Made by a program: the position numbers and the translations under genes
Notes under the pieces: generated by a model
Database searches by the model: none
What the model saw: the letters and a program-made list of their open reading frames with translations, nothing else
What the model was told of the DNA's origin: nothing
From: a virus
Reading direction: 5' to 3' (one strand)
Length of the DNA stretch: 64,000 bases
IMG/VR virus record: IMGVR_UViG_3300027747_004308
Coordinates: 5,127-69,126 of that record
Shown: in pieces, positions 1 through 64,000 of the stretch
How the letters are laid out: each line of letters begins with the position of its first letter
Numbering within the stretch: position 1 is the first letter of the stretch

Positions 1-411
1 AAGCAATACAATTGCGGTCTGTTCTTTATCATTATAATTATATGATTCGTAGTCACCATAAGGATCAGCAGAGCTTGCAGACAATGTTGATGATGCCTTC
101 TTAATCTTCTCTGTAATTAAAACAAGAAGTTGGTTCAACACCATATCTGATAAAGCAGCTCTTACAAACTCTACAATATCGCCGTATTGAAATTTGCCTT
201 TAAGTGATTCAAATGGATTTGCATAAAGCCCGAATACATAATGAGGTATATATTTCAATGTAAGCTTAGCACAATCCTGAATTACGTGAAAAGCTGCAGG
301 GTTAAGAATTGTTACACCGGTTTCAGGGTTGGTACTCGCTTTCGTAGCTGGTCCTACTAATTTTGCTTCTTTAGCTTGACTGTTCTGTAAAAGAATATCT
401 ATAAAGTTCAT
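1..411 (-). CDS. hypothetical protein (partial, runs off window)
   Basis: Open frame MNFIDILLQNSQAKEAK... from ATG at 411, overlapping the upstream stop; no stop before position 1; not in ORF track. Confidence 0.7.
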   Translation of the reverse strand, partial: MNFIDILLQNSQAKEAKLVGPATKASTNPETGVTILNPAAFHVIQDCAKLTLKYIPHYVFGLYANPFESLKGKFQYGDIVEFVRAALSDMVLNQLLVLITEKIKKASSTLSASSADPYGDYESYNYNDKEQTAIVLL

Positions 412-851
412 ATCTTTTTTAATTCACCTATTATCTCTTCTTTACTTATACATTTATGCTCTATTCCATAAAAATCTAGAACATCTAACCCGCCTTTGTC
501 GAAATCATATTTTAATGTGTAGATAATTTTCTTGATACCGTGACCAGCAATTGCTTGTGCACAACAGGTACAGGGTTGTAACGTTATTGCCATTGTCTTA
601 GCCTGTCCATGTGATATTCTAGCTAGTAAATTTGCCTCTGCATGAATCATATAAGGTCGACGAGCATTTCTATCGTTCCAAAATTCTGACTGTACTTTCT
701 TACCAGCTGCAAGCCCATTATAAGCAACACCAAGAACTTCATTATTATGACCAAGCGCGCATGCTCCAACTTTCATATATGGATCTTCACTACGCCGGGT
801 AGCTGTCCAAGCTAATAAAAGAGCATGCCTATCCCAATCAACTCGGCTCAT
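408..851 (-). CDS. dCMP deaminase
   Basis: RSEDP..KVGAC, YNG, HAE and PCxxC zinc motifs; start moved to MSRVDW. Confidence 0.92.
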   Translation of the reverse strand: MSRVDWDRHALLLAWTATRRSEDPYMKVGACALGHNNEVLGVAYNGLAAGKKVQSEFWNDRNARRPYMIHAEANLLARISHGQAKTMAITLQPCTCCAQAIAGHGIKKIIYTLKYDFDKGGLDVLDFYGIEHKCISKEEIIGELKKI

Positions 852-1524
852 AATGATCAAGCATTAATTTAACATCTGTCTTAAGATAAGGCGTTGGGTA
901 ATATATAAACTTTTTCGAATCTCTATCATAATAGAAAATTCCAAGTTGGTTAACTTTTCTACCAGTTATATTTTGATACATATAAGCGTAAAGAGAAAGC
1001 TGAAGGGAGTAGGTTGTAAATTCGCATGCTGTTAAATGATTAAAAGGAGCTAAAAGATATTCAGAGTATTGGTTATATAGGTTAAACTTCTTATTGGTTT
1101 TAATATCAAACACACTGAACCCACCGTTCTCTTCAACACGAATAATATCAGCGGTACCTGCTAGCTTATATTCATGATTATACACTTTCTCTTCAACTAA
1201 TAGTTCGTCCTTTCGATCTACAATACCTAGATCTACATAGCTCTCAATAGCATCTTCATATCCCTCTTCAATAGTACCGTCTTTATTATACTGCTCAATG
1301 GCACTGTGAAAGTTAGACCCATAGACCTTACTATCTTCATTAATCTTCTTCCAACGTGCTTTAATCTCTTCTTGTGTTACTCCTTCACGGTCTGCAACAC
1401 GCTTTGATACGGCATCAACATCAAAAGGCTTTTTATACTTTGAGATTAATGTTGTAACTGAAATATATTCTTCTAAAGTAAACTGATTACGGTAAACGTG
1501 CCTCTTGGGATCAAAAATGAGCAT
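838..1524 (-). CDS. PD-(D/E)XK (Cas4/RecB-like) exonuclease
   Basis: SVTT, GSNFH, AGTAD...DIKT, QLSLYAY motifs. Confidence 0.88.
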   Translation of the reverse strand: MLIFDPKRHVYRNQFTLEEYISVTTLISKYKKPFDVDAVSKRVADREGVTQEEIKARWKKINEDSKVYGSNFHSAIEQYNKDGTIEEGYEDAIESYVDLGIVDRKDELLVEEKVYNHEYKLAGTADIIRVEENGGFSVFDIKTNKKFNLYNQYSEYLLAPFNHLTACEFTTYSLQLSLYAYMYQNITGRKVNQLGIFYYDRDSKKFIYYPTPYLKTDVKLMLDHYEPS

Positions 1525-1557
1525 AATATATTATAAGACAAGAGAAAGTATTATCAA

Positions 1558-1764
1558 CTAACCCTTAAACGTATATGTGCAAGTATAACCTTCACCAATT
1601 TTAGACTTGTGCACTAAAGTGTAGCCAAGTTGCTTGAGTCGGGTATCTAAAATATCAAACCAATCCTTATCAATATTAAACAAAATGCTTCCGCGTTTAC
1701 TGTCCACCAATAAAGTGTTAGTAAACTCTTCGCAAACCGCTACGCTCAGCGATGTCGACTTCAC
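1558..1764 (-). CDS. hypothetical protein
   Basis: ORF in tightly packed minus-strand run. Confidence 0.55.
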   Translation of the reverse strand: MKSTSLSVAVCEEFTNTLLVDSKRGSILFNIDKDWFDILDTRLKQLGYTLVHKSKIGEGYTCTYTFKG

Positions 1765-1781
1765 ACATATATTTATTCTTT

Positions 1782-2003
1782 TTACTGATCGTTATCAATG
1801 TCAAAATCTTCATCATCGGAATCATAAATATTGGAGTCAATTATAGTTTCGGAATTACGAACACCGTGACGAAGTGAATCTAAAAGAATGTTTGCTTCTT
1901 CTTCTTTAAGATAAAGAATACCAACATCATTTCCATTAATAAGAAATTTTACGTGATAATTATCCCCCGAGGAATAAACCTTCTCCAGGGTAATTTTATT
2001 CAT
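1782..2003 (-). CDS. hypothetical protein, acidic C-terminus
   Basis: ORF in gene run. Confidence 0.65.
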   Translation of the reverse strand: MNKITLEKVYSSGDNYHVKFLINGNDVGILYLKEEEANILLDSLRHGVRNSETIIDSNIYDSDDEDFDIDNDQ

Positions 2004-2008
2004 TAGAG

Positions 2009-2194
2009 TTAGCTAGTAAAATCATTTTCCGTCTTGAGCAACGCGCTTATTTTTTCGTATATGCTTCCAAATAAATTAAAATCTGATGGTTTAAAAAGAC
2101 CTCTTGCCGCTGCTCCTTCTATAAGAGTATTTATTGCTCTCATATCTGAGATAGTAAGGTTTGAGGTTATTTCTTTTACTTGTACTTCTTGCAT
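2009..2194 (-). CDS. hypothetical phage protein
   Basis: LTISD...IEGAAARGLFK-type small phage protein. Confidence 0.7.
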   Translation of the reverse strand: MQEVQVKEITSNLTISDMRAINTLIEGAAARGLFKPSDFNLFGSIYEKISALLKTENDFTS

Positions 2195-2202
2195 ATATTT
2201 AC

Positions 2203-2406
2203 TTAATAAACAAATCCACCTTCAAGTGTATAAGCAGTGTTGCCTTCTGCGTCCAAGATCTTTAAGATATCTTGTGAAAGCTCATTACATTGCTCTGAAG
2301 CAGATTTATGAGCTTGATACACATCGTCAGCATCCACGCGGACACGTTTAATTCTTTTACCATGTGCATCTTTTATAACTGCGGTGAAGCGATCAATAAA
2401 TAACAT
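2203..2406 (-). CDS. hypothetical protein
   Basis: ORF with minus-strand TTGAAC..CATATAAT-like promoter upstream. Confidence 0.65.
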   Translation of the reverse strand: MLFIDRFTAVIKDAHGKRIKRVRVDADDVYQAHKSASEQCNELSQDILKILDAEGNTAYTLEGGFVY

Positions 2407-2451
2407 AAAAGTATTATATGCGATGAAAGCTCTAGTTCAAGAATATTTTTT

Positions 2452-2925
2452 ATGTGGGTAATAAAAGTTAAGCCAACAAGCAAGACAAAACACTGGCTCT
2501 CAAAATATAGAGTTGATCATAACGCGCTATCACTTGCCATTACAGCACTATTTGCAGACATTTATAAATGCAAAAAATATAAAAAGACAACTTTAGTACT
2601 TCAGGTCGATAGTCCGTATGAAAGTAGTTATATATTTGGTACAAATAAAATACGCATTTGTAGTGATCCAGATCCTAAAGCTAAATCTTATAGGCAAAAG
2701 AAGTTTGTTATTTTTTTGCACTTTCTACATGAATTTAGACACTGGATGCAATCTAAAATCTTTAAGATCAAGGATAACCAACTAAAATATACACAAGAAG
2801 ATGTAGATAAAAACACCCATGCATATTGGCATAACAAATATGAAAAAGATGCACGAAGGTTCGAACGAAGGTATGTTCGTAGATTTATGAAGTACTACGT
2901 TAACTTCAGGAACGACGGTCAATGA
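2452..2925 (+). CDS. HExxH zinc-metallopeptidase-like protein
   Basis: FLHEFRHWMQ with downstream YEKDAR. Confidence 0.6.
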   Translation: MWVIKVKPTSKTKHWLSKYRVDHNALSLAITALFADIYKCKKYKKTTLVLQVDSPYESSYIFGTNKIRICSDPDPKAKSYRQKKFVIFLHFLHEFRHWMQSKIFKIKDNQLKYTQEDVDKNTHAYWHNKYEKDARRFERRYVRRFMKYYVNFRNDGQ

Positions 2926-3247
2926 TCGACTTATAAAGGTAGCAAATAGAGGGGTAAGTAAACCACGTAAGAAGAGGAAAATACTTAGGAACATCAGTTA
3001 TTAGCGTAAAAAAACATCCAACTACCAAAGACGTCCAAAAAGAGCAACATATAAAACAACCAAGAAGTTTAGCTAGGAATTTGCTCTTTATCATGATTGC
3101 CGTATTGACTTGATCATGGGAATACAAATTCTTGTGTATAAAGACCTGCGCTAAAGTAACTTGAAGAGGACTATAAAACCACAGCAACAATGCTGATAGA
3201 GTTATTAAGAGCCCTTCGACGTAATAGACGAAATTGCTTCCTTCCAT
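2906..3247 (-). CDS. small membrane protein with CxxC (DUF1360-like)
   Basis: Hydrophobic segments, LLGCFICCSFW. Confidence 0.6.
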   Translation of the reverse strand: MEGSNFVYYVEGLLITLSALLLWFYSPLQVTLAQVFIHKNLYSHDQVNTAIMIKSKFLAKLLGCFICCSFWTSLVVGCFFTLITDVPKYFPLLTWFTYPSICYLYKSIIDRRS

Positions 3248-3954
3248 ACACTCTCCATAAATCTTGATTTTAATCCATTCTTTGCGCACTGTGAACAGCC
3301 TTGAGGGTTGCTCATTAACTTATCAAGCTCTTCTTTGTATGCAGCACGAACTTTTTCACACATTGGTACTTCACCCGGGCAAGGGAGATCTAAATTAAAG
3401 AACTCTTCAATAATGACATTCATGTCTCTCATAGGAATATTTATGTTATGATCTATGCCTTTCAATAGACCAAACGTACATGTAATTGAAGCACTACTAC
3501 GATTAGTATCTTTAAATCTTGAAATTAATCTATGGTATCCATCCATTAAAATAAAATGGTTATTTTGATCCTTAATTAATATTACAGGAGAGGTAGCAGT
3601 TACCAAAGCTTCATCACTTAACAACGCATACTCCTCAATACTTCTTTGTGATATAACGTATTTTGGATTTGGCGATATTGCTTCTTCAAAAATAGTCTTT
3701 ATTTCACCATCAAAGCTAAAAATAGTATCTTTATGAATAATAATATTTTCATTCTCAAACCAAGTAATGTGTTCTGATAAACACTTCAAACTTTTATATG
3801 CATCTTTTACATACTTCAACCCATCGTCGTCCGCAAGTTTATAGTTAATAAAAAACGATAAAAAGAAATTATAAACTGTCTCAGGAAGCTTATTCCTAAC
3901 TGCGTTTAGATCTTTTCTTAATTTTTGCTTGTATAATTGTACAAGAAGGCTCAT
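3205..3954 (-). CDS. ParB/Srx-like domain fused in frame to a Cys-rich small protein
   Basis: PVILIK...ILMDGYHRL motif; C-terminal CP..C / CSQC module has its own internal start at 3432. Confidence 0.65.
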   Translation of the reverse strand: MSLLVQLYKQKLRKDLNAVRNKLPETVYNFFLSFFINYKLADDDGLKYVKDAYKSLKCLSEHITWFENENIIIHKDTIFSFDGEIKTIFEEAISPNPKYVISQRSIEEYALLSDEALVTATSPVILIKDQNNHFILMDGYHRLISRFKDTNRSSASITCTFGLLKGIDHNINIPMRDMNVIIEEFFNLDLPCPGEVPMCEKVRAAYKEELDKLMSNPQGCSQCAKNGLKSRFMESVWKEAISSITSKGS

Positions 3955-4715
3955 TTTCTATGCTTACTATTTAAATGTCTAATATATTTTATTAATTTAC
4001 TACAAGAAAACTTTTGAAATTCGTAGTTGTCTTTTTCATAACAATGACCTCCCCAGCCAAATTTACCATCAGGCCCAGGTACCTGCATATGGGTTATTCC
4101 TATTCGCTTATCTAAACCAACGAGATGCGTATACTCGTTGAAAGACGAACCACAGTTTATTTTTTGATGTATTAGATACATCTCGTTAAAAAAAGTTACT
4201 TTATAGGCTAAAAACGCATTTTCAGTATATTTTACTAATGCTGCGGTTTTAATATCTGTATAACTAATATCCTTAAGGCGTTTTAAACGCTTTTTAAGAA
4301 TTGTCGCGACCTTAACGCATGCTTTTTTATTACCCCCTAAAATAAGAAAATCTTGATTATTAAAATCAATAATATTTGTTCTATGTGAAAGATATTCGGG
4401 AGAAAAGATTAATTTTATATTTTTAAATTGCTTCTCTGCATTGTGGTAAAAGTCGGGTGTAGCAGTAGACTTACAGCAAACAATAGTATTTGTAAAGGTT
4501 TTATTAAGATCAGATAACACCGTATATAACGTTTTAAACTTTTGATTTCTTGGTGTATCAACACAAACAAAAATCACATCAAATTGGTCGTTTCTAAAGT
4601 CACTAATTTTATTTTTATTTATTTTTGGATCAATAATGGTTTTTTCTGTTGTGTTAAAAATAGACGAAACAGCTGAACCCACATATCCATGACCAACAAT
4701 TAAGACCTTACTCAT
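3951..4715 (-). CDS. UDP-glucose/GDP-mannose dehydrogenase family protein (short form)
   Basis: GxGxVG Rossmann, CVDTP, KST, SPEYL, K..EN, GGHC. Confidence 0.9.
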   Translation of the reverse strand: MSKVLIVGHGYVGSAVSSIFNTTEKTIIDPKINKNKISDFRNDQFDVIFVCVDTPRNQKFKTLYTVLSDLNKTFTNTIVCCKSTATPDFYHNAEKQFKNIKLIFSPEYLSHRTNIIDFNNQDFLILGGNKKACVKVATILKKRLKRLKDISYTDIKTAALVKYTENAFLAYKVTFFNEMYLIHQKINCGSSFNEYTHLVGLDKRIGITHMQVPGPDGKFGWGGHCYEKDNYEFQKFSCSKLIKYIRHLNSKHRK

Positions 4716-5364
4716 AAAAGTATCTTAAACACATAAATGCCTCTGCATATTGCATCTTACATTCTGAACCACGTTGCAGCGCTTTATTACGTATACCCTC
4801 TGCGCTTCTTGGATGTGGGTGATTATTAATTTCACCTTTATAACATTGTAATGCTTGAATTTTTTTATTAATATCTTCTTTTGTCAGTTTAATATAAAAA
4901 TTTGGATTAAATTTCATATAGCTTTGCGGAAACCCTTGATCTGTACTGCTTATAATTTCACAGCAATATATTTGTTTTATATTACTAAATCCCCACACTC
5001 TAGAAGAGCGTATCATGTGCTCAAAAATTCTCTTATGATCTTGATGTACATCTCCCCAAAATGGAATAAAGAGTATTTCTGGATTTACCTCATGAGCAAT
5101 ATTTTCGAGATTCTTAAAAAGCTTTAACCCGTTATTATAGAGATATTCTTCTGTATAATTTAACCTTAATAACTGTTGATATCCAAGCACGCTTTTTGCT
5201 TTTTCTATATCCTTAAATTGTTGTGCAGTTCTTTCATCTTCTTCTCCACGACAAATAACAACAGTAATATCATTATTTTTTGATAGTTTATATAATGTGC
5301 CGCCCATACCTAGCGCCTCGTCATCACCATGTGGAAAAACCGCTAAAATTTTCTTATTGATCAT
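4708..5364 (-). CDS. PIG-L/LmbE family N-deacetylase
   Basis: PHGDDE..G.GG, HQDH motifs. Confidence 0.92.
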   Translation of the reverse strand: MINKKILAVFPHGDDEALGMGGTLYKLSKNNDITVVICRGEEDERTAQQFKDIEKAKSVLGYQQLLRLNYTEEYLYNNGLKLFKNLENIAHEVNPEILFIPFWGDVHQDHKRIFEHMIRSSRVWGFSNIKQIYCCEIISSTDQGFPQSYMKFNPNFYIKLTKEDINKKIQALQCYKGEINNHPHPRSAEGIRNKALQRGSECKMQYAEAFMCLRYFYE

Positions 5365-6194
5365 ATAGACAAAGCTATAGCTTCGTTCATATATTTTAAA
5401 TACAATTTATGTAATCTCAACAACGACAGCAATCCAATCCCCGTTCCATGCTCGTCAATAATACGGAGACGCGTATGATCATTAAAGCAATCTTCAAGCT
5501 TTGTCGACGTCCAAGGTTTTTTAGGACCATTAAACTGAAAATTATTGTTGTTAATACACGTATTAGCATCTAATAAAGAAGTAAGAAAATTATATTTTAA
5601 AGGAAGCATTGTTTTTTTATTTTCAAAATATGTATTAAGAATTGGCTCATCACTAGCCCATAAATTAGTACCGTTTTTTATTAGCGGAGCAGGAGATAAG
5701 CTTAATTCAATTAGTTCACTTCTTACCTTTTCATTAAGATATTCCTTACCTATAACCATAAGACCGGCATCAAAACAGTCTTCACCGACATATTGCGGAA
5801 TATATTCAGAAATTGATTTAACAACCCCAAAATTGCAATCCAATTCAATTAAAGGTTGAATGCTCTCTAGAACAAGAAAATCAGTATCAATAAAAATTAC
5901 CTTTTCATATTCTTTTAGACAAAATATTTCAAACCTATAATTGCAATTATATAGCCATTTACGATTTGTAGAGTCATATTCACATCTTTCATAAAGTGAG
6001 GTTTCAATAGGCTTAAAAAAAGTATTTTTATAGATAGTTTTAAGCTTTTGTTTATTTAAATCGCTTAAATCACCCCAGTCTAAAACAATAATATCAGATT
6101 TAAATCCCGGAGTGTTTTTAACTATACTATAAAAAGTAGTAAGCGCGCCAAGAATATAATTATCGTTTAAAACCGTTACAACTGCAGATTTCAT
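5361..6194 (-). CDS. glycosyltransferase family 8
   Basis: FIDTD (DxD), FDAGLMV, DEPILN, KYN, GPKKPW. Confidence 0.85.
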   Translation of the reverse strand: MKSAVVTVLNDNYILGALTTFYSIVKNTPGFKSDIIVLDWGDLSDLNKQKLKTIYKNTFFKPIETSLYERCEYDSTNRKWLYNCNYRFEIFCLKEYEKVIFIDTDFLVLESIQPLIELDCNFGVVKSISEYIPQYVGEDCFDAGLMVIGKEYLNEKVRSELIELSLSPAPLIKNGTNLWASDEPILNTYFENKKTMLPLKYNFLTSLLDANTCINNNNFQFNGPKKPWTSTKLEDCFNDHTRLRIIDEHGTGIGLLSLLRLHKLYLKYMNEAIALSI

Positions 6195-6871
6195 TAATCC
6201 TTTAGATTATTCTGTTGCTTATAAAACGTGTAAATATCTCTAATTCTTTTATTTTTACTTATAAGATAAAGAAAAAATCTATTAATTAGACTCAAAGGAA
6301 AGGGTAGAGGCCTAATTAAATCTAAAAATAAAACAACTCTATTTCCTTTTGAATAGTTCCATGCTTTATGCTGTAATGTATCATCAAAAATAATACACTC
6401 GGTATTATTCCACTGTCGAGTGTTGCCCATAACGTCTAGGCCCACATCACCGCTTTTATCTTCAAGCTTAAGTTTAAAGAGACATCTTAAAACCCCTTTA
6501 TACGGGCCACGATGATATTCCATATATGAGTTAGGGGGCAATATAGAAAACATAGCGGTTTTTATATTACTGTGTTTACTCAAAATATTATAAGTTTTAG
6601 GGCATTTTAAAATATTACTTTCTATAGGATTACCGTAAGCAATAAGAAAGAAGACTGTCCAATTAGAGTCTTTAAAATACTTATCTGGAGCTGTATGGGC
6701 AGAAATATCTTTAAATTTTATTCCTGAAACATCATTTAATTCTTTAAGAAATATTTTTTTATTCTTTACCAAATCTGATACTATAGAAAACTTTGTTATA
6801 TCATAATATACAGGTGTAGGAGTATATTTTTCTACTAAAAATTCAAATACTTGCATTATCCTGTTTATCAT
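6194..6871 (-). CDS. aspartyl/asparaginyl beta-hydroxylase (LpxO-like) Fe/2OG dioxygenase
   Basis: AMFSILPP..HRGPYKGVLR, FDDT..H.AWN...RVVLFLD. Confidence 0.88.
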   Translation of the reverse strand: MINRIMQVFEFLVEKYTPTPVYYDITKFSIVSDLVKNKKIFLKELNDVSGIKFKDISAHTAPDKYFKDSNWTVFFLIAYGNPIESNILKCPKTYNILSKHSNIKTAMFSILPPNSYMEYHRGPYKGVLRCLFKLKLEDKSGDVGLDVMGNTRQWNNTECIIFDDTLQHKAWNYSKGNRVVLFLDLIRPLPFPLSLINRFFLYLISKNKRIRDIYTFYKQQNNLKD

Positions 6872-7716
6872 AAAGGCCAAAACCTCATTTCTAATGACAT
6901 GCGCGTTAAATCATCATTAAAGTTTCGTCCACCTCCATGTATAGCATAGGGTGTAAAAATCATTAATTCGCCTAACTTAGGATTTGGAGTAATCATATTA
7001 AGACCGTAATCCGAACTTACAATAGCGGGGTTAGTAAACCGTACATTCTCTACAAATGCTTTACCTTTAGTAATTCGCAAAGCACTATCTGGCCAGTAAT
7101 GACTACCAGGAATAATAGGCAAAGAAGACATATCATTACTACCTGCAATAGGTGCGTAGATATTAATTATCTTTCTATTTCTCTTTAAATGACAATCTCT
7201 ATGAGGAGGGTTATTATCTTTACTCTTCGGCCTTACAATTCTTAACCAAAAATGTTTATTCTTAAAGAACAAATATAAGCTTTTTTTACAGGAAAATTTT
7301 TTATTACAATTAAAGCTTACTATATCATTAAAATGGTCATGACTAAAAGGAAGCAAAGAGAGAGGAATGCCTGATATACCAAATTTACCTGCTGCAACAT
7401 AACTTAATAGCTGTAAATGCTCTTTGTCATCTACAAATTCATGATACTTATCTAATGTAAATTTACTCGTCTCTATGCTTTTTATTTTTTGTAGATTTGC
7501 TAATATGTATGTATAAACAAACTCATAGAATGAAGTAAATAACGCTTTATTTAAAAACTCGCGAATACAATAACCGTCTTTTTCCCACGAATTAAAAATA
7601 GATCGACCGTCATCCATATAAAGAACGTTATTAGCTCCACGTATGATATTCTCCGAAACTACTTTTAGAGATAATTCTCTATCGTTAATTTTATATTTTA
7701 AAATGTCTTCAATCAT
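6868..7716 (-). CDS. phytanoyl-CoA dioxygenase (PhyH)-family Fe/2OG enzyme
   Basis: PPHRD, PGSH, HGG..N...R motifs; start moved to MIEDIL. Confidence 0.8.
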   Translation of the reverse strand: MIEDILKYKINDRELSLKVVSENIIRGANNVLYMDDGRSIFNSWEKDGYCIREFLNKALFTSFYEFVYTYILANLQKIKSIETSKFTLDKYHEFVDDKEHLQLLSYVAAGKFGISGIPLSLLPFSHDHFNDIVSFNCNKKFSCKKSLYLFFKNKHFWLRIVRPKSKDNNPPHRDCHLKRNRKIINIYAPIAGSNDMSSLPIIPGSHYWPDSALRITKGKAFVENVRFTNPAIVSSDYGLNMITPNPKLGELMIFTPYAIHGGGRNFNDDLTRMSLEMRFWPL

Positions 7717-7717
7717 A

Positions 7718-8326
7718 CTATCTAATAATACCTCCGCTAGAGCTAAATTTATATTTTGATAAATCTTGATAGAAGTTAATAATATCTTTATTTTTTTCAG
7801 GTAAGACATTAAAGAGCCTTAGCCCTCTACAAGCATCTTCCGGTGTCATATAACAGTTCCAGCCAACTAATTTAAACTTCTCAAAATTGTATTCTTTACC
7901 TTCTCTACCATTATACCTTGCTAGCTTTAACCATTCATAGGCTTTTTTATTATCTGTAAGAACCATACCTCCTTTGCCTATTTTTAAATGCTTCTTGACA
8001 TGAAATGAAAGGCAATGAAGGGTGCCAGGAACATACATATCTTTTGTAAATCTTAGCGCACCATCAATAATAGGAAGAGGATCAAGCCTATAAATGCCCT
8101 CCCAATTAATATCTTTTAAAACAGGTTTTCCACCCGCGTGAATTATTGAACACGGCACTGAAATATAAGTCTCTTTTGGTATAATTATTTTCTTACCTCG
8201 AGCATTACAATACATTAATGATAAAAATAGGGCACTAGTACAACTATCTACCGCGACAGCATATTTTGCTCCTGCATATGAAGACACGGTTTTCTCAAAT
8301 AAATCTACTATATCATAAACTTTCAT
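7718..8326 (-). CDS. DegT/DnrJ/EryC1/StrS sugar aminotransferase (short form)
   Basis: AVAVDSCTSAL, SFHVKKHLKIGKGG with PLP lysine. Confidence 0.88.
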   Translation of the reverse strand: MKVYDIVDLFEKTVSSYAGAKYAVAVDSCTSALFLSLMYCNARGKKIIIPKETYISVPCSIIHAGGKPVLKDINWEGIYRLDPLPIIDGALRFTKDMYVPGTLHCLSFHVKKHLKIGKGGMVLTDNKKAYEWLKLARYNGREGKEYNFEKFKLVGWNCYMTPEDACRGLRLFNVLPEKNKDIINFYQDLSKYKFSSSGGIIR

Positions 8327-8778
8327 ATTTCATAACCATATAGGGTAGATATATGTTCCATTGTTCTATCAGCCAGTCTTAATGCTGTAGTGTTCTTTGA
8401 ACTTATTTGTGCAAAAACTACAGTACCTTTAGGTAGCCTTGATCCCATATCTTTAAATATAGCTACTGAAATATCTTCTCCAGTGATTTTGTATTTTTTA
8501 TACAAAGTTTTTAATGCAGAAAAATCATAAAAATGGCCAAGGTAATGTTTTTTATCAACATAACTAAATCCAACGTCTATACTGTTTACTATAGCAATTC
8601 TCGCTATCAAGCAATTAGCAATAAACTGTTTATGCTGATCATAGGAGGGTAATTCTGTCGGCGTAACAAATTTAATCAACGATCTCGGATTAGAATATCT
8701 TTGACGTAATAGCTCATACGTAAAGTTTGTATCTCTATCTGTTACTTTATCAAAATCTCTTGTAGTTATTACGTTCAT
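8323..8778 (-). CDS. putative GNAT (PseH-like) acetyltransferase
   Basis: D..F.YELL, SYDQHKQF, AQI...N..AL pattern; sugar-cluster context. Confidence 0.45.
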   Translation of the reverse strand: MNVITTRDFDKVTDRDTNFTYELLRQRYSNPRSLIKFVTPTELPSYDQHKQFIANCLIARIAIVNSIDVGFSYVDKKHYLGHFYDFSALKTLYKKYKITGEDISVAIFKDMGSRLPKGTVVFAQISSKNTTALRLADRTMEHISTLYGYEI

Positions 8779-9593
8779 ATTAACCAAAAACCATCCTCTT
8801 TTATCTTTTTAATCTTCTCTCTACATGAAGGAACAGGATCTAAGTTCTCGCAAAAATTATAATGTATACCATATGCGTTTTCAAGAACTTTTTTCTTTAA
8901 GTAGGCAACATTTAATAAACTACCGTTTGCAAAATCAAAAACACTAATTTTTTTTATTTTAACTGTGTTATTAAATTCTTTAACAAAATCATTAAAAGCA
9001 GTTTGAGCAGCTCCTTCTTCTATTCCTTTAGGGTATTTTTTAAACGTAAATTCATTAAAGAAAGATATAAAAATCTTTTCAAATTGTTCGCTATATTTAT
9101 AATATGCTACTGCACCATTTAATTCACCAAATTTATGTTGATCGGTATATCCCCAGTCTTTAACATTCGGACCTATAGTAGTTATAATTTTATCTTTCTG
9201 TCTTTCTAAATGAAAGCTATCATATCTCTTATCGCTAGTTACTGCTATATCTGCCTTTTCACATTGATTGGTAAAAAATACTAAAGGATCTTTTAAAAAA
9301 ACAACATCAGTATCCGAAAACAGTACGTTACATTTGTGTTTGCGTGCATATTCTAGAGGACGTTTGTATTTAAAAAACTTTTCTATTTCAATCCACTCAG
9401 CTCTAGATAATGCTTCAGTACCTGCGTCATCTAAAATACAGGTGACGTCGTTTTTAAGGCTATCATAACTAAAGCGATCGAGACAAAAAACTATTATATT
9501 ATTTTTTAGTCCAAACTTTTCAAGGTTAGCAATCCAATTCTTTGTAAGGTCTAAATATACTTTATTAATTGTAGTGGCTATAATTGTGTTCAC
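8775..9593 (-). CDS. nucleotide-diphospho-sugar transferase (GT77-like)
   Basis: VLFSDTDVVFLKDP, LNG, IHYN. Confidence 0.8.
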   Translation of the reverse strand: MNTIIATTINKVYLDLTKNWIANLEKFGLKNNIIVFCLDRFSYDSLKNDVTCILDDAGTEALSRAEWIEIEKFFKYKRPLEYARKHKCNVLFSDTDVVFLKDPLVFFTNQCEKADIAVTSDKRYDSFHLERQKDKIITTIGPNVKDWGYTDQHKFGELNGAVAYYKYSEQFEKIFISFFNEFTFKKYPKGIEEGAAQTAFNDFVKEFNNTVKIKKISVFDFANGSLLNVAYLKKKVLENAYGIHYNFCENLDPVPSCREKIKKIKEDGFWLI

Positions 9594-10699
9594 TTCTTAC
9601 TATCATGTATATTTCCAGTAATGCTCGTCTCTACTGGAAGCGAATGTGCAATGTGTTCTATATTTTTATCCATATAATAATCCCAATGTGAATGCTTATC
9701 TAGAATATCTTTATCTAGACCATTAGGAGCCGCAGTATAGCTGAGCAATGTTAGCGCACCAGTTAACCCGGTATTAACAACTGTCTCATACGGTGTATTC
9801 ACTCCATTAAAAATGTTATCATCAAAAGAAACACCACATTTGGCAAATGCAGCTTTAAAATACATTACTAAATCTGAAAGAAAGATATCTGGATCATTCT
9901 CTACGTATCTACCCGCTTTGATCGGTGTATACATATAATATGAAATATGTTCTAACTTTGTATCTAAATGCACAACTTTACTCAGTAATTTGTATCGCCT
10001 TTCAAACCCTAATAAAAATTTTAATGCCTTTAATGCATCATCTTCATTACATATTACAAATGCTAATCTAGATATTCTCAAATTAGCACTTATAGTATTC
10101 CATAAACCTTCTATAACTTTATTATAAATTTGATTATTATGATACTCTGCAGAATGTATACTAATACCAATTTTATTAATCTTTGCATCTTTTAAGTGCT
10201 TTACATATTTTTTATCTGCTAATTTTAAGCCGTTTGTTTGTATATTTGCTTTTTTTCCAAGCCTATTAATTTCACAAATAATTTGATTCAAGTCATCTCT
10301 AACTGTAGGTTCTGCACCTACAAGAATAATTTCCGGTGTTTTTATGTCTTGTATTTCACTAAAAATTCTTAATAAAGGTTTGTCCTTTGTAGCATTATCA
10401 GGACTATAGTAACAATGCTTACAATGTAAGTTACATTTGCTTGTCACATCAATAGCAGTCATTAAATTAGCGTGCGATGAATGCTTATTGCAAGAAACAT
10501 CTGAAAAATTGAAATTTTTATCTTCTAAAGAAAGATATAGTTTTTCTAAAAATTCATAATTATTCTCTATCAAATACTCAGATATACCGCATTTATTACA
10601 CGTCTTAACGACATATGCTTTTTTGTCACGCTCTTCTATAACACCATCAATAGGCTTATTACACTTAAAGCAATATACATTTATTTTCCTGTTTTTCAT
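9590..10699 (-). CDS. radical SAM protein
   Basis: CNLHCKHC (CxxxCxxC), GAEPT, TNG; N-terminal CxxC..K.C zinc-like domain. Confidence 0.88.
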   Translation of the reverse strand: MKNRKINVYCFKCNKPIDGVIEERDKKAYVVKTCNKCGISEYLIENNYEFLEKLYLSLEDKNFNFSDVSCNKHSSHANLMTAIDVTSKCNLHCKHCYYSPDNATKDKPLLRIFSEIQDIKTPEIILVGAEPTVRDDLNQIICEINRLGKKANIQTNGLKLADKKYVKHLKDAKINKIGISIHSAEYHNNQIYNKVIEGLWNTISANLRISRLAFVICNEDDALKALKFLLGFERRYKLLSKVVHLDTKLEHISYYMYTPIKAGRYVENDPDIFLSDLVMYFKAAFAKCGVSFDDNIFNGVNTPYETVVNTGLTGALTLLSYTAAPNGLDKDILDKHSHWDYYMDKNIEHIAHSLPVETSITGNIHDSKK

Positions 10700-11454
10700 T
10701 AATTGGTAATATTTATAGATGGTCTTGAAAAATGATACCACGGAAATCTTGTATTTGAGAGGGCATTAAACTCTTGCTCATTAACAGGATGTATTATAGT
10801 ATTATTAAAAACAGAAAATGAAAAATCTTCTTCATGTCTAGATAGCGAATAGCCATCTTTTCTTATAATAAGTTTCTTAAAAAAAGGAAATAATGTTTGC
10901 CCAATAAGTCTATCTTCACGACCTTTTAAAAATCTAAGATGGTTACTATATTCTTCCGAATTTTTATAATTTTTATTAAAGATTTGTTGCGCTTTTAAGC
11001 TTAAAAAATATCCCCCGCCATTGCAGAACTCATATATTAGATTACTCTCTATAGTACTACTATATCTCTTATCTGTAACCTTTTCAGCATGATATGTAAA
11101 TTTTCCGGGACCAGATTTATGAAAAAACCCACCATAATCAAAGTTAAAATTATATTTTTTTATACGTTTAATGTCTATAAAACTATCATCATCTATTTTT
11201 AAAATATTTTTTTTATATTTTTTAAAAAAAAGTAACCCTTCAATAACTTTTAGATGGAGCATTTCATATGTATCTAAAACATTTATATTAAGAGTATCAC
11301 CATCAAGAAAAGTGTGATCTGAACCGCCTAAAAGAAAATAGTATTCTAATCCGCTATTCTTAAATGCTGCCCTTAATAATTCCTGTTTTTGTTTATTTTT
11401 CTTACAGGTTGTAATTAAAATTATTGCGTTAGCTATTGTTACATCCGCGTGCAT
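10699..11454 (-). CDS. galactosyltransferase-like (GT31) glycosyltransferase
   Basis: DTYE.L..K, KIDDD, GGGYFLS, EDRLIG. Confidence 0.82.
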   Translation of the reverse strand: MHADVTIANAIILITTCKKNKQKQELLRAAFKNSGLEYYFLLGGSDHTFLDGDTLNINVLDTYEMLHLKVIEGLLFFKKYKKNILKIDDDSFIDIKRIKKYNFNFDYGGFFHKSGPGKFTYHAEKVTDKRYSSTIESNLIYEFCNGGGYFLSLKAQQIFNKNYKNSEEYSNHLRFLKGREDRLIGQTLFPFFKKLIIRKDGYSLSRHEEDFSFSVFNNTIIHPVNEQEFNALSNTRFPWYHFSRPSINITN

Positions 11455-12253
11455 ATATAGGTGCCGGTTTTAATAATTCAGGCCAATATTCGACAACATC
11501 AATAGGGGTTGCAAATTCTTTGTTTTCTATTTCACAACACATGTCATCTAGCATTTGTTTTATTTCACTTACCTCTATCTGTAAATCTGGCAATTCTTCT
11601 TTATTTTCTATACTATTAATTTCTTTATCTAATGACGCATAAGCCTTTTGTGCGTAAAAAGTTATAACACCTTTCCATTTACTCTTACAGCTCTCCACTA
11701 ATTGTACATCTTTTTCATAAAGCTTATCTTCTGTAATTTCTAGAATAGCTAGCACTTTCGAAAGTTTACCCTCATCAACTGTTGTTAACAGATATTCTTT
11801 ACGTTGTTTCATTTTTTTAAGCATTTCTGGTCTATCTGATATATTTGGATCAAAGAAAAGCTTTTCGTAACATTCTTCTTTTAAAGAATAATAATCCATG
11901 GTTTTCCATTTTTCATATTCTGTGTCTATTTCTTTTTTATGACGGTCTTTAATATCGTTAATAAATTCATGATTATTTGTATAGTGAGGCTCAAGATCTT
12001 TAGGATCAAATTCACCACTAAAAACATGAAACGAATTAATTTTTTGCGGACTAAACAAGACTTCAAATTTCAATACATTGTCTATTTTAACATTTTTTCT
12101 GCGGTACATGTCGTAGAAATTATATTTGTTATTTTCCTTATAAAATTTTTTTACTCTTGTTAAAAAGCCGTAGACCACCTCTTTACCGTCAAAATACGTA
12201 GTTAAGCAAATATAGAATTTTGAATACTTGAACAGTTGGTCTAATTCACCCAT
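11429..12253 (-). CDS. hypothetical protein
   Basis: Long ORF ending WPELLKP; TAAATA-N5-ATG upstream. Confidence 0.75.
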   Translation of the reverse strand: MGELDQLFKYSKFYICLTTYFDGKEVVYGFLTRVKKFYKENNKYNFYDMYRRKNVKIDNVLKFEVLFSPQKINSFHVFSGEFDPKDLEPHYTNNHEFINDIKDRHKKEIDTEYEKWKTMDYYSLKEECYEKLFFDPNISDRPEMLKKMKQRKEYLLTTVDEGKLSKVLAILEITEDKLYEKDVQLVESCKSKWKGVITFYAQKAYASLDKEINSIENKEELPDLQIEVSEIKQMLDDMCCEIENKEFATPIDVVEYWPELLKPAPIYARGCNNS

Positions 12254-12288
12254 AATAGTATTTACCTAGCTAAAAAAGAATTTCAATA

Positions 12289-14238
12289 TTATGTTGGCGG
12301 GTTTAAAATTTGTGCAGGGATATCTGTTCTATAATTTAAAATAACTTTGGTATTACCGCCGCCATACGGTACTGTAACATTAAAATTACGTTCATACCCG
12401 GTATCCATATCAACGACTCTTACTGGATAAGAACCATTATTAAAGCCCGCTCCTGCACCACTACACCATGGTCCGCTGCCTTGGGTATTGCTACCTGCTT
12501 CGCCATACATTGCATTTTGCGCTACTATGCTATTGTTTATATAAATATCATATTTATTTGTTGGCTCGCGAGTCGGATTATGCCCTACACTAACAGTAAT
12601 TTTGCCATTATCACACGTACCGTACTTGCTTGTTTGTTCCGGTATACCCGTTGCATCAATATTCATAGCTAGTGAAATACCGCGAGCATCACAAAATTCA
12701 CTAAATGCATGGGGTGTTGCACTGTTCATATTTCTAGTTAAACACCAATTAACATATAGTGCTGCTAGCGTACTTACCTGATAACCCTGTTGACGAGCAG
12801 GGGTTTTTAATCCAAGCTCTCTTAAAATACTTAAATTACGGCCTGGGCCTGCTGCAGGAATTTTTGGATAGTTAACACTATAGGGAAGCCCAGTATTAGC
12901 TAATGCCCCGTCACCGATACTAATAGGATCGAGATCGGGGCCTAACCCATAAAGGTTTGACGCCAAAAAGCGCGGTGTAACAGCAGGTGTTGGCGTCGGG
13001 GTAACAGAAGGCGGAGGCGGTGAAGGTGTCGGTGTAGGTGTAAAAGCTATAGTACCTATTTGATTAAGAATAAAGGATTGCCCGTATCTATCTCCTGAAC
13101 CTACATCACTATTTGCATTACCTGGAGCTCCAACTAATGCGGTACCGCTGTTGAGTGTTTCTAGAACGTTTATAGAGCTTCCGAACGCAGTTTTAAGAGC
13201 TCTTGGTGAATCGATAATAAAAGCTGGTTGAGGATTATATGGCACACTAAGATCATACGCATATACTTTGCCTCTATCAGAACTATAAGCTTCTGCACCA
13301 ATAAGAGCTAAAGTGAGACCTGAGGAGCCTGAAGCAGATAATGCAACAGCATCGCCAAAATAATTACCAGGCTGTGAGTCGCCAGACGAAATTATAGATT
13401 GTAAAGTCCAGTATAACCCAGAGCGTTTATATATAAACGCCGCGCCAGTGTTTTGTAAATTATTAAAGTTATCTATAGTAAGCTTATTTCTTGAGCCAAT
13501 AAGTAAATAATCACCTTTAACATCAATATCACAACCAAATTGATCACCAGCGGTATCAAGGTAAGCACCATTAAGAGTAATAAGTTGACCATTTATCCAA
13601 CCTAAAGTAGTATCATATCTATAATAATAAACAGCACCGCGGTTGCCATAATATGGCGCGCCTATAAAAATTTCATCTCTACCTGTATTAACAGCAATTG
13701 ATTTACCGAACTGATATTTATCTACCGGCGCTATATTACCAGAAGAAAACGCTCTTACAAATGTCCACCCTGTAGTACCGTTATTACTAAAATACTGCAA
13801 CACTGCTTGTTGATTATTATTACCTGTGGTGCCCACAAACAGTGTGTTTGCCCCCGATAACTTTACACAATAGCCAAACGAATTTCTAAAGTTTACTGCA
13901 GGTGTAATTGTTTGTGTTAAGCTTCCTGCAGTATTGTATACCAAAACACTTCCAAAACCCCCGTTAGCGCCGGGAGCACCTATTACAATATTTGTATTAG
14001 TATTATCTAACGTACAACCAAAATAATAAGGCGCTGCACCTAGACCTGTACCGGGGTTTAATATTGCATTTTGTGACCAAGTAGTACCAGATCTTGAAAA
14101 TATATATGCGAGGCCATAGCCGGTATTAGCACCTGGAGCCCCTATAACGAGATAATTACTAGCTAAAGATGTTTCAAATCCCATTAAGCTATTAGTAATT
14201 GGCGATGCAGCATCTAAAGATTGAGAGCTATATGCCAT
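12289..14238 (-). CDS. FG-GAP repeat beta-propeller virion protein with Pro/Thr linker
   Basis: About 7 FG....IGAP....G.AY repeats. Confidence 0.85.
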   Translation of the reverse strand: MAYSSQSLDAASPITNSLMGFETSLASNYLVIGAPGANTGYGLAYIFSRSGTTWSQNAILNPGTGLGAAPYYFGCTLDNTNTNIVIGAPGANGGFGSVLVYNTAGSLTQTITPAVNFRNSFGYCVKLSGANTLFVGTTGNNNQQAVLQYFSNNGTTGWTFVRAFSSGNIAPVDKYQFGKSIAVNTGRDEIFIGAPYYGNRGAVYYYRYDTTLGWINGQLITLNGAYLDTAGDQFGCDIDVKGDYLLIGSRNKLTIDNFNNLQNTGAAFIYKRSGLYWTLQSIISSGDSQPGNYFGDAVALSASGSSGLTLALIGAEAYSSDRGKVYAYDLSVPYNPQPAFIIDSPRALKTAFGSSINVLETLNSGTALVGAPGNANSDVGSGDRYGQSFILNQIGTIAFTPTPTPSPPPPSVTPTPTPAVTPRFLASNLYGLGPDLDPISIGDGALANTGLPYSVNYPKIPAAGPGRNLSILRELGLKTPARQQGYQVSTLAALYVNWCLTRNMNSATPHAFSEFCDARGISLAMNIDATGIPEQTSKYGTCDNGKITVSVGHNPTREPTNKYDIYINNSIVAQNAMYGEAGSNTQGSGPWCSGAGAGFNNGSYPVRVVDMDTGYERNFNVTVPYGGGNTKVILNYRTDIPAQILNPPT

Positions 14239-14239
14239 A

Positions 14240-15964
14240 TTATGTCTTTCTCCTCAATTCTTTGATAGCTTCAATAATCAAAGGCATAAGCTTTTCATAT
14301 CTTACAGCCTTAGCCCCATTACGTCTTGTCATAACAATTTCAGGCAAAATTTCTTCAACCTCTTGTGCAATAACACCAACATCTTTGCCTGAGTACGGTG
14401 AATTATCATTCCATTCAAAATTAACACCATTTATTTTTTCAAGCTTATCTAAAGCTGATACAATAGGTGTAATATTCTTTTTATAATTTATATCTGAAAG
14501 CGCAAATGCGATTACGTCTTCTGATACTCTTAAGTTTCCACTAACAGAGACCCAGTTTGTAGATGTACCGGTATCAAATATTATTCCTCCTCCTGGATTG
14601 GAGAAAAGAATATTAGCGTTACCTGCAGTATAAAATTCAATATTACCGTTATACACAGGGGCTGCAGCTCTCATATCAACGACAAACCCTTTATATCCAT
14701 CACTATTATAGTTACTCTGTATATTTAAACCGCGGTTGGGTCTAAATAAGCTCGAAGCAGAAGCAACTAAATTAGCGGCGAACGAATCAAAATTAGTTGT
14801 TCTACCTACACCAATACCTACAAACTGATTTTCACGGATAGAAAGAATAGAAGGGAATGTATTACTAAAGGTATTTCCTTCTTCAAAGCGCGCAATGGAT
14901 TGGTTGTCCTGTGCAGGGTAAGTTGCTTGCTTGACAACCATAGCCACATCGTTAAGATTATAATTAATAACACTTAGTGCGCTTGTAGTAGTGACTTTAG
15001 TTTCAAAATATGTTGTATCTCCATAAACAGAAAGATTACCGAGAATGGTAACATTAGAGTTAAGATCAAAAAATACATCGTTTCTAAACACTGGTACACC
15101 GCGAATATCGAAATTTGGAGCTCCGAGAGAACCGTTGTTATGAGATGATAGATAAGTTGTAAGAAGATTATATGTATCATTATATACAACACGAACCGCT
15201 TCTTGATCTTTAGCAAATAAACTTAAATTACCGGCACTCTTTAAATTAAAATCAGCGTTTAGTGTATTAATACATGCAGCGTCAACGAAGATGGGATCAT
15301 CGGATTGAAGTTGAATTTGTGAGTTACTTCCCTCGCTATTAACATATAAAGAACGTGCTACGTTAACTGTAGCTTCTAGATTATTGTTAACGCCTCTCTG
15401 TGCAATATTACCGAAATAGAAACTTGAGTCTGTATAAGGTGCAATAAGATCCGCACAAAGAGAGAGAAACCTTGAATCGAAATCAATTCTATTCTTAATG
15501 CCCGGTAAGCTATATAATGGTGAAACTGAGCCATCATACTGCAATGCAAATCCATCTCCTAACAACTCATTTGAAACTCTCCATGCACCGTTGGTAGGAG
15601 CTTTTTCTATGGATCGATTATTATTTGATAAAGCTCCTGCATATGGAAGTGGGTGAATATTAAACCATCCAAATAATGGACCATCTTCTCCGTTATACCC
15701 ATAGAGAACATTGTCGGTTGTTTGAAAAATTGTATCACCTTTTTGTGCAGAAGACGAATATGCAGTTATATTACCGGTAGCACCGAGAAACCTATTACCA
15801 ACAATCACACCTCCTGGTGTAATGCCATCGCCCATAAAGAGCCTCTGTGTATCGATACTATAACCAAGCTCTCCTTCTGTGAGCGTTGTTTGCAAGCGCT
15901 CAGATTCCAATCCTCTACGAACGAGAATTTTAACTACTGTATTAGATGAGATTTCTATAGCCAT
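14240..15964 (-). CDS. tail fibre with Mtd-N-like N-terminus and peptidase S74 chaperone domain
   Basis: RRG...GELGY..D..RLF.GDG; C-terminal SDINYKKNI...GVIAQEVE...AIKEL. Confidence 0.9.
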   Translation of the reverse strand: MAIEISSNTVVKILVRRGLESERLQTTLTEGELGYSIDTQRLFMGDGITPGGVIVGNRFLGATGNITAYSSSAQKGDTIFQTTDNVLYGYNGEDGPLFGWFNIHPLPYAGALSNNNRSIEKAPTNGAWRVSNELLGDGFALQYDGSVSPLYSLPGIKNRIDFDSRFLSLCADLIAPYTDSSFYFGNIAQRGVNNNLEATVNVARSLYVNSEGSNSQIQLQSDDPIFVDAACINTLNADFNLKSAGNLSLFAKDQEAVRVVYNDTYNLLTTYLSSHNNGSLGAPNFDIRGVPVFRNDVFFDLNSNVTILGNLSVYGDTTYFETKVTTTSALSVINYNLNDVAMVVKQATYPAQDNQSIARFEEGNTFSNTFPSILSIRENQFVGIGVGRTTNFDSFAANLVASASSLFRPNRGLNIQSNYNSDGYKGFVVDMRAAAPVYNGNIEFYTAGNANILFSNPGGGIIFDTGTSTNWVSVSGNLRVSEDVIAFALSDINYKKNITPIVSALDKLEKINGVNFEWNDNSPYSGKDVGVIAQEVEEILPEIVMTRRNGAKAVRYEKLMPLIIEAIKELRRKT

Positions 15965-16644
15965 TATGAAATCCTCAAATATCCGCTCGCATCTCTCCAG
16001 AGCCTGTTAGTTCCCGGTACACCAGCTGTACCTGGCAAGAAGTTAAAACTTAAATTAGATGCGTCTATCCCTTGTCCACTAGTATTAATAGATCCGAAGT
16101 TAATAGCAGCTTGATTAACCGTTAATACCCCGCTTACAACTTTGATTGTATTATCATCATAATTAATTTGTATAGGCCCTGTAAGACCGTTTCGAGTAAA
16201 CCCTTTTGAGTAATCAAATGCATTGTTATTTATTTGTGCGCTTCCGATTGCACCATCCTTAATTTGCAGAAATCCATCATTTCTATATTCTATGGTAAAA
16301 TTATCAACATACGGTCCAATAAATTGATAAGCTGATTCAACTGCGTAATTTGGAAAATTTTGTAAATTTATACCGGAAAGAACATACAAACGATTATCTG
16401 TTCTATTAAAAACAATATCACCTACTTGTGCAGTAGTTAATGTAGGATCTGGGTTTTGAATATCTCCAGAAATGAATTTAATACCCGCGGGATTACCGCC
16501 TCTTGTACTTCCGTCTCCAACAAATATTCTACGGGAAGATGCATCTGTTGTATACCCTACTTCACCTACATCAAGAGTAATCTGCCGTCTCTCATAATCT
16601 GTACCTCTTCTAATCTTAAGTTTTATTACAGAAACAGTAGCCAT
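15964..16644 (-). CDS. fibre-related protein with Mtd-N-like domain
   Basis: KIRRG...GEVGY...RIFVGDG; paralogous N-terminus to adjacent gene. Confidence 0.75.
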   Translation of the reverse strand: MATVSVIKLKIRRGTDYERRQITLDVGEVGYTTDASSRRIFVGDGSTRGGNPAGIKFISGDIQNPDPTLTTAQVGDIVFNRTDNRLYVLSGINLQNFPNYAVESAYQFIGPYVDNFTIEYRNDGFLQIKDGAIGSAQINNNAFDYSKGFTRNGLTGPIQINYDDNTIKVVSGVLTVNQAAINFGSINTSGQGIDASNLSFNFLPGTAGVPGTNRLWRDASGYLRIS

Positions 16645-16699
16645 ATATCAATTATTTATCTCTATGTATTTATTTTATATGGTTTAATTACTAGCTAAA

Positions 16700-16930
16700 T
16701 CAAGTAATTATATCAAAAGCTTTGCTAGCATTCCAGTAGTACTTATTGCCTGGTATAAAGTGTGTAAAATCATCATAGTTAAAAGGTGAGTCATTCACAA
16801 ACGTTCTCTGTGGATCGGTTGATAAGCTCGTTACATGGTAAATATTATCTGCATAATCTGCTATAGGAGCTGGGGAATTACCTTCGAACACTGCTATTAA
16901 CCCACCGGTAGGAATATGAAACGTTGCCAT
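16700..16930 (-). CDS. small hypothetical (paralog of 16937-17158)
   Basis: FHxPxG..FEGNS..DSPFN..FIPG..AFDIIT shared. Confidence 0.75.
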   Translation of the reverse strand: MATFHIPTGGLIAVFEGNSPAPIADYADNIYHVTSLSTDPQRTFVNDSPFNYDDFTHFIPGNKYYWNASKAFDIIT

Positions 16931-16936
16931 AAAGCT

Positions 16937-17158
16937 TTATGTTATAATATCAAATGCTTGATATGTTTCCCAGACGTAGAGTGTTCCAGGAATAAATTCT
17001 GATATAGTATTAAAAGGAGAATCTGGTGCGTAATTACCAATTGGTTCTGTTGATATATCGAGAATATAATTAATATACTGGTCGTATTGCGAAATAGCTA
17101 CAGAGCTATTACCTTCAAATGTTGTTTGAGATCTTCCTTTCGGAACGTGAAATACCAT
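16937..17158 (-). CDS. small hypothetical (paralog of 16700-16930)
   Basis: Tandem duplicate. Confidence 0.75.
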   Translation of the reverse strand: MVFHVPKGRSQTTFEGNSSVAISQYDQYINYILDISTEPIGNYAPDSPFNTISEFIPGTLYVWETYQAFDIIT

Positions 17159-17168
17159 ATACGGTTAT

Positions 17169-17747
17169 TTAGCTATAGAAATATACATTACCACTCTGGA
17201 AGTTCTGGTAATAGTAGGTACCATCAAAAGGATCAGCAAATGCAAAAGGTGTAGGGGGATTGAGTCTAGACGCATCAAAAGTTAAAGATGCAACTATTAC
17301 ATCATCCATATAGATGTTCATACCTATTGGCGCTTCAAATGTGGGGCTGTCACCATTATAATACAAGTATGCTGTTTCAGATTCTGCTTGGAAAAGAATA
17401 TTATCTTTAAAATCATCTGCAGATAATGATCTTGAAAGTACTGCAGGGCTTGGCGTCATTGAAGGTGTTACAGAAGGCGTACAAGTATGTGATGGTGTTA
17501 CAGAAGGCGTACAAGTATGTGATGGTGTTACTGAAGGTGTCTGTGTGACTGAAGGTGTTTGTGTCGGGGTTGGTGTGGTTGTTGGTGTTTGTGTTGGTGT
17601 AGGGGTATGGGTTGGCGTTGGAGGGGGTAATCCACCATTAACAGCAGCCGCAGCTCCTCGAAGCGAAACACCTTTAAATGAAGAGAAATCTGTAGCTGCG
17701 GATTGTCTTGCTCTCGATAAATCTCTAAAACTAGGAGGTGTTGCCAT
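17169..17747 (-). CDS. Thr/Pro-repeat late protein
   Basis: PT repeats incl. 30-bp tandem duplication 17464-17523; TAAATA-N5-ATG. Confidence 0.8.
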
Positions 17748-17787
17748 ACTATTATTTATATCTCAAGAGTATAATTTATTACATTTT

Positions 17788-18966
17788 TTACGGTATAATA
17801 AAGACTGCATCAGTTGGGAAGTAATATTGTGCGCCTGAAGGTACTGCAGAAATTCGGGCGACATATGTTGGACCTGAAGGAACATACTTATATCCAAAGT
17901 ATATATTGTTTATAGCATTGTCAGGTATATCGATTGTAGCTACAAGAGTATTAAAGTTTCTTATTACAGGATCATTATAAATCTTTAGAACATTAGTAAA
18001 GTTGCCACTGCCGATAACTGGATTGTAATAGAATAATGCTGGCGGCTTACCATTACATACCCTGCCTCCAAGCGAGTGATCTCCACTTGCGCTATTAAAG
18101 ACAGTACTGGGTATTGTTGGATAAAAGTCTTCACAACCCGTTAGAGTTACAGCAAACGTATACGGAATTGTTGGCGTTTGTGTTGGGGTATGCGAAGACG
18201 TTGGTGTTTGAGTGGGCTTTGTCGGAGTAACAGAAGGCGTATTCGTCGGTGTTCTTGTCGGTGTCGGTGTATTTGTCTTGGTAGGTGTAGGTGTTCTTGT
18301 CGGTGAGGCAGTTGGAGAATAAGTAGGGGTAAACGAAGGTGTAACAGAAATTGTAGGTGTGTTCGAAGGAGTGTTGGGTGGTGTCGCTGTTGGTGTAGGT
18401 GTGTTGGATTTTGTTAATGTGGGTGATAATGTCGGTGTCGGTGATTTTGTTGGCGATAAGGAAACAGTTGGTGTATGTGTCGGGGTCTTCGAAGGTGTAG
18501 GTGTATGTGTTGGTGTTTTCGAAGGCGTTTGTGTATTTGTTGGAGTCTTGGTTGGCGTAGTAGTAGGTGTTCCAGTTGGCGTTGCTGTCTTTGTCGGTGT
18601 CTGTGTTGGGGTGTTGGTAAACGTGGGTGTATTGGAAGGTGTAAGTGAGAATGTAATTGTTGGTGTAATTGTCTGTGTATTTGTTGGTGTTTGCGTAGGT
18701 GTAGGGGTAATTGTCGGAGATAGTGATACAGTTTGTGTATTTGTAGGTGTTTGTGTAGGGGTTTTGGTATTTGTAGGTGTTTGTGTCGGGGTCGGCGTAC
18801 CGGTTTTAGTTGGTGTTGGTGTTGGGGAACCGGTAGGTGTCATTGTAGGAGTCGCCGTTGGTGTGGGTGTTGGGGATGGAAGCACCGGTGTTATTGGTAT
18901 CATTCCAGTAGATCTACGCACTTCAAACTTAGTGTTTCTACGTATTTGAAATATATCCCCGGACAT
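17788..18966 (-). CDS. mucin-like Thr/Pro-repeat protein
   Basis: About 240 aa of TP repeats plus C-terminal domain; TAAATA-N6-ATG. Confidence 0.85.
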
Positions 18967-19162
18967 TAGAATTATTTATGAAAGTTTCAAGAATTTAAAG
19001 ATCTTTATTGATATCTATCGTTAAAAGGTATAATTATTTATGTGAACGAAGATACTAATGCATGGTGGATAAAAACAAAAGACATTAGTGATATTTGTGC
19101 GATTATATTCTTTATTCCAGTTATGTTATTTGGCCTTGTGTTAAAACTGATATATAAGCTTT

Positions 19163-19360
19163 ATGAACTACGAAACCCTAACAGATAAGCAAAAAGCTGT
19201 AATATCAAAGTTAAAGCTAATGTTCGAATCACAAGAACAATTGCACAATTGGTTATCTCTTCCAAATAAAATGTTTAGAGATAAACCTCCAATAGATTTA
19301 TTATTATCTGGCAATTTTGATTATTTTGATAGGCTTTTAAATGCAAGCGTATGTCGTTAA
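19163..19360 (+). CDS. MbcA/ParS/Xre antitoxin C-terminal domain protein (DUF2384-like)
   Basis: F.S.E....WL..PN..F....PIDLL..G pattern. Confidence 0.75.
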   Translation: MNYETLTDKQKAVISKLKLMFESQEQLHNWLSLPNKMFRDKPPIDLLLSGNFDYFDRLLNASVCR

Positions 19361-19389
19361 ATTGACGCGGTTTATTAATAAATAATTAA

Positions 19390-20505
19390 ATGGTAGATTT
19401 TATTAAACAAAAGTATCATACTATTTTTGGATTTGATACTTCCCATAAAATCTCTGCAAAAGCTATTGATATTATCTATTGGATAATTATAGCGGCCGCT
19501 TATTGCTTTGCATATCATGCACTTAGCTTAATTCTTACATCGTGGAATTGGTTCCTGGTAGGATTAACATCTCTGGGAGTTGTAGGTCTACCATATTGTG
19601 TTAAAATTATATTATTCGGAAGAGATAAGTTCCCGCGTAAAGCTGCTCTTCTTTGTGCGTTCTTGAGTCTTCTTCCCACTATATTTGACTTTGCAGGTCT
19701 TTATTCAGAAACTGGATTACAGGATAGTTTAAAGCTTAGTAAAGTAAAGATACTTGAACAGATTAATGATTTCGAAGCTAATAGTAAAAAAGCTGCACAA
19801 ACAGATTCAGATAGAATTAAAGAAGAAGAGAGAAATAAGATAGCTGATATTGAGGCATCTAGTTCGCGTAAGTTAACTGATATTAAGAAAGAGATTAATG
19901 AGGCTAATCAAAAAGTAATTGATGAAAAGTCTGGTGTTAAAGCAGATTACTCTACTGGCAAGCCTGGAGAAGGGCCTCGTACAAAAGAATTAGCAGCAGC
20001 AGTAAGACGTTTGCAAAGTGAAGCTGAAATTGAACAAAGTAATGCTCGTGATAAAATAGAAAGAGATGCAAACGTTGTACGAGGGCAAACAAAAGATGCT
20101 CTTAAGAAATCTGTAGAAGCTAATAAACTTATTGATGAGAAGTTCATAGACATTAAAAAAGAGGTTAACAAAGCACATAACTTCAAAGAGCTTGAATTAG
20201 CAGTTATCAATGCAAATGGTTTATTATCGACGGTTGCTTCTAAAGTGAATGTAGAGTTTAAAGCAACTGAAATAGCAGGATCTGATAATATTATTAGACT
20301 TTCATTTAGCTCATTATTGAGCTTTGAGGTTACAGCTCTTGTTTGTTTGTTATTAGCATTCTTAATGGAGATAGGCGATATTGTTATTGTTTATGTTATT
20401 CGGTACGAGAAAGAAAAAATTGAAGGTCCAAAAATCAATCACGACAAAGACGTTGCTTTCCCTATAAGAGTAGCTATGTTTAAGAAGACATATGATGGAT
20501 ATTAA
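19390..20505 (+). CDS. membrane coiled-coil protein (DUF4407-like)
   Basis: 3 N-terminal TMs, coiled coil with TGKPGEGP motif, C-terminal TM. Confidence 0.65.
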   Translation: MVDFIKQKYHTIFGFDTSHKISAKAIDIIYWIIIAAAYCFAYHALSLILTSWNWFLVGLTSLGVVGLPYCVKIILFGRDKFPRKAALLCAFLSLLPTIFDFAGLYSETGLQDSLKLSKVKILEQINDFEANSKKAAQTDSDRIKEEERNKIADIEASSSRKLTDIKKEINEANQKVIDEKSGVKADYSTGKPGEGPRTKELAAAVRRLQSEAEIEQSNARDKIERDANVVRGQTKDALKKSVEANKLIDEKFIDIKKEVNKAHNFKELELAVINANGLLSTVASKVNVEFKATEIAGSDNIIRLSFSSLLSFEVTALVCLLLAFLMEIGDIVIVYVIRYEKEKIEGPKINHDKDVAFPIRVAMFKKTYDGY

Positions 20506-20746
20506 ACGATTTATAATGTGCGCTTGTAATGGCGAAGGTCTTGTTTTAGAAAAATTTAAAAATGAATCAGAAGTATATCTATCTCTATTTGGAAGAGGTC
20601 TGAATATTCAACGATATGGGTGGAAGAGTCGACTAAGACATATTTGGCAAATTCTAACAAAAGGGTTTCCCTATACAGACGAAATAGTTTTGACTAAAAA
20701 AGACGCTCAATATCTTGCAAAATCTCTCAAAGAATTTACAAAATGA
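20492..20746 (+). CDS. hypothetical protein
   Basis: ORF, CxC motif. Confidence 0.65.
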   Translation: MMDIKRFIMCACNGEGLVLEKFKNESEVYLSLFGRGLNIQRYGWKSRLRHIWQILTKGFPYTDEIVLTKKDAQYLAKSLKEFTK

Positions 20747-20946
20747 TTATCTTAAGCAAAGATAAATTTTCAATTAGACTCACACATCCAAAGCTTTTAT
20801 TACACCGTAAAAGTGACTTTGGTGATATTGAATGTGGACCATATTTAACTGATACTGAAACAGGCATCTACTATAGTCGTTATGATTATGGACATGCATT
20901 TAAGCTACAGTTTTTAGGCTTTGGAATTGATATTTGGTGGCTTTAA
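20743..20946 (+). CDS. hypothetical protein
   Basis: ATGA overlap with previous gene. Confidence 0.6.
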   Translation: MIILSKDKFSIRLTHPKLLLHRKSDFGDIECGPYLTDTETGIYYSRYDYGHAFKLQFLGFGIDIWWL

Positions 20947-21161
20947 ACAGGCACGACCATTGTATACGGTGAAATAGTATAACCTTGAGGAATAGCAGAC
21001 CATACATCTTTATCATTAATCTTAAGTTTACGTTCACCGCCAATTACAGCAGAACAATCTGTATTACGAATTAATCTAAGATTCTTATATGAATTATTCA
21101 ATCCAGGAATAACAAATCGTTGACCATAGTTTAACCAACCAAGAGGTATTTCTTTTTCCAT
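20943..21161 (-). CDS. hypothetical protein
   Basis: ORF filling gap, convergent. Confidence 0.6.
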   Translation of the reverse strand: MEKEIPLGWLNYGQRFVIPGLNNSYKNLRLIRNTDCSAVIGGERKLKINDKDVWSAIPQGYTISPYTMVVPV

Positions 21162-21237
21162 TCCACCAGTATATATGTTTAGAAATATAAAACAAGCTTT
21201 TTCTTGACCTTATTTCAATAACATATATAATACTAAT

Positions 21238-21555
21238 ATGGAATTACTAGAAATAGCAAAAGAGCTTGAAAAGCAAGCTGCTATAAATGGGGCAGATATT
21301 TTTGTCGATGTACAAACTGCTAAGTTTTGTTTCTTTCCGGTTATATCTGATTCCGGTGTTGTCGGAGCTGTAGGTAAGTATATTAATAAAGGTAAACCGT
21401 CTATCGGGTACTTTATATTAAATGAACGTATAGTTAAATATGCACTTGATGAGGGTTTTGATGTTGATTCTATATTTGATAGTTTTAAGAAAAACCTCTT
21501 CAAAGAGACGAGTAAAGATGAGTTTTTTACTATAATGACAAAAAAGAAAGATTGA
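21238..21555 (+). CDS. hypothetical protein
   Basis: ORF after TTGACC..TATAAT promoter. Confidence 0.75.
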   Translation: MELLEIAKELEKQAAINGADIFVDVQTAKFCFFPVISDSGVVGAVGKYINKGKPSIGYFILNERIVKYALDEGFDVDSIFDSFKKNLFKETSKDEFFTIMTKKKD

Positions 21556-21585
21556 TTTTAATAATTTTTAATTCATAATAGTGTT

Positions 21586-21786
21586 ATGAGTAAATTATCG
21601 CCCTCCAAGATTCAAAAACTTATTGCAAAAGGTAGAGTTGTTCCCGTTCTTGGACGTAATGAAAAAGGCGAAAATGTTCTTTATGGATACCGTAGAAAGA
21701 ACAATAGAAGTACTAAAAGCCATGAGCAATATATGTTTGTTGAGCCAGTGGTTCTTGATAAACAAGTTGAAAACGTAAAGATATAA
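21586..21786 (+). CDS. hypothetical basic protein
   Basis: ORF after TTGATT..CATAAT promoter. Confidence 0.7.
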   Translation: MSKLSPSKIQKLIAKGRVVPVLGRNEKGENVLYGYRRKNNRSTKSHEQYMFVEPVVLDKQVENVKI

Positions 21787-21822
21787 TTTATTATTTAATA
21801 AATGAGAGGAGGTAATTTACAA

Positions 21823-22020
21823 ATGATCGACTATAATAGCCGTGATCTCAAGCCGAAGACTTTCTTCGTCAAGATCGAGCGTAATCGTAGCGGTAACTTC
21901 ACAGTTAAGCGCGCCAAGGTTCTCGAACAGAAGAACCAGTTTGCTCGTTCTATCCGTCGTGTTGATGCTCGTGATCTTACTCGCGCCATCAATCGTACCG
22001 GTGGTCTTAACGTTGCCTAA
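21823..22020 (+). CDS. small very basic protein, probably highly expressed
   Basis: AGGAGG SD at 21807-21812; strong AAG/ATC/TTC/CGT codon bias; terminator follows. Confidence 0.8.
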   Translation: MIDYNSRDLKPKTFFVKIERNRSGNFTVKRAKVLEQKNQFARSIRRVDARDLTRAINRTGGLNVA

Positions 22021-22034
22021 TTAACGTTTAAATT

Positions 22035-22074
22035 GAGCGCCGCCTTTTTATCGAGGGCGGCGCTCTTTTTTTTT
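22035..22074 (+). terminator. intrinsic terminator
   Basis: GAGCGCCGCC...GGCGGCGCTC stem plus T9. Confidence 0.9.
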
Positions 22075-22152
22075 CTATAATAGCCTTAACAATTTATAAA
22101 CTATTTTAAAAAATCTACTTGTGGATAATAGAAGTTCAAATATAATAGAGGT

Positions 22153-22458
22153 ATGAGTTTATTGAACAGAGAAGATATCAATGCTCGGTTAAAGAAGAGC
22201 CTTCAAGGCACTACACCTAAGCTCAAATGCTTAATTACCGGCATTGAACGAATTACAAATATGGACTACCTTAAGACTAAGGAAAAGAAGTTTGGTACCG
22301 TTGATAACTATCTTAATAACTATATTAGTAGTGATGCGGTGAGATTGCTTAAACAAAAAATGCCTATTATAGACATTAAGAATACTTTAAATCCTAATAG
22401 CCCATATATACCTAATGATGTAATTGTTGCAGAAGCATGCAAATACTATAATGTATAA
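22153..22458 (+). CDS. hypothetical (paralog of 33669-33995)
   Basis: TPxLxCxITG..R.TN..YL...NYI...A..LL shared. Confidence 0.8.
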   Translation: MSLLNREDINARLKKSLQGTTPKLKCLITGIERITNMDYLKTKEKKFGTVDNYLNNYISSDAVRLLKQKMPIIDIKNTLNPNSPYIPNDVIVAEACKYYNV

Positions 22459-22662
22459 CGAACCTCCTTTTCCTATTGGGCTTAAAAAGCCTGCACTTAA
22501 TCTACCTCCAGAAAAATTGCGTAACCGATATGGTAGAATGGTTTATGGTCATAAGACTGCTGGGGCTATTGAAGTAATGACTAAAGAATGCTGGGATAAT
22601 AATAAGAAATATTTCGTACCGAATGGTGCGCGTAGTTGCGTTAAAAATTTCTCAAAAACTAC

Positions 22663-22690
22663 TTGACGTAACCTCTTCTTCCTTTATACT
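22663..22690 (+). promoter_or_regulatory. sigma70-type early promoter
   Basis: TTGACG-N16-TATACT, ATG 6 nt downstream. Confidence 0.8.
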
Positions 22691-22696
22691 ATAGGT

Positions 22697-23011
22697 ATGA
22701 TGAAAGATAAACCAACGTGGTTCTATACAAATGCTCCCACGCTCAAAGCAGCATTGAAATTAATGAAATCAAGACATAAAGTTAAACTCGCCCTTCGACT
22801 TAGTGATATTGAAGAGTTTATTAATCGAATGAAAGGGTCCCATGGTACTTGGCACCATCCTAAACTAGATAAACAAAATTTAAATCTTCTTGTGAGAGAA
22901 TTTTTAACACAAGAACCAGATGAATATTGGAATCAATATGCCAGGGTGGATATAGAAAAACTTAACTTCAATGTAGTTAAAGCTACAAAAAAGAACTTGA
23001 GTAATATTTAA
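22697..23011 (+). CDS. hypothetical early protein
   Basis: Directly after promoter. Confidence 0.75.
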   Translation: MMKDKPTWFYTNAPTLKAALKLMKSRHKVKLALRLSDIEEFINRMKGSHGTWHHPKLDKQNLNLLVREFLTQEPDEYWNQYARVDIEKLNFNVVKATKKNLSNI

Positions 23012-23030
23012 TTTCCGTTATATTATAAAT

Positions 23031-23291
23031 ATGGAAAAAATATATTACTGTTCCGTATCGGGTGAACCTCTTGCAGGTTCGCGTGTCGAGGCTCTTAAGA
23101 TGCTTGGTATTCCAGAAAATCTCTGGACTAGTATTGAGCATAGTAAGGTGAAGCGTAACAAAGGAATTTATTTTGGTTCCCAGGGATCCGGCAAGCTTAT
23201 TATTGCAAGTAAAGTATATAATGAAAGCGATACTAATCTGGATGAGGCGTTGAACGAACAAGAGAAACACTCCGAAAAGCTTTATACATAA
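23031..23291 (+). CDS. hypothetical (DksA/TraR-finger-like remnant)
   Basis: CSVSGEPL..SRVEAL resembles a degenerate C4 finger. Confidence 0.5.
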   Translation: MEKIYYCSVSGEPLAGSRVEALKMLGIPENLWTSIEHSKVKRNKGIYFGSQGSGKLIIASKVYNESDTNLDEALNEQEKHSEKLYT

Positions 23292-23563
23292 TGAAACGTA
23301 AAGATTATTGTGAGGTAACTAATAAAATTGTTAGTACTGAACAAGTACTAGCACGCGGTCAACGTGCTCCAGCAATTGAATTAACCTTTAAAGTATCTGG
23401 TCATAATAGAACAGGTGGGCATCGCGTATATATTGATTATAGGTGTGCCCAGGAACTAATTACTAAACTACAAAAGGAAATAGATAGTATTGAATCTAAA
23501 TACTTTGTAAATGAGTACTACAACCGACTACACAGACCCCTCGAAACGTTGCCTAGCTACTGA
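23291..23563 (+). CDS. hypothetical protein
   Basis: TAATG overlap. Confidence 0.65.
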   Translation: MKRKDYCEVTNKIVSTEQVLARGQRAPAIELTFKVSGHNRTGGHRVYIDYRCAQELITKLQKEIDSIESKYFVNEYYNRLHRPLETLPSY

Positions 23564-23795
23564 AGTAAAAGAGCTTGATACACAAACTCTCCTAACACGC
23601 AAAGAAGAAATAGGCGTGTATATGAAGACTGGAGTAGTAGCTAAATGGATGATTATAAAAAATGAAAGCACTGCCCTTGGTATAGAATTTTGGGGCTCAT
23701 ATGACTTTGCAAGGTACTTGTTGTTAATCAACATGGAACTCTTTGATAGATGTAACTCGTTCGAGCTACTACCTAAATTAAAGTTTAACTTTTAA
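23511..23795 (+). CDS. hypothetical protein
   Basis: ORF ending just before next promoter. Confidence 0.55.
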   Translation: MSTTTDYTDPSKRCLATEVKELDTQTLLTRKEEIGVYMKTGVVAKWMIIKNESTALGIEFWGSYDFARYLLLINMELFDRCNSFELLPKLKFNF

Positions 23796-23796
23796 C

Positions 23797-23824
23797 TTGA
23801 CGAACTGTCCAATTCCTTTATACT
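23797..23824 (+). promoter_or_regulatory. sigma70-type early promoter
   Basis: TTGACG-N16-TATACT, ATG 7 nt downstream. Confidence 0.8.
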
Positions 23825-23831
23825 ATAACGT

Positions 23832-24755
23832 ATGAACATTAAGATGACCTCAACGAAGTTCACTCCGATCAACGAAGTGACAATTCCCGATGTGTATTAC
23901 CGCCGCATGAAATGCGGTATCGAAAAGCTCGATGCTCTTTTCGGTGAAGGTATTTTACCTGGTAGCTCGATTACTTTGACTGCTCGTGCAGGCTTGGGAA
24001 AGACCACGCTTGTACTGCAGATGCTGGAAAGCCTGCATAAGAATGGCTATAAGGTAGGCTACTGTAGCTCTGAGGAGTCTGTTGCCCAGCTTGCTATGAC
24101 CTGTAAACGTTTAAACGTTCAGAATATTAGCGTTTGTAACGAAGCTAATGTAGATAAGATCTCTAGTTATATGGAAGAACATGACGTTATTGTTATCGAT
24201 TCATTCCAAGGTCTTGTTAAAGGTAATCTCCGAGGACGTGAACTGGAGAAGTATTGTATTGAGAAGCTTGTCGTACGCGCTAAAGAGACGGAGTGTGCGG
24301 TAATTCTAATCTGTCATAATACTAAAGCTGGCGGTATTAAGGGATCTTCTCTTATTATTCACGCTGTAGATGTGAATATGAGTATTAATCCTATCAAAGA
24401 AGCTGAAGCCAATGCTCGCTGCATTACCTTTGATAAGAATCGTTTTGGTCCTGCTACCGATATTGAATGCTATATTGAGTATAGTGGGTATGATTTTCAA
24501 ACCGAGGTAGAAGTAGATGAACAGGCCACCCCTAGTTCAAAGTCTAAGAAGAAGCAAGATCAAAAAGAATCTATTCTTAAGCTAAAAGATATTACTCTTC
24601 CTATCGTTTGTAAGGTGCTTAGTATCGACTCAACGCGTGCGGGGTTCTTGCTCCGTGAGCTTCAGAACGAAGGTAAGCTTATTAAGGATGGTCGAGGTGC
24701 CGATGCGACGTGGGTTAAGTCAGAGCTGAATGTGACGGTAGTAGATAAGTCGTAA
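23832..24755 (+). CDS. RadA/Sms-like RecA-family ATPase (no Zn finger or Lon domain; C-terminal wHTH-like)
   Basis: GIEKLD.LFG.G, ARAGLGKTT, SSEES, VIDSFQ, H.TK.G, KNRFG. Confidence 0.85.
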   Translation: MNIKMTSTKFTPINEVTIPDVYYRRMKCGIEKLDALFGEGILPGSSITLTARAGLGKTTLVLQMLESLHKNGYKVGYCSSEESVAQLAMTCKRLNVQNISVCNEANVDKISSYMEEHDVIVIDSFQGLVKGNLRGRELEKYCIEKLVVRAKETECAVILICHNTKAGGIKGSSLIIHAVDVNMSINPIKEAEANARCITFDKNRFGPATDIECYIEYSGYDFQTEVEVDEQATPSSKSKKKQDQKESILKLKDITLPIVCKVLSIDSTRAGFLLRELQNEGKLIKDGRGADATWVKSELNVTVVDKS

Positions 24756-26039
24756 TTATATCTTTCCAAAACTCCAGTACGTTTTACCGTCTATTACTGC
24801 TGATACCTCGTTACTATAGGTAGAGTATGGTAATATAATTGAACTACTAAGAGGTGGATTAGCACTTCTTACATCACCCCTATAAGCAGATACACTTATC
24901 ATATTAGCCACATTATCAATCCGAATTCCCAGACCATAATTGGAAGTAGCATTACCTGCATGCAGCAGGCCTATTATTTTCCATGCACTCGTAGCAGGGT
25001 TTGTTGAGTTGATGCATCCATACAACAATGATCCGGAGTCTCCTCCAGAAGTGACATATACATTAGAAGTGGGGCTATAAAATTTTAACATATCTACAAA
25101 AGCTATAGTAGCGTATGTGTAATTAATATTACCACTAGTAGAGTTAGACTGTATTCTTATATCGCATGAACCGTTACCGATAGGTCCCAGCGTTCTGCCT
25201 GAACGAAAGATTGGATCATTTATGCCGAGATTGTTAATTTCCGATGTAGTAGCGAAATCCGGAGCGGTATTGAATGGAGCTGATAAAGGAAGCCAACTGC
25301 TAGTATCAACTAGCGAATTAGAGAGGTTTATTAAAGCTACATCTAATATATTATTACCGGTGGTTTTAAATGGCATAGCTCTCTTTAACGTTCCTAATCT
25401 ATCTGGAGCATAATCAGTTATACCTCTATCCCAGGAACTGGGTGAATATGTAGCCGCATTTCTGTAAGCGCTTGCTGTAGCTCCATATGTCGCGTTGCTT
25501 GTTATAGTCATTGGTATACCGGCTAAGGGATCTGTACCCCCTGCTACCCCTCCTACATGATTATTAGTTATACCCACAATAGTTCCATCTAACGTATCAA
25601 CAACTACACCCCCTAAAGTACCTGCATAGACATATCCAGATTTAGGAGATGCATGAGCAGATACACCCCCTCTTAACGGTCTTGTATAAGCTCTATTAGC
25701 GCTAACAGGAGCAGGAGCAGGAGCCATAGGCACTTGATTGTTTATACCAGAATCATTACAGTAAATAGGCATAGCTTCATTGATACCTTTTATTTCATAT
25801 ACATCTGTTAATATCTGTTCACCATTAATATCAAAAAATTTAGGAATTATTTTTTGTGGATCTATTTCATTTAAAGATTTTTTTGAAACTACACCAAATC
25901 TTAAACATTTTTGAGGCGTTACGACACCGCTTGTTTCTTTAAATCCTAGCTCTGTCTCTACTGCATCATAGTTATTTTCATTAAAAAGCTCTAATGCTTT
26001 TTGTCTTATTTTTTCTAGGGTTTCAGGTGAATGATTCAT
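24756..26039 (-). CDS. trypsin-like serine protease
   Basis: GTLG, TNNHV (His), DVAL (Asp), GRT.G, GGDSGS (Ser), GLLHAG. Confidence 0.85.
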   Translation of the reverse strand: MNHSPETLEKIRQKALELFNENNYDAVETELGFKETSGVVTPQKCLRFGVVSKKSLNEIDPQKIIPKFFDINGEQILTDVYEIKGINEAMPIYCNDSGINNQVPMAPAPAPVSANRAYTRPLRGGVSAHASPKSGYVYAGTLGGVVVDTLDGTIVGITNNHVGGVAGGTDPLAGIPMTITSNATYGATASAYRNAATYSPSSWDRGITDYAPDRLGTLKRAMPFKTTGNNILDVALINLSNSLVDTSSWLPLSAPFNTAPDFATTSEINNLGINDPIFRSGRTLGPIGNGSCDIRIQSNSTSGNINYTYATIAFVDMLKFYSPTSNVYVTSGGDSGSLLYGCINSTNPATSAWKIIGLLHAGNATSNYGLGIRIDNVANMISVSAYRGDVRSANPPLSSSIILPYSTYSNEVSAVIDGKTYWSFGKI

Positions 26040-26046
26040 ATAGTAT

Positions 26047-28506
26047 TTATTGATAAGTTATAAAAAGTATTCCTTGCCCAGGTTGATTACCGGATTGTGT
26101 CACCGTAGGAGTAGTTGTTGGTGTAGAAGTAGGTGTAGGTGTTAAAGTTGGAGAAGCCGATATTGTCGGTGTTGGTGACTTTGTTGGTGTTATTGTTTGC
26201 GTAATAGATGGCGTTGTTGTAGGTGTAATAGATGGCGTTATTGTAGGTGTAATAGATGGCGTTGGTGTAGAAGTAGGTGTAGGTGTTAAAGTTGGAGAAG
26301 CCGATATTGTCGGTGTTGGTGACTTTGTTGGTGTTATTGTTTGCGTAATAGATGGCGTTGTTGTAGGTGTAATAGATGGCGTTATTGTAGGTGTAATAGA
26401 TGGCGTTGGTGTAGAAGTAGGTGTAGGTGTTAAAGTTGGAGAAGCCGATATTGTCGGTGTTGGTGACTTTGTTGGTGTTATTGTTTGCGTAATAGATGGC
26501 GTTGTTGTAGGTGTAATAGATGGCGTTATTGTAGGTGTAATAGATGGCGTTGGTGTAGATGTTACTGCTATAGCCGATAGTGTTGGTGTTTGTGTTATTG
26601 TTTGCGTAATAGATGGCGTTGTTGTAGGTGTAATAGATGGCGTCGGTGTTGATGTCTGTAAAGGTGTATTAGGTGGAGTACGTGTTGGTGTAGATGTTAC
26701 TGCTATAGCCGATAGTGTTGGGGTTGGGGTTGATGTCTGTAAAGGTGTATTAGGTGGAGTACGTGTTGGTGTAGATGTTACTGCTATAGCCGATAGTGTT
26801 GGGGTCGGTGTTGATGTCTGTAAAGGTGTATTAGGTGGAGTACGTGTAGGTGTTGGTGTTGATGTTTGGGTTACTGTAGGTGTTAGTGTTATTGTCGGAG
26901 TAGGAGTAGGTGTATTAGTTAAGGTAAGCGTCGGTGTTTGGGTTACTGTAGGTGTTGGTGTATTCGAGGGCGGAGGGTAACTTGTGATAGGAGGTACATA
27001 TACACCACTTGCAGCAATTCCTAATATGAGAGAACCTGTATTTGTATAATAAATTGTATACAAGTTACCTAAATTGCTAGAAATAGTAGCGTTCTCAGTT
27101 ACAAAAATTTCTTGTTTATTAGCTGATAGTCCGCTTCCGTAATTAAAAGCTAGACTACAGTTAGAAAAATTACCGATATCAAAATAATTAGTAAAGCCTA
27201 GCACCTGTAAGTCGAGAGAGGCACTAAATGTCTCAACAGTTGTCGTTACAATAATAAAATTTGCAATTTCAGGATTTGAAATAGTTATAACTTCATTATT
27301 ATCAGTAATATAATTATATACATATGGTGTTGTAGGTGTTATGGTAACGGTTGGAGTGGGTGTTACAGTATGTGTCATTGTAGGTGTAGGAATTGGTATT
27401 TCACCTTGTTTTAACCGTACAGAATAACCAACTGTTGTACTATCACCACCAATGTAAATATATGAGGCACCATTATTAAAATTAATACAGGTATCACTAT
27501 CATTAACCCAGAAGCTGCCTCTTGAATGTAAATTTATAAATCCTCCAGTTCTGCAACCAGCTGGTACTACTGAAAATCCACTTTCATTTGTAGCTACATT
27601 AGGCGAATTCCATAATCCGTCATTATCTTGAATTGTGCCAGTGGTCTTCATCTTGGCACCTGCAACAGGCCATATACCGCCCCCTGCATCTGAGCCTCCT
27701 AAGCATATAATTAAATCTTCCCATTCTGCTAGAGATGGCACATGGTAGCCTTCTGGAGCCAATCCTCTCACATCAGTCACAGCATACCTATTGTATAGTT
27801 TGCCATAAATAGCACCATTTGTAGGGTCATTATCATAATAACACCAACCTGGACCTGTAGCAGTATTCCATTCTTCCTGATCTGTAATCTGAGGAATTGC
27901 ATCACCATTCCTAAATGTAGTTCCACTAAAGTTTACAAGTGACCAGTTGTTAAGACATGCAGATGGCGTTGTTGAGGTTGGAGTAGGTGTTGGTGTATTC
28001 GTTTTTGTTAAAGAAGGTGTTGGCGTGTTGGTAGGTGTCTGTGTATTAGTTGGCGTCTGTGATGGTGTATTAGAAGGCGTAGGGGTGAAAGTTGGCGTTA
28101 CAGAAGGTGTAACTGTTTGTGTAGGCGTATTCGTTGGTGTATATGTAGGTGTAGGGGTATGGGTAACCTGAGAAATAGAATTAACAAGATACCCTTTATC
28201 AGATAACTTAACATACCCCGCACCATTCAACGTAATGATATCGTACTTACCTGCTCCAGAAATACTGGCTAAATTAACTTTGAGCTGATTATCATCAACA
28301 ACTTCATAGTTGGTGTAAACAAAACCGTTAAACTCCGGAAATATAGCAGAAAGCCTTGGATATGAAGAGAAAGGATTAAAAGCAGAAGCTGTATAGAAAG
28401 TATTATCGCTTGTAGTACTTAAAAGAACGTATTGTGTCCATTTAAAATTATAACCTTTAACATATACAAATGTTGTCAGATTGTCTGTATAAGTGATATA
28501 ATTCAT
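26047..28506 (-). CDS. Thr/Pro-repeat virion protein with Fibrobacter succinogenes major paralogous (FISUMP) domain
   Basis: FRNGD.IP...WCYY.ND....YGKLYN..A...RGLAPEG.HVPS..EW...GYSVR flanked by PT repeats. Confidence 0.88.
26117..26559. repeat. three exact 144-bp tandem repeats (48 aa unit)
   Basis: Unit starts at 26117, 26261, 26405 (partial at 26549). Confidence 0.9.
26648..26847. repeat. 81-bp tandem repeats (27 aa unit, about 2.5 copies)
   Basis: gttgatgtctgtaaaggtgtattagg at 26648, 26729, 26810. Confidence 0.88.
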
Positions 28507-28554
28507 CTCTTAATATTTATTGATTTTCTTTACGATATAGTCTATTCTATATGT

Positions 28555-28707
28555 ATGAGCGCTGGAAAAGGTGATAAGCCAAGAAATTGTTTTAGTAAGA
28601 AGTTTAAAGATAACTATGATGAAGTAGTCAATTGGGCTACTAAAGAAGGCAAAGAGATTCGGAACTACATTATCAAAAAAGGTAAGAAGATCTATCGATA
28701 TCCTTGA
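28555..28707 (+). CDS. small phage protein (MSAGKGDKPR type)
   Basis: Recognisable N-terminal motif. Confidence 0.65.
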   Translation: MSAGKGDKPRNCFSKKFKDNYDEVVNWATKEGKEIRNYIIKKGKKIYRYP

Positions 28708-28715
28708 TATGTATT

Positions 28716-28788
28716 CGCCTAGTATTCCAATGGCAGAGAAAAACGACTTAAAATCGTTCAAGTGTCAGTTCGAGTCTGACCTAGGCGA
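28716..28788 (+). tRNA. tRNA-Leu(TAA), short variable loop
   Basis: Acceptor cgcctag/ctaggcg; anticodon arm aacga-ctTAAaa-tcgtt; T arm gtcag-ttcgagt-ctgac. Confidence 0.85.
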
Positions 28789-28827
28789 AGTGCTTGCACT
28801 AATTTAAAATACCTTTATACTAACAAT

Positions 28828-29118
28828 ATGGAAGTTGATTATCTTTTAGAACAGATTGAGTTTCATAATTCTAGCTATGAATGGATTGTTAGAGAATCAG
28901 AGAAAATAGCTAGAGAGATCAAGACTTTAAATCAAAAAGAATTCGATGCTGATGCTTATGATAAAGTTACCAAGCGCTTTCTTGAGCTTGATATGCGTTA
29001 CAAGAGGAATAAGAAGGACTATGATGCTGTAGTAAAGCAGGTTCGCACTTACTTCGATGATAAACATGGCATTGATATCATGGGGTTATTAGATGATGAT
29101 ATTAACGAGGTAAAATAA
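28828..29118 (+). CDS. hypothetical coiled-coil protein
   Basis: ORF after TTGCAC..TATACT promoter. Confidence 0.75.
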   Translation: MEVDYLLEQIEFHNSSYEWIVRESEKIAREIKTLNQKEFDADAYDKVTKRFLELDMRYKRNKKDYDAVVKQVRTYFDDKHGIDIMGLLDDDINEVK

Positions 29119-29276
29119 ATGAGACCTACTATTATTATTTGGACAATTGCAATTTTAATCTTTATAGTTATTAGTAGGGTTTGTGGCTCAAAAGCTGATG
29201 ATTATAATAACCATAACCGCCCCTATGTGGCAGGATGTCCGTGAATTGGGTTATTCGAATACGATAGGAGGTTTAT

Positions 29277-29370
29277 GCCTCCGTCGTCTAACTGGTTAAG
29301 ACCCACGATTTATACTCGTGAAGCTCTAGATGTGAGCGCAATATAGGTTCAAATCCTATCGGAGGTACCA
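29277..29370 (+). tRNA. tRNA with TAT anticodon (nominal Ile) and long variable arm, CCA encoded
   Basis: Acceptor gcctccg/cggaggt-a-cca; cacga-ttTATac-tcgtg; 22-nt variable arm; atagg-ttcaaat-cctat. Confidence 0.85.
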
Positions 29371-29378
29371 ATCTTACT

Positions 29379-29452
29379 GCACCTGTAGCTTAGTTGAATA
29401 AAGCAATTGATTTCTAATCAATAGAGCGTTGGTTTGAATCCAACCAGGTGCA
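29379..29452 (+). tRNA. tRNA-Arg(TCT)
   Basis: gcacctg/caggtgc; attga-ttTCTaa-tcaat; T-loop TTTGAAT (deviant). Confidence 0.85.
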
Positions 29453-29468
29453 GGATATATAATATGTT

Positions 29469-29556
29469 GGACAGATGGCAGAGTTGGTCTATTGCATCTG
29501 ACTTGAAATCAGAAGTGCCTTAAACGGTACCGTGGGTTCGAATCCTACTCTGTCCG
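29469..29556 (+). tRNA. tRNA-Ser(TGA)
   Basis: ggacaga/tctgtcc-g; tctga-ctTGAaa-tcaga; long variable arm. Confidence 0.93.
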
Positions 29557-29561
29557 AGTTT

Positions 29562-29633
29562 TGTTCGGTAGCTCAGCGGTAGAGCGGTGCACTGTTAATG
29601 CATTGGTCGTAGGTTCGATCCCTACCCGAACAG
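29562..29633 (+). tRNA. tRNA-Asn(GTT)
   Basis: tgttcgg/ccgaaca-g; gtgca-ctGTTaa-tgcat. Confidence 0.93.
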
Positions 29634-29635
29634 AT

Positions 29636-29718
29636 GGGCAGATACCGAAGTGGCCAAACGGGGAAGACTGTAAATCTTCTGGCTTACGCCTTCAGTGGTT
29701 CGAATCCACTTCTGCCCA
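29636..29718 (+). tRNA. tRNA-Tyr(GTA)
   Basis: gggcaga/tctgccc-a; gaaga-ctGTAaa-tcttc. Confidence 0.93.
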
Positions 29719-29739
29719 AATATTTTAATAAATATATGT

Positions 29740-30504
29740 ATGGCATTTTCAGTTAATGACAATGGTACATGGAAAACAGTAAAAAAGCTTAGTGTTAATG
29801 ATGGTACATGGAAAGCAGTAAAATCGGGATGGATTAACAAGAATGGTATTTGGACTAAATTTTATAGCGGTACAACTACAGTAAATGTAACATCGCAAAA
29901 CAACATCAATCTACGAACACTTTATACCAATCAAACAGGAGACAGTTCTAGCGATGCTGTATCGGTTATTTTTAATATAAATGGTAATATAGGTAGTACA
30001 AGCTCAGGTATACCGTCACTCGTTACTGGTACATGGTCTACTGGAAGTGAAATAGTTATTAACATTGCAGCGGGCGTGTATGTTGCAGGAGCAGGTGGGG
30101 GTGCTTGTACAGCGGGAGGAGCCGCGATTTCTTTGAGTAATAATGTTTTGATTATCAATAATGGTATAATTGCTGGTGGCGGAGGAGGGGGAGGTTCAAT
30201 CGGTGCATCAGGCGGCAGAGGAGATGCTCGGGGTGGTACTGGTGCTGGCTTGGTAAATGGTCAACTATATAATGCAACAGCTGGGGGGTACTGGAAATAT
30301 TGTGCTTGGCCTTGGGATTGTGTGGATGGTATTGGTGGTACAGGCGGTGCTTTAGGGAGTGCTGGTTCTCCCCGAGGTGGAAATGGAGGTCCAGGTGCTT
30401 TCGGATATGTATGCTCACAAGGCGCAGGTGGTAACGCCGTTGTTCTAAATAATAAAACCGTTACTTGGTCTCCACAAGGTACGACATACGGTAGTATAAG
30501 TTAA
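29740..30504 (+). CDS. gp38-like glycine-rich adhesin 1
   Basis: Start MAFSVNDNG after TAAATA-N5; NNGIIAGGGGGGG polyglycine pattern as in T-even gp38. Confidence 0.8.
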   Translation: MAFSVNDNGTWKTVKKLSVNDGTWKAVKSGWINKNGIWTKFYSGTTTVNVTSQNNINLRTLYTNQTGDSSSDAVSVIFNINGNIGSTSSGIPSLVTGTWSTGSEIVINIAAGVYVAGAGGGACTAGGAAISLSNNVLIINNGIIAGGGGGGGSIGASGGRGDARGGTGAGLVNGQLYNATAGGYWKYCAWPWDCVDGIGGTGGALGSAGSPRGGNGGPGAFGYVCSQGAGGNAVVLNNKTVTWSPQGTTYGSIS

Positions 30505-30537
30505 AAAAAATATTATTAAAAGAATAAATATTATTAT

Positions 30538-30768
30538 ATGGCCGACGTAGCAATTTCAGATCTAGATGCAGGTACACCCGTGGGTACCGGTGTTGTTCCT
30601 TATTCCGATGGTACAACCACATACAAATCAACTATTACTAATCTTCCTGTAGCATGGAATTCAGTAACTGGAAAGCCTTCTATTGGAACAAACGCTGCAG
30701 GTGCTAGAACAATTTCTACAAGTACACCTACGGGTGGTTCTAGCGGTGATATATGGTACCAGGTTTAA
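30538..30768 (+). CDS. mini-fibre/adaptor (MADVAISDL leader, GDIWYQV terminus)
   Basis: Shared leader; WNSVTGKP and PTGGSSGDIWY fibre motifs. Confidence 0.75.
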   Translation: MADVAISDLDAGTPVGTGVVPYSDGTTTYKSTITNLPVAWNSVTGKPSIGTNAAGARTISTSTPTGGSSGDIWYQV

Positions 30769-30780
30769 TGAAAATGCTTT

Positions 30781-31734
30781 ATGGCATTTTCCGTAAATGA
30801 TAATGGTACTTGGAAGACAGTAAAAAAGCTTAGTGTTTATGATGGTGCATGGAAAGCTGTAAAATCAGGTTGGATCAACAAAGCAGGTGTATGGACTAAG
30901 TTTTATGCAGCCGATCCTTTAGTTGATGTATTAATAGTTGGTGGAGGAGGTGGAGGAGGTGGAGGAGCAGCTGCTAGGCTTGGGGCCTATGCAGGAGGAG
31001 GCGGAGGAGGAGCAGGTGGTTTTAGGTACATCTCACAAATACAATTAAATTTAGGTACAACTTATACAATAACTGTAGGAAATGGTGGTGCAGGTGGTAT
31101 CGGTGGTAGCTCAAGTTCATCCGGTTCAAATGGAGGAGACTCTTCAGCTTTTAGTTATACTAGTACAGGAGGAGGAGGTGGGGGAAAAGTTAGTACTGCA
31201 GGAGGAATAGGTGGTTCAGGTGGAGGAGGGGGCCAAGGGCTAACGGCTGGTGGGGCAGGTAATACGCCTGCTACTTCACCCGTACAAGGATATAATGGTG
31301 GAGGAGGGGCACGTCCAGGTGGAGGGGGCGGCGGCGCTGCAGCAGTAGGAGGATCAAGTGATAACGTTACTGGCGGTAGTGGTGGAGCAGGTGCTTCTTC
31401 ATCTATTTCTGGTGTTTCTGTAGCTTATGCAGGAGGGGGAGGGGGTGGAAAAGGTGAAGGTCGAAACGGCGGTGGTGGAGGAGTAGGCGGTGGTGGTAAT
31501 GGAGCTAGTCCGGGTGACGGGTCTTCGGGTAGCGGGTCCGGAGGTACAGCTAATAGTGGTGGAGGAGGGGGCGGTGGATCAGGCGGCAATGGAGGAAACG
31601 GAGGAAGTGGTGTTGTAATAGTTCGTGCATTATCTACAGCGCCTATACCTATAACTACCGGAGGGGTAACTGTTACTACAGTTGGAACAGACAAAGTATA
31701 TAGTTTTACATCATCAGGCACAATAACATTTTAA
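30781..31734 (+). CDS. glycine-rich adhesin-like protein 2
   Basis: Same MAFSVNDNG docking N-terminus; V.IVGGGGGGG...GGSGVVIV glycine-rich domain. Confidence 0.85.
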   Translation: MAFSVNDNGTWKTVKKLSVYDGAWKAVKSGWINKAGVWTKFYAADPLVDVLIVGGGGGGGGGAAARLGAYAGGGGGGAGGFRYISQIQLNLGTTYTITVGNGGAGGIGGSSSSSGSNGGDSSAFSYTSTGGGGGGKVSTAGGIGGSGGGGGQGLTAGGAGNTPATSPVQGYNGGGGARPGGGGGGAAAVGGSSDNVTGGSGGAGASSSISGVSVAYAGGGGGGKGEGRNGGGGGVGGGGNGASPGDGSSGSGSGGTANSGGGGGGGSGGNGGNGGSGVVIVRALSTAPIPITTGGVTVTTVGTDKVYSFTSSGTITF

Positions 31735-31739
31735 ACAAT

Positions 31740-32642
31740 ATGGCATTTTCAGTTAATGATAACGGTACCTGGAAAACAGTAAAAAAACTCAGTGTTTATG
31801 ATGGTGTATGGAAGGCGGTAAAGTCCGGCTGGATCAACAAAGCAGGTGTATGGACTAAGTTTTATGCTTCTGATACTACTATTACTATAACAGGTGGTAA
31901 TAATATTAACTTGAGATCATTATATGAAACACAAACTGGAGATTATTCATCAACTCCTGTTGATGTTAGTTTTGTTGTAACAGGTAATGTAGGAAGTACT
32001 TCTACCGGAACTGCATCTTTAGTTACAGGCACATGGCCTGCCGGCAGTTCCATCACCCTCACCAATAATGCTATAATTGCAGGTAAAGGAGGTGATGGGG
32101 GAACAACATCGGGTGGTACCAGTTCACCCTGTACCTGCTTTGGCTCATCCGGTGGGTATACCAGCTCTACAGCCGGTACAAATGGAGGAAACGCTATTTC
32201 ATTAGACTATGCATTAGCAATTATTAATAATGGTACGATTGGCGGCGGGGGAGGCGGGGGAACAACTGTGGCTTTTCCATATGCAGTATCCAATGTTCAA
32301 CCTGCCCGCGGCGGAGGCGGTGCAGGTATTAATGCAGGTGTAGCCGGTGGAGAGGGTACATGCAAAGGATCTGGTTCATTTAGAGGGTTTTTTGGTTCAA
32401 ACGGTACAGAGCTTGCAGGAGGGTTAGGAGGCTCCTCATCAGCAAACCGAGATGCAGCTTACGCTACAGCGGGGAACGGAGGAGCTCTTGGACAGCCATC
32501 TACTCAAGGATGGTCAAATTATTATAACTGCGCGTATCGCACTAAGATATATACCTCTACACAATCACCGGGATATGCTTTGGTGAGTAACGGTAAAGCA
32601 TATACTTTAACAGGGAACGCTTTAGTAGGGCCCGTTAACTAA
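31740..32642 (+). CDS. gp38-like glycine-rich adhesin 3
   Basis: Paralog of 29740 gene; NNGTIGGGGGGG. Confidence 0.85.
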   Translation: MAFSVNDNGTWKTVKKLSVYDGVWKAVKSGWINKAGVWTKFYASDTTITITGGNNINLRSLYETQTGDYSSTPVDVSFVVTGNVGSTSTGTASLVTGTWPAGSSITLTNNAIIAGKGGDGGTTSGGTSSPCTCFGSSGGYTSSTAGTNGGNAISLDYALAIINNGTIGGGGGGGTTVAFPYAVSNVQPARGGGGAGINAGVAGGEGTCKGSGSFRGFFGSNGTELAGGLGGSSSANRDAAYATAGNGGALGQPSTQGWSNYYNCAYRTKIYTSTQSPGYALVSNGKAYTLTGNALVGPVN

Positions 32643-32650
32643 ATATTATT

Positions 32651-33370
32651 ATGCCAAGTCAGACATTCACATCAAGTGGTAGTTTTACAGTACCTTCAGG
32701 ATCTGGATCAGGTTCATCTAGTATATCTGTAAACAATGGAGGTACATGGCAAACAGTAAAAAATATTTCTATAAATGATGGCGGGACATGGAAAACAGTA
32801 AAGACAGGGTGGATCAATAAAAATGGTATATGGACACAATTCTTTACACCAACCATTACTCTTACGGTGCAGGTTGTAGGTGGCGGTGGAGGCGGGAGAA
32901 CAGATAACGGAGGTAGTTCAAGTACCCGTTCCGGGGGTGGTGGAACCTCATATTTTGGAAACTACATGTATGCTACAGGAGGCATAGGTGGAGGATGTGG
33001 TACCTGCTCTGGAGGTTCAGGTGCGGGAGGAAATATTCAAAATTCTACTGGCGGAACTGGGCAATATTGTTGCAACGGAGGAGCAGGATTTTTAGGATAT
33101 GGTACTGGAGGTAATGCAACTCCTTGTGGAAGAACCGGGCAATCTTGTGCTCCAACCTGTATTGGCGGAGGTAATCAAAGGGGGGGTTGGGTATGTAATA
33201 GTGGAGGAGGAGGCGGGGGTTATGCTTACGGTACGGTTGAAGCAACTGTAGGAGATGTAATCTCTATTACTGTTGGAGGCGGGGGAGGTAATTATTTTTA
33301 TACAGAAGGATGCCGAGGAGGAAGCTCATCTGCTGGTTCCGCAGGTGTAGTTATTGTTACCTGGGCATAA
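32651..33370 (+). CDS. glycine/cysteine-rich adhesin-like protein 4
   Basis: FTSSGSFTVP glycine-rich domain with internal VNNGGTWQTVK motif. Confidence 0.8.
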   Translation: MPSQTFTSSGSFTVPSGSGSGSSSISVNNGGTWQTVKNISINDGGTWKTVKTGWINKNGIWTQFFTPTITLTVQVVGGGGGGRTDNGGSSSTRSGGGGTSYFGNYMYATGGIGGGCGTCSGGSGAGGNIQNSTGGTGQYCCNGGAGFLGYGTGGNATPCGRTGQSCAPTCIGGGNQRGGWVCNSGGGGGGYAYGTVEATVGDVISITVGGGGGNYFYTEGCRGGSSSAGSAGVVIVTWA

Positions 33371-33378
33371 ATAAAATA

Positions 33379-33609
33379 ATGAAAACGTATGCAGTAGTAA
33401 AAGAGAATAAAATTATTAATATTATTGTGTTAGATAATATTAGCTCCTATCCTACAGAAGATATATTAATTGATGTGTCTAACCCTTTCGTACTCAATGT
33501 ACCAGGGCTTAGTGCATCAGAAACATTTACTCCAAGTATTGGATGGACATATGATGAAAAAGGATTTTTCACTGATCCAGAGCAACATAGATATTGGTAT
33601 ATCAAGTAG
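33379..33609 (+). CDS. putative fibre assembly/chaperone protein
   Basis: MKTYAVV..NKIINIIV...IGWTYD..F; TAAATA-N5-ATG. Confidence 0.65.
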   Translation: MKTYAVVKENKIINIIVLDNISSYPTEDILIDVSNPFVLNVPGLSASETFTPSIGWTYDEKGFFTDPEQHRYWYIK

Positions 33610-33631
33610 TTATAAAATTTCAAAAAAACAG

Positions 33632-33659
33632 TTGACTCTTTCCGCGGTTCAGCCATAAT
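33632..33659 (+). promoter_or_regulatory. sigma70-type early promoter
   Basis: TTGACT-N16-CATAAT. Confidence 0.8.
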
Positions 33660-33668
33660 ATATGGATC

Positions 33669-33995
33669 ATGAATAGCACATTGCTAGAACCAACGGTTCG
33701 TAAGAACCCGGCTAACCGAGAGAACGCCGCCAAGTCCTCTCGCGAGGTGACTCCTCGTTTGGTTTGTATTATTACCGGTAAGTCCCGTCTTACTAACGCC
33801 AAGTATTTGGCTTCGAAACCTGAAGGTTTCGTGACTAACTATATTGCTCGTCCCGCGCTGAAGCTCCTTCGCGCTGGTAAAAGCGTTCAGGACGTTCGGA
33901 CGGAACTCGGTGTGACCGACGTTACTACCGCAATCTCGGATAGCGCTCTCCAGAATGCTATCAAGATCAACGGTAAGTGGTCTAAACAGAGCTAA
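33669..33995 (+). CDS. hypothetical early protein (paralog of 22153-22458)
   Basis: Shared motif; GC-richer codon usage. Confidence 0.85.
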   Translation: MNSTLLEPTVRKNPANRENAAKSSREVTPRLVCIITGKSRLTNAKYLASKPEGFVTNYIARPALKLLRAGKSVQDVRTELGVTDVTTAISDSALQNAIKINGKWSKQS

Positions 33996-34040
33996 TATTA
34001 CAGCTTAAGAAGAGCCCAAGATAACAGTAATATAATCAAC

Positions 34041-34092
34041 GAAACCCCATGCCGAGTTTAGCTCTTCTTTTCGGCATGGGGTTTCTATTTTT
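34041..34092 (+). terminator. intrinsic terminator
   Basis: GAAACCCCATGCCGA...TCGGCATGGGGTTTC plus T-rich tail. Confidence 0.85.
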
Positions 34093-34098
34093 AATTTT

Positions 34099-34311
34099 AT
34101 GAAGAAATATACACACAAAGAATTAATTGATAGGAAGATTCTCTTTATCAATACTGCTGTTAACAAATTTATAATACATGAGGGTAAGATAAATGAGTTT
34201 TCATCTTCCGGTAAATGCATTAAGATAAATCACGAATGGTTTTTGCTAGAGAAGATATCTATACTAGAGCTGTTTACTGAAGAAGAGCGACCTGGCTTAA
34301 GGTTTGTCTAA
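34099..34311 (+). CDS. hypothetical protein
   Basis: ORF. Confidence 0.6.
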   Translation: MKKYTHKELIDRKILFINTAVNKFIIHEGKINEFSSSGKCIKINHEWFLLEKISILELFTEEERPGLRFV

Positions 34312-34973
34312 GGATTTGAACTTACTATAATGTAGTTACCATTATTTGTGGTAATGAACCTTGCATCGTTGGTAATAAGGTAATTATTACGACGAGGTAT
34401 ATTGATTGTGAAGCTACTTGAATTACCGAGAGCAATATAATAGGAAGAATTAGGATAAAGATATGTTAATGTATTTGTTTCGTTAAAGGATCCAATGAGT
34501 GATTGATCATAACGCTTCCAAGAATTGAACGCGGGATATGCAACACTTGTATTATCGATTACAACTGTCCAAGCAAATCCGAGTACAGACGACAGCGGCA
34601 CTGTACCAGCAGAATTAGTAACAGTAGCAGTTAAAATATTAATAGGCAATGAATTTGCAGGCATAGATAAAAACGCAAACGGGCCAACAATCGGTCTTAT
34701 TGTAATGCCTGGATATGAACCTTCTTGTGCAACACTAGCATTAGCAGAGAGTACTACTTGATAAGAAGAGCCAGGCGTAAAGGAAGTTAACCAAGTTAGT
34801 TGAAAGTCAACAGGTAAATCCGGTGTCCAAGAACGTACGCTAGCAGGGTTAGAAGGGTTAACACTACTTACTCTTGTTATACCTGGGTAATTTACAAATG
34901 CGCTTGCTGCACTAGAATTATGTGTATAAAGCTGAAATGTGGGCTGTAATAGTACAGTTTGATAATTAGCCAT
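34308..34973 (-). CDS. late structural-type protein
   Basis: TAAATA-N5-ATG; LTSFTPGSSY-type repeats; C-terminal YLIT..FITT motif. Confidence 0.75.
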   Translation of the reverse strand: MANYQTVLLQPTFQLYTHNSSAASAFVNYPGITRVSSVNPSNPASVRSWTPDLPVDFQLTWLTSFTPGSSYQVVLSANASVAQEGSYPGITIRPIVGPFAFLSMPANSLPINILTATVTNSAGTVPLSSVLGFAWTVVIDNTSVAYPAFNSWKRYDQSLIGSFNETNTLTYLYPNSSYYIALGNSSSFTINIPRRNNYLITNDARFITTNNGNYIIVSSNP

Positions 34974-35010
34974 GTAATTATTTATTCAATAGGTGTATAA
35001 TATTTTAATA

Positions 35011-35316
35011 TTATATTAAGTCAGCTATTTTTCTGTTTATTTTTTTAAAGCTCAAATTAAGAGAGAATGGTTTAACTTTTGCACCGTCATCAAACATTCT
35101 AATAAAGTTATTAGCTACTTTAGGAAGATCGCTCTTATAGGTAGTAATTTTATTGCCATGTTTGATTTTGATTGCAGCTTCTTCAGGTAACACTCTAACA
35201 TAATAAACATTCTTTACCTGTTCCATAATTGAGTTTGCTATAGGGCATTTTCCTGGATTAACCTGTTCACCATTCTTTATATTGGCTTTTGTAACTTTTA
35301 AATTAATATTTCTCAT
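35011..35316 (-). CDS. hypothetical protein
   Basis: CPIA motif; TAAATA-N5-ATG. Confidence 0.75.
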   Translation of the reverse strand: MRNINLKVTKANIKNGEQVNPGKCPIANSIMEQVKNVYYVRVLPEEAAIKIKHGNKITTYKSDLPKVANNFIRMFDDGAKVKPFSLNLSFKKINRKIADLI

Positions 35317-35383
35317 ATAATTATTTAGTCAACTAATACATGCATTTTTACAGAAAATAACGAGTCATAAGATAAATATTAGT

Positions 35384-35992
35384 ATGACCCTTGATGATAT
35401 TAAGATGTTCGAAAGTTATGTTAACAAGCGCTTTAAAGTAATTAACGAAGGTACATACTCAGATGCTAGTTTAGAGCAAGCCAATTCAAAGCGGTTGGTT
35501 GAAATACTCGACATGCTTAAGAGTGATGCCAATCTCGCTACCAAATTTGCTCTTTCACCTGAAGAATTTGCTGGTGTGATTGAATGGGCAAAAACAAAAT
35601 TTGATGCTACTACACCAACAACAAAGCCACCAGGCTATAAAGATGAATCAGGTGCTTTAGGAGGCCCTGTATTTACAACAAAACGTGTTAAAGAATCAGT
35701 TGTTAAAGAGAAAAAAGAAGCCAAGGATGAAGATAACATGGAGATGGTTGTCAAGCCTAAGTCAGAAGAGACCGAAGAAGAGTATCTCGCTCGTCGTGAT
35801 TCTGCTATTAAAGCTGCAATTTCTGCTAAAGAAGAATCAGAAGAACAAGCCGCTCTTAACTCACATTACAATGTTAATCATGAAGCTCTTGATTTAGTTG
35901 ATAAATTAATCAACCACCCCAAGAAATATTCTAAAGCAGATACTATTAAGATCTTGACAATGGCTGCTGATAAGTTACAGAACAAAGCTTAA
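35384..35992 (+). CDS. acidic late protein, possible internal head protein
   Basis: DDIKMFESY leader; TAAATA-N5-ATG. Confidence 0.75.
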   Translation: MTLDDIKMFESYVNKRFKVINEGTYSDASLEQANSKRLVEILDMLKSDANLATKFALSPEEFAGVIEWAKTKFDATTPTTKPPGYKDESGALGGPVFTTKRVKESVVKEKKEAKDEDNMEMVVKPKSEETEEEYLARRDSAIKAAISAKEESEEQAALNSHYNVNHEALDLVDKLINHPKKYSKADTIKILTMAADKLQNKA

Positions 35993-36172
35993 GTTGCTTT
36001 TTAATTACTTTATTATAGAATAGGTTTATGGCTGACGAAAAACCAATTGTTAAAAAACTAAAGTGTGGTGGTTATGGTGTTTATACAACAGATTCTAAAA
36101 CAAAGCAGTTAGCACAAACCGGTTATATTGGTGCTAATCTTACTCTAGAAGCTTGGCTTCCTAAAGACGCAG

Positions 36173-36514
36173 TTATTCAGAAATAATTTTAACTACCTTA
36201 CCAACATAGTTTTGTTGGATAATATAATTTCCATCACAAAGGAAATTGTTATCACCTTTTGCAATAAATCCTTTAAAGGTCTGCAAAACAACTCTATGAC
36301 AAGTTGAAATCTCTTGACTATATTCTGGATCGTTGAAGCAAACAATATCACCTTCTCGTAAAGAGCTATATGGAATATCTTTATCAATGTAAATAAGGTC
36401 ACCGTTCTTAAAGGTAGGGTACATTGAATTGCCATGCACACGAAGCTTTGCAATATCTTCTGCAAATGCGTTAATAGCAAGCAGACCCGTTAAGGCAATA
36501 ATCTTTAATTTCAT
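36173..36514 (-). CDS. signal peptidase I-like (S26, Ser-His/SipW type)
   Basis: GNSMYPTFKNGD, GDIV.F, HRVV, KGDNN; signal peptide. Confidence 0.85.
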   Translation of the reverse strand: MKLKIIALTGLLAINAFAEDIAKLRVHGNSMYPTFKNGDLIYIDKDIPYSSLREGDIVCFNDPEYSQEISTCHRVVLQTFKGFIAKGDNNFLCDGNYIIQQNYVGKVVKIISE

Positions 36515-36768
36515 TATACCGTTATTGTAACGGAATTTAGAAAACTGGCAATATAAAAATTAAGAGAGACTTGGCTGGTTGCCGCCTGTAGCAGCAGGCA
36601 GAGATTGAGTTGGTATCATATCAGCACTGGTAACAAGAGGTGTTTTATCTGCTTGAGGAAGAGGTGATTTCTTTTTCTTTTTGCGTAACTGTTGACGCAT
36701 ATATTCTTTAAAGGTCATAGAAATATTTAATCTAGCCAAAAGGATTGAACTCTTGGCTAGAATTAGGA

Positions 36769-37077
36769 TTACTTGGAGAAGTCGCCAAGATCGCGGCAGA
36801 ATGTATATTCACCGGGTGCAGTTACAACCGTATCATATACTTCTTCTGTCGCATCAGCCATTGCAGCAAAAGGCGATGCTACTGCAAACACACCAAAGCC
36901 AGCAACCGTAGTTGCAGCTCCAATGGGCCTAACAAGTAGTAGATCACCAATGCATGTCCAAACGCTCTCAACTGTTACCTCATCATTACCGCTTGTATTA
37001 GAAGCAGTACCAGAGTCAGCAAGAGCAACGCCTGCAAGCATTACGCTGGCGGCGAGAGTGACTAGTAGTTTATTCAT
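36769..37077 (-). CDS. secreted/membrane protein of bacterial type
   Basis: Signal peptide; DLLLVRPIGAATTV.G...ASPF...P..YTF.R.LG. Confidence 0.75.
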   Translation of the reverse strand: MNKLLVTLAASVMLAGVALADSGTASNTSGNDEVTVESVWTCIGDLLLVRPIGAATTVAGFGVFAVASPFAAMADATEEVYDTVVTAPGEYTFCRDLGDFSK

Positions 37078-37206
37078 ATAAACAATATATATGCATTTTA
37101 TACGGTTTTCCACATAAATATTTTAGTGTAGTTTTGTCATTACTATTTTAGCCATATCAATTGCAAGCTTCTTTGGATTAAGAAAAAAGCATAAATAAAT
37201 ACTTAC

Positions 37207-37911
37207 ATGCTAAAGAAAATACTATTAACTCTATGTTGTCTACTGCCTATAATTTCTAAAGCGGCTACTGTCGGTATTACTAATGATGCTGACTATTATA
37301 TGTATTATGGGACTTATAGCGATACTCGCACTCCTTTCTATGTTGGTGTAAATGATATTACAGCCGGTAGTCCGTATCAATATCATTTTAATGTCGCAGG
37401 TATTGAGATGTCTGATATCTCTAACTTTCAATCTGGTAACACTGCATTACTATATCTCGATTTACAGCGCTTTAGAGTACCTGGAGCAGTTGATCCGAGC
37501 TATCAAGGACCTCCTTCTTATTCTTACCTTACATCTGGAGTTACATTTACTCTTAAGGTAGTAGCGCTAACTGATTCATTTGATAATATTCAATACGCTT
37601 CAAGCCCTCTTGATTGGTATAAGAATAATCTATTAAACCAACCCACAATAGCTTCTGTTAATTTTACTGAGGCAGGATGGAAAGCTATCGATGTTACAAG
37701 TGCATTTGACCAGTGGAAGATTGGTACACTCTCTAATAACGGCCTTGGGTTAGTTGGAACTTATTCTAGTATGACAGGCACAACTGCGCAATTTTATTCT
37801 TCTGAATCTGCTTTTAGTCCTTACGTAAATATAGTTCCTGAGCCTGAGATATTTAAATATTTTGCTACCGCTCTCGTCATTGCTCTCATTATTAGACAAT
37901 TTGCTAAGTGA
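37207..37911 (+). CDS. PEP-CTERM exosortase-target surface protein (DNRLRE-like domain)
   Basis: Signal peptide; IDVT..W...NNG...FYSSE; C-terminal VPEP plus hydrophobic helix and basic residues. Confidence 0.8.
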   Translation: MLKKILLTLCCLLPIISKAATVGITNDADYYMYYGTYSDTRTPFYVGVNDITAGSPYQYHFNVAGIEMSDISNFQSGNTALLYLDLQRFRVPGAVDPSYQGPPSYSYLTSGVTFTLKVVALTDSFDNIQYASSPLDWYKNNLLNQPTIASVNFTEAGWKAIDVTSAFDQWKIGTLSNNGLGLVGTYSSMTGTTAQFYSSESAFSPYVNIVPEPEIFKYFATALVIALIIRQFAK

Positions 37912-38666
37912 AAGCATTCACCCTAGTAGAGCTTTTAGTTGTCGTTGGTATTATTGGAATATTAGCTGGTTTAGGGTTACCAGCATATAAGCAAGCTTCC
38001 GATGCAGGAAAAAAAGCAGCTGATGTTGCCGCATGCAAGACCACAGTTACTGCTTATCTAGCTCATTCAGCTGATAATGAAGGAGTTCTTATGAAAGGAT
38101 ATGATACAAATGGAACAGCCTACGATTCAAACGGACATCTCATGGAAGGTGAAGATATGCATGAAGCACATCGTTGGCCATGGCGACTTGCTCCCTACTT
38201 TAATTACGGGTTTTTAGGCGGCACACATGTTAATGAATCAAAGTCTTTCATTGTAAGTCAAGGTGGTATTACGCAAACATATCTTGTAAGCGTATTGCCT
38301 TCTGTAGGTCTCAATGCAAACTTTATTGGGGGTAATGATTATACATCATATGGATCTTTAAATAAAAAGGGGTTAGTAGCCACTCGATTAGTACAAGTAC
38401 CAAAGCCGGGTAACACTGTAGCGTTTGTAACAACAAGAAGTGAAGCTGTAGGTAAAAGATATAGAGGATTTTATTATGCTGATGCTCCAGCTTATCCCGG
38501 GAAGTGGGCGACAAAGTATGATGATTTAAGTAACCCCAAGGTTACTGGATATGTATCTGCACGCTATAATGGCAATGCTGTTGTTGCATTTTTAGATGGA
38601 CATGTTACCATTATGCCTTATAATCAATTAAACGATATGAAATTATGGTCCCCACTATCCCCATGA
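37908..38666 (+). CDS. PVC-type prepilin N-terminal cleavage/methylation protein (H-X9-DG-like C-terminus)
   Basis: AFTLVELLVVVGIIGILAGL.LP; ARYNGNAVVAFLDGHV. Confidence 0.9.
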   Translation: MKAFTLVELLVVVGIIGILAGLGLPAYKQASDAGKKAADVAACKTTVTAYLAHSADNEGVLMKGYDTNGTAYDSNGHLMEGEDMHEAHRWPWRLAPYFNYGFLGGTHVNESKSFIVSQGGITQTYLVSVLPSVGLNANFIGGNDYTSYGSLNKKGLVATRLVQVPKPGNTVAFVTTRSEAVGKRYRGFYYADAPAYPGKWATKYDDLSNPKVTGYVSARYNGNAVVAFLDGHVTIMPYNQLNDMKLWSPLSP

Positions 38667-38910
38667 AGTTCTGCAAAAGACGAAAAATTGACTACAAAAC
38701 ATCGTTCGGTGTCGAGACATCTTCACATTATGTTACGGAAAAAGATATATTAGATTTTCATGGACCAAAGTTTACAGAGCAGTGGAAGATACTAGCTCGT
38801 CATAAAGGCACTAGTAAATTTGGAGAAGAGGTTGGCTATTTTTACGACGACTATCAACATTTTGCTCGTGCAACAGATAGTTTTATTAATGTAGTTTAAT
38901 AAATTATTGT

Positions 38911-39528
38911 ATGTTTCTACATTTACTGAATGTCATTACAGCCTACAGACCAAATAAGTTCTCTAAACAAATTAAGAAAGCTACAAAAGAAAAGCACGAT
39001 GCTATTGAGAAGCATCCTTTTATTAAGAGTATGATAGATGGCTCTCTTTCAGATTTTAAATATGCTATATATCTTAACAATTTGCTTCCTATCTATAAAG
39101 CTGTCGAAATGTTTTTGTTTTACAGTACTCCTGTAGATAGAGATCTGTTACAATCACGAAAAATAAATAACGATTTAAACGAATATATTCGCTTCCTAGG
39201 TATTAATATAGATAGATCAGAATATATTTTTAATAAAGAGTGGTTAAATTACTTTCTTTTTAAAGATAAGTTTTTACAAAAAGCAGAACTATATATACGA
39301 TGGCTTGCCGATATGTATGGCGGTCAAATTATTAAACGTAATATCCGCTTTAACAGTAAATATGATTTTAATGATCTTAGAAATGAAATAAAGCTAATTC
39401 GTAGAATGATTGAAGATGGTCTAGATGAAACAAATGTAGATAGCTTTATTGAAGAGGTTAATAAAGCTTATGAGTTTCATCACCAACTAGCAGATAAAAT
39501 AAATGAGCTCCCTGAACGATCTTTATAA
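38911..39528 (+). CDS. heme oxygenase (biliverdin-producing)
   Basis: KKATKEKH..IE (proximal His), Y..YL.NL..IY..E, YIRWLADMYGGQII. Confidence 0.88.
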   Translation: MFLHLLNVITAYRPNKFSKQIKKATKEKHDAIEKHPFIKSMIDGSLSDFKYAIYLNNLLPIYKAVEMFLFYSTPVDRDLLQSRKINNDLNEYIRFLGINIDRSEYIFNKEWLNYFLFKDKFLQKAELYIRWLADMYGGQIIKRNIRFNSKYDFNDLRNEIKLIRRMIEDGLDETNVDSFIEEVNKAYEFHHQLADKINELPERSL

Positions 39529-40174
39529 AAAGCTAAAAGAAAAAAGCGATAAAGGATTTTTTAGAACAGATCTTCCTCACACAAGTATTAATAATTGTGA
39601 TTGGTACAATCATATCTATTCTAGTCCTTCCGTTCGTTATGGTCATTTAGAATACTTTAAATCATACAATGATGCTATTGAAGTTGTGCATTGTGTTTTC
39701 TTTCCTTCTTACTATAAAGCTCTTCCTATCTTTGGCTATGATGCAATAAGCCTGGGCGGTAAAATAACTGGAGTATTTTGTGACTATACTCCAAGCCCTT
39801 ACCATGATATGATATTACAATCTTCTATAAGCTCTATTAAAGACAGTTTAAAGGATTTACAGAGAGACCTTCCCGGGTGGACAGAATTTTTTTCACCAGA
39901 GTTTATAGCTATAAGCCCTAGGGAGAAGTATGAAGAATCAGAAATAAAATGTATAACTCTATTTGATCTCTATATAGCTGTCACTAAAGAGTTTGATAAG
40001 AATAATAAGTTTCTTAACTGGGATGAAACAAGAGCCCATATAGATGGTCAAAATAAATATTCCATAGGTCAACGTAAGAACTCTAAGACACAGAAGGCTT
40101 TAGCAAAATATATAGGTGAAGATGCAGCAAAAGACTTTATTGAAAAGACACTTTTTCCAACATATAACTATTAA
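39503..40174 (+). CDS. ferredoxin-dependent bilin reductase, PcyA/PcyX-like
   Basis: GHLE, HCVFFP, LPIFGYD, D.TP, LP.W..FS, Q..Y...Q.KN.KT, FI...LFP. Confidence 0.9.
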   Translation: MSSLNDLYKKLKEKSDKGFFRTDLPHTSINNCDWYNHIYSSPSVRYGHLEYFKSYNDAIEVVHCVFFPSYYKALPIFGYDAISLGGKITGVFCDYTPSPYHDMILQSSISSIKDSLKDLQRDLPGWTEFFSPEFIAISPREKYEESEIKCITLFDLYIAVTKEFDKNNKFLNWDETRAHIDGQNKYSIGQRKNSKTQKALAKYIGEDAAKDFIEKTLFPTYNY

Positions 40175-40182
40175 ATATTTAA

Positions 40183-40737
40183 ATGGCCGATGTATTAATA
40201 TCTGATCTAACAACAGGAGTACCAAACGGATCTAATTTTATACCATATACAACAAGTTCTGATACAAACAAAACTCTTGTTTCTAGTATAACAGCTGCTT
40301 GCCAGCCAGTGAATTATATCGGCGCAAGTGTTACAAAAGCTACAATGACCGGTATTTTGGCTAATGTTGAAACAGATTGCAATTTTAACTCCACTACTTT
40401 TGATTCAAGTGGCTTCTACAATAATGCTGTTAGCAATTCTCGTCTTACTGTTCCCTCAGGTTTAGGTGGTATATATTTAATAACTGGCTATCTGACTACT
40501 TCAACTACTAGTGCATATTATAGAAACGGTATTCTTTTAGTAAAAAATACAGGCACTGTTATAGCGCGTAATGACACTTCTATTGGTTTAAATGGCGTTG
40601 ATGTTCCAATGACTATATCTGCAATTGTATCTCTTGTAGCTACAGATTACATTAGACTACGAGGCATTTGTGAAAATTTTTATAGTACTAATACTTTTAA
40701 AACACCTACACTAAGTATGATACGCCTTGGTGTATAA
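40183..40737 (+). CDS. short fibre/decoration protein, MADVxISDL leader with C1q/TNF-like head
   Basis: RLTVPSG.GGIYLI..., L..TDYI.L; TAAATA-N5-ATG. Confidence 0.75.
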   Translation: MADVLISDLTTGVPNGSNFIPYTTSSDTNKTLVSSITAACQPVNYIGASVTKATMTGILANVETDCNFNSTTFDSSGFYNNAVSNSRLTVPSGLGGIYLITGYLTTSTTSAYYRNGILLVKNTGTVIARNDTSIGLNGVDVPMTISAIVSLVATDYIRLRGICENFYSTNTFKTPTLSMIRLGV

Positions 40738-40985
40738 AGTAGTTGCTATAATTCTTATTTCCTTTATATTTTGATAATGCGTTATTTAGTTTGTTTGAGT
40801 TTACTTTTGACAGGGTGTGCATCTACACAATATAAATCGCCAAAAGATTATTATCGTCAACGCCTGAGTGAAGACTCAATCAACTGGGGACCTAATACTA
40901 ATAATAATATGCTCGACTCTCCAGATGGTAGTAAATATCATAATAGAACAGTTGAAATTTTTGGAGCCACATATTAAATAAGCGC

Positions 40986-41666
40986 ATGGGAATGTTCGAC
41001 ACAATTATTATTGAAGGGTTAAAGCTCAAAGCGCCAAAAGAAGTTACTGGCTTCCTAAAGGCTAATAACGCAGAGTTTCCAACCGAATTTCAAACTAAAG
41101 ATTTAGAGAACTTTTTAGGAACTTATAAGATAAATGTAAAAGGTGAGATCTTTTTAGAAGAAAGAAAACCTACAGGAAAAAAAATACCTTACGAATTACC
41201 TTTTTTAAGCTGGAAAGATAATAGATCATGGCTAGAAAGAGTATACTTTAAAGTTAAATATAAAGAACATAAAGAAGAGAAAATCAAGTTAATTGAAGAA
41301 ACAAAGGTAGTATTTGTAAAAACAAAGCTTACAAATACCTTTACCATGTTAGCTGTAGAAGAGATTGGTGGTAGGAGGTTATTATTAGACTACGAGGTTA
41401 AGGCAATAGATGGTAAAGTCAAATCGACTAAACTTTTGGAATGGTCTTTAGAGTCTGAAAAGGATGCGCAAAAGCGTCAACTAGAGGACAAAGAATTTGT
41501 ATTACAAACAGATAGAGCAATGGCTAAGCATAGGAAATTAAAATCTAAATGGTATTATCCCATATTAAAAGAAATATATAATCCTTTTATATTCTTTTCT
41601 CGTTTAACGGTTCAAGCTGCTTGCAACTCTATTGTACGTTGGAGCTATCGCTGGACGGGTGTATAA
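40986..41666 (+). CDS. hypothetical phage protein
   Basis: MGMFD...FQTKDL family pattern. Confidence 0.75.
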   Translation: MGMFDTIIIEGLKLKAPKEVTGFLKANNAEFPTEFQTKDLENFLGTYKINVKGEIFLEERKPTGKKIPYELPFLSWKDNRSWLERVYFKVKYKEHKEEKIKLIEETKVVFVKTKLTNTFTMLAVEEIGGRRLLLDYEVKAIDGKVKSTKLLEWSLESEKDAQKRQLEDKEFVLQTDRAMAKHRKLKSKWYYPILKEIYNPFIFFSRLTVQAACNSIVRWSYRWTGV

Positions 41667-41673
41667 TAAGAGT

Positions 41674-41832
41674 ATGACATATACTCTAAAAGTCGAGCAC
41701 AATGAGCTCTCTGACGAATATTATGTACTTTTACCTCAAGAATTGCTCAACCAAGTAGGTTGGGTTGAAGGAGATAACATCAAATGGAAGCCTCAAAAGA
41801 ATGGGTCTTTCATACTAACAAAGGAAAAATAA
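41674..41832 (+). CDS. AbrB/MazE/SpoVT-like small DNA-binding protein
   Basis: YVLLPQELLNQVGWVEGDNIKW. Confidence 0.7.
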   Translation: MTYTLKVEHNELSDEYYVLLPQELLNQVGWVEGDNIKWKPQKNGSFILTKEK

Positions 41833-42025
41833 ATGAATCAATTCAAAAAACAAGAAATTGCAATGTATACAACACTTGGTATCGCCGTAACAAGCTTCTT
41901 ATGTATTTGCGGAGATGCAATGCTTTATCTAAAGATGCTTGGTATTTACGGCGCTATTACAAGCTCTGTATATCTAATCTACAAAACAGTTTACTACATT
42001 CTTAATAAAATTTACCCAACAAAAA

Positions 42026-42586
42026 ATGAAAAGTAAAGAAGAAGTAGAATTGCAAGTAAAACGAATAATGGGCAAGTGGTATAGTGAGCCTGTATTTTCT
42101 AAAAATAAATATATAGAAGCTTCCTATCTATTTTTCTGGAAATATTACTACAAACTTACTTCAGGGCTTTACTACAATTGTAAATATGCATTACAACGGT
42201 TGTTTAGAGGGTATGATGATTTAGATAAATGGAATGCTGCTTGGTATATTGCTAGGAAAACGATTCCTGTTCTTAAAGCAATGAGAGATAAATTTCACGG
42301 TACTAGTATTAAATGGCATAGAGAAGATAGATTTGGTAATATAGAGCAATTAACCGTAGATGAAGTATATGCAGGATCAAATGAACCGGGATATGAAGGT
42401 CCTAATGCATTTACAGAAGATGAATGGAGAGCTGTTATAGACGATATTATATTTGCTTTTCAATGGCAGATAGATCTAGATACATATAGTGATACCAGAG
42501 ACCAACAAGCGTTTACAGTCGGCGAAAAAAGACAAAAAAGAGGTCTACAGCTATTCAGTATATACTATAAAAATCTTTGGGATTGA
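42026..42586 (+). CDS. conserved hypothetical phage protein
   Basis: W..IDDIIFAF...GLQLF..YY.NLWD. Confidence 0.75.
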   Translation: MKSKEEVELQVKRIMGKWYSEPVFSKNKYIEASYLFFWKYYYKLTSGLYYNCKYALQRLFRGYDDLDKWNAAWYIARKTIPVLKAMRDKFHGTSIKWHREDRFGNIEQLTVDEVYAGSNEPGYEGPNAFTEDEWRAVIDDIIFAFQWQIDLDTYSDTRDQQAFTVGEKRQKRGLQLFSIYYKNLWD

Positions 42587-43325
42587 TTTACTTCAAAAAA
42601 GAAGCTATATTAATATTATGAGTGATCAATTTAAATCAGAATTATATAGTATATTGCGTAAGCACGATGTAAATATTGATGAGTGTTATGATATTTTAGA
42701 TGAAATGTTTTATGAAACATATAATGGTACTAAAACGTGTGGCAATAGTGAGCATAAGCGCGGTTGCACTAATCATACTACTCGAGGCAATTCAGAGTCT
42801 ATTCCAGAAGATCCAGACATTATAAACAATAATCCAAATTGTAACTTTTAATGACACGCAAAGAAAGAATGTTAGCCAGTCATACTGTTGCTCTTTCGAG
42901 CCATTATGGCGATAATTTAATGAGTATGAAGTTTAATGATCCTGAAATTAAAGAAAACGATAATGATTCTGTTCTATCGCACAGCACTATTAAAAAAGTA
43001 GGGTTTGTAACTAGGCACCTTCTTACCGCTGAGGTAACACATTCTATAGTATTTGAAAAAGAATGGTATGACAGATTATGATAATTAAATTTGGACCTGA
43101 TAAAAGTGATGCATATGGTAATTGGGCTAATGACCCTAGAGTCTTTATTAGTAGACCGTTCTTTAAAATTATTTTTAATAATGGACTAGGATTATATATT
43201 CTAAACTCTTTTAAATTTAATCTGTTTCCAAAGCTCTACGGTACATTTCACAAAACGTTTTGGGAGTTCGGTTTTCGTTTTATAGGTGTTAATTTTGAAG
43301 TAATGTGGAACAAAGCTTTTTCTAA

Positions 43326-43598
43326 ATGAGCGTTATCGAATATCAGCTGTTGCCAGCTAAACCAAAATATTATTCAAGAAAGAAGCGTCAGCGTATGATT
43401 GATGAAACTACATGGCGGGAGAATCCTCTCAAAAACCAATGGGTGTATAAAGATTATAAATGCTATTATATTGTAATTACTGAGCATATAAAAGGGACAT
43501 TCACCGCAACATGTTCGGGTGCAATAGTAGGTAAATATAAAACTCTAGATGAAGCAAAGAGTGAATCTCTTAAGTTTTGTGATAATATATTAAAATGA
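43326..43598 (+). CDS. hypothetical protein
   Basis: ORF in run of small genes 42618-43598. Confidence 0.6.
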   Translation: MSVIEYQLLPAKPKYYSRKKRQRMIDETTWRENPLKNQWVYKDYKCYYIVITEHIKGTFTATCSGAIVGKYKTLDEAKSESLKFCDNILK

Positions 43599-43644
43599 GT
43601 ATATCTTCAATTTTAGTTTGTGTTGCAGTAGTACTATATGTTAT

Positions 43645-43956
43645 CTATTTAGCCGATCGCTTTCGTCTTAAATAATCTTTTCCTCTTTTAATAAGATCAT
43701 CTTTTTGTAATCTCTGTCTACGTTCTAATACTGTTATATATAGCGCAAGAGAAATAGGAAAAAAGAATCTTAAAAAAAATTGCATGTGATCTTGTTTAGT
43801 CAGCTCATCAAAATATTTTGTATATAATTCGTAAACACCGGATAGTGTTACAATCATTCCCGGAGCAAATAGTATCCAGAACGCAACATTATAAGCTTTA
43901 CTAAAATGGTTTTTAATTGCGTTGAACATACCAGTATTTAGGCTTGCTAGAGACAT
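43645..43956 (-). CDS. small two-TM membrane protein
   Basis: Two hydrophobic helices, basic tail. Confidence 0.65.
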   Translation of the reverse strand: MSLASLNTGMFNAIKNHFSKAYNVAFWILFAPGMIVTLSGVYELYTKYFDELTKQDHMQFFLRFFFPISLALYITVLERRQRLQKDDLIKRGKDYLRRKRSAK

Positions 43957-44204
43957 TAGTGTATATAAATCATTGTATGGACAGTAAACATATAAAACAA
44001 TATAATGCTGCTATGGATTATCTAGAAAAGAATGAATATAGAATTAAAAAATCAAACTCTGTTTTTCTTGTAGCTATGATTGGTATAGTATCATTCATAA
44101 TGGTTCAGTTCCTTATAAAGTATTACAGTTTTTTTATAAAATAATATGTCGTCTAAATCATAAGTTTTTTGTTTATTTTTAAACATTATATAATAAATAC
44201 TATT

Positions 44205-44420
44205 ATGAGCCTATTCGACAAAGTATTAGATGCAGTTGAAGCTGTTAAGTGGAAGGTAGAAGACTTAGCTTTTACAGTTAAGGACAAGGCCCTTACATTA
44301 GCAGAATACGTTAAGTATGATGTCCTTAAGAAGGATCTACCTAACTTTGATTATCTCAATGAGGTAGAAGCTGCTCCTAAGAAGAAAAAGAAAAAAAAGA
44401 CTAAGAAGAAAAAGAAATAA
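44205..44420 (+). CDS. small protein with poly-Lys tail
   Basis: TAAATA-N5-ATG; PKKKKKKKTKKKKK. Confidence 0.7.
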   Translation: MSLFDKVLDAVEAVKWKVEDLAFTVKDKALTLAEYVKYDVLKKDLPNFDYLNEVEAAPKKKKKKKTKKKKK

Positions 44421-44441
44421 GTTTTTTATTAAATATTAGAT

Positions 44442-44984
44442 ATGGCCGACGTAACCATATCTGAATTAACTAATAGACAGCCTAATAGCTCGGCTGTATT
44501 TCCCTATTCAGAAGGCGGGACAACATATAATGCTGCGTTGAGCAACATTCTACCTAAAGGGCTCATATCTATGTGGTATGGTTCATTAGCCACAATACCA
44601 ACAGGCTGGGCATTGTGTGATGGTACAAACAATACACCTGATTTAAGAAATAGATTTATTGTTGGAGCTAATGTTGACAACGCAGGTATAGCTAATACCA
44701 ATATTACGGGATCGAACACCCAAACGGGGGGTTCAAAAGATGCTATTGTAGTTAGCCATAGTCACGGAATAACAGATCCTGGTCATTCTCACCTTGTATC
44801 TCCAAGTTATGGCAGGAATGTAGGCGGCGGAAGCAACCTGGTCATTCTTGGAAAAAATTATGACCCAAATCCAATTGGAACTACACAAAATCAAACAGGA
44901 ATTACTATCAATTCAGAAGGCTCATCAGGCACCAATCAGAACTTACCGCCTTTTTATGCCCTTGCATATATAATGAAGCTGTAA
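44442..44984 (+). CDS. tail collar-domain short fibre (MADVTISEL leader)
   Basis: P.G.I.MW.G....IP.GWALCDG...TPDLR.RF.VG; HSH; PPFYALAYIMK. Confidence 0.85.
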   Translation: MADVTISELTNRQPNSSAVFPYSEGGTTYNAALSNILPKGLISMWYGSLATIPTGWALCDGTNNTPDLRNRFIVGANVDNAGIANTNITGSNTQTGGSKDAIVVSHSHGITDPGHSHLVSPSYGRNVGGGSNLVILGKNYDPNPIGTTQNQTGITINSEGSSGTNQNLPPFYALAYIMKL

Positions 44985-45078
44985 TAACTATTACATGATT
45001 TTAGTAACAGCTTTAGGTTTGTTAGGTGTTTGTTCTATTGGGTTTATAGCTAATTTTATAAAAATTTAAAAAAGCTAG

Positions 45079-45106
45079 TTGCTTCCTCTAGAAAAGTACA
45101 TATAAT
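45079..45106 (+). promoter_or_regulatory. sigma70-type promoter of putative ncRNA
   Basis: TTGCTT-N16-TATAAT; no ATG follows; GTTCTTTGA boxA-like at 45115. Confidence 0.75.
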
Positions 45107-45112
45107 CATTAT

Positions 45113-45514
45113 AAGTTCTTTGATAGCAAATCTGTAAGAAGTAGAGGTTGGGACCTCGAAGGTAAATCTTGAATAGTCCAACGCCGAGACCCACAGGCGA
45201 ATACAAGTAGATATACTTGTAAATGAACGGGAGTATGATAGTAGCAACTATTAAGTGAAATTAATAAGAAGTAAGCCTGCTAAATCGAAAATCATACAGT
45301 GTAAACATCCCTGGCTAATATTACAAGTCTTAAAGCTTCGCTATGATGTAACAACATAGCACAGTACGTAGGCTGATTACATTTAACTAGGCTAGATAGT
45401 TATAGCCATTTAAATTCGAATACGATGTAATTGACTTGGCAGATTGCTAGTTTCTTTTGCGTAAACCGTGACGCGAGATTAGGGCGTATATAGCAATATA
45501 TACGCTCTTTTTTT
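45113..45514 (+). ncRNA. candidate large structured ncRNA (~400 nt), family unassigned
   Basis: Promoter, 5'/3' closing helix, multiple internal helices, terminator, no credible ORF. Confidence 0.7.
45481..45514 (+). terminator. intrinsic terminator
   Basis: AGGGCGTATATA-GCAA-TATATACGCTCT plus T run. Confidence 0.85.
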
Positions 45515-45527
45515 AATAAATATTTAA

Positions 45528-46076
45528 ATGGCAGATGTAGCAATATCTCAATTGACTCAAAGACAGCCTGCAGGAGCTGCATTAGTTCCTTACTCCGAAG
45601 GGGGTACTACATATAGTGCATCTGTTACCCAAGTCGTTTCACTTGCTTCAAATGTACCTTCTGGGGGTATTATATTATGGTCAGGCGCTGCAAACGCCAT
45701 TCCCTCCGGGTGGGTTCTCTGTGATGGTACAAATAGCACTCCTAATCTTGTTGATAGATTTGTAGTAGGAGCAGGAGTAACAACACCAGCAGTAGGAACA
45801 ACAGGTGGATTAAAGGATGCAATAGTAGTAAGTCATTCACATACAGCATCTGACTCCGGCCACGTGCATGCTATATTAGGCGTTAGTAGCTCGCGAGGAA
45901 AAGGAACAGCATTATTTGGCATTCTTGATACAAGCTTGTTTTCATCAACTACTAATGCTATCAAAGGCAATGGTCAAATTGGGGCCGCTAATATTACTGT
46001 AGCAGCTGAAGGCCAATCAGGTACTAATGCTAACCTTCCACCTTATTATGCTTTGTGCTACATAATGAAAGTGTAA
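45528..46076 (+). CDS. tail collar-domain short fibre (MADVAISQL leader)
   Basis: Collar motif; paralog of 44442. Confidence 0.85.
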   Translation: MADVAISQLTQRQPAGAALVPYSEGGTTYSASVTQVVSLASNVPSGGIILWSGAANAIPSGWVLCDGTNSTPNLVDRFVVGAGVTTPAVGTTGGLKDAIVVSHSHTASDSGHVHAILGVSSSRGKGTALFGILDTSLFSSTTNAIKGNGQIGAANITVAAEGQSGTNANLPPYYALCYIMKV

Positions 46077-46084
46077 ATATATAC

Positions 46085-46576
46085 ATGAATATTGAGAGCA
46101 AGTATACATTAGAGGAAGAGAAAGCAAAACAGGATAAGCTTTTTCATTTTACTGAATTTACAGTATGCAGAGGAATTGAAAAAGGGCCAGAATTCTCAAA
46201 TACATATAAAATTGAGCCTAGATGGAACTCTCACTACTTATTTATTATTGACGGCGGAGGGGTAGAGGAAACCACAGGCACAATATTTGAAAAAGGAGGT
46301 TTTTATAACGTTAAGAGCTTGTTTACAACAACGCGCAAATTTTTAATTCCCTCCGGCGTTAAGTGGGTAGCATTCAGCCCGGTAGATGTTGCAAGAGAGT
46401 ATAGAGCAGAAATAATAAGAGAATCAAGATTACTCAGTAATTGCTACGTAATTCCTGTTGATGGTACTGTAGTAGTTAATAAAACAGTACATGAATTTGA
46501 TGAATATATTTCTATTGATTCTAACAGTAATGTAGAGTTAGGAACATCAACTGCATTAATGATTGTATATAAATAA
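46085..46576 (+). CDS. hypothetical late protein
   Basis: TAAATA (containing previous stop)-N5-ATG. Confidence 0.7.
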   Translation: MNIESKYTLEEEKAKQDKLFHFTEFTVCRGIEKGPEFSNTYKIEPRWNSHYLFIIDGGGVEETTGTIFEKGGFYNVKSLFTTTRKFLIPSGVKWVAFSPVDVAREYRAEIIRESRLLSNCYVIPVDGTVVVNKTVHEFDEYISIDSNSNVELGTSTALMIVYK

Positions 46577-46631
46577 GTAAATTTACATAAAAAGCTTGAC
46601 TATATTTTAAGTGTCGAGTATACTGTAGGTA

Positions 46632-47789
46632 ATGAGAATTAAATTACCGGAGTTACAAAAAGTAACTTTGGAAACAGGAACAAGGTATTACGTAACACCT
46701 GAAGGACAGAAGTATCCTTCAGTCACAACAGTTCTATCTGAAGAAAAAAAGAAAGGTCTTAAAAGATGGCGCGATCGTGTTGGAGATGAAGAAGCTGATA
46801 GGATTAAAAATTTTGCCGCTAAGAGAGGAACCGCATTTCATTCGCTTTGTGAAGAGTTCCTTGATAATAAAGTTCCGCTAGATACTATAGGAGGTATGTT
46901 TAATCAGTTTAAACCTCTTTTAACCCGTATTAGTGACATAAGATGTATGGAGCAACACCTATATTCAGATAAGCTGAGAGTTGCAGGTCAGGTAGATTGT
47001 GTTGGTAGGTTTGACGATATGTTATCAATTATTGATTTTAAGACGAGTTCTAAACTAAAGAAGCGTGAATATATATGGGATTACTTCATGCAAGCTAGCG
47101 CTTATAGTTATATGTTTGAAGAGCGCACCGGTATCGCTATTTCAGATATTACTGTTCTCATTAGTTGTGAATCCGGTGAATGTCAAGTCTTTCAAGATAA
47201 AAGAGAGAACTGGATTGAGGGGTTTAAAAAGCTCCGAGAACAGTATGATATAAAGAAAGTTGTTGCAGAAGAAGAAAAAGTCACCTACAATAAGAAGATA
47301 GTGAGTGATAGAGTTACTAGTAAATGGACTAAGACTACCATAGAAGCTTTTGGAGATAAACCGAACGTTCGCAAAGGAGTTAAAGCAGAAGAAATAGTTT
47401 TCTCTTATCTTAAAAAGACATATAACAAGGTAACTTGGTTTCATGACAAGCGTGATAAACAGTTACAGGGTATTGATTTCGAATTTAAGAAAGATTCGTG
47501 GTACAATAGTTATACTGCAGATGTAAAAGGTAATATGTCAAAAAGAATGTTTAGAGTGTACCCAGATGAAATAAAAGATAAAGCAAATCATCGTATGATT
47601 CATGTAGATATAGATACAGGATGGGCGGTAGAATATGATAGAAAATCTATGTTAGCTTATTTAGAACATAAGCCAGAATATATTCAGATTGATAAGAATA
47701 ACAAAAGATATGCGGAATTTGATGCGTCTTATCGTCATCTTCGTAGAGATATAAACTACTTTAGACCTTTTTTAATAAAGCTTGCTTAA
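46632..47789 (+). CDS. PD-(D/E)XK exonuclease fused to second nuclease-like domain
   Basis: YPSVTTVL, RGT.FH, AGQVD, IDFKT, Q.SAY; C-terminal G..AE...GIDF...DVK. Confidence 0.85.
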   Translation: MRIKLPELQKVTLETGTRYYVTPEGQKYPSVTTVLSEEKKKGLKRWRDRVGDEEADRIKNFAAKRGTAFHSLCEEFLDNKVPLDTIGGMFNQFKPLLTRISDIRCMEQHLYSDKLRVAGQVDCVGRFDDMLSIIDFKTSSKLKKREYIWDYFMQASAYSYMFEERTGIAISDITVLISCESGECQVFQDKRENWIEGFKKLREQYDIKKVVAEEEKVTYNKKIVSDRVTSKWTKTTIEAFGDKPNVRKGVKAEEIVFSYLKKTYNKVTWFHDKRDKQLQGIDFEFKKDSWYNSYTADVKGNMSKRMFRVYPDEIKDKANHRMIHVDIDTGWAVEYDRKSMLAYLEHKPEYIQIDKNNKRYAEFDASYRHLRRDINYFRPFLIKLA

Positions 47790-47815
47790 TTTTATAATTC
47801 AACCATAATGTTTGT

Positions 47816-48193
47816 ATGAACCTTAAGACAGTACAATTACCTGAACAAGCGCCATTTGTCGGTCAGCATGTAACTGAATTTCATTATACAGATAGAGATG
47901 CATGGGAAGTAATAGAAGTTATTAGCCCTCGTAGAATTATGATTCGTGAATTGGATTCAGAATGTACGCGTAAGCCTAAAGATTTTCACCCAGGCGGTTT
48001 CTGCGGTCACTTTTCTGACAACCATTCTCAGGAATATAAGTTAACTAGCAACCCAAAGAATAGAGTAAAGACCCTTAGTTGGCGCTCTAAAGCTAAACGT
48101 TGGGCAGAAGTCGGACAAAGAACACAGTATAGTTTATTTGGCCTTCACAAGAAAGGCGAACAAGCGATAAAGTTTTATGATTACAACTTCTAA
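47816..48193 (+). CDS. hypothetical early protein
   Basis: TTGCTT-N16-CATAAT promoter, ATG 6 nt downstream. Confidence 0.8.
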   Translation: MNLKTVQLPEQAPFVGQHVTEFHYTDRDAWEVIEVISPRRIMIRELDSECTRKPKDFHPGGFCGHFSDNHSQEYKLTSNPKNRVKTLSWRSKAKRWAEVGQRTQYSLFGLHKKGEQAIKFYDYNF

Positions 48194-48437
48194 AGTACAG
48201 GAATATATTGATGCGGGTCACGATGAGCATGAAGTAGCTCGCTGGTTGATCAACCTCAATATTAACAAATATGTCCCTATGGAGCTAGATGATCTAGCTG
48301 ATACAAGCGTTGTAGCCAACGAGGTTGATGCTGTTGTTGAATGTATTCAGGATAAAGATTATCAAGACGCTATTAATATTGCTGAAGAGAGCGCTCAGAT
48401 TATTCTCGAAGATGAAGGATTTGATATAAGTAAATGA
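48177..48437 (+). CDS. hypothetical acidic protein
   Basis: Overlapping ORF. Confidence 0.7.
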   Translation: MITTSKVQEYIDAGHDEHEVARWLINLNINKYVPMELDDLADTSVVANEVDAVVECIQDKDYQDAINIAEESAQIILEDEGFDISK

Positions 48438-49586
48438 GTGAAAAAATGTATCGAGGTATTTGTTGCTCTGTTTATTTTATTTCCTATAGCATATATTTTT
48501 AAGCTCTATAACCTCTATCATGATTACCTCTTCGAAAGAAAAAGAAGAAATAAAAAAAGCTTGTGATAGATTGTTTCTCTCGCGTTATAACATCTTGTTT
48601 TATAAGTTTCTAAATACTCTCGATGATACAGCTAAACATTTAATAAAGAATAATAAAAAGCTTAATGAAATGTATGATTTGTTTCTTGATTTTATTATAG
48701 ATTCTTCTCAACATCTTGAATATAATGATGCAAAAGAAACAGCGAGAGAATTGGAAGAGGGTAAATAGTAAATCTTTTATTGATGTATGTTAAAAAGGAG
48801 CCTATAATACATAAATGAATAGCAAAAATAACCAACATATAGTTAATATGGTATTGACGTCTATTGTCAATAATGAAACTATCTTAAACAGTATTGTACA
48901 TGATATTAGTAAAAGATTTGATGTAAAGCTAGAAGCAGAACAGCTCGAGAACTTTCTAAGTGTAGTAAATCTAACCCCGGAGAAAAATGAACTCGTACTT
49001 ATTTGAAACCTATCGCAACGATAAATGCCCTCCTATTTTTATGGGGTATAAAAAAGTAAAAGCAGAATCTGCAGAAGAAGCACGATCTTTTTTACAAGAG
49101 TCTCTTGGTGAAGGTTTTAATCTTTGTCAGGTTTACACCAATGAAGCTGATCCGTACGCTCGGTAATTGGCTTTACACAGTAACTAAAATAGTAATTAAC
49201 GATTGCTCTGTAGGGTTGACCTTAATATTATTAGGGTTTATTCTTGGTTGGATGTCGCAATCTGTTTGGGTACTAATAACTAGTCTTTATGCTCGCATTA
49301 TTCGAATATATTAAAAACTTTTTTACTATTAAAATAGTCACGACTGGGCCTAATACATTAGGAGAGCTCTTAAAGCAATTTGATGAGCCTCCGAAAGAGA
49401 AAACGAAAGAACAAATAATGAATACCTATCTTGCAAAAGAAACTATGGCCGCTTTAGAACTATCATATCTTAAAGATGATCCTGCTCTTTCTTTCAGAGG
49501 CGGTCAAATGTGGTATGATAAAGACGGTAACAAATATTTTGATTTTGTTCCTTGCGTTATTAGACCTGAGGTGTTATACTGTTCAT

Positions 49587-49886
49587 ATGGCAAAAGTTAA
49601 GAAATATAGTTTACGTCCCCAGCTCTGGTTAGTAAAGGTTACTGTGAGCGACCCTGGTTGTACCTTTTCTATTAATCCTAATATATCATATGATAAAATT
49701 GTCAAAGCTTCTAATGGTAATTCTGCTGTTAGAGAAGCAGCAGTATACTGTACAAGAAAGATGAAAGAATATCCAGGAACACATTTTACGTATTCAACAG
49801 AAGAGGTAAAACCTTATTTCTATCCCATACATACTGGCTATAATGAGCCTGCTGAGAAGGCTTCTTTTACAAAAAGTAAATATTAA
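49587..49886 (+). CDS. hypothetical protein
   Basis: TATACT-N6-ATG start (MAKVKK). Confidence 0.6.
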   Translation: MAKVKKYSLRPQLWLVKVTVSDPGCTFSINPNISYDKIVKASNGNSAVREAAVYCTRKMKEYPGTHFTYSTEEVKPYFYPIHTGYNEPAEKASFTKSKY

Positions 49887-50080
49887 AGAATAAATATCTT
49901 TAATACTATGACAGTATTAAAGCGCTTGATAGAGCTTGTTGAACAGTTCCAAATACAAAACGAACTAGAGTTAAATGTTCTGGTTAATGAGCTTGGAAAC
50001 ACTCTTAATCATTTTAAATTGAGATTAGCTTATAATGAAACAAAGAAACATCAAGCAGATTATATTGACAAGCCCTGGTT

Positions 50081-50284
50081 TTAACAACCACTATTAATAG
50101 TATCGGCTAACTCTTTTACTTGCTTAACTGACTTACCAGATCCTAAAATCTTACTCCTATTTTCGTTGAACAAATAATAGAACCCTTTTTTCTCTATAAT
50201 ACTATACTGTTCATATATAATGCCTTCTATAGGTTGAGCATTATACTCAGTAAGAAACTTATTTAATAGAGAATCAAACCTCAT
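50081..50284 (-). CDS. small late protein
   Basis: TAAATA-N5-ATG; FDSLL..FLTEY leader. Confidence 0.7.
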   Translation of the reverse strand: MRFDSLLNKFLTEYNAQPIEGIIYEQYSIIEKKGFYYLFNENRSKILGSGKSVKQVKELADTINSGC

Positions 50285-50332
50285 AAAAATATTTAATGCT
50301 TGAGCATTTTATAATTACAGATAAGTGTTTAT

Positions 50333-50812
50333 ATGAAAATTGGATTTAATTGCAGTTCTTTTGATCTATTACATTGCGGTCATGTTACTATGCTTCGAAT
50401 GGAAAGAGAACTTTGTGATTATCTTAAAGTAGCTTTACAGGTTGACCCAACAATTGATAGACCAGGAGTTAAAAATAAGCCTGTGCAGAGCATTTATGAG
50501 AGATATGTCCAGCTTCAAGCATGTAAATATGTAGATGAGATTCTTGTATATAGTACAGAGTTTGATTTGCTTCAACTATTAATGACACAAACAATAAATG
50601 TTCGCTTTTTGAGTGAAGAGTATGAGAATAGAGACTTTACAGGTAAACAATATTGCATTGACAATGGTATAGAGCTTCACTACCATAAGCGCCGTCATGT
50701 ATATTCCTCTAGTGAGCTAAGAGAGAGAACAGCTAAGCTAGAAACTGCTAAAAACGAAGCAGTTATAGCTGTTCCGCCTCAGTATTCTCCTGAGCTAATA
50801 AAAAAGAGTTGA
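50333..50812 (+). CDS. cytidylyltransferase (TagD-like)
   Basis: SFDLLHCGH (HxGH), KNKP, ER, YVDEI, R.H.YSSS. Confidence 0.9.
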   Translation: MKIGFNCSSFDLLHCGHVTMLRMERELCDYLKVALQVDPTIDRPGVKNKPVQSIYERYVQLQACKYVDEILVYSTEFDLLQLLMTQTINVRFLSEEYENRDFTGKQYCIDNGIELHYHKRRHVYSSSELRERTAKLETAKNEAVIAVPPQYSPELIKKS

Positions 50813-50836
50813 CCTATTCCGAAATTCAGCCATAAT
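50809..50836 (+). promoter_or_regulatory. sigma70-type early promoter
   Basis: TTGACC-N16-CATAAT, ATG 6 nt downstream; overlaps upstream TGA. Confidence 0.8.
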
Positions 50837-50842
50837 ATTGGC

Positions 50843-51109
50843 ATGATGAAAAAACAAACGAACAAAGAGTATAGTCTGTTGGTATATATGAAAGCTCAAC
50901 ACAAGTATACTGATTCAGAGGTACAATTAGAAACATTGTGTATGGAAAAGTTTAACGGTCGCAATGTTGGAGGAGGAACTGACTTGAGTACTGGTAAGCG
51001 CGATCAGCAATTTGCATTCGAGAAGCTTACTGATGCAAAAGCTTTCCTTAAGCACCCCTTTACTAGAGCCGTTATTCTTAAAGATTACGATCTTGTAGAA
51101 GTAGATTAA
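50843..51109 (+). CDS. hypothetical early protein
   Basis: After promoter. Confidence 0.75.
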   Translation: MMKKQTNKEYSLLVYMKAQHKYTDSEVQLETLCMEKFNGRNVGGGTDLSTGKRDQQFAFEKLTDAKAFLKHPFTRAVILKDYDLVEVD

Positions 51110-51317
51110 TAAATAATTTTATGACATTTGCAAGATTACGTGATATTATTAATATGCTTACCCCAGAGCAGCTTAGTCAATCAGTACAAGTTCTTACTGG
51201 AGGCAGGATGGTTAATATAGATCAAGTAGAATCTTTTAGAGGTGATGTTGATTTAGCTGGTAAGTTTGGTGCTAATCCTAAGCAAGTATTTCTTACTAAT
51301 AATAAAGAATTATAATA

Positions 51318-51644
51318 ATGTATAAAAAAAGAACAATTGGGGAAGTATATTCCTTTGAGGAGTTTACCGTATATAGCCCTAAGCAATTTAATAACAACTT
51401 AAGTATAGAGGATAAAGATATAACATTCTATATTAAAGTATGTACAAATTCTAATAGAGCTTTTACCTGTCCTTTTCCTCATATAGATAACACTGTTGGT
51501 ACAACAGAACTTACAAATAAAGAAGTTAAAAATATAGTTGAGTTTATTAATAAAACTCCTGAAGCTATTGTTTATACATCTGAATACAGTATTGAAAATG
51601 TTGATGGAAGACGGCTTGAGCAATATTACGGGAAGCTTGATTAA
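51318..51644 (+). CDS. hypothetical protein
   Basis: ORF in operon. Confidence 0.65.
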   Translation: MYKKRTIGEVYSFEEFTVYSPKQFNNNLSIEDKDITFYIKVCTNSNRAFTCPFPHIDNTVGTTELTNKEVKNIVEFINKTPEAIVYTSEYSIENVDGRRLEQYYGKLD

Positions 51645-51833
51645 TGAAAACAGTTTTAATTTATGATATTGAATACGAAGCTTATGATAAGCGTAAAAAG
51701 CTTCCCTCTGAACTAGTTGCAGATCTTGATGATTATCAATGTCAAGTAGGGTTTGGTAATTTGAACTATCGCTCCCATCAAGCGGTTAAAGAAGCTACAG
51801 GCGTTAACGTAAAGTATTGTAAAATAAAAAATC

Positions 51834-51861
51834 TTGACTAAAGGCTATATTCCTTCATAAT
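51834..51861 (+). promoter_or_regulatory. sigma70-type early promoter
   Basis: TTGACT-N16-CATAAT, ATG 6 nt downstream. Confidence 0.8.
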
Positions 51862-51867
51862 ATTGGT

Positions 51868-52149
51868 ATGATGAAAACAATGACAGCAAAGCAGTATCAC
51901 AAACAGTTTGAAAAAGACTGGAATGAATGGAGAGAAATGATGCAGACGCTTTCTCCTTTAACCCAACTTCATGTTCGTTCAGGAGCATCTTATAATCTGA
52001 GTAGAGAGCTAGAAGGCACTGGGTGTGGAATTAGTTCTTCTGATATTAATCATGAGATGTTTAGCATTTGGAAAAGTAATAATAAAAATAAACATTCTTA
52101 TGTCCGAGAATGTGTTGATCTTTATGAGAGGCGTATCAATGCATCTTAA
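51868..52149 (+). CDS. hypothetical early protein
   Basis: After promoter. Confidence 0.75.
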   Translation: MMKTMTAKQYHKQFEKDWNEWREMMQTLSPLTQLHVRSGASYNLSRELEGTGCGISSSDINHEMFSIWKSNNKNKHSYVRECVDLYERRINAS

Positions 52150-52495
52150 GTTCAAAGATTTTACAGGCTCTGATTCTACTGACAAAGTGAATCTCCTCAA
52201 ACAATCAATCTCCTTTGAGCGGTGTGCTTATATTGCTTCCAATGCATTTCTCAATGGATTGATCAAGTCAGGATTAACCCCAACACAGGCTATGAATGTT
52301 TATACATCCAAAGCTTTTCGGCACAAGCTTGATTGGGACCTGGAGGATGCCTTGGAGCGGGTAGCATTCAAGGCTGGTAAGAATGTCGGGGAAGGCTTTT
52401 ATGCGCAACAAGAGCCTGAACATTGGATAAATGATAAGTTGCGCAAAGAAATTAAGAAAGAACTTGATAAAAGAATGGAGCCAGAATTTGCATGA
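52139..52495 (+). CDS. hypothetical protein
   Basis: Start MHLKF overlapping previous gene. Confidence 0.7.
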   Translation: MHLKFKDFTGSDSTDKVNLLKQSISFERCAYIASNAFLNGLIKSGLTPTQAMNVYTSKAFRHKLDWDLEDALERVAFKAGKNVGEGFYAQQEPEHWINDKLRKEIKKELDKRMEPEFA

Positions 52496-52630
52496 GCAGG
52501 AGGCAGGCACTATAGCTGTGACTGAATAGGTTAGGCCTCAGCGCGCCAGGCACATAGCCTGGAAGGCGAGACTAAGTTTTTAACCGTTCCTCCTCTCTTG
52601 ATTTAAAAATTTATAATCTATAATAATGAT

Positions 52631-53119
52631 ATGAAGAAGAAAAATCTGAAAAAATTACCTACAATTAAAGTAGGTCCATTTAAAAAAGTGACATATTATC
52701 AAGCTGATATTGAAGGCCCAGATCATTGGCTAAAACAAATTACTGAAATTGGCAAGCACGTTATAACAGATAAAGAATATCTTAATATTGGTTTTAATCA
52801 CATTGTTACCAATTTAATTGATAATAAATTTGAGCTGTCCTCAGTAAATAAACCTTCTGTAGGTACAATTGTAGCAGAGAAAAATAGACAACAATTGCAA
52901 AAAATTGCAAAAAAAAAAGTAATTCCTAAGCCTAACAACCTTGAGGTGAAAGGAAAGTTTTATGTTGATCCTCCCAGTGGCTGGCAGTATGGGTTCCCTG
53001 CACCTTATGATGAGAACAAGGATGGCTCTCTGCAGGATTTCTTCCTCTCAAAAGGATATCCAAAGAAAGATGTAAAATGGGCTTCAGAAAATTGTAGATC
53101 ATGGTATGAAGATTCATGA
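52631..53119 (+). CDS. hypothetical (C-terminal DPPSGW.YGFP domain)
   Basis: Common small-phage-protein motif fused at C-terminus. Confidence 0.7.
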   Translation: MKKKNLKKLPTIKVGPFKKVTYYQADIEGPDHWLKQITEIGKHVITDKEYLNIGFNHIVTNLIDNKFELSSVNKPSVGTIVAEKNRQQLQKIAKKKVIPKPNNLEVKGKFYVDPPSGWQYGFPAPYDENKDGSLQDFFLSKGYPKKDVKWASENCRSWYEDS

Positions 53120-53373
53120 GAACAGCACTGCATGATCAATTGCTGGATGCCATGGTCAAACATACTGCAGATTATACCCCATGGGGCAAGGTGGAGAGAT
53201 GGGCAGATGCTGATAAACATTATCCAGATTGCTCTGTGGGATGCAAATATTTTAACGCATTAGAAGGCAAGCTTGGATATGATTGGGGTGTCTGTATCAA
53301 TGAAAAAAGTCACAGGTTTGGCATGTTAACCTTTGAACATCAAGCAGGAGTAGATTGTTTTGATAAAGCTTGA
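53116..53373 (+). CDS. DUF3027-like Cys-rich protein
   Basis: C..GC.YF..L.G.LG.DWGVC.N..S...G.LTFEH. Confidence 0.7.
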   Translation: MRTALHDQLLDAMVKHTADYTPWGKVERWADADKHYPDCSVGCKYFNALEGKLGYDWGVCINEKSHRFGMLTFEHQAGVDCFDKA

Positions 53374-54256
53374 ACTGAATCTGTGTTCCTGCATAATATT
53401 AAAACTATGAATAAACACGACTTTGCATATAACTTGAGACGCATCATTGAATTGGCTCAGCGCAGCACAGAGACCATAGGACATGAAGGTGATGATTGTA
53501 GTATTATTAAAGTGATTGCAGAAGACATGTTGAGGCATTGCAATGAACAAATTTAAATTTGAATGGCAGTTTATGGATGGTAAATCCTCTGACAAGGTTG
53601 GTAGTGTGGAGATATGCAGACCCACATTGACTATGCAATTTGAAGCTACTACTATTGATGAGGTTTTGAGACAAGTAGGCTATTTTCTTAAGGGATGTTC
53701 TTATGAATTTGAAGGAGAAGTGGGTATTGTAGATGAATAACTTGATTGATGCATGGTTTACAGTTGACCAGCTAATTGACATACGAACTGCTGTGAAGTA
53801 TTTCTATGATCACAATATCAGTGGAAATAAAAAAAGAGATGATCTTCATGATATTCTCGATCACCTAGACCATCTTATTAAACATTATGAATAAAGTAAT
53901 AGAAAAAGTATCAATCATCTGGACATTGTTGCTTGGTATTTTGAGTTGGTTAATTATTATTGGTGGAACAACTATTGCAATTCATCTATTAAAATGACTA
54001 AGAAAGAAGCACTTACAACCTTAAAGCGTATTGGTAGGGATCCCGGTCTAGCAGATCAATTTACTGAAGAAGAAATAGAAAAACTAGAAGAATTAGCAGC
54101 AAGAAAATGAGTGTAAGTCTTATTATATTGGTGGGGTTGATATACCTATATGTGGCTGTGGATCAATTGCTTAAAGGTAATCTAGGCATGGGTATTTGTT
54201 ACTTGAGTTATGCTGTGGCTCAAGTTGGATGGTATTGGATTGCAGTAAAATAAGTC

Positions 54257-54284
54257 TTGACCTATTCCTAATTTCAGCCATAAT
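54257..54284 (+). promoter_or_regulatory. sigma70-type early promoter
   Basis: TTGACC-N16-CATAAT, near copy of 50809 promoter. Confidence 0.8.
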
Positions 54285-54290
54285 AGTAGT

Positions 54291-54824
54291 ATGATGAATG
54301 AAACAATAGAACAAATTGATTGGAATGCATTGTATTCTGTGGGTAAAGATAGCAAGGATTTTACCTTTGATTTATTTGACCCCTTGCTCTTAGCAGATAA
54401 TCCTGCAAGTCAAAACTGGACAGCTACAGTTAGCTTCCGTGGTCGTTATGGAGACAGAGCCAATGCAAAGAAGAATATCATCTTCCGCAGCGGTGTTCCT
54501 AGTCCTAGGGAACTAAAAGCTAGTCATCCATATTTCATGGAAGAGCCTATGCCTAGCGTTAAAGGCGTGAATAAAGAGAATGATAAATTGTGGCGTAAGT
54601 TTAATAGGATGGAGCTTAGGCTCGATGAAGCTTTTCTATCTGCTTTCTTTAATGCGGCTTCTTTTGAAATTCAGAGCTTCCTGATTGAAGCAGGCTGGTA
54701 TGGTCGTAAGTTTAGCATGTATGCAGGTTGTAGTATGTGCAGGTGTTCCCCTGGATACAACCTCAAAAGTGCTAACGGATTCATCAAGAATACTGCCATT
54801 GATGTGGTCTTTAAAAAGAAATGA
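54291..54824 (+). CDS. hypothetical early protein (AGCSMC.CSPG motif)
   Basis: After promoter. Confidence 0.8.
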   Translation: MMNETIEQIDWNALYSVGKDSKDFTFDLFDPLLLADNPASQNWTATVSFRGRYGDRANAKKNIIFRSGVPSPRELKASHPYFMEEPMPSVKGVNKENDKLWRKFNRMELRLDEAFLSAFFNAASFEIQSFLIEAGWYGRKFSMYAGCSMCRCSPGYNLKSANGFIKNTAIDVVFKKK

Positions 54825-55141
54825 TACTTAAAGTAACAGAACAGTATGATGGGCGTTTGCCTATCTTTAATGTGGTAAAGGAAGTCACTGCATGTGACAA
54901 TTGTGGGTGTCAAAAGGATGAGGTGATCAAATCTTTTGATACTTACGAAGAGGCAGATGCTTATTGCAACAGTTTAATTAGCGAAGGGAAAGCTAAAGGT
55001 TAATATGGGATCTGTAGATAATGAAATGTTTGAGGAGGCTTTGACGAGTTTACGAGAGGAGAATAATAAACTTCGTAAATATGTCTTCAATCTTGAGAAA
55101 ATGATTGAAGATTTAATTAATAATTACAATAAAAAAGTAAA

Positions 55142-55606
55142 ATGAGCGCATACATCTATAAATTAATTAAACCATCGAAGAGTGTCTGGATGAAGATCCA
55201 AGTTGATAACGATACTACAATTGTTCGTAACGTTTACCATATGAAATTCTGGTATAAGCCTTATGCTGGTATGGAAGAAGATAAGAAGCTTCAGAAGAAG
55301 CTTAGCAGAGAAGAAGCTAAAACAAAAGAGCTCTTTAAAGATGTGGATGTGGAGTACGCTATTACTACCTATGAAGGCGATATTAGTAAGCCTTTTATAC
55401 ATGGTGATTTCTTTGGATGTTGGCAGGTTGTGGCATGGAAGAAGCTTAAGAATATTGAAGGAGAGATTACTAGCTATCCTGCGAATACTAATCGTATTCT
55501 TTTTAACGATGAAAGCTTTAGTAATGTTTGGCATAAAGCTGTATTGGCCGATAAAGAAGACATCTACGATCATTTAACTAGTCCAGGAATGGAAGTACTA
55601 GCATGA
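55142..55606 (+). CDS. hypothetical protein
   Basis: ORF. Confidence 0.75.
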   Translation: MSAYIYKLIKPSKSVWMKIQVDNDTTIVRNVYHMKFWYKPYAGMEEDKKLQKKLSREEAKTKELFKDVDVEYAITTYEGDISKPFIHGDFFGCWQVVAWKKLKNIEGEITSYPANTNRILFNDESFSNVWHKAVLADKEDIYDHLTSPGMEVLA

Positions 55607-55893
55607 AGGATATGAACACAATGAAACACCTAGCCAAACGAATAGTTAAACTCTATATGAATAAAGCTCTCATAGATAAGACAGAAGCTTATGAAGAGCT
55701 CTTTCATGTCTGTCATCAATCAGAAGGGGCAAGAGGATATAAAAATCTCAATGAAGATGGTAAATTTATTGCTCGATTTAATAAATGGTGGGTTGATCTT
55801 GACAACCGAAAGCCATCTCATCTATTAAAAATGATGGATGATTTCTTTGAGCGAGAAGATTATCGATGGGAAGATCATATCCAATACCAATGA
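55603..55893 (+). CDS. hypothetical protein
   Basis: ATGA overlap. Confidence 0.7.
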   Translation: MKDMNTMKHLAKRIVKLYMNKALIDKTEAYEELFHVCHQSEGARGYKNLNEDGKFIARFNKWWVDLDNRKPSHLLKMMDDFFEREDYRWEDHIQYQ

Positions 55894-56408
55894 AAATACT
55901 AACAGACATGATTCGTACATTTCTCTATATAACTCTGGAAGGTCTTTACTTTATGTTTCAGATAATCTCGGGCATAGTGAGCACTATAACAAAAATGATT
56001 AGTAATTTTGTTCAACCCGCTCTTGTTGAAGGACTTGCAGACATTAATTTTATTCTTGTTATTGCTCTTCAAGGTATTGCAAGCGCTTTGAGTGATATGC
56101 TCTTATCTGTTTCAAAGCTTACTCTTCATACAGCTAAACATCTTCATAATGTATCTGAAAAGCTTATTGAAAAAAGTTGGTATCAGAATTAATTTCAGTA
56201 GTAAAACGATTCTCTCTCTCATATAATAATTAAATGAAAGCACGAGAGAATAAAAAAAAAGAAATTAAAGTGAAAAAAGCTAGAAAAACTATTGAGACTC
56301 GTGAGTTAGAAGAAACTGGTCTTACCGGAATTGACTTTATCGCTTTCTTTAAAGAAATATTTAAAAAATAATCTTGACCAGTTTAAGGATTCCCGGTATA
56401 ATACATTT

Positions 56409-56660
56409 ATGAAAATTAAAAACATCTACGTTAAAAAACATACCCAAGAGCATTATCCCATCTACCGCAAAGCCGGTACTTCCAATCCAGGACGTAATCC
56501 TGGTAAGCTTGGAAATACTATGCGCAATCTAAATGTGGGAGATGCTTTCCTCTATCCTCATACAACTCCAGCCAGTATCTATCGCCTTGCCGGTCAGATG
56601 GGCATTGGTGTTGAAACTACCGCACAACTTGGTGGTTATTGGGTGCTAAGGGTTTACTAA
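56409..56660 (+). CDS. small putative DNA-binding protein (L.VGD.F type)
   Basis: TTGACC-N17-TATAAT promoter at 56374-56402, ATG 6 nt downstream. Confidence 0.7.
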   Translation: MKIKNIYVKKHTQEHYPIYRKAGTSNPGRNPGKLGNTMRNLNVGDAFLYPHTTPASIYRLAGQMGIGVETTAQLGGYWVLRVY

Positions 56661-56789
56661 AGATATTCGGAGGCCGACCAAAAGGTCAGGTTAATCCAGT
56701 TCACCTCAAGTAGCTGGTCATCATCGTGGTTTTTCGGTGTCCACGTTAAAAAAACCGTCTTTTTTATTGATATAAAACTAAATAATTGT

Positions 56790-57425
56790 ATGCAAAACGA
56801 TGATCATTTGATTTTTGAAGCTTTTAAAAGAAAGTGGAAATTAACCAGCATGGATCCAAAGCAGGCTGAAGCTGAATTTGGTAAAGAAAATGTAAAGGTT
56901 ACTCCCAAGGGCTTGCGCAATGGAAAGGATATGATAGAAGTTAATGTTCCCGATGAAGATGCAGAGAATGAACCGCATGGTTATCCTCAAGGTATCACAG
57001 CCATTCAGAATACATTGATCAATGAATTGAAGAAGAGAGGCTTTCAGTTGACCAAGATTAGCCATGAAGATAAAGAGAGAGACAAATACCCCACGGTTTT
57101 CATGTCCAGAAAATCTAACTTTATGCATAGCGTTGTAGAGATAAGCGGCATGGGAGAGATCAATGGTGAACACTATAAAGCTTATTTGGCTGGCTCCAAT
57201 AACTCAGAGGATGCAGAAAATGCAAGACCTGATGATGTATCATATAATATTAGTTCTAAATTAGGACAAGCATATAACATTGTGAAAGGTTTAATTGATA
57301 TGCTAGATAAAACACCCTCGGAACAAACACCTTATAATGAGATGGCTATTACCCATATTGTTAATTTAGAAGAAGATGTTAAGACTTTATCGCAGATGCT
57401 ACAAGATAGAATGCTGAATAAATAA
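56790..57425 (+). CDS. modular acidic late protein (DDHLIFEA leader)
   Basis: TAAATA-N5-ATG; leader shared with next gene. Confidence 0.8.
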   Translation: MQNDDHLIFEAFKRKWKLTSMDPKQAEAEFGKENVKVTPKGLRNGKDMIEVNVPDEDAENEPHGYPQGITAIQNTLINELKKRGFQLTKISHEDKERDKYPTVFMSRKSNFMHSVVEISGMGEINGEHYKAYLAGSNNSEDAENARPDDVSYNISSKLGQAYNIVKGLIDMLDKTPSEQTPYNEMAITHIVNLEEDVKTLSQMLQDRMLNK

Positions 57426-57429
57426 CTAT

Positions 57430-58518
57430 ATGAGAAAAGATGATCATTTAATATTTGAAGCTTTGCAGAACAGGACTTTCACCATAGTTAGTGGAGGCAC
57501 AGACAATGGAGCTGAACATGGTTTTGATACCAATTTGCCTGAGTATATTCAGGCTGCTGATCTGAAGAGTGCTGTGCAGCAAATGATTGCCAACATGGCT
57601 GCAGATCCTGATGTTGAACCAGAAAATATTGATCAGACCTTTCCTAAAGAATTTAGAGAATTTCGTGAAGATCATTTTGTAATGTCTAATGATAATGGGG
57701 ATTGGTATTATGTGTTTCCAGGTAAATTGAATGAACAACAGGCTTATGACAGAGTGTTGGCCACCGGTGATTATGGCTCAGAAGACTCAGAAGAAGATGT
57801 GCCTTATGCATCAGGACAAGTGGGAGGAAGGGGAGAAGAGTATGGTTCAGGTGAAGTTAAATTATTGTTATTAAGAGATGAGAAGTTTGACTGTTATTTG
57901 AATGGTACAGTACAATCTGTGTCGTTCTTTAAGGGTACTACATTCAATTGTGAGCCCTTTGATGGAGAGTTTTATAATTGTGAATCAGATGAATATGGTA
58001 CTATAGCTATAACACCAGATGCTCATTTGAAGATATTGGATGCACCAGCAGGTAGTACTAATACAGAAGATGAGGATGCAGAGAGTGCGGATGAAAGAAA
58101 AGAGCGTACACAGAGGAAATGGGAGATGAACAAGAACAGATGGGCCAAATGGAAAATGGAGAACCCAGAAGCTGCTGCCAAGCATGCTGCCAAGAAGGCT
58201 GGTAAATCAGAGAATGCAGAAGATAGTGCAGAAGATAAGATGAGAGATAGAGAGAATGCTAGAGACGAAAAACAAAGAGATACAGAGGTGTCTCCTGCTT
58301 TTCATTATAATCCCATGCCGGGATTAATGAAAGCAGCTAGTGAGATAAGAGACATATTGCATGGTGCTGCAAATGATGAGGCTCGCACAGAACATATCAT
58401 CAAGATGGCTCAGACCATATTGGGTGATCCCACAGAATATGATAAAAATGAATACCGCAAGATGCTGGATGGGTTGATTGTTTTATTGAATAGATTTATT
58501 GTTGTGCCAATGAATTAA
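57430..58518 (+). CDS. modular acidic late protein (DDHLIFEA leader)
   Basis: TAAATA-N5-ATG; EDAE-like linkers. Confidence 0.8.
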   Translation: MRKDDHLIFEALQNRTFTIVSGGTDNGAEHGFDTNLPEYIQAADLKSAVQQMIANMAADPDVEPENIDQTFPKEFREFREDHFVMSNDNGDWYYVFPGKLNEQQAYDRVLATGDYGSEDSEEDVPYASGQVGGRGEEYGSGEVKLLLLRDEKFDCYLNGTVQSVSFFKGTTFNCEPFDGEFYNCESDEYGTIAITPDAHLKILDAPAGSTNTEDEDAESADERKERTQRKWEMNKNRWAKWKMENPEAAAKHAAKKAGKSENAEDSAEDKMRDRENARDEKQRDTEVSPAFHYNPMPGLMKAASEIRDILHGAANDEARTEHIIKMAQTILGDPTEYDKNEYRKMLDGLIVLLNRFIVVPMN

Positions 58519-58543
58519 TAATAAATAGGCCATAAATAATAAT

Positions 58544-59086
58544 ATGGCCGATGTATCCATCTCTGAATTACCCTTAGCTATTTCTGGTAATGCTAATAAT
58601 GTAGTTCCTATATCAAACGGTTTGGGAACATTTGGTCTAACATTAGGAGCAGTATGTGGGGTCATGACTTCAGCACAGATCACTACAGCTCTGGGATACA
58701 CACCATACAATGGAGCAACCAATCCTGCAGGCTATATAACCTCATCAAGTCTACCTAACACACAGCAACTAGCAAAGGCATGGGTTAATTTTAATGGAAC
58801 AACAGGTACAACTGTTGCAAATGAGTTCCAGTGCACAATAAGATCTGCCTATAATGTCAGTAAGGTGGTTAGGAATACTACAGGAGATTATTCAGTATAT
58901 TTTAATAATGTCTTTGCAGATGCTAATTATTGTGCCATCATATCCTCAGGGTCTCCGTATCAAGCTGTTCCACACGCTGAAACCTATAGTGCATCGGCTT
59001 TTCGATTTAAAAATAACTATATACCAAGTAATAGCGGAAATACTCTGCTGGATTCTGCAAATTTTAGCGTGGCCATCTTTAGATAG
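58544..59086 (+). CDS. short fibre protein (MADVSISEL leader)
   Basis: ITTALGYTPY, AKAWVNFNG...AYNVS.V...TGDY.V.F fibre tip motif. Confidence 0.8.
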   Translation: MADVSISELPLAISGNANNVVPISNGLGTFGLTLGAVCGVMTSAQITTALGYTPYNGATNPAGYITSSSLPNTQQLAKAWVNFNGTTGTTVANEFQCTIRSAYNVSKVVRNTTGDYSVYFNNVFADANYCAIISSGSPYQAVPHAETYSASAFRFKNNYIPSNSGNTLLDSANFSVAIFR

Positions 59087-59155
59087 CTGCAACTCTTTTA
59101 GCTATACGCCTGATATAGAATCTAATTTTCTCACATCTAACATTAAATAATTAGT

Positions 59156-59956
59156 ATGGCAGAGTGTACTGTACAAGCATATCGAGTAGAAGGTTGTGGT
59201 ACTGGATCGTTTAATGGCATATATGTAGCCGTACCATTTGATCCAACTGAAAATTATATGCTTTCACGATTTGTGAAGCCAGGAAATATATCAGATGAAA
59301 ATCATGTACTAGAAATACAATCCACCTGGCCCCATGGGGTTGTAGGACCCTACAAACTAGTCAGACTCTCTGGTTTCAGAGGCTCTTATACATATGGAAG
59401 TTATGGTACCAGTAGGAATTTAGTTTGTCCAGATGAGGCTACCGGGCCATGGGAATTACAAAATGTTCTGGAACCGGGACCTTCTTCCATTACAGCTGTT
59501 TCACAACAGTATGAGTGTGCTCTAAATGCATATTTGGTGCAGGGGTGTGGATCTCCTGAAGTTGATGGTGTGTATACAAAATCGTCATGGAGTAATCCTT
59601 ATAATTTTTACATCAAAGATGAAGGTAAGTATGAACTTATAACAAATCCATCATACAATGGAGGATCCATTATAACAATACGTCGTAATGATTTTGCATA
59701 TTATAGATCAGAAAATATAGCGGGCGTGTTTGGATGTCCTTTTGTTCCCGAGAATACTTCATGGTCTACCCATCAATCTAAACAGAGAATTTACCCTCCA
59801 TTACATGGATCTGGCCCCACCTGCATTATACCTTGGCCGGGGTATAACCCTTGTGCATCTCCTGCTGCAGTTCCTATTGTTGATACCCCTTTTGCAGATG
59901 AATTTGATTATTATAGTGACATAGATATTGATATAGTTTTAGACACACTTTATTAA
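59156..59956 (+). CDS. Cys-rich two-repeat late protein
   Basis: Two EC..AY.V.GCG....G.Y repeats; TAAATA-N6-ATG. Confidence 0.75.
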   Translation: MAECTVQAYRVEGCGTGSFNGIYVAVPFDPTENYMLSRFVKPGNISDENHVLEIQSTWPHGVVGPYKLVRLSGFRGSYTYGSYGTSRNLVCPDEATGPWELQNVLEPGPSSITAVSQQYECALNAYLVQGCGSPEVDGVYTKSSWSNPYNFYIKDEGKYELITNPSYNGGSIITIRRNDFAYYRSENIAGVFGCPFVPENTSWSTHQSKQRIYPPLHGSGPTCIIPWPGYNPCASPAAVPIVDTPFADEFDYYSDIDIDIVLDTLY

Positions 59957-60046
59957 TTTTTAATGGCAAAAGGAGAGCGTATTTTATTAGCTTTAGCGCA
60001 CGGTTCAGAATCGAATTTTTACCTGAGTTGATATTAAATAATTGAT

Positions 60047-60628
60047 ATGGCCGATGTATCCATCTCTGATCTCTCTGATCTGGCTCCTGCTTCTAATACC
60101 TATATTCCTCTATCAAACGGAACAACAACGGGAAGAGCTTTAACAAATAATCTACCCGGCCTTACGCCCATAGGAGGCATCATTATGTGGTCAGGATCCT
60201 TAGCCTCCATACCAACAAATTGGGCATTATGCAATGGATCTAATGGTACCCCCAATCTTCAGGATAGATTTATAGTAGGAGCAGGTAGCTCATATGCAGT
60301 CAATGGAACAGGGGGATCGGCTACTGCATCAGGAAGTACAGATGCAACTGCTCTTTCATTGAGTCAAATACCCTCTCATTCCCATACTGTATCAGATCCA
60401 GGCCATTCACACCTTTTATCGCCAAGTTATGGCATGTATGCAGGCATCGGATACAACCCGATCATTCTTACAAATAATTACACCTCTTCTCAAGTTGGAA
60501 CTACACAAAATAAAACAGGAATCTCTATTGCAGCAACTGGAGGCAATCAAGGACATAGTCATACAGTATCTTCTATTGGTACGATTCCTCCTTATTATGC
60601 ATTAGCTTATATAATGAGGGTATCTTAA
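60047..60628 (+). CDS. tail collar-domain short fibre (MADVSISDL leader)
   Basis: Collar motif; HSH repeats. Confidence 0.85.
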   Translation: MADVSISDLSDLAPASNTYIPLSNGTTTGRALTNNLPGLTPIGGIIMWSGSLASIPTNWALCNGSNGTPNLQDRFIVGAGSSYAVNGTGGSATASGSTDATALSLSQIPSHSHTVSDPGHSHLLSPSYGMYAGIGYNPIILTNNYTSSQVGTTQNKTGISIAATGGNQGHSHTVSSIGTIPPYYALAYIMRVS

Positions 60629-60629
60629 T

Positions 60630-61187
60630 ATGGCAGACGTTACGATTACCGATCTTCCCACAATTACTCCTTCAAGAGGATTGACTGTACCAGCCTCTGA
60701 TGGAACAACTACAGGAAAGCTAACTATTACACAAATTGCTGATCAAATAGTTCCTATAGGTTCCATACTATTATGGTCAGGATCCATAGCTAGTATACCA
60801 ACAAATTGGGCATTATGTAATGGATCTAATGGTACTCCAGATCTTAGAAACAGGTTCATTGTAGGGGCTAATGTCGATAATGCAGGAGTTGCTAATACCA
60901 ATATTACAGGTTCAAACACTCAGACGGGAGGTACCAAGGATGCTATTGTAGTTGATCACACCCATTCGGTATCAGATCCCGGTCATGTTCATTCAATTAC
61001 TGGTACTATATTTTCTCAAACATTTGGACCCAATATTGGGGTTGGAGCAAGCTCTACATATTCTAAAGTTAATCCAAATACTAATTCTGCTACAACTGGA
61101 ATTTCAGTTAATTCTACTGGCCAATCAGGCTCTAATGCCAATCTTCCTCCATATTATACCTTGGCTTATATCATGAGAACAAGCTGA
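60630..61187 (+). CDS. tail collar-domain short fibre (MADVTITDL leader)
   Basis: Collar motif. Confidence 0.85.
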   Translation: MADVTITDLPTITPSRGLTVPASDGTTTGKLTITQIADQIVPIGSILLWSGSIASIPTNWALCNGSNGTPDLRNRFIVGANVDNAGVANTNITGSNTQTGGTKDAIVVDHTHSVSDPGHVHSITGTIFSQTFGPNIGVGASSTYSKVNPNTNSATTGISVNSTGQSGSNANLPPYYTLAYIMRTS

Positions 61188-61373
61188 ATTGGCTGGATAA
61201 ACTAATAAAAAACACATAGAATTTGGGGTTTTTTCAGGGAAAATGTAGTATTTTTAATAGGACTGGATGGGCCCGGATTCTGTCGTTATAAGTAGTTAGA
61301 GCAGAAATACAGAAATAATGGGGAATATAATTAAATGCTGGTATTCTAATTCGGCGGCCTTCATAATACGAGA

Positions 61374-61676
61374 ATGATGCATGAAACAGAACAAACGCTT
61401 CCAAACTTCTGGCCTAAAGAGCAGATAGGCCTTCCCCTAGAACTAATCATGAGCCTGAATGATGAGGCCCGTGCTCTATATGATAAGATCTACGATTACT
61501 GTACCTACTCCTCAGACCCTCAGTACCAGGTACTCCATAAGTTCCGTAACCAGATAGACCGCCTGGCGAACACTGGTGACCGGGAGGTGCTCATTGGCTA
61601 CTTCAATCAAGATCCTGCTATTCGATTCAACGGTATGCACTGTGAGCCTTTCCAATACTATAGTGAACCTTACTAG
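61374..61676 (+). CDS. hypothetical protein
   Basis: CATAAT-N6-ATGATG start. Confidence 0.7.
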   Translation: MMHETEQTLPNFWPKEQIGLPLELIMSLNDEARALYDKIYDYCTYSSDPQYQVLHKFRNQIDRLANTGDREVLIGYFNQDPAIRFNGMHCEPFQYYSEPY

Positions 61677-61794
61677 TCTATTATCCCCGTTTAACTATTA
61701 TCCCTGTCTATATCTCACATGAACTCGGACAACGATTATCCCCGTTTGGATATAATAAGCTTGTTTATCTATCACGTGCACATATAATGATCAT

Positions 61795-62076
61795 ATGAGT
61801 TCGCCTATAGAAGAGCAGATTGACTGGGTCAAACAGCAAATCATGGACCAGGTAGATGCGGGGATTGAGAACTTCACCCTCGATGGTAAGGTATTAGAAT
61901 TTGCCAAGATAGTGGTTAACTCTGTTGTAGGTAAAATCGATGTGTCCCATGCCCTGGACTACTTCTACCATCTCCAGGATACCGGGGAACTCCGACCCGG
62001 GAAAGACCGAATCATCTGTCTCATTGAGTACCTTGTACAATGGGTAGAATTAGAATTGGCCAGACGTTATGCTTAG
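61795..62076 (+). CDS. hypothetical protein
   Basis: TATAAT-N6-ATG start. Confidence 0.7.
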   Translation: MSSPIEEQIDWVKQQIMDQVDAGIENFTLDGKVLEFAKIVVNSVVGKIDVSHALDYFYHLQDTGELRPGKDRIICLIEYLVQWVELELARRYA

Positions 62077-62399
62077 TATATCCATCGATACTCTATTCGC
62101 AGGTATTGTACCTTTCTTCTTTGTATGTTTTGGTGTGATATGGCTTGGCTTTAAGATTATAGATCTTTTTAAGAAAAAGTAAAGCTTTTATAACTCCTTT
62201 ATAATTGGGGTTTGCTAAATAGTTGATCTCCCCTACCATACCCTAACTACTTGATACTATAATACTGTTTGTAGTTTGTTCAGAACCAACAATCCAACCA
62301 CCCTTCATACTCAACACCTTTACGCGTAAAGTAGCGGTCTAGAGTCCCCCCCTCCTCTCCTAATATAAGATGGTGCTGCTGTCCCTAACTTATCCATAT

Positions 62400-62427
62400 A
62401 GTATAAAGGAATTGCAGAATCTGTCAA
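62400..62427 (-). promoter_or_regulatory. leftward sigma70-type promoter
   Basis: Minus strand TTGACA-N16-TATACT. Confidence 0.75.
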
Positions 62428-62485
62428 TAACAAAATACTTTAAGTTTTGTATTGAACAAACTGCTAAATCCATTATAATAGTAGT

Positions 62486-62725
62486 ATGTTAAATAAATCA
62501 AACCAAAAACAATACCAACAACTATATAAACAATTTGAAAAAGCATTTTGGAAAATGTATAACTTTACTGAAAAGCATAAAGTAGAAGGTATTGAGGGTA
62601 GTGTGCATTTTATTGAAAGTATTGATTTGTGGAGTATTGAAGTAGAAGGGTGTAATGATTTGAATGAAGAAAACAAAAAGTTAAGGGCTAAATTGGGTTT
62701 GAAGGATTGTGAAAGTATTGACTAA
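62486..62725 (+). CDS. hypothetical early protein
   Basis: Own promoter. Confidence 0.8.
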   Translation: MLNKSNQKQYQQLYKQFEKAFWKMYNFTEKHKVEGIEGSVHFIESIDLWSIEVEGCNDLNEENKKLRAKLGLKDCESID

Positions 62726-62751
62726 ATCCAAATTTCAAATATAATATAAAA

Positions 62752-62922
62752 ATGAAAATTAATAAAAATGAATTGAAGGTGGGTTATATATTTGAAGGTA
62801 GTGAGGGTAGTGATGAAATTGTAGTGCATATTGATAATGATGATGGGATGGTTTATTGTAGGCATTTAGAGGAAGATGGTAATAGATATAAAATTGAAAG
62901 GGATGGAAGTATTAAAGTTTGA
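62752..62922 (+). CDS. hypothetical early protein (56 aa, not in ORF track)
   Basis: MKINKNELKVGYIFEG...; own promoter. Confidence 0.75.
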   Translation: MKINKNELKVGYIFEGSEGSDEIVVHIDNDDGMVYCRHLEEDGNRYKIERDGSIKV

Positions 62923-62959
62923 GGTTGACAAAATATTAAATTACAGATATAATATAAAA

Positions 62960-63274
62960 ATGAAAATTAATAATAGAGAATTGAATAAGAAAGTTAGGGA
63001 ATTGTTTGTTAAGAAATTGGAAAGTGAAGGTATGGATGGTAAGAAAACTGTTAAATATAATTGTGAGAGATATAATAATGAATTGTGGAATGGTAATAAG
63101 GTTGTGTGGAAGAGTTATGGATGGTTTGGATATGAAAAGGTTTGGAGATATATTGTAGAAGAAATTAATAAAATTGATAGTGGTTGGGTATTGTTAGAAA
63201 GTGCAAGTTGGAGGGGAGATGGTAATGTGTGGGGTATGAGTAAAGAATATAGAAATTTGGAGTTGACAAAATAA
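62960..63274 (+). CDS. hypothetical early protein
   Basis: Start moved to MKINNRE after promoter. Confidence 0.8.
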   Translation: MKINNRELNKKVRELFVKKLESEGMDGKKTVKYNCERYNNELWNGNKVVWKSYGWFGYEKVWRYIVEEINKIDSGWVLLESASWRGDGNVWGMSKEYRNLELTK

Positions 63275-63297
63275 GCAATTCCAATATAATAAGGAGT

Positions 63298-63603
63298 ATG
63301 ATGAAAACAAAGATTGTAAAAGTATTAACTAAATTGAAACAAGATGCTGAATTGGATATGAAAGAGAGTTTGGAGAGTGGATGTGGAGAGGGAGATGGAT
63401 TGGAGGATGTGTATCCTTATTTGCAGAGTATAGTTAAGATTGCCAATTTAACTGATAATAAAAAGAGTGATAGGATTTATAGGGTGTTGAAGGGGTTTAA
63501 TGATGAAGCTTTTTTCCATTTATATGAATGTATGTGGGATAGTTTTGATAATACATTTATTGAAAAAGCTGTTAAAAAGATTGAGAAGATTTTGGTTGAC
63601 TAA
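63298..63603 (+). CDS. hypothetical early protein
   Basis: Own promoter. Confidence 0.8.
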   Translation: MMKTKIVKVLTKLKQDAELDMKESLESGCGEGDGLEDVYPYLQSIVKIANLTDNKKSDRIYRVLKGFNDEAFFHLYECMWDSFDNTFIEKAVKKIEKILVD

Positions 63604-63648
63604 AAACTGATTTCACCTATACTAATAATAAGAAAGAAGGATATAAAA

Positions 63649-63942
63649 ATGAAATATGTGGCTTTAAATATTGATACTGAATGTGGTGGAGATGGTTGGG
63701 TGCAGAATTATAATGAAGAAGAATTGAAAGAAAATGTGAGTGGTTTTAGGTTTTCTGAAAAGATGGATAGTGGTGTTAAGTTTTATAATGATGGTGAAGA
63801 AGATTTTAGCACTTTGATAGTGTTGAATGAGAAGGGGTTAAATGAGTTAAGAAAAATGTTGGATGGAGCTAAACCCTTCTATCCCAACAAATTAGATTAT
63901 AAGAGTTGGTTGAATAGTGTTGAAGAAGATGATGATGAGTAA
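63649..63942 (+). CDS. hypothetical acidic early protein
   Basis: Own promoter. Confidence 0.8.
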   Translation: MKYVALNIDTECGGDGWVQNYNEEELKENVSGFRFSEKMDSGVKFYNDGEEDFSTLIVLNEKGLNELRKMLDGAKPFYPNKLDYKSWLNSVEEDDDE

Positions 63943-64000
63943 GATTTGAGTTGACCAAATAAGCAATTCCCATATAATAGGAGGATGATGAAAACAGAAA

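What the first reader, a model, noticed from the sequence alone, without database searches (positions are those of the whole stretch)
29740..61187. Two-tier modular receptor-binding system: seven MADVxIS(D/E/Q)L fibres, one adaptor and four interchangeable gp38-like tips
Seen: seven dispersed genes (30538, 40183, 44442, 45528, 58544, 60047, 60630) share a ~35-aa leader (MADVxISxL...P.S.G.TT) fused to different heads: collar/HxH needle, C1q-like, or AKAWVNF tip. Most have their own TAAATA promoter. One member (30538, 76 aa) has no head, ends in GGSSGDIWYQV, and sits among four Gly-rich genes that share a different Trp-rich module (VNDNGTWKTVK..W..VK.GWINK.G.WT.F). Known: T-even gp38 adhesins are polyglycine proteins that dock onto the fibre tip through a Trp-containing N-terminus. 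Inference: the MADV leader plugs into a common virion socket and the 76-aa protein acts as an adaptor for any of four tips, giving combinatorial host range without DNA inversion.
Basis: partly seen in the sequence, partly recalled or inferred. Interest (0 to 1): 0.75.

Follow-up and report, generated by a model that had tools for sequence, protein, structure and literature searches.

The report
Mini-adaptor presenting swappable phage tail-fibre tips
A freshwater T4-like phage carries seven small fibre genes with one shared anchor peptide, and one of them is a 76-residue stub ending in the motif that long tail fibres use to hold gp38-type adhesins, so it probably lets the phage display any of four alternative receptor-binding tips.

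Summary
Exactly seven ORFs in the 69-kb record start MADVxI(S/T)xL. Their heads are four gp12-like collar/HxH domains, one C1q-like jelly roll, one common fibre-tip domain and one headless 76-aa protein. The headless gene lies among four Gly-rich genes that share an N-terminal module of three Trp beta-hairpins.

The main new result concerns the last ~30 residues of the 76-aa protein (…G.RTIST..P.GG..GDIWYQV). This is a conserved fibre C-terminal "dock". It ends fibres of 61 to 1580 aa in many phages, including the long tail fibre of cultured cyanophage MED4-213.

A hairpin-module gene follows the dock almost everywhere:
- 48 of 53 loci picked by the module have a dock-ending ORF upstream.
- 63 of 80 loci picked only by the dock DNA pattern have the module downstream.
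- Dock and module residues covary across the gene boundary.

Two of the four tips are true gp38 homologues by Pfam and predicted fold. The other two have different Gly-rich bodies.

The adaptor-tip reading is strongly supported by comparative genomics. Binding and the leader's virion socket remain untested, because complex prediction never ran. I rate this a new variant of a known kind.

The parts
30538..30768 (+). 76-aa headless MADV protein, the proposed adaptor. Residues 1-36 are the MADV leader, residues ~37-47 a VAWNSVTGKP fibre motif, and residues ~48-76 the C-terminal dock SIGTNAAGARTISTSTPTGGSSGDIWYQV.
   Evidence: There are 15 clusters of 76-83 aa in the 5.8-billion-protein set. The C-terminal residues G70, D71, I72, Y74 and Q75 are invariant. 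It is the only dock-ending ORF in the record.
29740..30504 (+). Tip 1: three-hairpin Trp module (residues 1-43) plus a gp38-type polyglycine adhesin body.
   Evidence: Pfam GP38 at 32.9 bits against a cut-off of 25. AF2 pLDDT 91. Foldseek matches 9v85 at E 2.9e-12 and 6f45_D at 2.8e-7.
30781..31734 (+). Tip 2: Trp module plus a Gly_rich_2 body.
   Evidence: Pfam PF21722 at 72.4 bits. phrog_2295 at E 4e-42. Homology to the gp38 type is shown only for the module.
31740..32642 (+). Tip 3: Trp module plus a gp38-type body.
   Evidence: Pfam GP38 at 32.1 bits. phrog_11439 at E 2.7e-27 and phrog_2056 at 3e-9.
32651..33370 (+). Tip 4: a 23-aa extension, the Trp module, and a Gly-rich body ending GVVIVTWA.
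   Evidence: No Pfam hit. The module matches phrog_25859 at E 7e-11. The endings ...VLIEW and ...VVILRW occur on Gly-rich heads fused directly to the leader in L003 and L005.
40183..40737 (+). MADV leader plus a C1q/TNF-like jelly-roll head.
   Evidence: Atlas lead to C1q.
44442..44984 (+). MADV leader plus a tail-collar/HxH head (gp12-like).
45528..46076 (+). MADV leader plus a tail-collar/HxH head.
58544..59086 (+). MADV leader plus a common tail-fibre tip domain (AKAWVNF...).
   Evidence: phrog_11355 at E 1e-11. tblastn matches to residues ~76-180 in 23 phage records.
60047..60628 (+). MADV leader plus a tail-collar/HxH head.
60630..61187 (+). MADV leader plus a tail-collar/HxH head. It has no TAAATA of its own and starts 2 nt after the stop codon of 60047-60628.
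30525..30530 (+). TAAATA late-promoter-like motif, 13 nt before the adaptor ATG.
29729..29734 (+). TAAATA motif, 11 nt before the tip 1 ATG.
32640..32645 (+). TAAATA motif, 11 nt before the tip 4 ATG.
40172..40177 (+). TAAATA motif, 11 nt before the ATG of 40183.
44430..44435 (+). TAAATA motif, 12 nt before the ATG of 44442.
45517..45522 (+). TAAATA motif, 11 nt before the ATG of 45528.
58533..58538 (+). TAAATA motif, 11 nt before the ATG of 58544.
60035..60040 (+). TAAATA motif, 12 nt before the ATG of 60047.

Best explanation
The record is about one third of a ~200-kb T4-like freshwater myovirus that encodes a two-tier receptor-binding set.

Tier 1. A ~36-residue N-terminal leader (MADVxISxL..P....P.S.G.T) is a portable anchor. 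It attaches small, probably trimeric, fibres to one common site on the virion. Seven genes here carry it, and relatives carry up to eight per array.

Tier 2. One leader protein has no head. Instead it ends in the ~30-residue C-terminal dock that terminates bona fide long tail fibres in many phages. The dock binds non-covalently to the N-terminal three-beta-hairpin Trp module of a separately encoded tip protein. So the 76-aa protein is a minimal fibre, or adaptor. It lets any of the four co-encoded tips (two gp38-type polyglycine adhesins and two other Gly-rich bodies) be mounted on the leader's socket.

Shown: the sequence families, the fold of one tip and one head, and the conserved dock-module gene pairing with its covariation.
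Inferred: physical binding, a stoichiometry of one three-hairpin monomer on a trimer, the anchor role of the leader, late expression, and mixed tips giving a broader or bet-hedged host range.
For: Pairing of dock and module:
- Of 53 IMG/VR loci selected by the Trp module alone, 48 have a dock-ending ORF upstream, mostly -16 to +22 nt from the tip start. The upstream proteins range from 61 to about 1300 aa.
- Reverse test: 80 loci were selected only by the DNA pattern for GDIWY[QK]V plus TAA. All 80 have an open upstream frame, 77 show the full dock context, and 63 have a downstream ORF with at least 2 strict hairpin motifs. About 10 more have degenerate modules by eye.
- Among the 33 leader-selected loci, dock and module occur together in 5 (L001, L002, L006, L007, L009) and neither occurs in the other 28.
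- In L009 the module is fused to an LRR-type head rather than a Gly-rich one. Elsewhere it is fused to fn3, FG-GAP or beta-helix bodies.
- In cultured cyanomyophage MED4-213, the 1580-aa 'tail fiber protein' ends ...PSGGSNGDIHYKI. The next gene, annotated 'tail fiber protein; host specificity', opens with three SW/TW hairpins, and a 300-aa MED4-213 protein (M4QDG1) is a structural match of tip 29740; that this protein is the next gene is inferred from its length.

Selection and covariation:
- Across 29 unique pairs, a dock ending in V goes with W-K hairpins (18 of 18), and a dock ending in Y goes with W-R hairpins (10 of 10).
- The module is under purifying selection. Between 30781 and 31740 it differs at 13 synonymous and 1 non-synonymous codons, while the bodies are only 43-51% identical at nucleotide level.
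- The adaptor is conserved in 15 clusters, with an invariant C-terminus. Two clusters carry another leader subtype on an identical dock.

Identity of the tips and the leader family:
- Tip 29740 has the gp38 fold, and a profile of this tip family matches PDB gp38 sequences.
- In relatives the leader is fused directly to Gly-rich bodies and to at least 34 head clusters.
- The leader is disordered in the monomer model.
- The TAAATA motif precedes 6 of 7 leader genes, the first and last tip genes, and the large fibre genes.
- In other freshwater metagenomes, contigs keep the module and adaptor but replace the tip body.
- Records of relatives encode the T4-type capsid protein Gp23.
Against: - No binding prediction or measurement exists. 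Complex prediction was never accepted.
- The record is a fragment. A long tail fibre with the same dock may lie elsewhere in the genome and be the real, or an additional, partner of the four tips.
- Dock and module are contiguous DNA (~250 nt), so they could be inherited together without touching. A tree of the modules needs only about 3 K/R switches, and a single origin is not excluded.
- Six of the 80 dock-selected loci are followed by Gly-rich proteins without hairpins, and one has no ORF.
- Five of the 53 module-selected loci show no dock.
- Some module proteins carry signal peptides (P0094, P0173). That fits a secreted glycan-binding repeat better than a phage dock.
- The leader's partner is unknown, and the leader has no relative among solved structures.
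Confidence: 0.6

Rival explanations
1. The tips cap the phage's long tail fibre, which is encoded outside this 69-kb fragment and ends in the same dock, exactly as in MED4-213. The 76-aa protein would then be a decaying or regulatory remnant, for example a decoy or assembly competitor, and not a virion adaptor.
For: The dock is the end of a real 1580-aa fibre in MED4-213 and of ~1100-1300-aa cyanophage-type fibres in L053, L057, L074, L075 and L085. CheckV-type estimates put related records of similar size at 26-35% complete, so most of this genome is probably unseen.
Against: The small protein is conserved at 61-83 aa in 15 clusters plus L002 and L009, with an intact leader, an invariant C-terminus and its own TAAATA motif. 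It always sits inside or directly before the tip genes. Two other leader subtypes carry the same dock, which looks like selection for a leader-plus-dock chimaera.
Confidence: 0.2
2. The hairpin-module proteins are tail-fibre assembly chaperones, of the Tfa or T4-gp38 kind. They would bind the fibre C-terminus transiently and not stay on the virion.
For: Their position directly downstream of the fibre gene is typical of such chaperones. In T4 itself gp38 is a chaperone (passages of PMC12032242 and PMC12892980).
Against: The bodies are those of adhesins: the gp38 polyglycine sandwich of the S16/PP01 type, or LRR, fn3, FG-GAP and beta-helix domains. No chaperone family appeared in the Pfam scan. 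Four or five divergent paralogues for one 76-aa client make little sense for a chaperone. Tip bodies are replaced between populations while the module stays, as expected for host-range determinants.
Confidence: 0.1
3. The Trp-hairpin module is a generic carbohydrate or cell-surface binding repeat, and the dock is just a common fibre terminus. Their adjacency would reflect operon order and linked inheritance, not contact.
For: Aromatic beta-hairpin repeats often bind glycans (general knowledge). Some module proteins have signal peptides. 3 of 30 modules weakly match Pfam WXXGXW and 2 of 30 match BNR. The K/R covariation could stem from very few events.
Against: The coupling is tight in both directions across unrelated fibre bodies and unrelated tip bodies. 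The module is almost always at the extreme N-terminus, next to the fibre's extreme C-terminus. Purifying selection keeps the module constant among four paralogues in one genome while their putative binding bodies diverge.
Confidence: 0.1

Closest known systems
gp37-gp38 long-tail-fibre tip of T2/T6/S16/PP01-type Straboviridae (PDB 6F45, 9V85)
   Same: A monomeric polyglycine adhesin is encoded next to the fibre gene and is held on the fibre's distal end through its N-terminal part. Tips 29740 and 31740 are sequence homologues of the gp38 body, and 29740 is also a structural match. Hypervariable bodies sit behind a conserved attachment part.
   Different: The attachment part here is a 45-residue three-hairpin Trp module. 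It is not the T-even N-terminal attachment domain: there is no Pfam hit in that region, and the PDB profile match covers only the body. The partner is a C-terminal GDIWY-type motif with no relative among solved chains. There are four or five alternative tips per locus instead of one. The 'fibre' is reduced to 76 residues. The module also carries bodies unrelated to gp38.
Tail fibre plus gp38-like 'host specificity' gene of cultured T4-like cyanophages (MED4-213 CPMG_00083 and CPMG_00082; P-HM1 and P-HM2 fibres)
   Same: The same dock motif ends the fibre, and the same hairpin module starts the next gene. A 300-aa MED4-213 protein (M4QDG1), taken from its length to be that next gene, is a structural match of tip 29740.
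   Different: There the dock ends a 1580-aa long tail fibre with a single tip. Here it ends a 76-aa leader protein with four tips. I found no paper describing the motif pair.
Branched multi-RBP phages with N-terminal anchor or adaptor domains (Ackermannviridae CBA120 TSPs, G7C gp63.1/gp66, K1-5/SP6 adaptor). Names and details recalled; only search listings seen.
   Same: Several receptor-binding proteins share a conserved N-terminal part that mounts them on the virion. A small adaptor can carry alternative RBPs.
   Different: The leader here is only ~36 residues, the proteins are small (135-400 aa), up to eight occur per array, and the phages are T4-like. No sequence or structural relation was found.
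T4 gp12 short tail fibre and Phage Tail Collar domain proteins (PF07484)
   Same: Four of the heads have the collar motif and an HxH pair, and they match phrog_1800.
   Different: Pfam scores are below the cut-off. The proteins are ~180 aa, with the MADV leader in place of a long shaft.

Membership tests
T2/S16-type gp38 adhesin | Glycine-rich-motif / polyglycine-II body (Pfam GP38 PF05268) above the curated cut-off | tested here: met
   29740 scores 32.9 bits and 31740 scores 32.1 bits against a cut-off of 25. This is not met by 30781 (Gly_rich_2 instead) or by 32651 (no hit).
T2/S16-type gp38 adhesin | Fold similar to solved gp38 structures | tested here: met
   The 29740 model (pLDDT 91) matches 9v85 at E 2.9e-12 and 6f45_D at 2.8e-7. 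Only this tip was folded.
T2/S16-type gp38 adhesin | T-even type N-terminal attachment domain (called Gp38_N PF21721 in earlier notes of this scan) | tested here: not met
   The Pfam scan lists only PF05268, starting at residue 47. The profile match to PDB gp38 covers query positions 75-265 only. The module profile has no PDB relative.
T2/S16-type gp38 adhesin | Sits on the distal end of a trimeric fibre in the virion | not testable with these tools
   This is inferred from the gene pairing only. Complex prediction never ran.
Phage tail collar / gp12-like receptor-binding domain | Pfam Collar PF07484 at or above the cut-off | tested here: inconclusive
   Scores are 18.4-22.2 bits against 24, and only the first ~22 profile positions match. 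phrog_1800 'tail collar fiber protein' matches at E 2e-21 to 4e-24.
C1q/TNF-like head (for 40183) | Jelly-roll fold matching C1q globular domains | tested here: met
   Foldseek matches C1QL2 (4qpy) at E 1e-6, the C1q head (6z6v) at 1e-6, and phage knobs 9eul at 5e-8 and 8ke9 at 4e-7. There is no Pfam C1q hit.
Multi-RBP phage with a shared N-terminal anchor | Paralogous RBPs share an N-terminal segment and differ in their heads | tested here: met
   Seven genes here. 91 unique leader proteins fall into 34 head clusters across 33 loci.
Multi-RBP phage with a shared N-terminal anchor | The shared segment binds a defined virion protein | not testable with these tools
   No partner was identified. 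The leader profile has no PDB relative.
Tail fibre assembly chaperone (Tfa / T4 gp38 type) | Match to a chaperone family | tested here: not met
   No such Pfam or PHROG family appears among the hits of the four tips.

The most novel reading that the evidence does not exclude
The fibre C-terminal tail (...RTVST..PSGG..GDIWYxV) and the three-hairpin Trp module form a general plug-and-socket code. Thousands of phage lineages would use it to hang monomeric adhesins of any fold on trimeric fibres, with the three hairpins matching the three chains and specificity classes such as V/K and Y/R. Some T4-like freshwater phages have fused this plug to a 36-residue virion anchor. Each copy of one socket could then carry any of four or five tips, giving mosaic virions with bet-hedged host range and no genetic switch.
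Probability: 0.35. Interest if true: 0.82.

Novelty: new variant of a known kind. Interest (0 to 1): 0.68.

Why it matters
Host range in T-even phages is set by gp38 on gp37. That pair is the template for most fibre engineering, yet it is known only from enterobacterial phages.

The results point to a different and much more widespread way of joining fibre and adhesin. A profile of the hairpin module finds 4529 protein clusters at E<=1e-3. The junction can be recognised from two short motifs that Pfam does not cover. If the motifs do bind each other, three things follow:
- They annotate the receptor-binding tip and its fibre in many uncultured aquatic phages.
- They explain how recombination can swap tips cleanly.
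- A 76-residue adaptor can redirect tips to another site on the virion.

The leader family, with up to eight small fibres per array and at least 34 head types, suggests an unusually rich receptor-binding repertoire in freshwater T4-like phages. That bears on how such phages cope with diverse host populations.

Tried and rejected
Binding prediction
It was never accepted, because the queue was full or the machine gave no answer. There is therefore no prediction of binding.

Fusion and read-through
- Read-through or fusion of 30538 into 30781 is rejected. The two are in the same frame, but TAA TGA lies between them, and the spacing is out of frame in L002.
- No natural dock-module fusion protein appeared among the 150 best module hits. 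P0073 is only a repeat protein.

Cultured phages
- Megablast of window 29000-47000 found no match.
- tblastn of the 76-aa protein found no match.
- tblastn of tip 31740 found no match, but the low-complexity filter may mask Gly-rich sequence.
- In cultured-phage records the leader is not covered by the matches to the heads of 44442 and 58544.

Solved structures and Pfam
- Profiles of the leader, dock and module have no significant relative among PDB sequences.
- phmmer with the single 29740 sequence found nothing in the PDB.
- Pfam gives no consistent family for the module or the dock.

Other
- hhalign between the gp38-type and Gly_rich_2-type tips, and between the Gly_rich_2 type and the 32651 type, aligned only the N-terminal region. 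Common ancestry of the bodies is therefore not shown.
- Phylogenetic control of the covariation: the module tree is poorly resolved, the K/R label needs about 3 changes, and one origin is not excluded.
- No RNA holder is listed for window 29700-33400.
- Earlier notes of this scan hold nothing for this genome or sequence.
- Literature: the string 'GDIWY' occurs in 0 papers. A five-term search on shared N-termini of multiple fibres in T4-like metagenomic phages returned nothing on this family.

Full report
**What the window is**

The window is bases 5127-69126 of a single 69,126-b virus record. It is AT-rich and holds six tRNA genes at 28715-29719. It also encodes dCMP deaminase, exonucleases, a DnaB-like ATPase and many fibre-like genes.

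Related records that carry the same leader gene family encode a T4-type major capsid protein (Pfam Gp23, E 3e-70 and 1.4e-91). They are estimated at 26-66% complete for 59-140 kb. The phage is therefore most likely a T4-like myovirus of roughly 200 kb, of which about a third is seen here. Window 29700-33400 is held nearly word for word by freshwater metagenomes of two study codes.

**Check of the observation**

- A regular-expression scan of all six frames of the whole record finds exactly seven ORFs beginning MADVxI[ST]xL, at the stated coordinates and all on the + strand.
- In their alignment nine positions of the first 37 are invariant, and similarity ends there.
- Four heads (44442, 45528, 60047, 60630) are tail-collar/HxH domains. 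Pfam Collar scores are just under the cut-off, phrog_1800 matches at E about 1e-21 to 1e-24, and tblastn matches from about residue 30 onward in 88 phage records.
- The head of 40183 had no family hit. Its AF2 model (pLDDT 79) is a jelly roll that matches C1q domains and phage knob domains, so "C1q-like" is right.
- The head of 58544 is a widespread fibre-tip domain.
- 30538 encodes 76 residues with no head.
- It lies among four Gly-rich genes whose first ~43 residues are three repeats of a G-x-W-K-x-V hairpin. The AF2 model of 29740 shows three beta-hairpins at residues 3-42.

TAAATA precedes 6 of the 7 leader genes and 31 of 110 ORFs overall, nearly always starting exactly 11 nt before the ATG. 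Only 4% of random 35-nt windows contain it. The other genes that have it include the large fibre-like genes on the minus strand, which fits a T4-type late promoter (the T4 consensus is recalled, not taken from a call).

**What the tips are**

- 29740 and 31740 pass Pfam GP38.
- A profile of 39 relatives matches the PDB sequences of PP01 gp38 (E 3e-8) and S16 gp38 (E 1.5e-5), but only over the body.
- The 29740 model (pLDDT 91) matches those structures at E 2.9e-12 and 2.8e-7.
- 30781 is instead a Gly_rich_2 protein (PF21722, 72 bits), and 32651 has no family hit.
- Profile-profile comparison links the types only through the shared module.

So "four gp38-like tips" is really two gp38 homologues plus two other Gly-rich bodies.

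The shared module is not the attachment domain described for T-even gp38 (passages of PMC12032242). It has no Pfam family and no relative among solved chains.

**The key result: a dock-module pair**

In relatives the small headless leader protein is always next to module-bearing genes:
- L001: 76 aa with five tips.
- L006 and L007: 76 aa with two tips.
- L002: 73 aa with one tip.
- L009: 61 aa with one tip whose body is an LRR-type domain.

None of the other 28 leader-selected loci has either feature.

The small protein forms 15 clusters of 76-83 aa. Its extreme C-terminus (G-D-I-W/Y-Y-Q) is invariant, and two clusters join a different leader subtype to the identical last 30 residues.

Searching IMG/VR with the module alone gave 53 loci. 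In 48 of them an upstream ORF ends in the same motif...G.(R/K)T(V/I)ST..P(S/T)GG..GD(I/V)W(Y/F)x(V/Y). It is mostly directly adjacent to the tip gene (one small ORF intervenes in L038, L069, L072 and L073). The upstream protein can be 61, 111, 144, 275, 484, 895 or about 1100-1300 residues long. The five loci without it are L034, L046, L047, L049 (a variant ending) and L064 (cut by the contig end).

The longest of these fibres are homologues of cyanomyophage P-HM1/P-HM2 tail fibres. In the cultured phage MED4-213, the 1580-aa tail fibre ends ...PSGGSNGDIHYKI, and the following 'host specificity' gene opens with three hairpins. A 300-aa MED4-213 protein, M4QDG1, is a structural match of tip 29740; its length is what links it to that gene.

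The reverse test took 80 loci chosen only by a degenerate DNA pattern for GDIWY[QK]V plus TAA:
- 80 of 80 have an open upstream frame.
- 77 of 80 show the full dock context.
- 63 of 80 have a downstream ORF, starting -16 to +12 nt from the stop, with at least two strict hairpin motifs.
- About ten more have visibly degenerate modules.
- Six are followed by Gly-rich proteins without hairpins.
- One has no ORF.

A profile of the module finds 4529 cluster representatives at E<=1e-3 among 1.84 billion proteins. The module is almost always at the N-terminus.

**Evidence for contact rather than mere adjacency**

- In 29 unique pairs the last conserved dock residue and the residue after each hairpin Trp go together without exception: V with K in 18, Y with R in 10, and I with K in 1. 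Both classes span unrelated fibre bodies, and both occur behind the MADV leader (76-aa V/K; 61-aa Y/R).
- The caveat is real. The two motifs are contiguous DNA, and a poorly resolved tree of the modules needs only about three switches, with one origin not excluded.
- Within this genome the module is held constant by purifying selection. 30781 and 31740 differ at 13 synonymous and 1 non-synonymous codons, while the bodies have diverged to 43-51% nucleotide identity.
- In two other metagenomes, contigs keep the module and the adaptor but carry 541 or 388 other letters in place of 652 or 331 letters of tip 1 (laid at 85% likeness, so these are related phages).

**The leader**

Across the 33 leader-selected loci there are 95 leader proteins in all, counting the window's seven. 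Of these 91 are unique, and they occur in arrays of up to eight per locus (L005, L019). Their heads fall into 34 BLAST clusters.

In some relatives the leader is fused directly to Gly-rich bodies. Examples are L005_6001, which has the leader, VDYNSLTNKP and a Gly-rich body ending VVILRW, and L006_5719 and L007_7144. The split adaptor-plus-tip arrangement therefore has covalent counterparts.

The leader is predicted disordered in a monomer. It has no relative in the PDB, in Pfam or in cultured-phage records. That it plugs into one virion socket is a reasonable inference from its portability, but nothing here tests it.

**Mechanism proposed**

The 76-aa protein is a minimal fibre made of three parts: the leader (anchor), a short VAWNSVTGKP fibre motif, and the dock. 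The dock holds the three-hairpin module of one tip.

Three hairpins on what is presumably a trimer suggest one monomeric tip per trimer, as described for gp38 on the gp37 trimer (passages of PMC12892980). This stoichiometry is speculation.

With four tips competing for one adaptor, particles would display mixtures of adhesins. I put the dock-module binding at about 0.75 and the whole two-tier picture at about 0.6.

The rivals are:
- the tips really belong to an unseen long fibre, and the stub is a remnant or decoy (0.2);
- the module proteins are chaperones (0.1);
- the module is a glycan-binding repeat with no docking role (0.1).

**Comparison with what is known, and novelty**

gp38 adhesins on gp37 are well known, as are gp38 homologues outside T-even phages (passages of PMC4819975 and PMC3909814). 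RefSeq already labels the MED4-213 gene 'host specificity'. Shared N-terminal anchors in multi-RBP phages are also known (recalled).

Four things seem not to be described, within the searches:
- the GDIWY-type dock and the three-hairpin module as a conserved, covarying pair;
- the use of that module by many non-gp38 bodies;
- a 61-83-aa adaptor that joins the dock to a different virion anchor;
- multi-tip loci.

The supplements of the papers were not consulted.

I rate this a new variant of a known kind. Interest is 0.68.

Noticed in passing
window-wide, e.g. 26047-28506(-), 24756-26039(-), 17788-18966(-), 56790, 57430, 59156: TAAATA sits at a fixed distance, starting 11 nt before the ATG, in front of 31 of 110 ORFs, and no Shine-Dalgarno-like sequence is visible. 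If it is a T4-type late promoter (consensus recalled), the transcripts would be nearly leaderless.
   Followed up: partly
56790-57425 and 57430-58518 (+); also L002:5102-5998 and L009:5099-5998: Paralogous proteins begin M..DDHLIFEA... This resembles the capsid-targeting sequence and protease site of T4 internal proteins (recalled, not tested). In L002 and L009 a gene of this type lies directly before the small adaptor, and here one precedes leader gene 58544.
   Followed up: no
12289-18966 (-) and 24756-28506 (-): A second cluster of fibre-like genes. Two share an Mtd_N N-terminal domain (14240-15964, which also has a Peptidase_S74 chaperone end, and 15964-16644). There is a 649-aa FG-GAP protein, an 819-aa Fib_succ_major protein, Pro/Thr-rich proteins (17169-17747 and 17788-18966), and two ~75-aa paralogues (16700-16930 and 16937-17158). 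This may be a second family with a shared N-terminus.
   Followed up: no
28715-29719 (+): Six tRNA genes (Leu-taa, Ile-tat, Arg-tct, Ser-tga, Asn-gtt, Tyr-gta) lie immediately upstream of tip 1. The TAAATA of tip 1 follows the tRNA-Tyr gene by about 10 nt.
   Followed up: no
L090, L133, L158, L095, L160, L126: Dock-ending fibres are followed by Gly-rich proteins that lack the hairpin module. Five of the six (all but L126) have a different N-terminus of the type R.LGFTNG.Q.LTW. This may be a second kind of plug for the same dock.
   Followed up: no
L050, L065, L076, L079: In these loci the three-hairpin module lies at the C-terminus of the protein encoded after the dock-ending fibre, not at its N-terminus.
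   Followed up: no
P0094, P0173 (module hits): Some proteins with the three-hairpin module start with signal-peptide-like sequences and carry fn3 or beta-helix bodies. The module may also occur in secreted cellular proteins.
   Followed up: no
39503-40174 (+), 50333-50812 (+), 3951-4715 (-), 9590-10699 (-): Auxiliary-metabolism-like genes: a ferredoxin-oxidoreductase-like gene (phrog_7278), a heptose-phosphate adenylyltransferase-like gene, a UDP-glucose-dehydrogenase-like gene and a radical SAM protein.
   Followed up: no

Follow-up and report, generated by a model that had tools for sequence, protein, structure and literature searches.

Evidence for a new family of structured non-coding RNA in large freshwater T4-like bacteriophages

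Background

The locus studied here raises the question of what is encoded by a long gap in a phage genome that has a promoter and a terminator and no credible open reading frame (ORF). The gap lies in a 64,000-nt stretch of the IMG/VR virus record IMGVR_UViG_3300027747_004308, referred to below as the window, whose numbering is used throughout. A first-pass annotation, made from the sequence alone, had read it as an early-expressed non-coding RNA of about 400 nt, possibly of a new class, and had named an Rfam search, a homolog search with covariation analysis and metatranscriptome mapping as ways of checking this. In this study, we report that positions 45079-45514 (+) constitute a stand-alone structured-RNA gene, for which a promoter, a helix joining the two ends and a strong terminator were identified. 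We consider it very likely that the gene represents a real, expressed, structured, non-coding and new RNA family. The core of the earlier reading is supported by covariation among 25 homologs and by a conserved promoter layout.

Transcription signals and extent of the RNA gene

The signals flanking the RNA are as follows.

45059..45078, +, A-rich tract 5' of the -35 hexamer, resembling an UP element; A-rich in most of the 25 loci (upstream alignment), the UP-element role being inferred
45079..45106, +, sigma-70-type promoter: TTGCTT (-35, 45079-45084), 16-nt spacer, TATAAT (-10, 45101-45106)
45114..45123, +, conserved 5' leader AGUUCUUUGA, the element first annotated as boxA-like; the transcript probably starts within it, as inferred from its spacing relative to the -10
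45451..45515, +, 3' extension: U-rich tract, small hairpin (45459-45474) and intrinsic terminator (45481-45508) with T-run, the terminator being taken from a scan

The promoter layout is kept 5' of all 25 copies of the RNA (upstream alignment). Judged by eye, the -35 is of the TTGC type in 21 of the 25 loci, TTGATT in one and of the GTGGAA type in three, while the -10, at a constant distance from the -35, reads TATAAT, TATTAT or TATACT. A simple promoter scan omits the TTGCTT promoter, which matches the -35 consensus of the scan at only 3/6 positions. The earlier observation that TTGCTT-N16-TATAAT is not followed by an ATG was confirmed by reading the sequence; AGTTCTTTGA is found at 45114-45123 instead. 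The leader AGUUCNUUGA, with a variable middle base, occurs in 25/25 copies; the likeness to boxA and any role in antitermination are no more than suggestions from the sequence. The form AGTTCNTTGA is likewise present in all copies; the window contains 23 matches to it at one mismatch or fewer against 20.6 expected, which is no enrichment, and none of these is at the tRNA cluster.

The terminator scan also upheld the GCAA-capped terminator described previously, which consists of 12 pairs and a GCAA loop followed by the T-run. The small hairpin and the terminator are common to seven of the 25 copies (that of the window, L083, L116, L120, L110, L117 and L111). The remaining 18 have only a U-tract, immediately 3' of the closing helix P1, and in at least 12 of these inspection by eye showed, within about 40 nt, a -35-like TTGAC hexamer belonging to the next gene. 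The core of the RNA measures 327-350 nt, or about 400 nt with the tail, and the gene is single-copy in all four records searched, one of them a complete genome. The RNA gene is regarded as its own transcription unit because its promoter is conserved in 25/25 copies, a terminator or U-tract follows P1, the next gene often has a -35-like hexamer of its own and the first gene downstream varies.

Homologs and distribution

Including the window, 25 distinct full-length sequences were collected from freshwater phage and metagenome contigs, all of them phage-like; one complete relative has a genome of 229.7 kb. The adjoining exonuclease gene led to relatives whose copies of the RNA are 98% and about 67% identical. 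Pattern scans yielded nine viral and 27 metagenome loci, and 24 of the latter match the nhmmer profile; the other three (L125, L129 and L131) were rejected as chance matches, as were the five loci of pattern 2 (L104-L108) and the single locus of pattern 3 (L136). The search patterns demanded the AGTCC, CGCC/GGCG and CCCA bases of the P3/P4 region, which introduces an ascertainment bias there.

No match was obtained by blastn against the GenBank phage collection, by nhmmer and blastn over 80 loci around tail-collar homologs, or by the covariance model R1 on the T4 and Melnitz records. On 50 other freshwater phage records, drawn from the 80 tail-collar loci, R1 gave no real match and one partial match (E = 0.06), and a pattern scan of 185,579 species genomes returned 0 loci. 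Within the limits of the collections searched, the family is narrow and confined to one clade of large freshwater T4-like phages.

Conserved fold and covariation

On the + strand, the predicted folding energy is -100.7 kcal/mol (z = -2.90) and none of 100 shuffles was as good; on the - strand z is -1.41 and 9/100 shuffles were as good. RNAalifold applied to the 25 homologs gave 55 pairs, 29 of which have changed on both sides. In the 60-pair structure, 97.8% of the cells of the 25-copy alignment are paired, versus 31.8-37.1% when the partners are slid, and both-side changes occur in 30 of the 60 pairs versus 4-7; its covariation score was reached by none of 500 shuffles. The elements of the fold are listed below, "changed" meaning changed on both sides.

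45124..45135 with 45439-45450, +, P1, closing helix; 3/12 pairs changed
45136..45170, +, P2, AAGA (45136-39) with TCTT (45167-70), enclosing P2a; 2/4 pairs changed
45144-48 with 45153-57, +, P2a, GAGGT with ACCTC, loop UGGG; 3/5 pairs changed
45140-43 and 45158-60, +, AGUA and GAA, on either side of P2a
45174..45178 with 45313..45317, +, P3, TAGTC with GGCTA, enclosing P4, P5 and P6; 100% of cells paired
45182..45199, +, P4, hairpin CGCC/GGCG with a 10-nt loop containing CCCACA; invariant in 25/25 copies, its bases having been fixed by the search patterns
45202..45221, +, P5, 8-bp hairpin with invariant GAUA loop; 7/8 pairs changed
45229..45311, +, P6 domain, short form: GGGA (45229-32) with TCCC (45308-11), GTATGAT (45233-39) with ATCATAC (45291-97), and inner hairpins (RNAalifold on the subgroup)
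45324..45329 with 45433-45438, +, P7, CAAGTC with GACTTG; 6/6 pairs changed
45334..45374, +, P8, AGC (45334-36) with GCT (45372-74), enclosing P8a and a conserved ACGUA; 1/3 pairs changed
45341-46 with 45356-61, +, P8a, GCTATG with CATAGC, variable hairpin that folds in 25/25 copies despite unrelated sequences
45375..45432, +, P9, GATTACATT (45375-83) with GATGTAATT (45424-32); 4/9 pairs changed
45390-94 with 45403-07, +, P10, inside P9, GGCTA with TAGCC; 3/4 pairs changed
inside P9, +, invariant TTAACT and AGTTA segments
45414-45421, +, palindrome ATTCGAAT, inside P9
45433..45450, +, 3' strands of P7 and P1, forming with the P9 3' strand (45424-32) one continuous strand that pairs into three helices

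Covariation shows the fold to be a multi-helix junction closed by P1, with three arms: P2/P2a; P3, bearing P4, P5 and the variable P6; and P7, bearing P8, P9 and P10. The helices number 10 or more. The outer part of P1 uses two pairing registers, of the GCAA/UUGC and the UUUU/AGAA type. P6 takes a long form with extra hairpins in 18 of the 25 homologs, where 24 pairs are predicted and 10 have changed on both sides. In P3, C-G replaces U-A once (L120), and one pair is U-A in 14 copies and U-G in 11; the P3/P4 region looks invariant in part only because the search patterns fixed those bases. The AGUA and GAA segments flanking P2a can be likened to a loop-E or sarcin-ricin motif.

As a side observation, many loop and junction bases are invariant among the copies.

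Most of the pairings proposed in the first-pass annotation stood up to this comparison. The closing helix, placed at 45124-35/45439-49, shows changes on both sides, and covariation upheld gaggt/acctc, tacaagta/tacttgta, ttacat/atgtaa and ggcta/tagcc; gctatg/catagc holds as the variable hairpin P8a, and gtatgat/atcatac is retained in the subgroup fold. Covariation speaks neither for nor against cgcc/ggcg, which is invariant, and is equally uninformative on a suggested kissing pair between UGGG and CCCA, both sides of which are invariant, partly since the patterns demanded CCCA. The pairing agcctgc(45274)/gtaggct(45368) failed: the GCU of the latter segment pairs with AGC at 45334-45336 and agcctgc is not conserved. 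Our tally is eight of nine internal helices supported and the ninth, agcctgc/gtaggct, not. The helices AAGA/TCTT, TAGTC/GGCTA, CAAGTC/GACTTG and GGGA/TCCC were absent from the earlier list.

Non-coding status and comparison with known RNA families

A conserved ORF with a coding-type substitution pattern would have refuted the non-coding reading, and none was found. In a six-frame check of the 25 copies, no frame is open across the RNA, the longest stop-free run being 95 of about 115-123 codons, and no frame is common to the copies. Variable columns show no 3-periodicity, being evenly distributed among the three phases, and the indels are not multiples of three. The claim that the gap lacks a credible ORF also held, the longest overlapping ORF being of 63 aa and none being conserved.

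A search of the whole window against Rfam 15 at gathering score returned six tRNAs only. For the region itself at E<=10 there were nine weak matches at chance level, the best scoring 22 bits where the gathering score is 49, and for a copy of the long subtype (L085) two weak matches only. ARAGORN, which detects the Melnitz tmRNA, found no tmRNA in the window. The tmRNA models RF00023 and RF04321 gave nothing on the RNA gene in five related records, their only match above cut-off being at a separate locus of the complete relative (197801-198204, 87 bits). Neither of the RNase P models, RF00010 and RF00011, matched the phage record at E<=10, with controls positive in 11 of 14 reference genomes. 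With no Rfam 15, ARAGORN or RNase P match, the earlier statement that hallmarks of tmRNA, RNase P and group I introns are lacking, and that the class may be new, is supported. No description of the RNA was found in the literature searched, although it could still be among the supplementary candidates of PMC10690425, in which 8,495 unnamed candidate structured RNAs were predicted from IMG/VR.

Genomic context

A tRNA gene lies on the same strand within 3 kb upstream of the RNA gene in 14 of the 25 loci; of the 16 loci with at least 2 kb of upstream sequence, 11 have one. In the window, 15.4 kb separate the RNA gene from the tRNA cluster. Adjacency to tRNA genes is thus a tendency (14/25) and not a rule. 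Downstream, and also on the same strand, 18/25 loci have a PD-(D/E)XK exonuclease gene at no more than 4 kb, which is the first + strand ORF in 11. The first downstream gene varies, the window having tail-collar genes there and other loci different ORF clusters. In the window, the RNA gene stands between two paralogous tail-collar genes, an arrangement missing from most relatives. Pfam searches with seven neighbouring proteins identified the nuclease only, inspection of the conserved small neighbouring ORFs by eye revealed no RNA-related feature, and no relatives of a 173-aa neighbouring protein were found.

Metatranscriptome contigs

A search for metatranscriptome data returned 20 runs from 12 studies, many labelled freshwater or lake; shares below 0.2 were left out. 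Contigs from all four runs mapped, representing four studies, overlap 45129-45442. Assembled contigs cannot show starts, ends, strand or level of a transcript, and RNA libraries may contain DNA. Expression is supported by presence in RNA libraries only, and a discrete transcript has not been shown by experiment.

Several further features of these contigs were recorded. Three of the four runs have no contig over the flanking tail-collar genes, and missing cover is not evidence. In run X16, contigs on the RNA gene had depths of 815-2754, a contig on the upstream gene 10.7 and a contig spanning 45340-45649 192; such depths can neither rank genes nor prove transcription. Contigs start at 45140/45141 in X15 and X16, and at 45129, after adapter-like letters, in X17; no DNA run was compared and these positions are not evidence of an RNA end.

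Alternative explanations

The most serious rival is that the element is a cis-acting leader, similar to a riboswitch or T-box, that controls read-through into the downstream exonuclease operon, with P1 and the U-tract as a regulated terminator. In its favour are the position of the exonuclease gene (within 4 kb in 18/25 loci, first in 11), a U-tract straight after the P1 3' strand in 18/25 copies, which could couple folding to termination, and a fold closed by P1, as in many aptamers. Against it, there is usually a separate TTGAC...TATAAT-type promoter (family D9) for the next gene past the U-tract, with an ATG a few bases on, and the downstream gene is not fixed. Seven copies, including that of the window, have a strong unconditional terminator, no riboswitch or T-box family of Rfam matches, and contigs from RNA libraries lie on the RNA gene itself. 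A cis-acting leader is judged very unlikely, and a trans-acting, not cis-regulatory, RNA likely. The element could otherwise be conserved on account of a small protein gene, a decayed gene between tail-collar paralogs or a DNA site. This would fit a 63-aa minus-strand ORF (45056-45247) over the 5' part, with a similar ORF open in 13/25 loci, the two paralogous genes flanking the region in the window and the presence of the palindrome ATTCGAAT. However, no frame is open through the element in the 25 copies, and the lengths and frames of the ORFs differ. The helices show compensatory changes, variable columns are evenly phased and indels do not come in threes; moreover, the element is rarely between tail-collar genes in relatives and is not repeated in the window. 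The covariation statistics weigh heavily against this explanation, which we regard as very improbable.

Equally improbable, and largely refuted, is a very divergent tmRNA (standard or permuted) or RNase P RNA encoded beside the phage tRNAs. Its support comes from the tRNA-island position in 14/25 loci and from the permuted tmRNA of Melnitz, which lies about 500 nt from the orthologous PD-(D/E)XK nuclease gene. The order P1, hairpin, GAAUAGUCC bears a superficial resemblance to the 5' portion of RNase P RNA, and AAUAGUC can be likened to the stretch before the resume codon of tmRNA. A tmRNA is contradicted by the lack of an ACCA end after P1 and by the position of the T-loop-like UUCGAAU, which does not adjoin the P1 3' strand, those of P9 and P7 lying in between; reading in frame after UAGUC yields peptide ends and stops that are unrelated among the copies. 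The complete relative also has a genuine tmRNA at a separate locus, and neither ARAGORN nor RF00023/RF04321 matched the RNA gene. The tmRNA idea, prompted by the position of the Melnitz tmRNA, was rejected on these searches and on the failure of R1 to match it. For RNase P, RF00010 and RF00011 gave no match; UAGUC is paired with GRCUA, its U having an A partner in 14 copies and a G partner in 11, so that there is no conserved bulged U, and an extra domain of about 120 nt (P7-P10) lies between the 3' strands of P3 and P1. An RNase P P4-like pairing of GAAUAGUCCAA with UUGACUUGG was also rejected, since GACUUG pairs with CAAGUC, with 6/6 pairs covarying, and the RNase P models were negative.

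Relationships to Y-RNA/Ro-like, T-box-like, CsrB-like and DGR-template elements were considered as well and dropped; the region has no repeat elsewhere in the window and no Rfam match.

Comparison with known phage RNAs

The preferred reading, very likely overall, is that the gene encodes a stable, trans-acting phage RNA, "ornate" in type and associated with tRNA islands, that forms a new family. Its biochemical function is unidentified, and ROOL, GOLLD and T4 rnaC/rnaD are analogues and not homologues of it. ROOL and GOLLD are phage-encoded, often located near tRNA islands and of unknown function, with structures supported by covariation and profiles held in Rfam (10.1101/2024.12.08.627333); they are reported to build RNA-only cages, with function unresolved. 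The new RNA shares with them the tRNA-island habit (14/25), at least 10 helices and one palindrome switch. It differs in having no Rfam match, in being much shorter and in its restriction to a single freshwater phage clade. Switches from palindrome to palindrome have been used as evidence for intermolecular kissing loops (10.1101/2024.12.08.627333), whereas the switch in the new RNA is not at adjacent bases, so that an intramolecular mini-hairpin remains as an alternative; oligomerisation can only be inferred from the sequence.

In T4, the tRNA cluster is immediately followed, on the same strand, by rnaC and rnaD, two stable RNAs (species 1 and 2) without a known function (record annotation), and this is the usual position of the new RNA in relatives. 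They are only 139 and 119 nt long, however, the new RNA has its own promoter, and R1 run with filters off on T4 70908-71171 gave no match. Methylophilales phage Melnitz is a cultured T4-like aquatic relative whose tmRNA, discussed together with the phage in PMC9004378, is likewise a large stable RNA in the same early-gene neighbourhood, with the order PD-(D/E)XK nuclease, small ORFs, RNA gene; R1 does not match this tmRNA, and no tmRNA feature was detected in the new RNA. RNase P RNA is comparable in its similar size, closing P1, 5' hairpin, A-rich joiner, AGUCC long-range helix and link to tRNA. The topology of the new RNA nevertheless differs by the extra 3' domain, and there is neither a conserved bulged U nor a match to RF00010/RF00011.

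As a compact family of 330-400 nt with the genomic habit of ROOL and GOLLD, the new RNA offers a smaller and more tractable case for study, with clean covariation, a defined promoter and terminator, and contigs in metatranscriptome libraries of four studies. It could serve for cryo-EM and for the question of why phages site such RNAs near tRNA genes. It could also fill an unexplained gap in the annotation of abundant freshwater phage genomes.

Proposed mode of action and possible self-association

The sequence suggests that transcription would start at about 45114 from a host-type sigma-70 promoter and would end at the U-tract after P1 or, in the subtype of the window, at the strong terminator 30-60 nt further on. 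The RNA would then work through its fold, probably as a particle that binds some component, from host or phage, of the tRNA/translation machinery, although no partner or target has been identified. A binding particle is proposed because so many bases of the loops and junctions never vary. Large RNAs with invariant bases at so many junction and loop positions are scarce, and nearly all those known are ribozymes, riboswitches or RNP cores. The RNA may also form a homo-oligomer through its self-complementary segment, for which there are no oligomer data.

A bolder reading is conceivable, without oligomer or binding data to support it: that the RNA represents a third family of tRNA-island ornate RNAs, smaller than the other two and independent of them, forming an RNA-only homo-oligomer joined via ATTCGAAT or TTATCGATAA and perhaps via the invariant complementary pairs UAACUU/AAGUUA and GGG/CCC, and that the assembly binds or encloses a tRNA or translation component early in infection. 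The UAACUU/AAGUUA pair is sterically unable to form within one molecule next to P10. If this were true, multimeric RNA particles would be a recurrent invention of large phages and not a peculiarity of ROOL and GOLLD.

The palindrome by itself was rejected as evidence of self-association, since palindromes of at least 8 nt also arise in 1611 of 2000 shuffled versions of the RNA. Self-association remains a tentative possibility, inferred from the sequence alone and resting on a weak hint. A mini-hairpin of 2-3 bp with a UCGA loop would account for the palindrome switch just as well, and we see little to choose between the two. The switch itself, from ATTCGAAT to TTATCGATAA, is found in three of the 25 copies, with self-complementarity kept.

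The RNA gene and its signals

Two paralogous genes of PHROG tail-collar families, at 44442-44984 and 45528-46076, flank a gap of 543 bases in which a scan of the window showed no credible ORF. The first-pass annotation had proposed a structured RNA gene here, and the signals it named were confirmed: a promoter (TTGCTT, 45079-84, and TATAAT, 45101-06, separated by 16 nt), followed not by an ATG but by AGTTCTTTGA, and a GCAA-capped terminator of 12 pairs with a T-run at 45481-45508. Its boxA idea rests on the likeness of the leader only, and an antitermination role is proposed by analogy alone. The + strand folded at -100.7 kcal/mol (z = -2.90) and beat the shuffles, none of 100 being equally good; the - strand was unremarkable (z = -1.41, 9 of 100 equally good).

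Homologs of the RNA gene

No DNA match to the element was found among GenBank phages, and it was absent from the loci around tail-collar homologs. A PD-(D/E)XK exonuclease gene, 1.1 kb downstream of the RNA gene, led to six related IMG/VR loci, and the element was present in all five related records searched, at 98% (two records) or about 67% identity. The first homolog alignment showed compensatory changes interspersed with invariant blocks. Three IMG/VR pattern scans returned 9, 13 and 5 loci, six loci (L104-L108 and L136) being chance matches, and a scan of metagenome contigs returned 27, of which an nhmmer profile matched 24 (not L125, L129 or L131). The element was not found by pattern scan in 185,579 prokaryote species, one genome each. 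The family set comprised 25 distinct full-length sequences, the window counted, and one truncated copy; the invariance of the AGTCCAACGCC...CCCACAGG block is in part a product of the search, as two of the patterns demanded it.

R1, a covariance model of the RNA (340 positions, 55 pairs), found exactly one copy per record in four related records, including a complete genome of 229,717 bp. It gave no genuine hit in a further 50 records of freshwater phages or in the T4 and Melnitz records.

Conserved secondary structure

RNAalifold predicted 55 pairs from the 25 sequences, with both-side changes in 29, or in 30 of 55 after trimming to P1-P1. A 60-pair structure that we wrote out was compared with controls in which partners were slid by 1-3 columns and with 500 column shuffles. 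Standard pairs filled 97.8% of cells (31.8-37.1% when slid), 30 pairs were changed on both sides (4-7 when slid), as were 162 cells (5-24 when slid), and no shuffle reached the observed values. Related sequences can beat shuffles, a weakness from which the slid controls are free.

Helices of the RNA in the window
45124-35 / 45439-50, +, P1
45136-39 / 45167-70, +, P2
45144-48 / 45153-57, +, P2a
45174-78 / 45313-17, +, P3
45182-85 / 45196-99, +, P4
45202-09 / 45214-21, +, P5
45324-29 / 45433-38, +, P7
45334-36 / 45372-74, +, P8
45375-83 / 45424-32, +, P9
45391-94 / 45403-06, +, P10

P9, P7 and P1 have their 3' strands in one unbroken stretch. The P6 domain has a short form in 7 sequences, the window among them, and a long form in 18, with 24 additional predicted pairs (10 covarying); the P8a hairpin forms in all 25 copies despite unrelated sequences. 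The search for relatives and covariation suggested by the first-pass annotation yielded 25 full-length copies with compensatory changes in helices, and of the helices it named only agcctgc/gtaggct failed. Invariant unpaired bases in the alignment are the leader, AGUA and GAA beside P2a, the GGG, CCCACA and GAUA loops, ACGUA, UUAACU and AGUUA. AGUA/GAA beside a short hairpin such as P2a looks like a loop-E or sarcin-ricin module.

A small hairpin (45459-45474) lies between P1 and the terminator and is kept in the 7 copies that combine a GCAA/UUGC-type P1 with a strong terminator. The type of P1, the form of P6 and the type of promoter are uncoupled in some loci (e.g. L134, L118 and L122), a sign that variants of the gene may recombine.

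Coding potential and known RNA classes

The element is non-coding, no reading frame being open across it in any of the 25 copies. The longest stop-free run in any copy was 95 codons, frames differed between copies, variable columns were spread evenly over the three codon phases, and an equivalent of the window's 63-aa minus-strand ORF occurred in no more than 13 of the 25 loci. As for known RNAs, Rfam 15 at gathering score reported only six tRNAs in the window, and at E<=10 its best match to the RNA region was 22 bits, with nothing better for a long-form copy. RNase P RNA was rejected, as RF00010 and RF00011 gave no match at E<=10 and the supposed P4 partner belongs to P7. A tmRNA was likewise rejected: ARAGORN found none in the window, RF04321 and RF00023 were silent on the RNA gene, and R1 did not match the Melnitz tmRNA. 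The earlier statement that hallmarks of both were lacking therefore held.

The complete relative carries a true, standard tmRNA at G005:C1:197801-198204 (locus L149), which RF00023 matches with 87 bits, above cut-off. It lies a long way from the new RNA gene and was missed by ARAGORN. Just 3' of the PD-(D/E)XK nuclease gene, Methylophilales phage Melnitz-3 (L142 5186-5652) has a permuted tmRNA (RF04321, 113 bits, tag ANDNYVPVDYALAA) and, directly after it, a glutamine riboswitch aptamer (RF01739, 52.8 bits).

Genomic setting and transcription unit

The source record (69 kb) has an estimated completeness of 29%; the window contains T4-type baseplate and long-tail-fibre genes and six tRNAs. Among cultured phages, the exonuclease is closest to those of Methylophilales phage Melnitz (Kyanoviridae; 41.6% identity) and of T4-like cyanophages. 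In our own ORF calling and clustering around the 25 copies, 18 loci had the exonuclease gene in the same orientation no more than 4 kb downstream (as the first + strand ORF in 11) and 19 had a conserved 125-aa ORF downstream; other genes often intervene, in the window a tail-collar gene and a 173-aa ORF. A same-strand tRNA occurred within 3 kb upstream in 14 of 25 loci, and in 11 of the 16 with at least 2 kb upstream, the nearest 67 nt off (L097); the window is an exception, its cluster being 15.4 kb away.

All 25 copies are preceded by a tract rich in A, then by a -35 hexamer, of the TTGC type in 21 of them, and by a -10 whose distance from AGTTC is constant. In 18 copies a U-tract directly follows P1, usually succeeded by the promoter of the next gene; the other form, in 7 copies including the window, has an extra small hairpin and strong terminator. 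The kept promoter layout and 3' end signals mark the RNA gene as a transcription unit of its own.

The window exonuclease (46632-47789, 385 aa) matches the 215-aa protein of most relatives only over its first ~210 residues; the C-terminal extension of ~170 aa is common to the window, L082/L083, L120 and L110 (382-385 aa).

Unusually long tRNA-Ile(UAU) genes (93-94 nt, well over the usual size)
29277-29370, window
3876-3969, L084
11820-11912, L102
12577-12670, L127
4603-4696, L122

The extra length may come from an intron or from a long extra arm, or the genes may be mis-called.

Expression

The run index gave 20 runs from 12 studies, six of these runs being RNA libraries. The proposed metatranscriptome check was made with contigs of four metatranscriptome runs (four studies), and these contigs fall on the RNA gene at 45129-45442. 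Sequence of the RNA gene is present in RNA libraries; transcription, ends and level are not proven by contigs.

Relation to other phage RNAs and proposed mode of action

By genomic habit the new RNA is of one kind with ROOL and GOLLD, large phage-encoded RNAs of unknown function that often lie close to tRNA islands. It also resembles T4 rnaC and rnaD, stable RNAs immediately downstream of the T4 tRNA cluster. As it shares homology with none of these (Rfam 15, R1 on T4), we rate it as a new family, though of a kind already known among phage RNAs. No description of it was found in the full-text literature searched. A 2023 screen (PMC10690425) predicted 8,495 unnamed candidate RNAs from IMG/VR, and earlier listing among these cannot be excluded, the supplements being outside our comparison.

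The gene, its fold, its non-coding status, the conserved promoter and end signals, the single copy and the tendency to lie at tRNA islands are established; the mode of action is inferred. Transcription from a host-type promoter would be early, P1 would shield both ends of the RNA, and the invariant loops and junctions may let it work in trans. Structure offers a single clue to mechanism, a single-stranded segment inside P9, which reads ATTCGAAT in most copies, GTTCGAAT in two and TTATCGATAA in L110, L117 and L111, spanning both P6 forms. These changes are paired, and self-complementarity is therefore kept. In a cryo-EM study of OLE, ROOL and GOLLD (10.1101/2024.12.08.627333), palindrome switches of just this kind served as evidence that molecules pair symmetrically through kissing loops. 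Here an invariant UCGA lies between the switched bases, so a mini-hairpin of 2-3 bp is an equal alternative, and palindromes as such were frequent by chance in a shuffle test; we consider self-association through this segment unlikely.

Other features of the window

Small paralogous tail-collar genes starting MADV (e.g. 44442-44984, 45528-46076, 58544-59086, 60047-60628 and 60630-61187) have in common a conserved A/T-rich motif directly before the ATG (40169-40203, 44427-44464, 45514-45548, 58530-58564 and 60032-60069; repeat families D7, D10, D12, D15 and D17), which resembles a T4-type late promoter. The promoter-like repeat family D9 (TTGAC, spacer, ATAAT) has seven members (22654-22704, 33623-33673, 50800-50850, 51825-51875, 54248-54298, 62709-62759 and 63942-63992), with an ATG a few bases past the -10, a layout also seen upstream of the exonuclease gene in relatives; as the ATG nearly abuts the -10, leaderless or near-leaderless early mRNAs are suggested. 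Very long + strand arrays of G/T-rich repeats with 6/12/24-nt periods (17459-18877 and 26075-28151, families D1-D5) sit within large minus-strand ORFs (17788-18966 and 26047-28506), which probably encode repetitive fibre or surface proteins.
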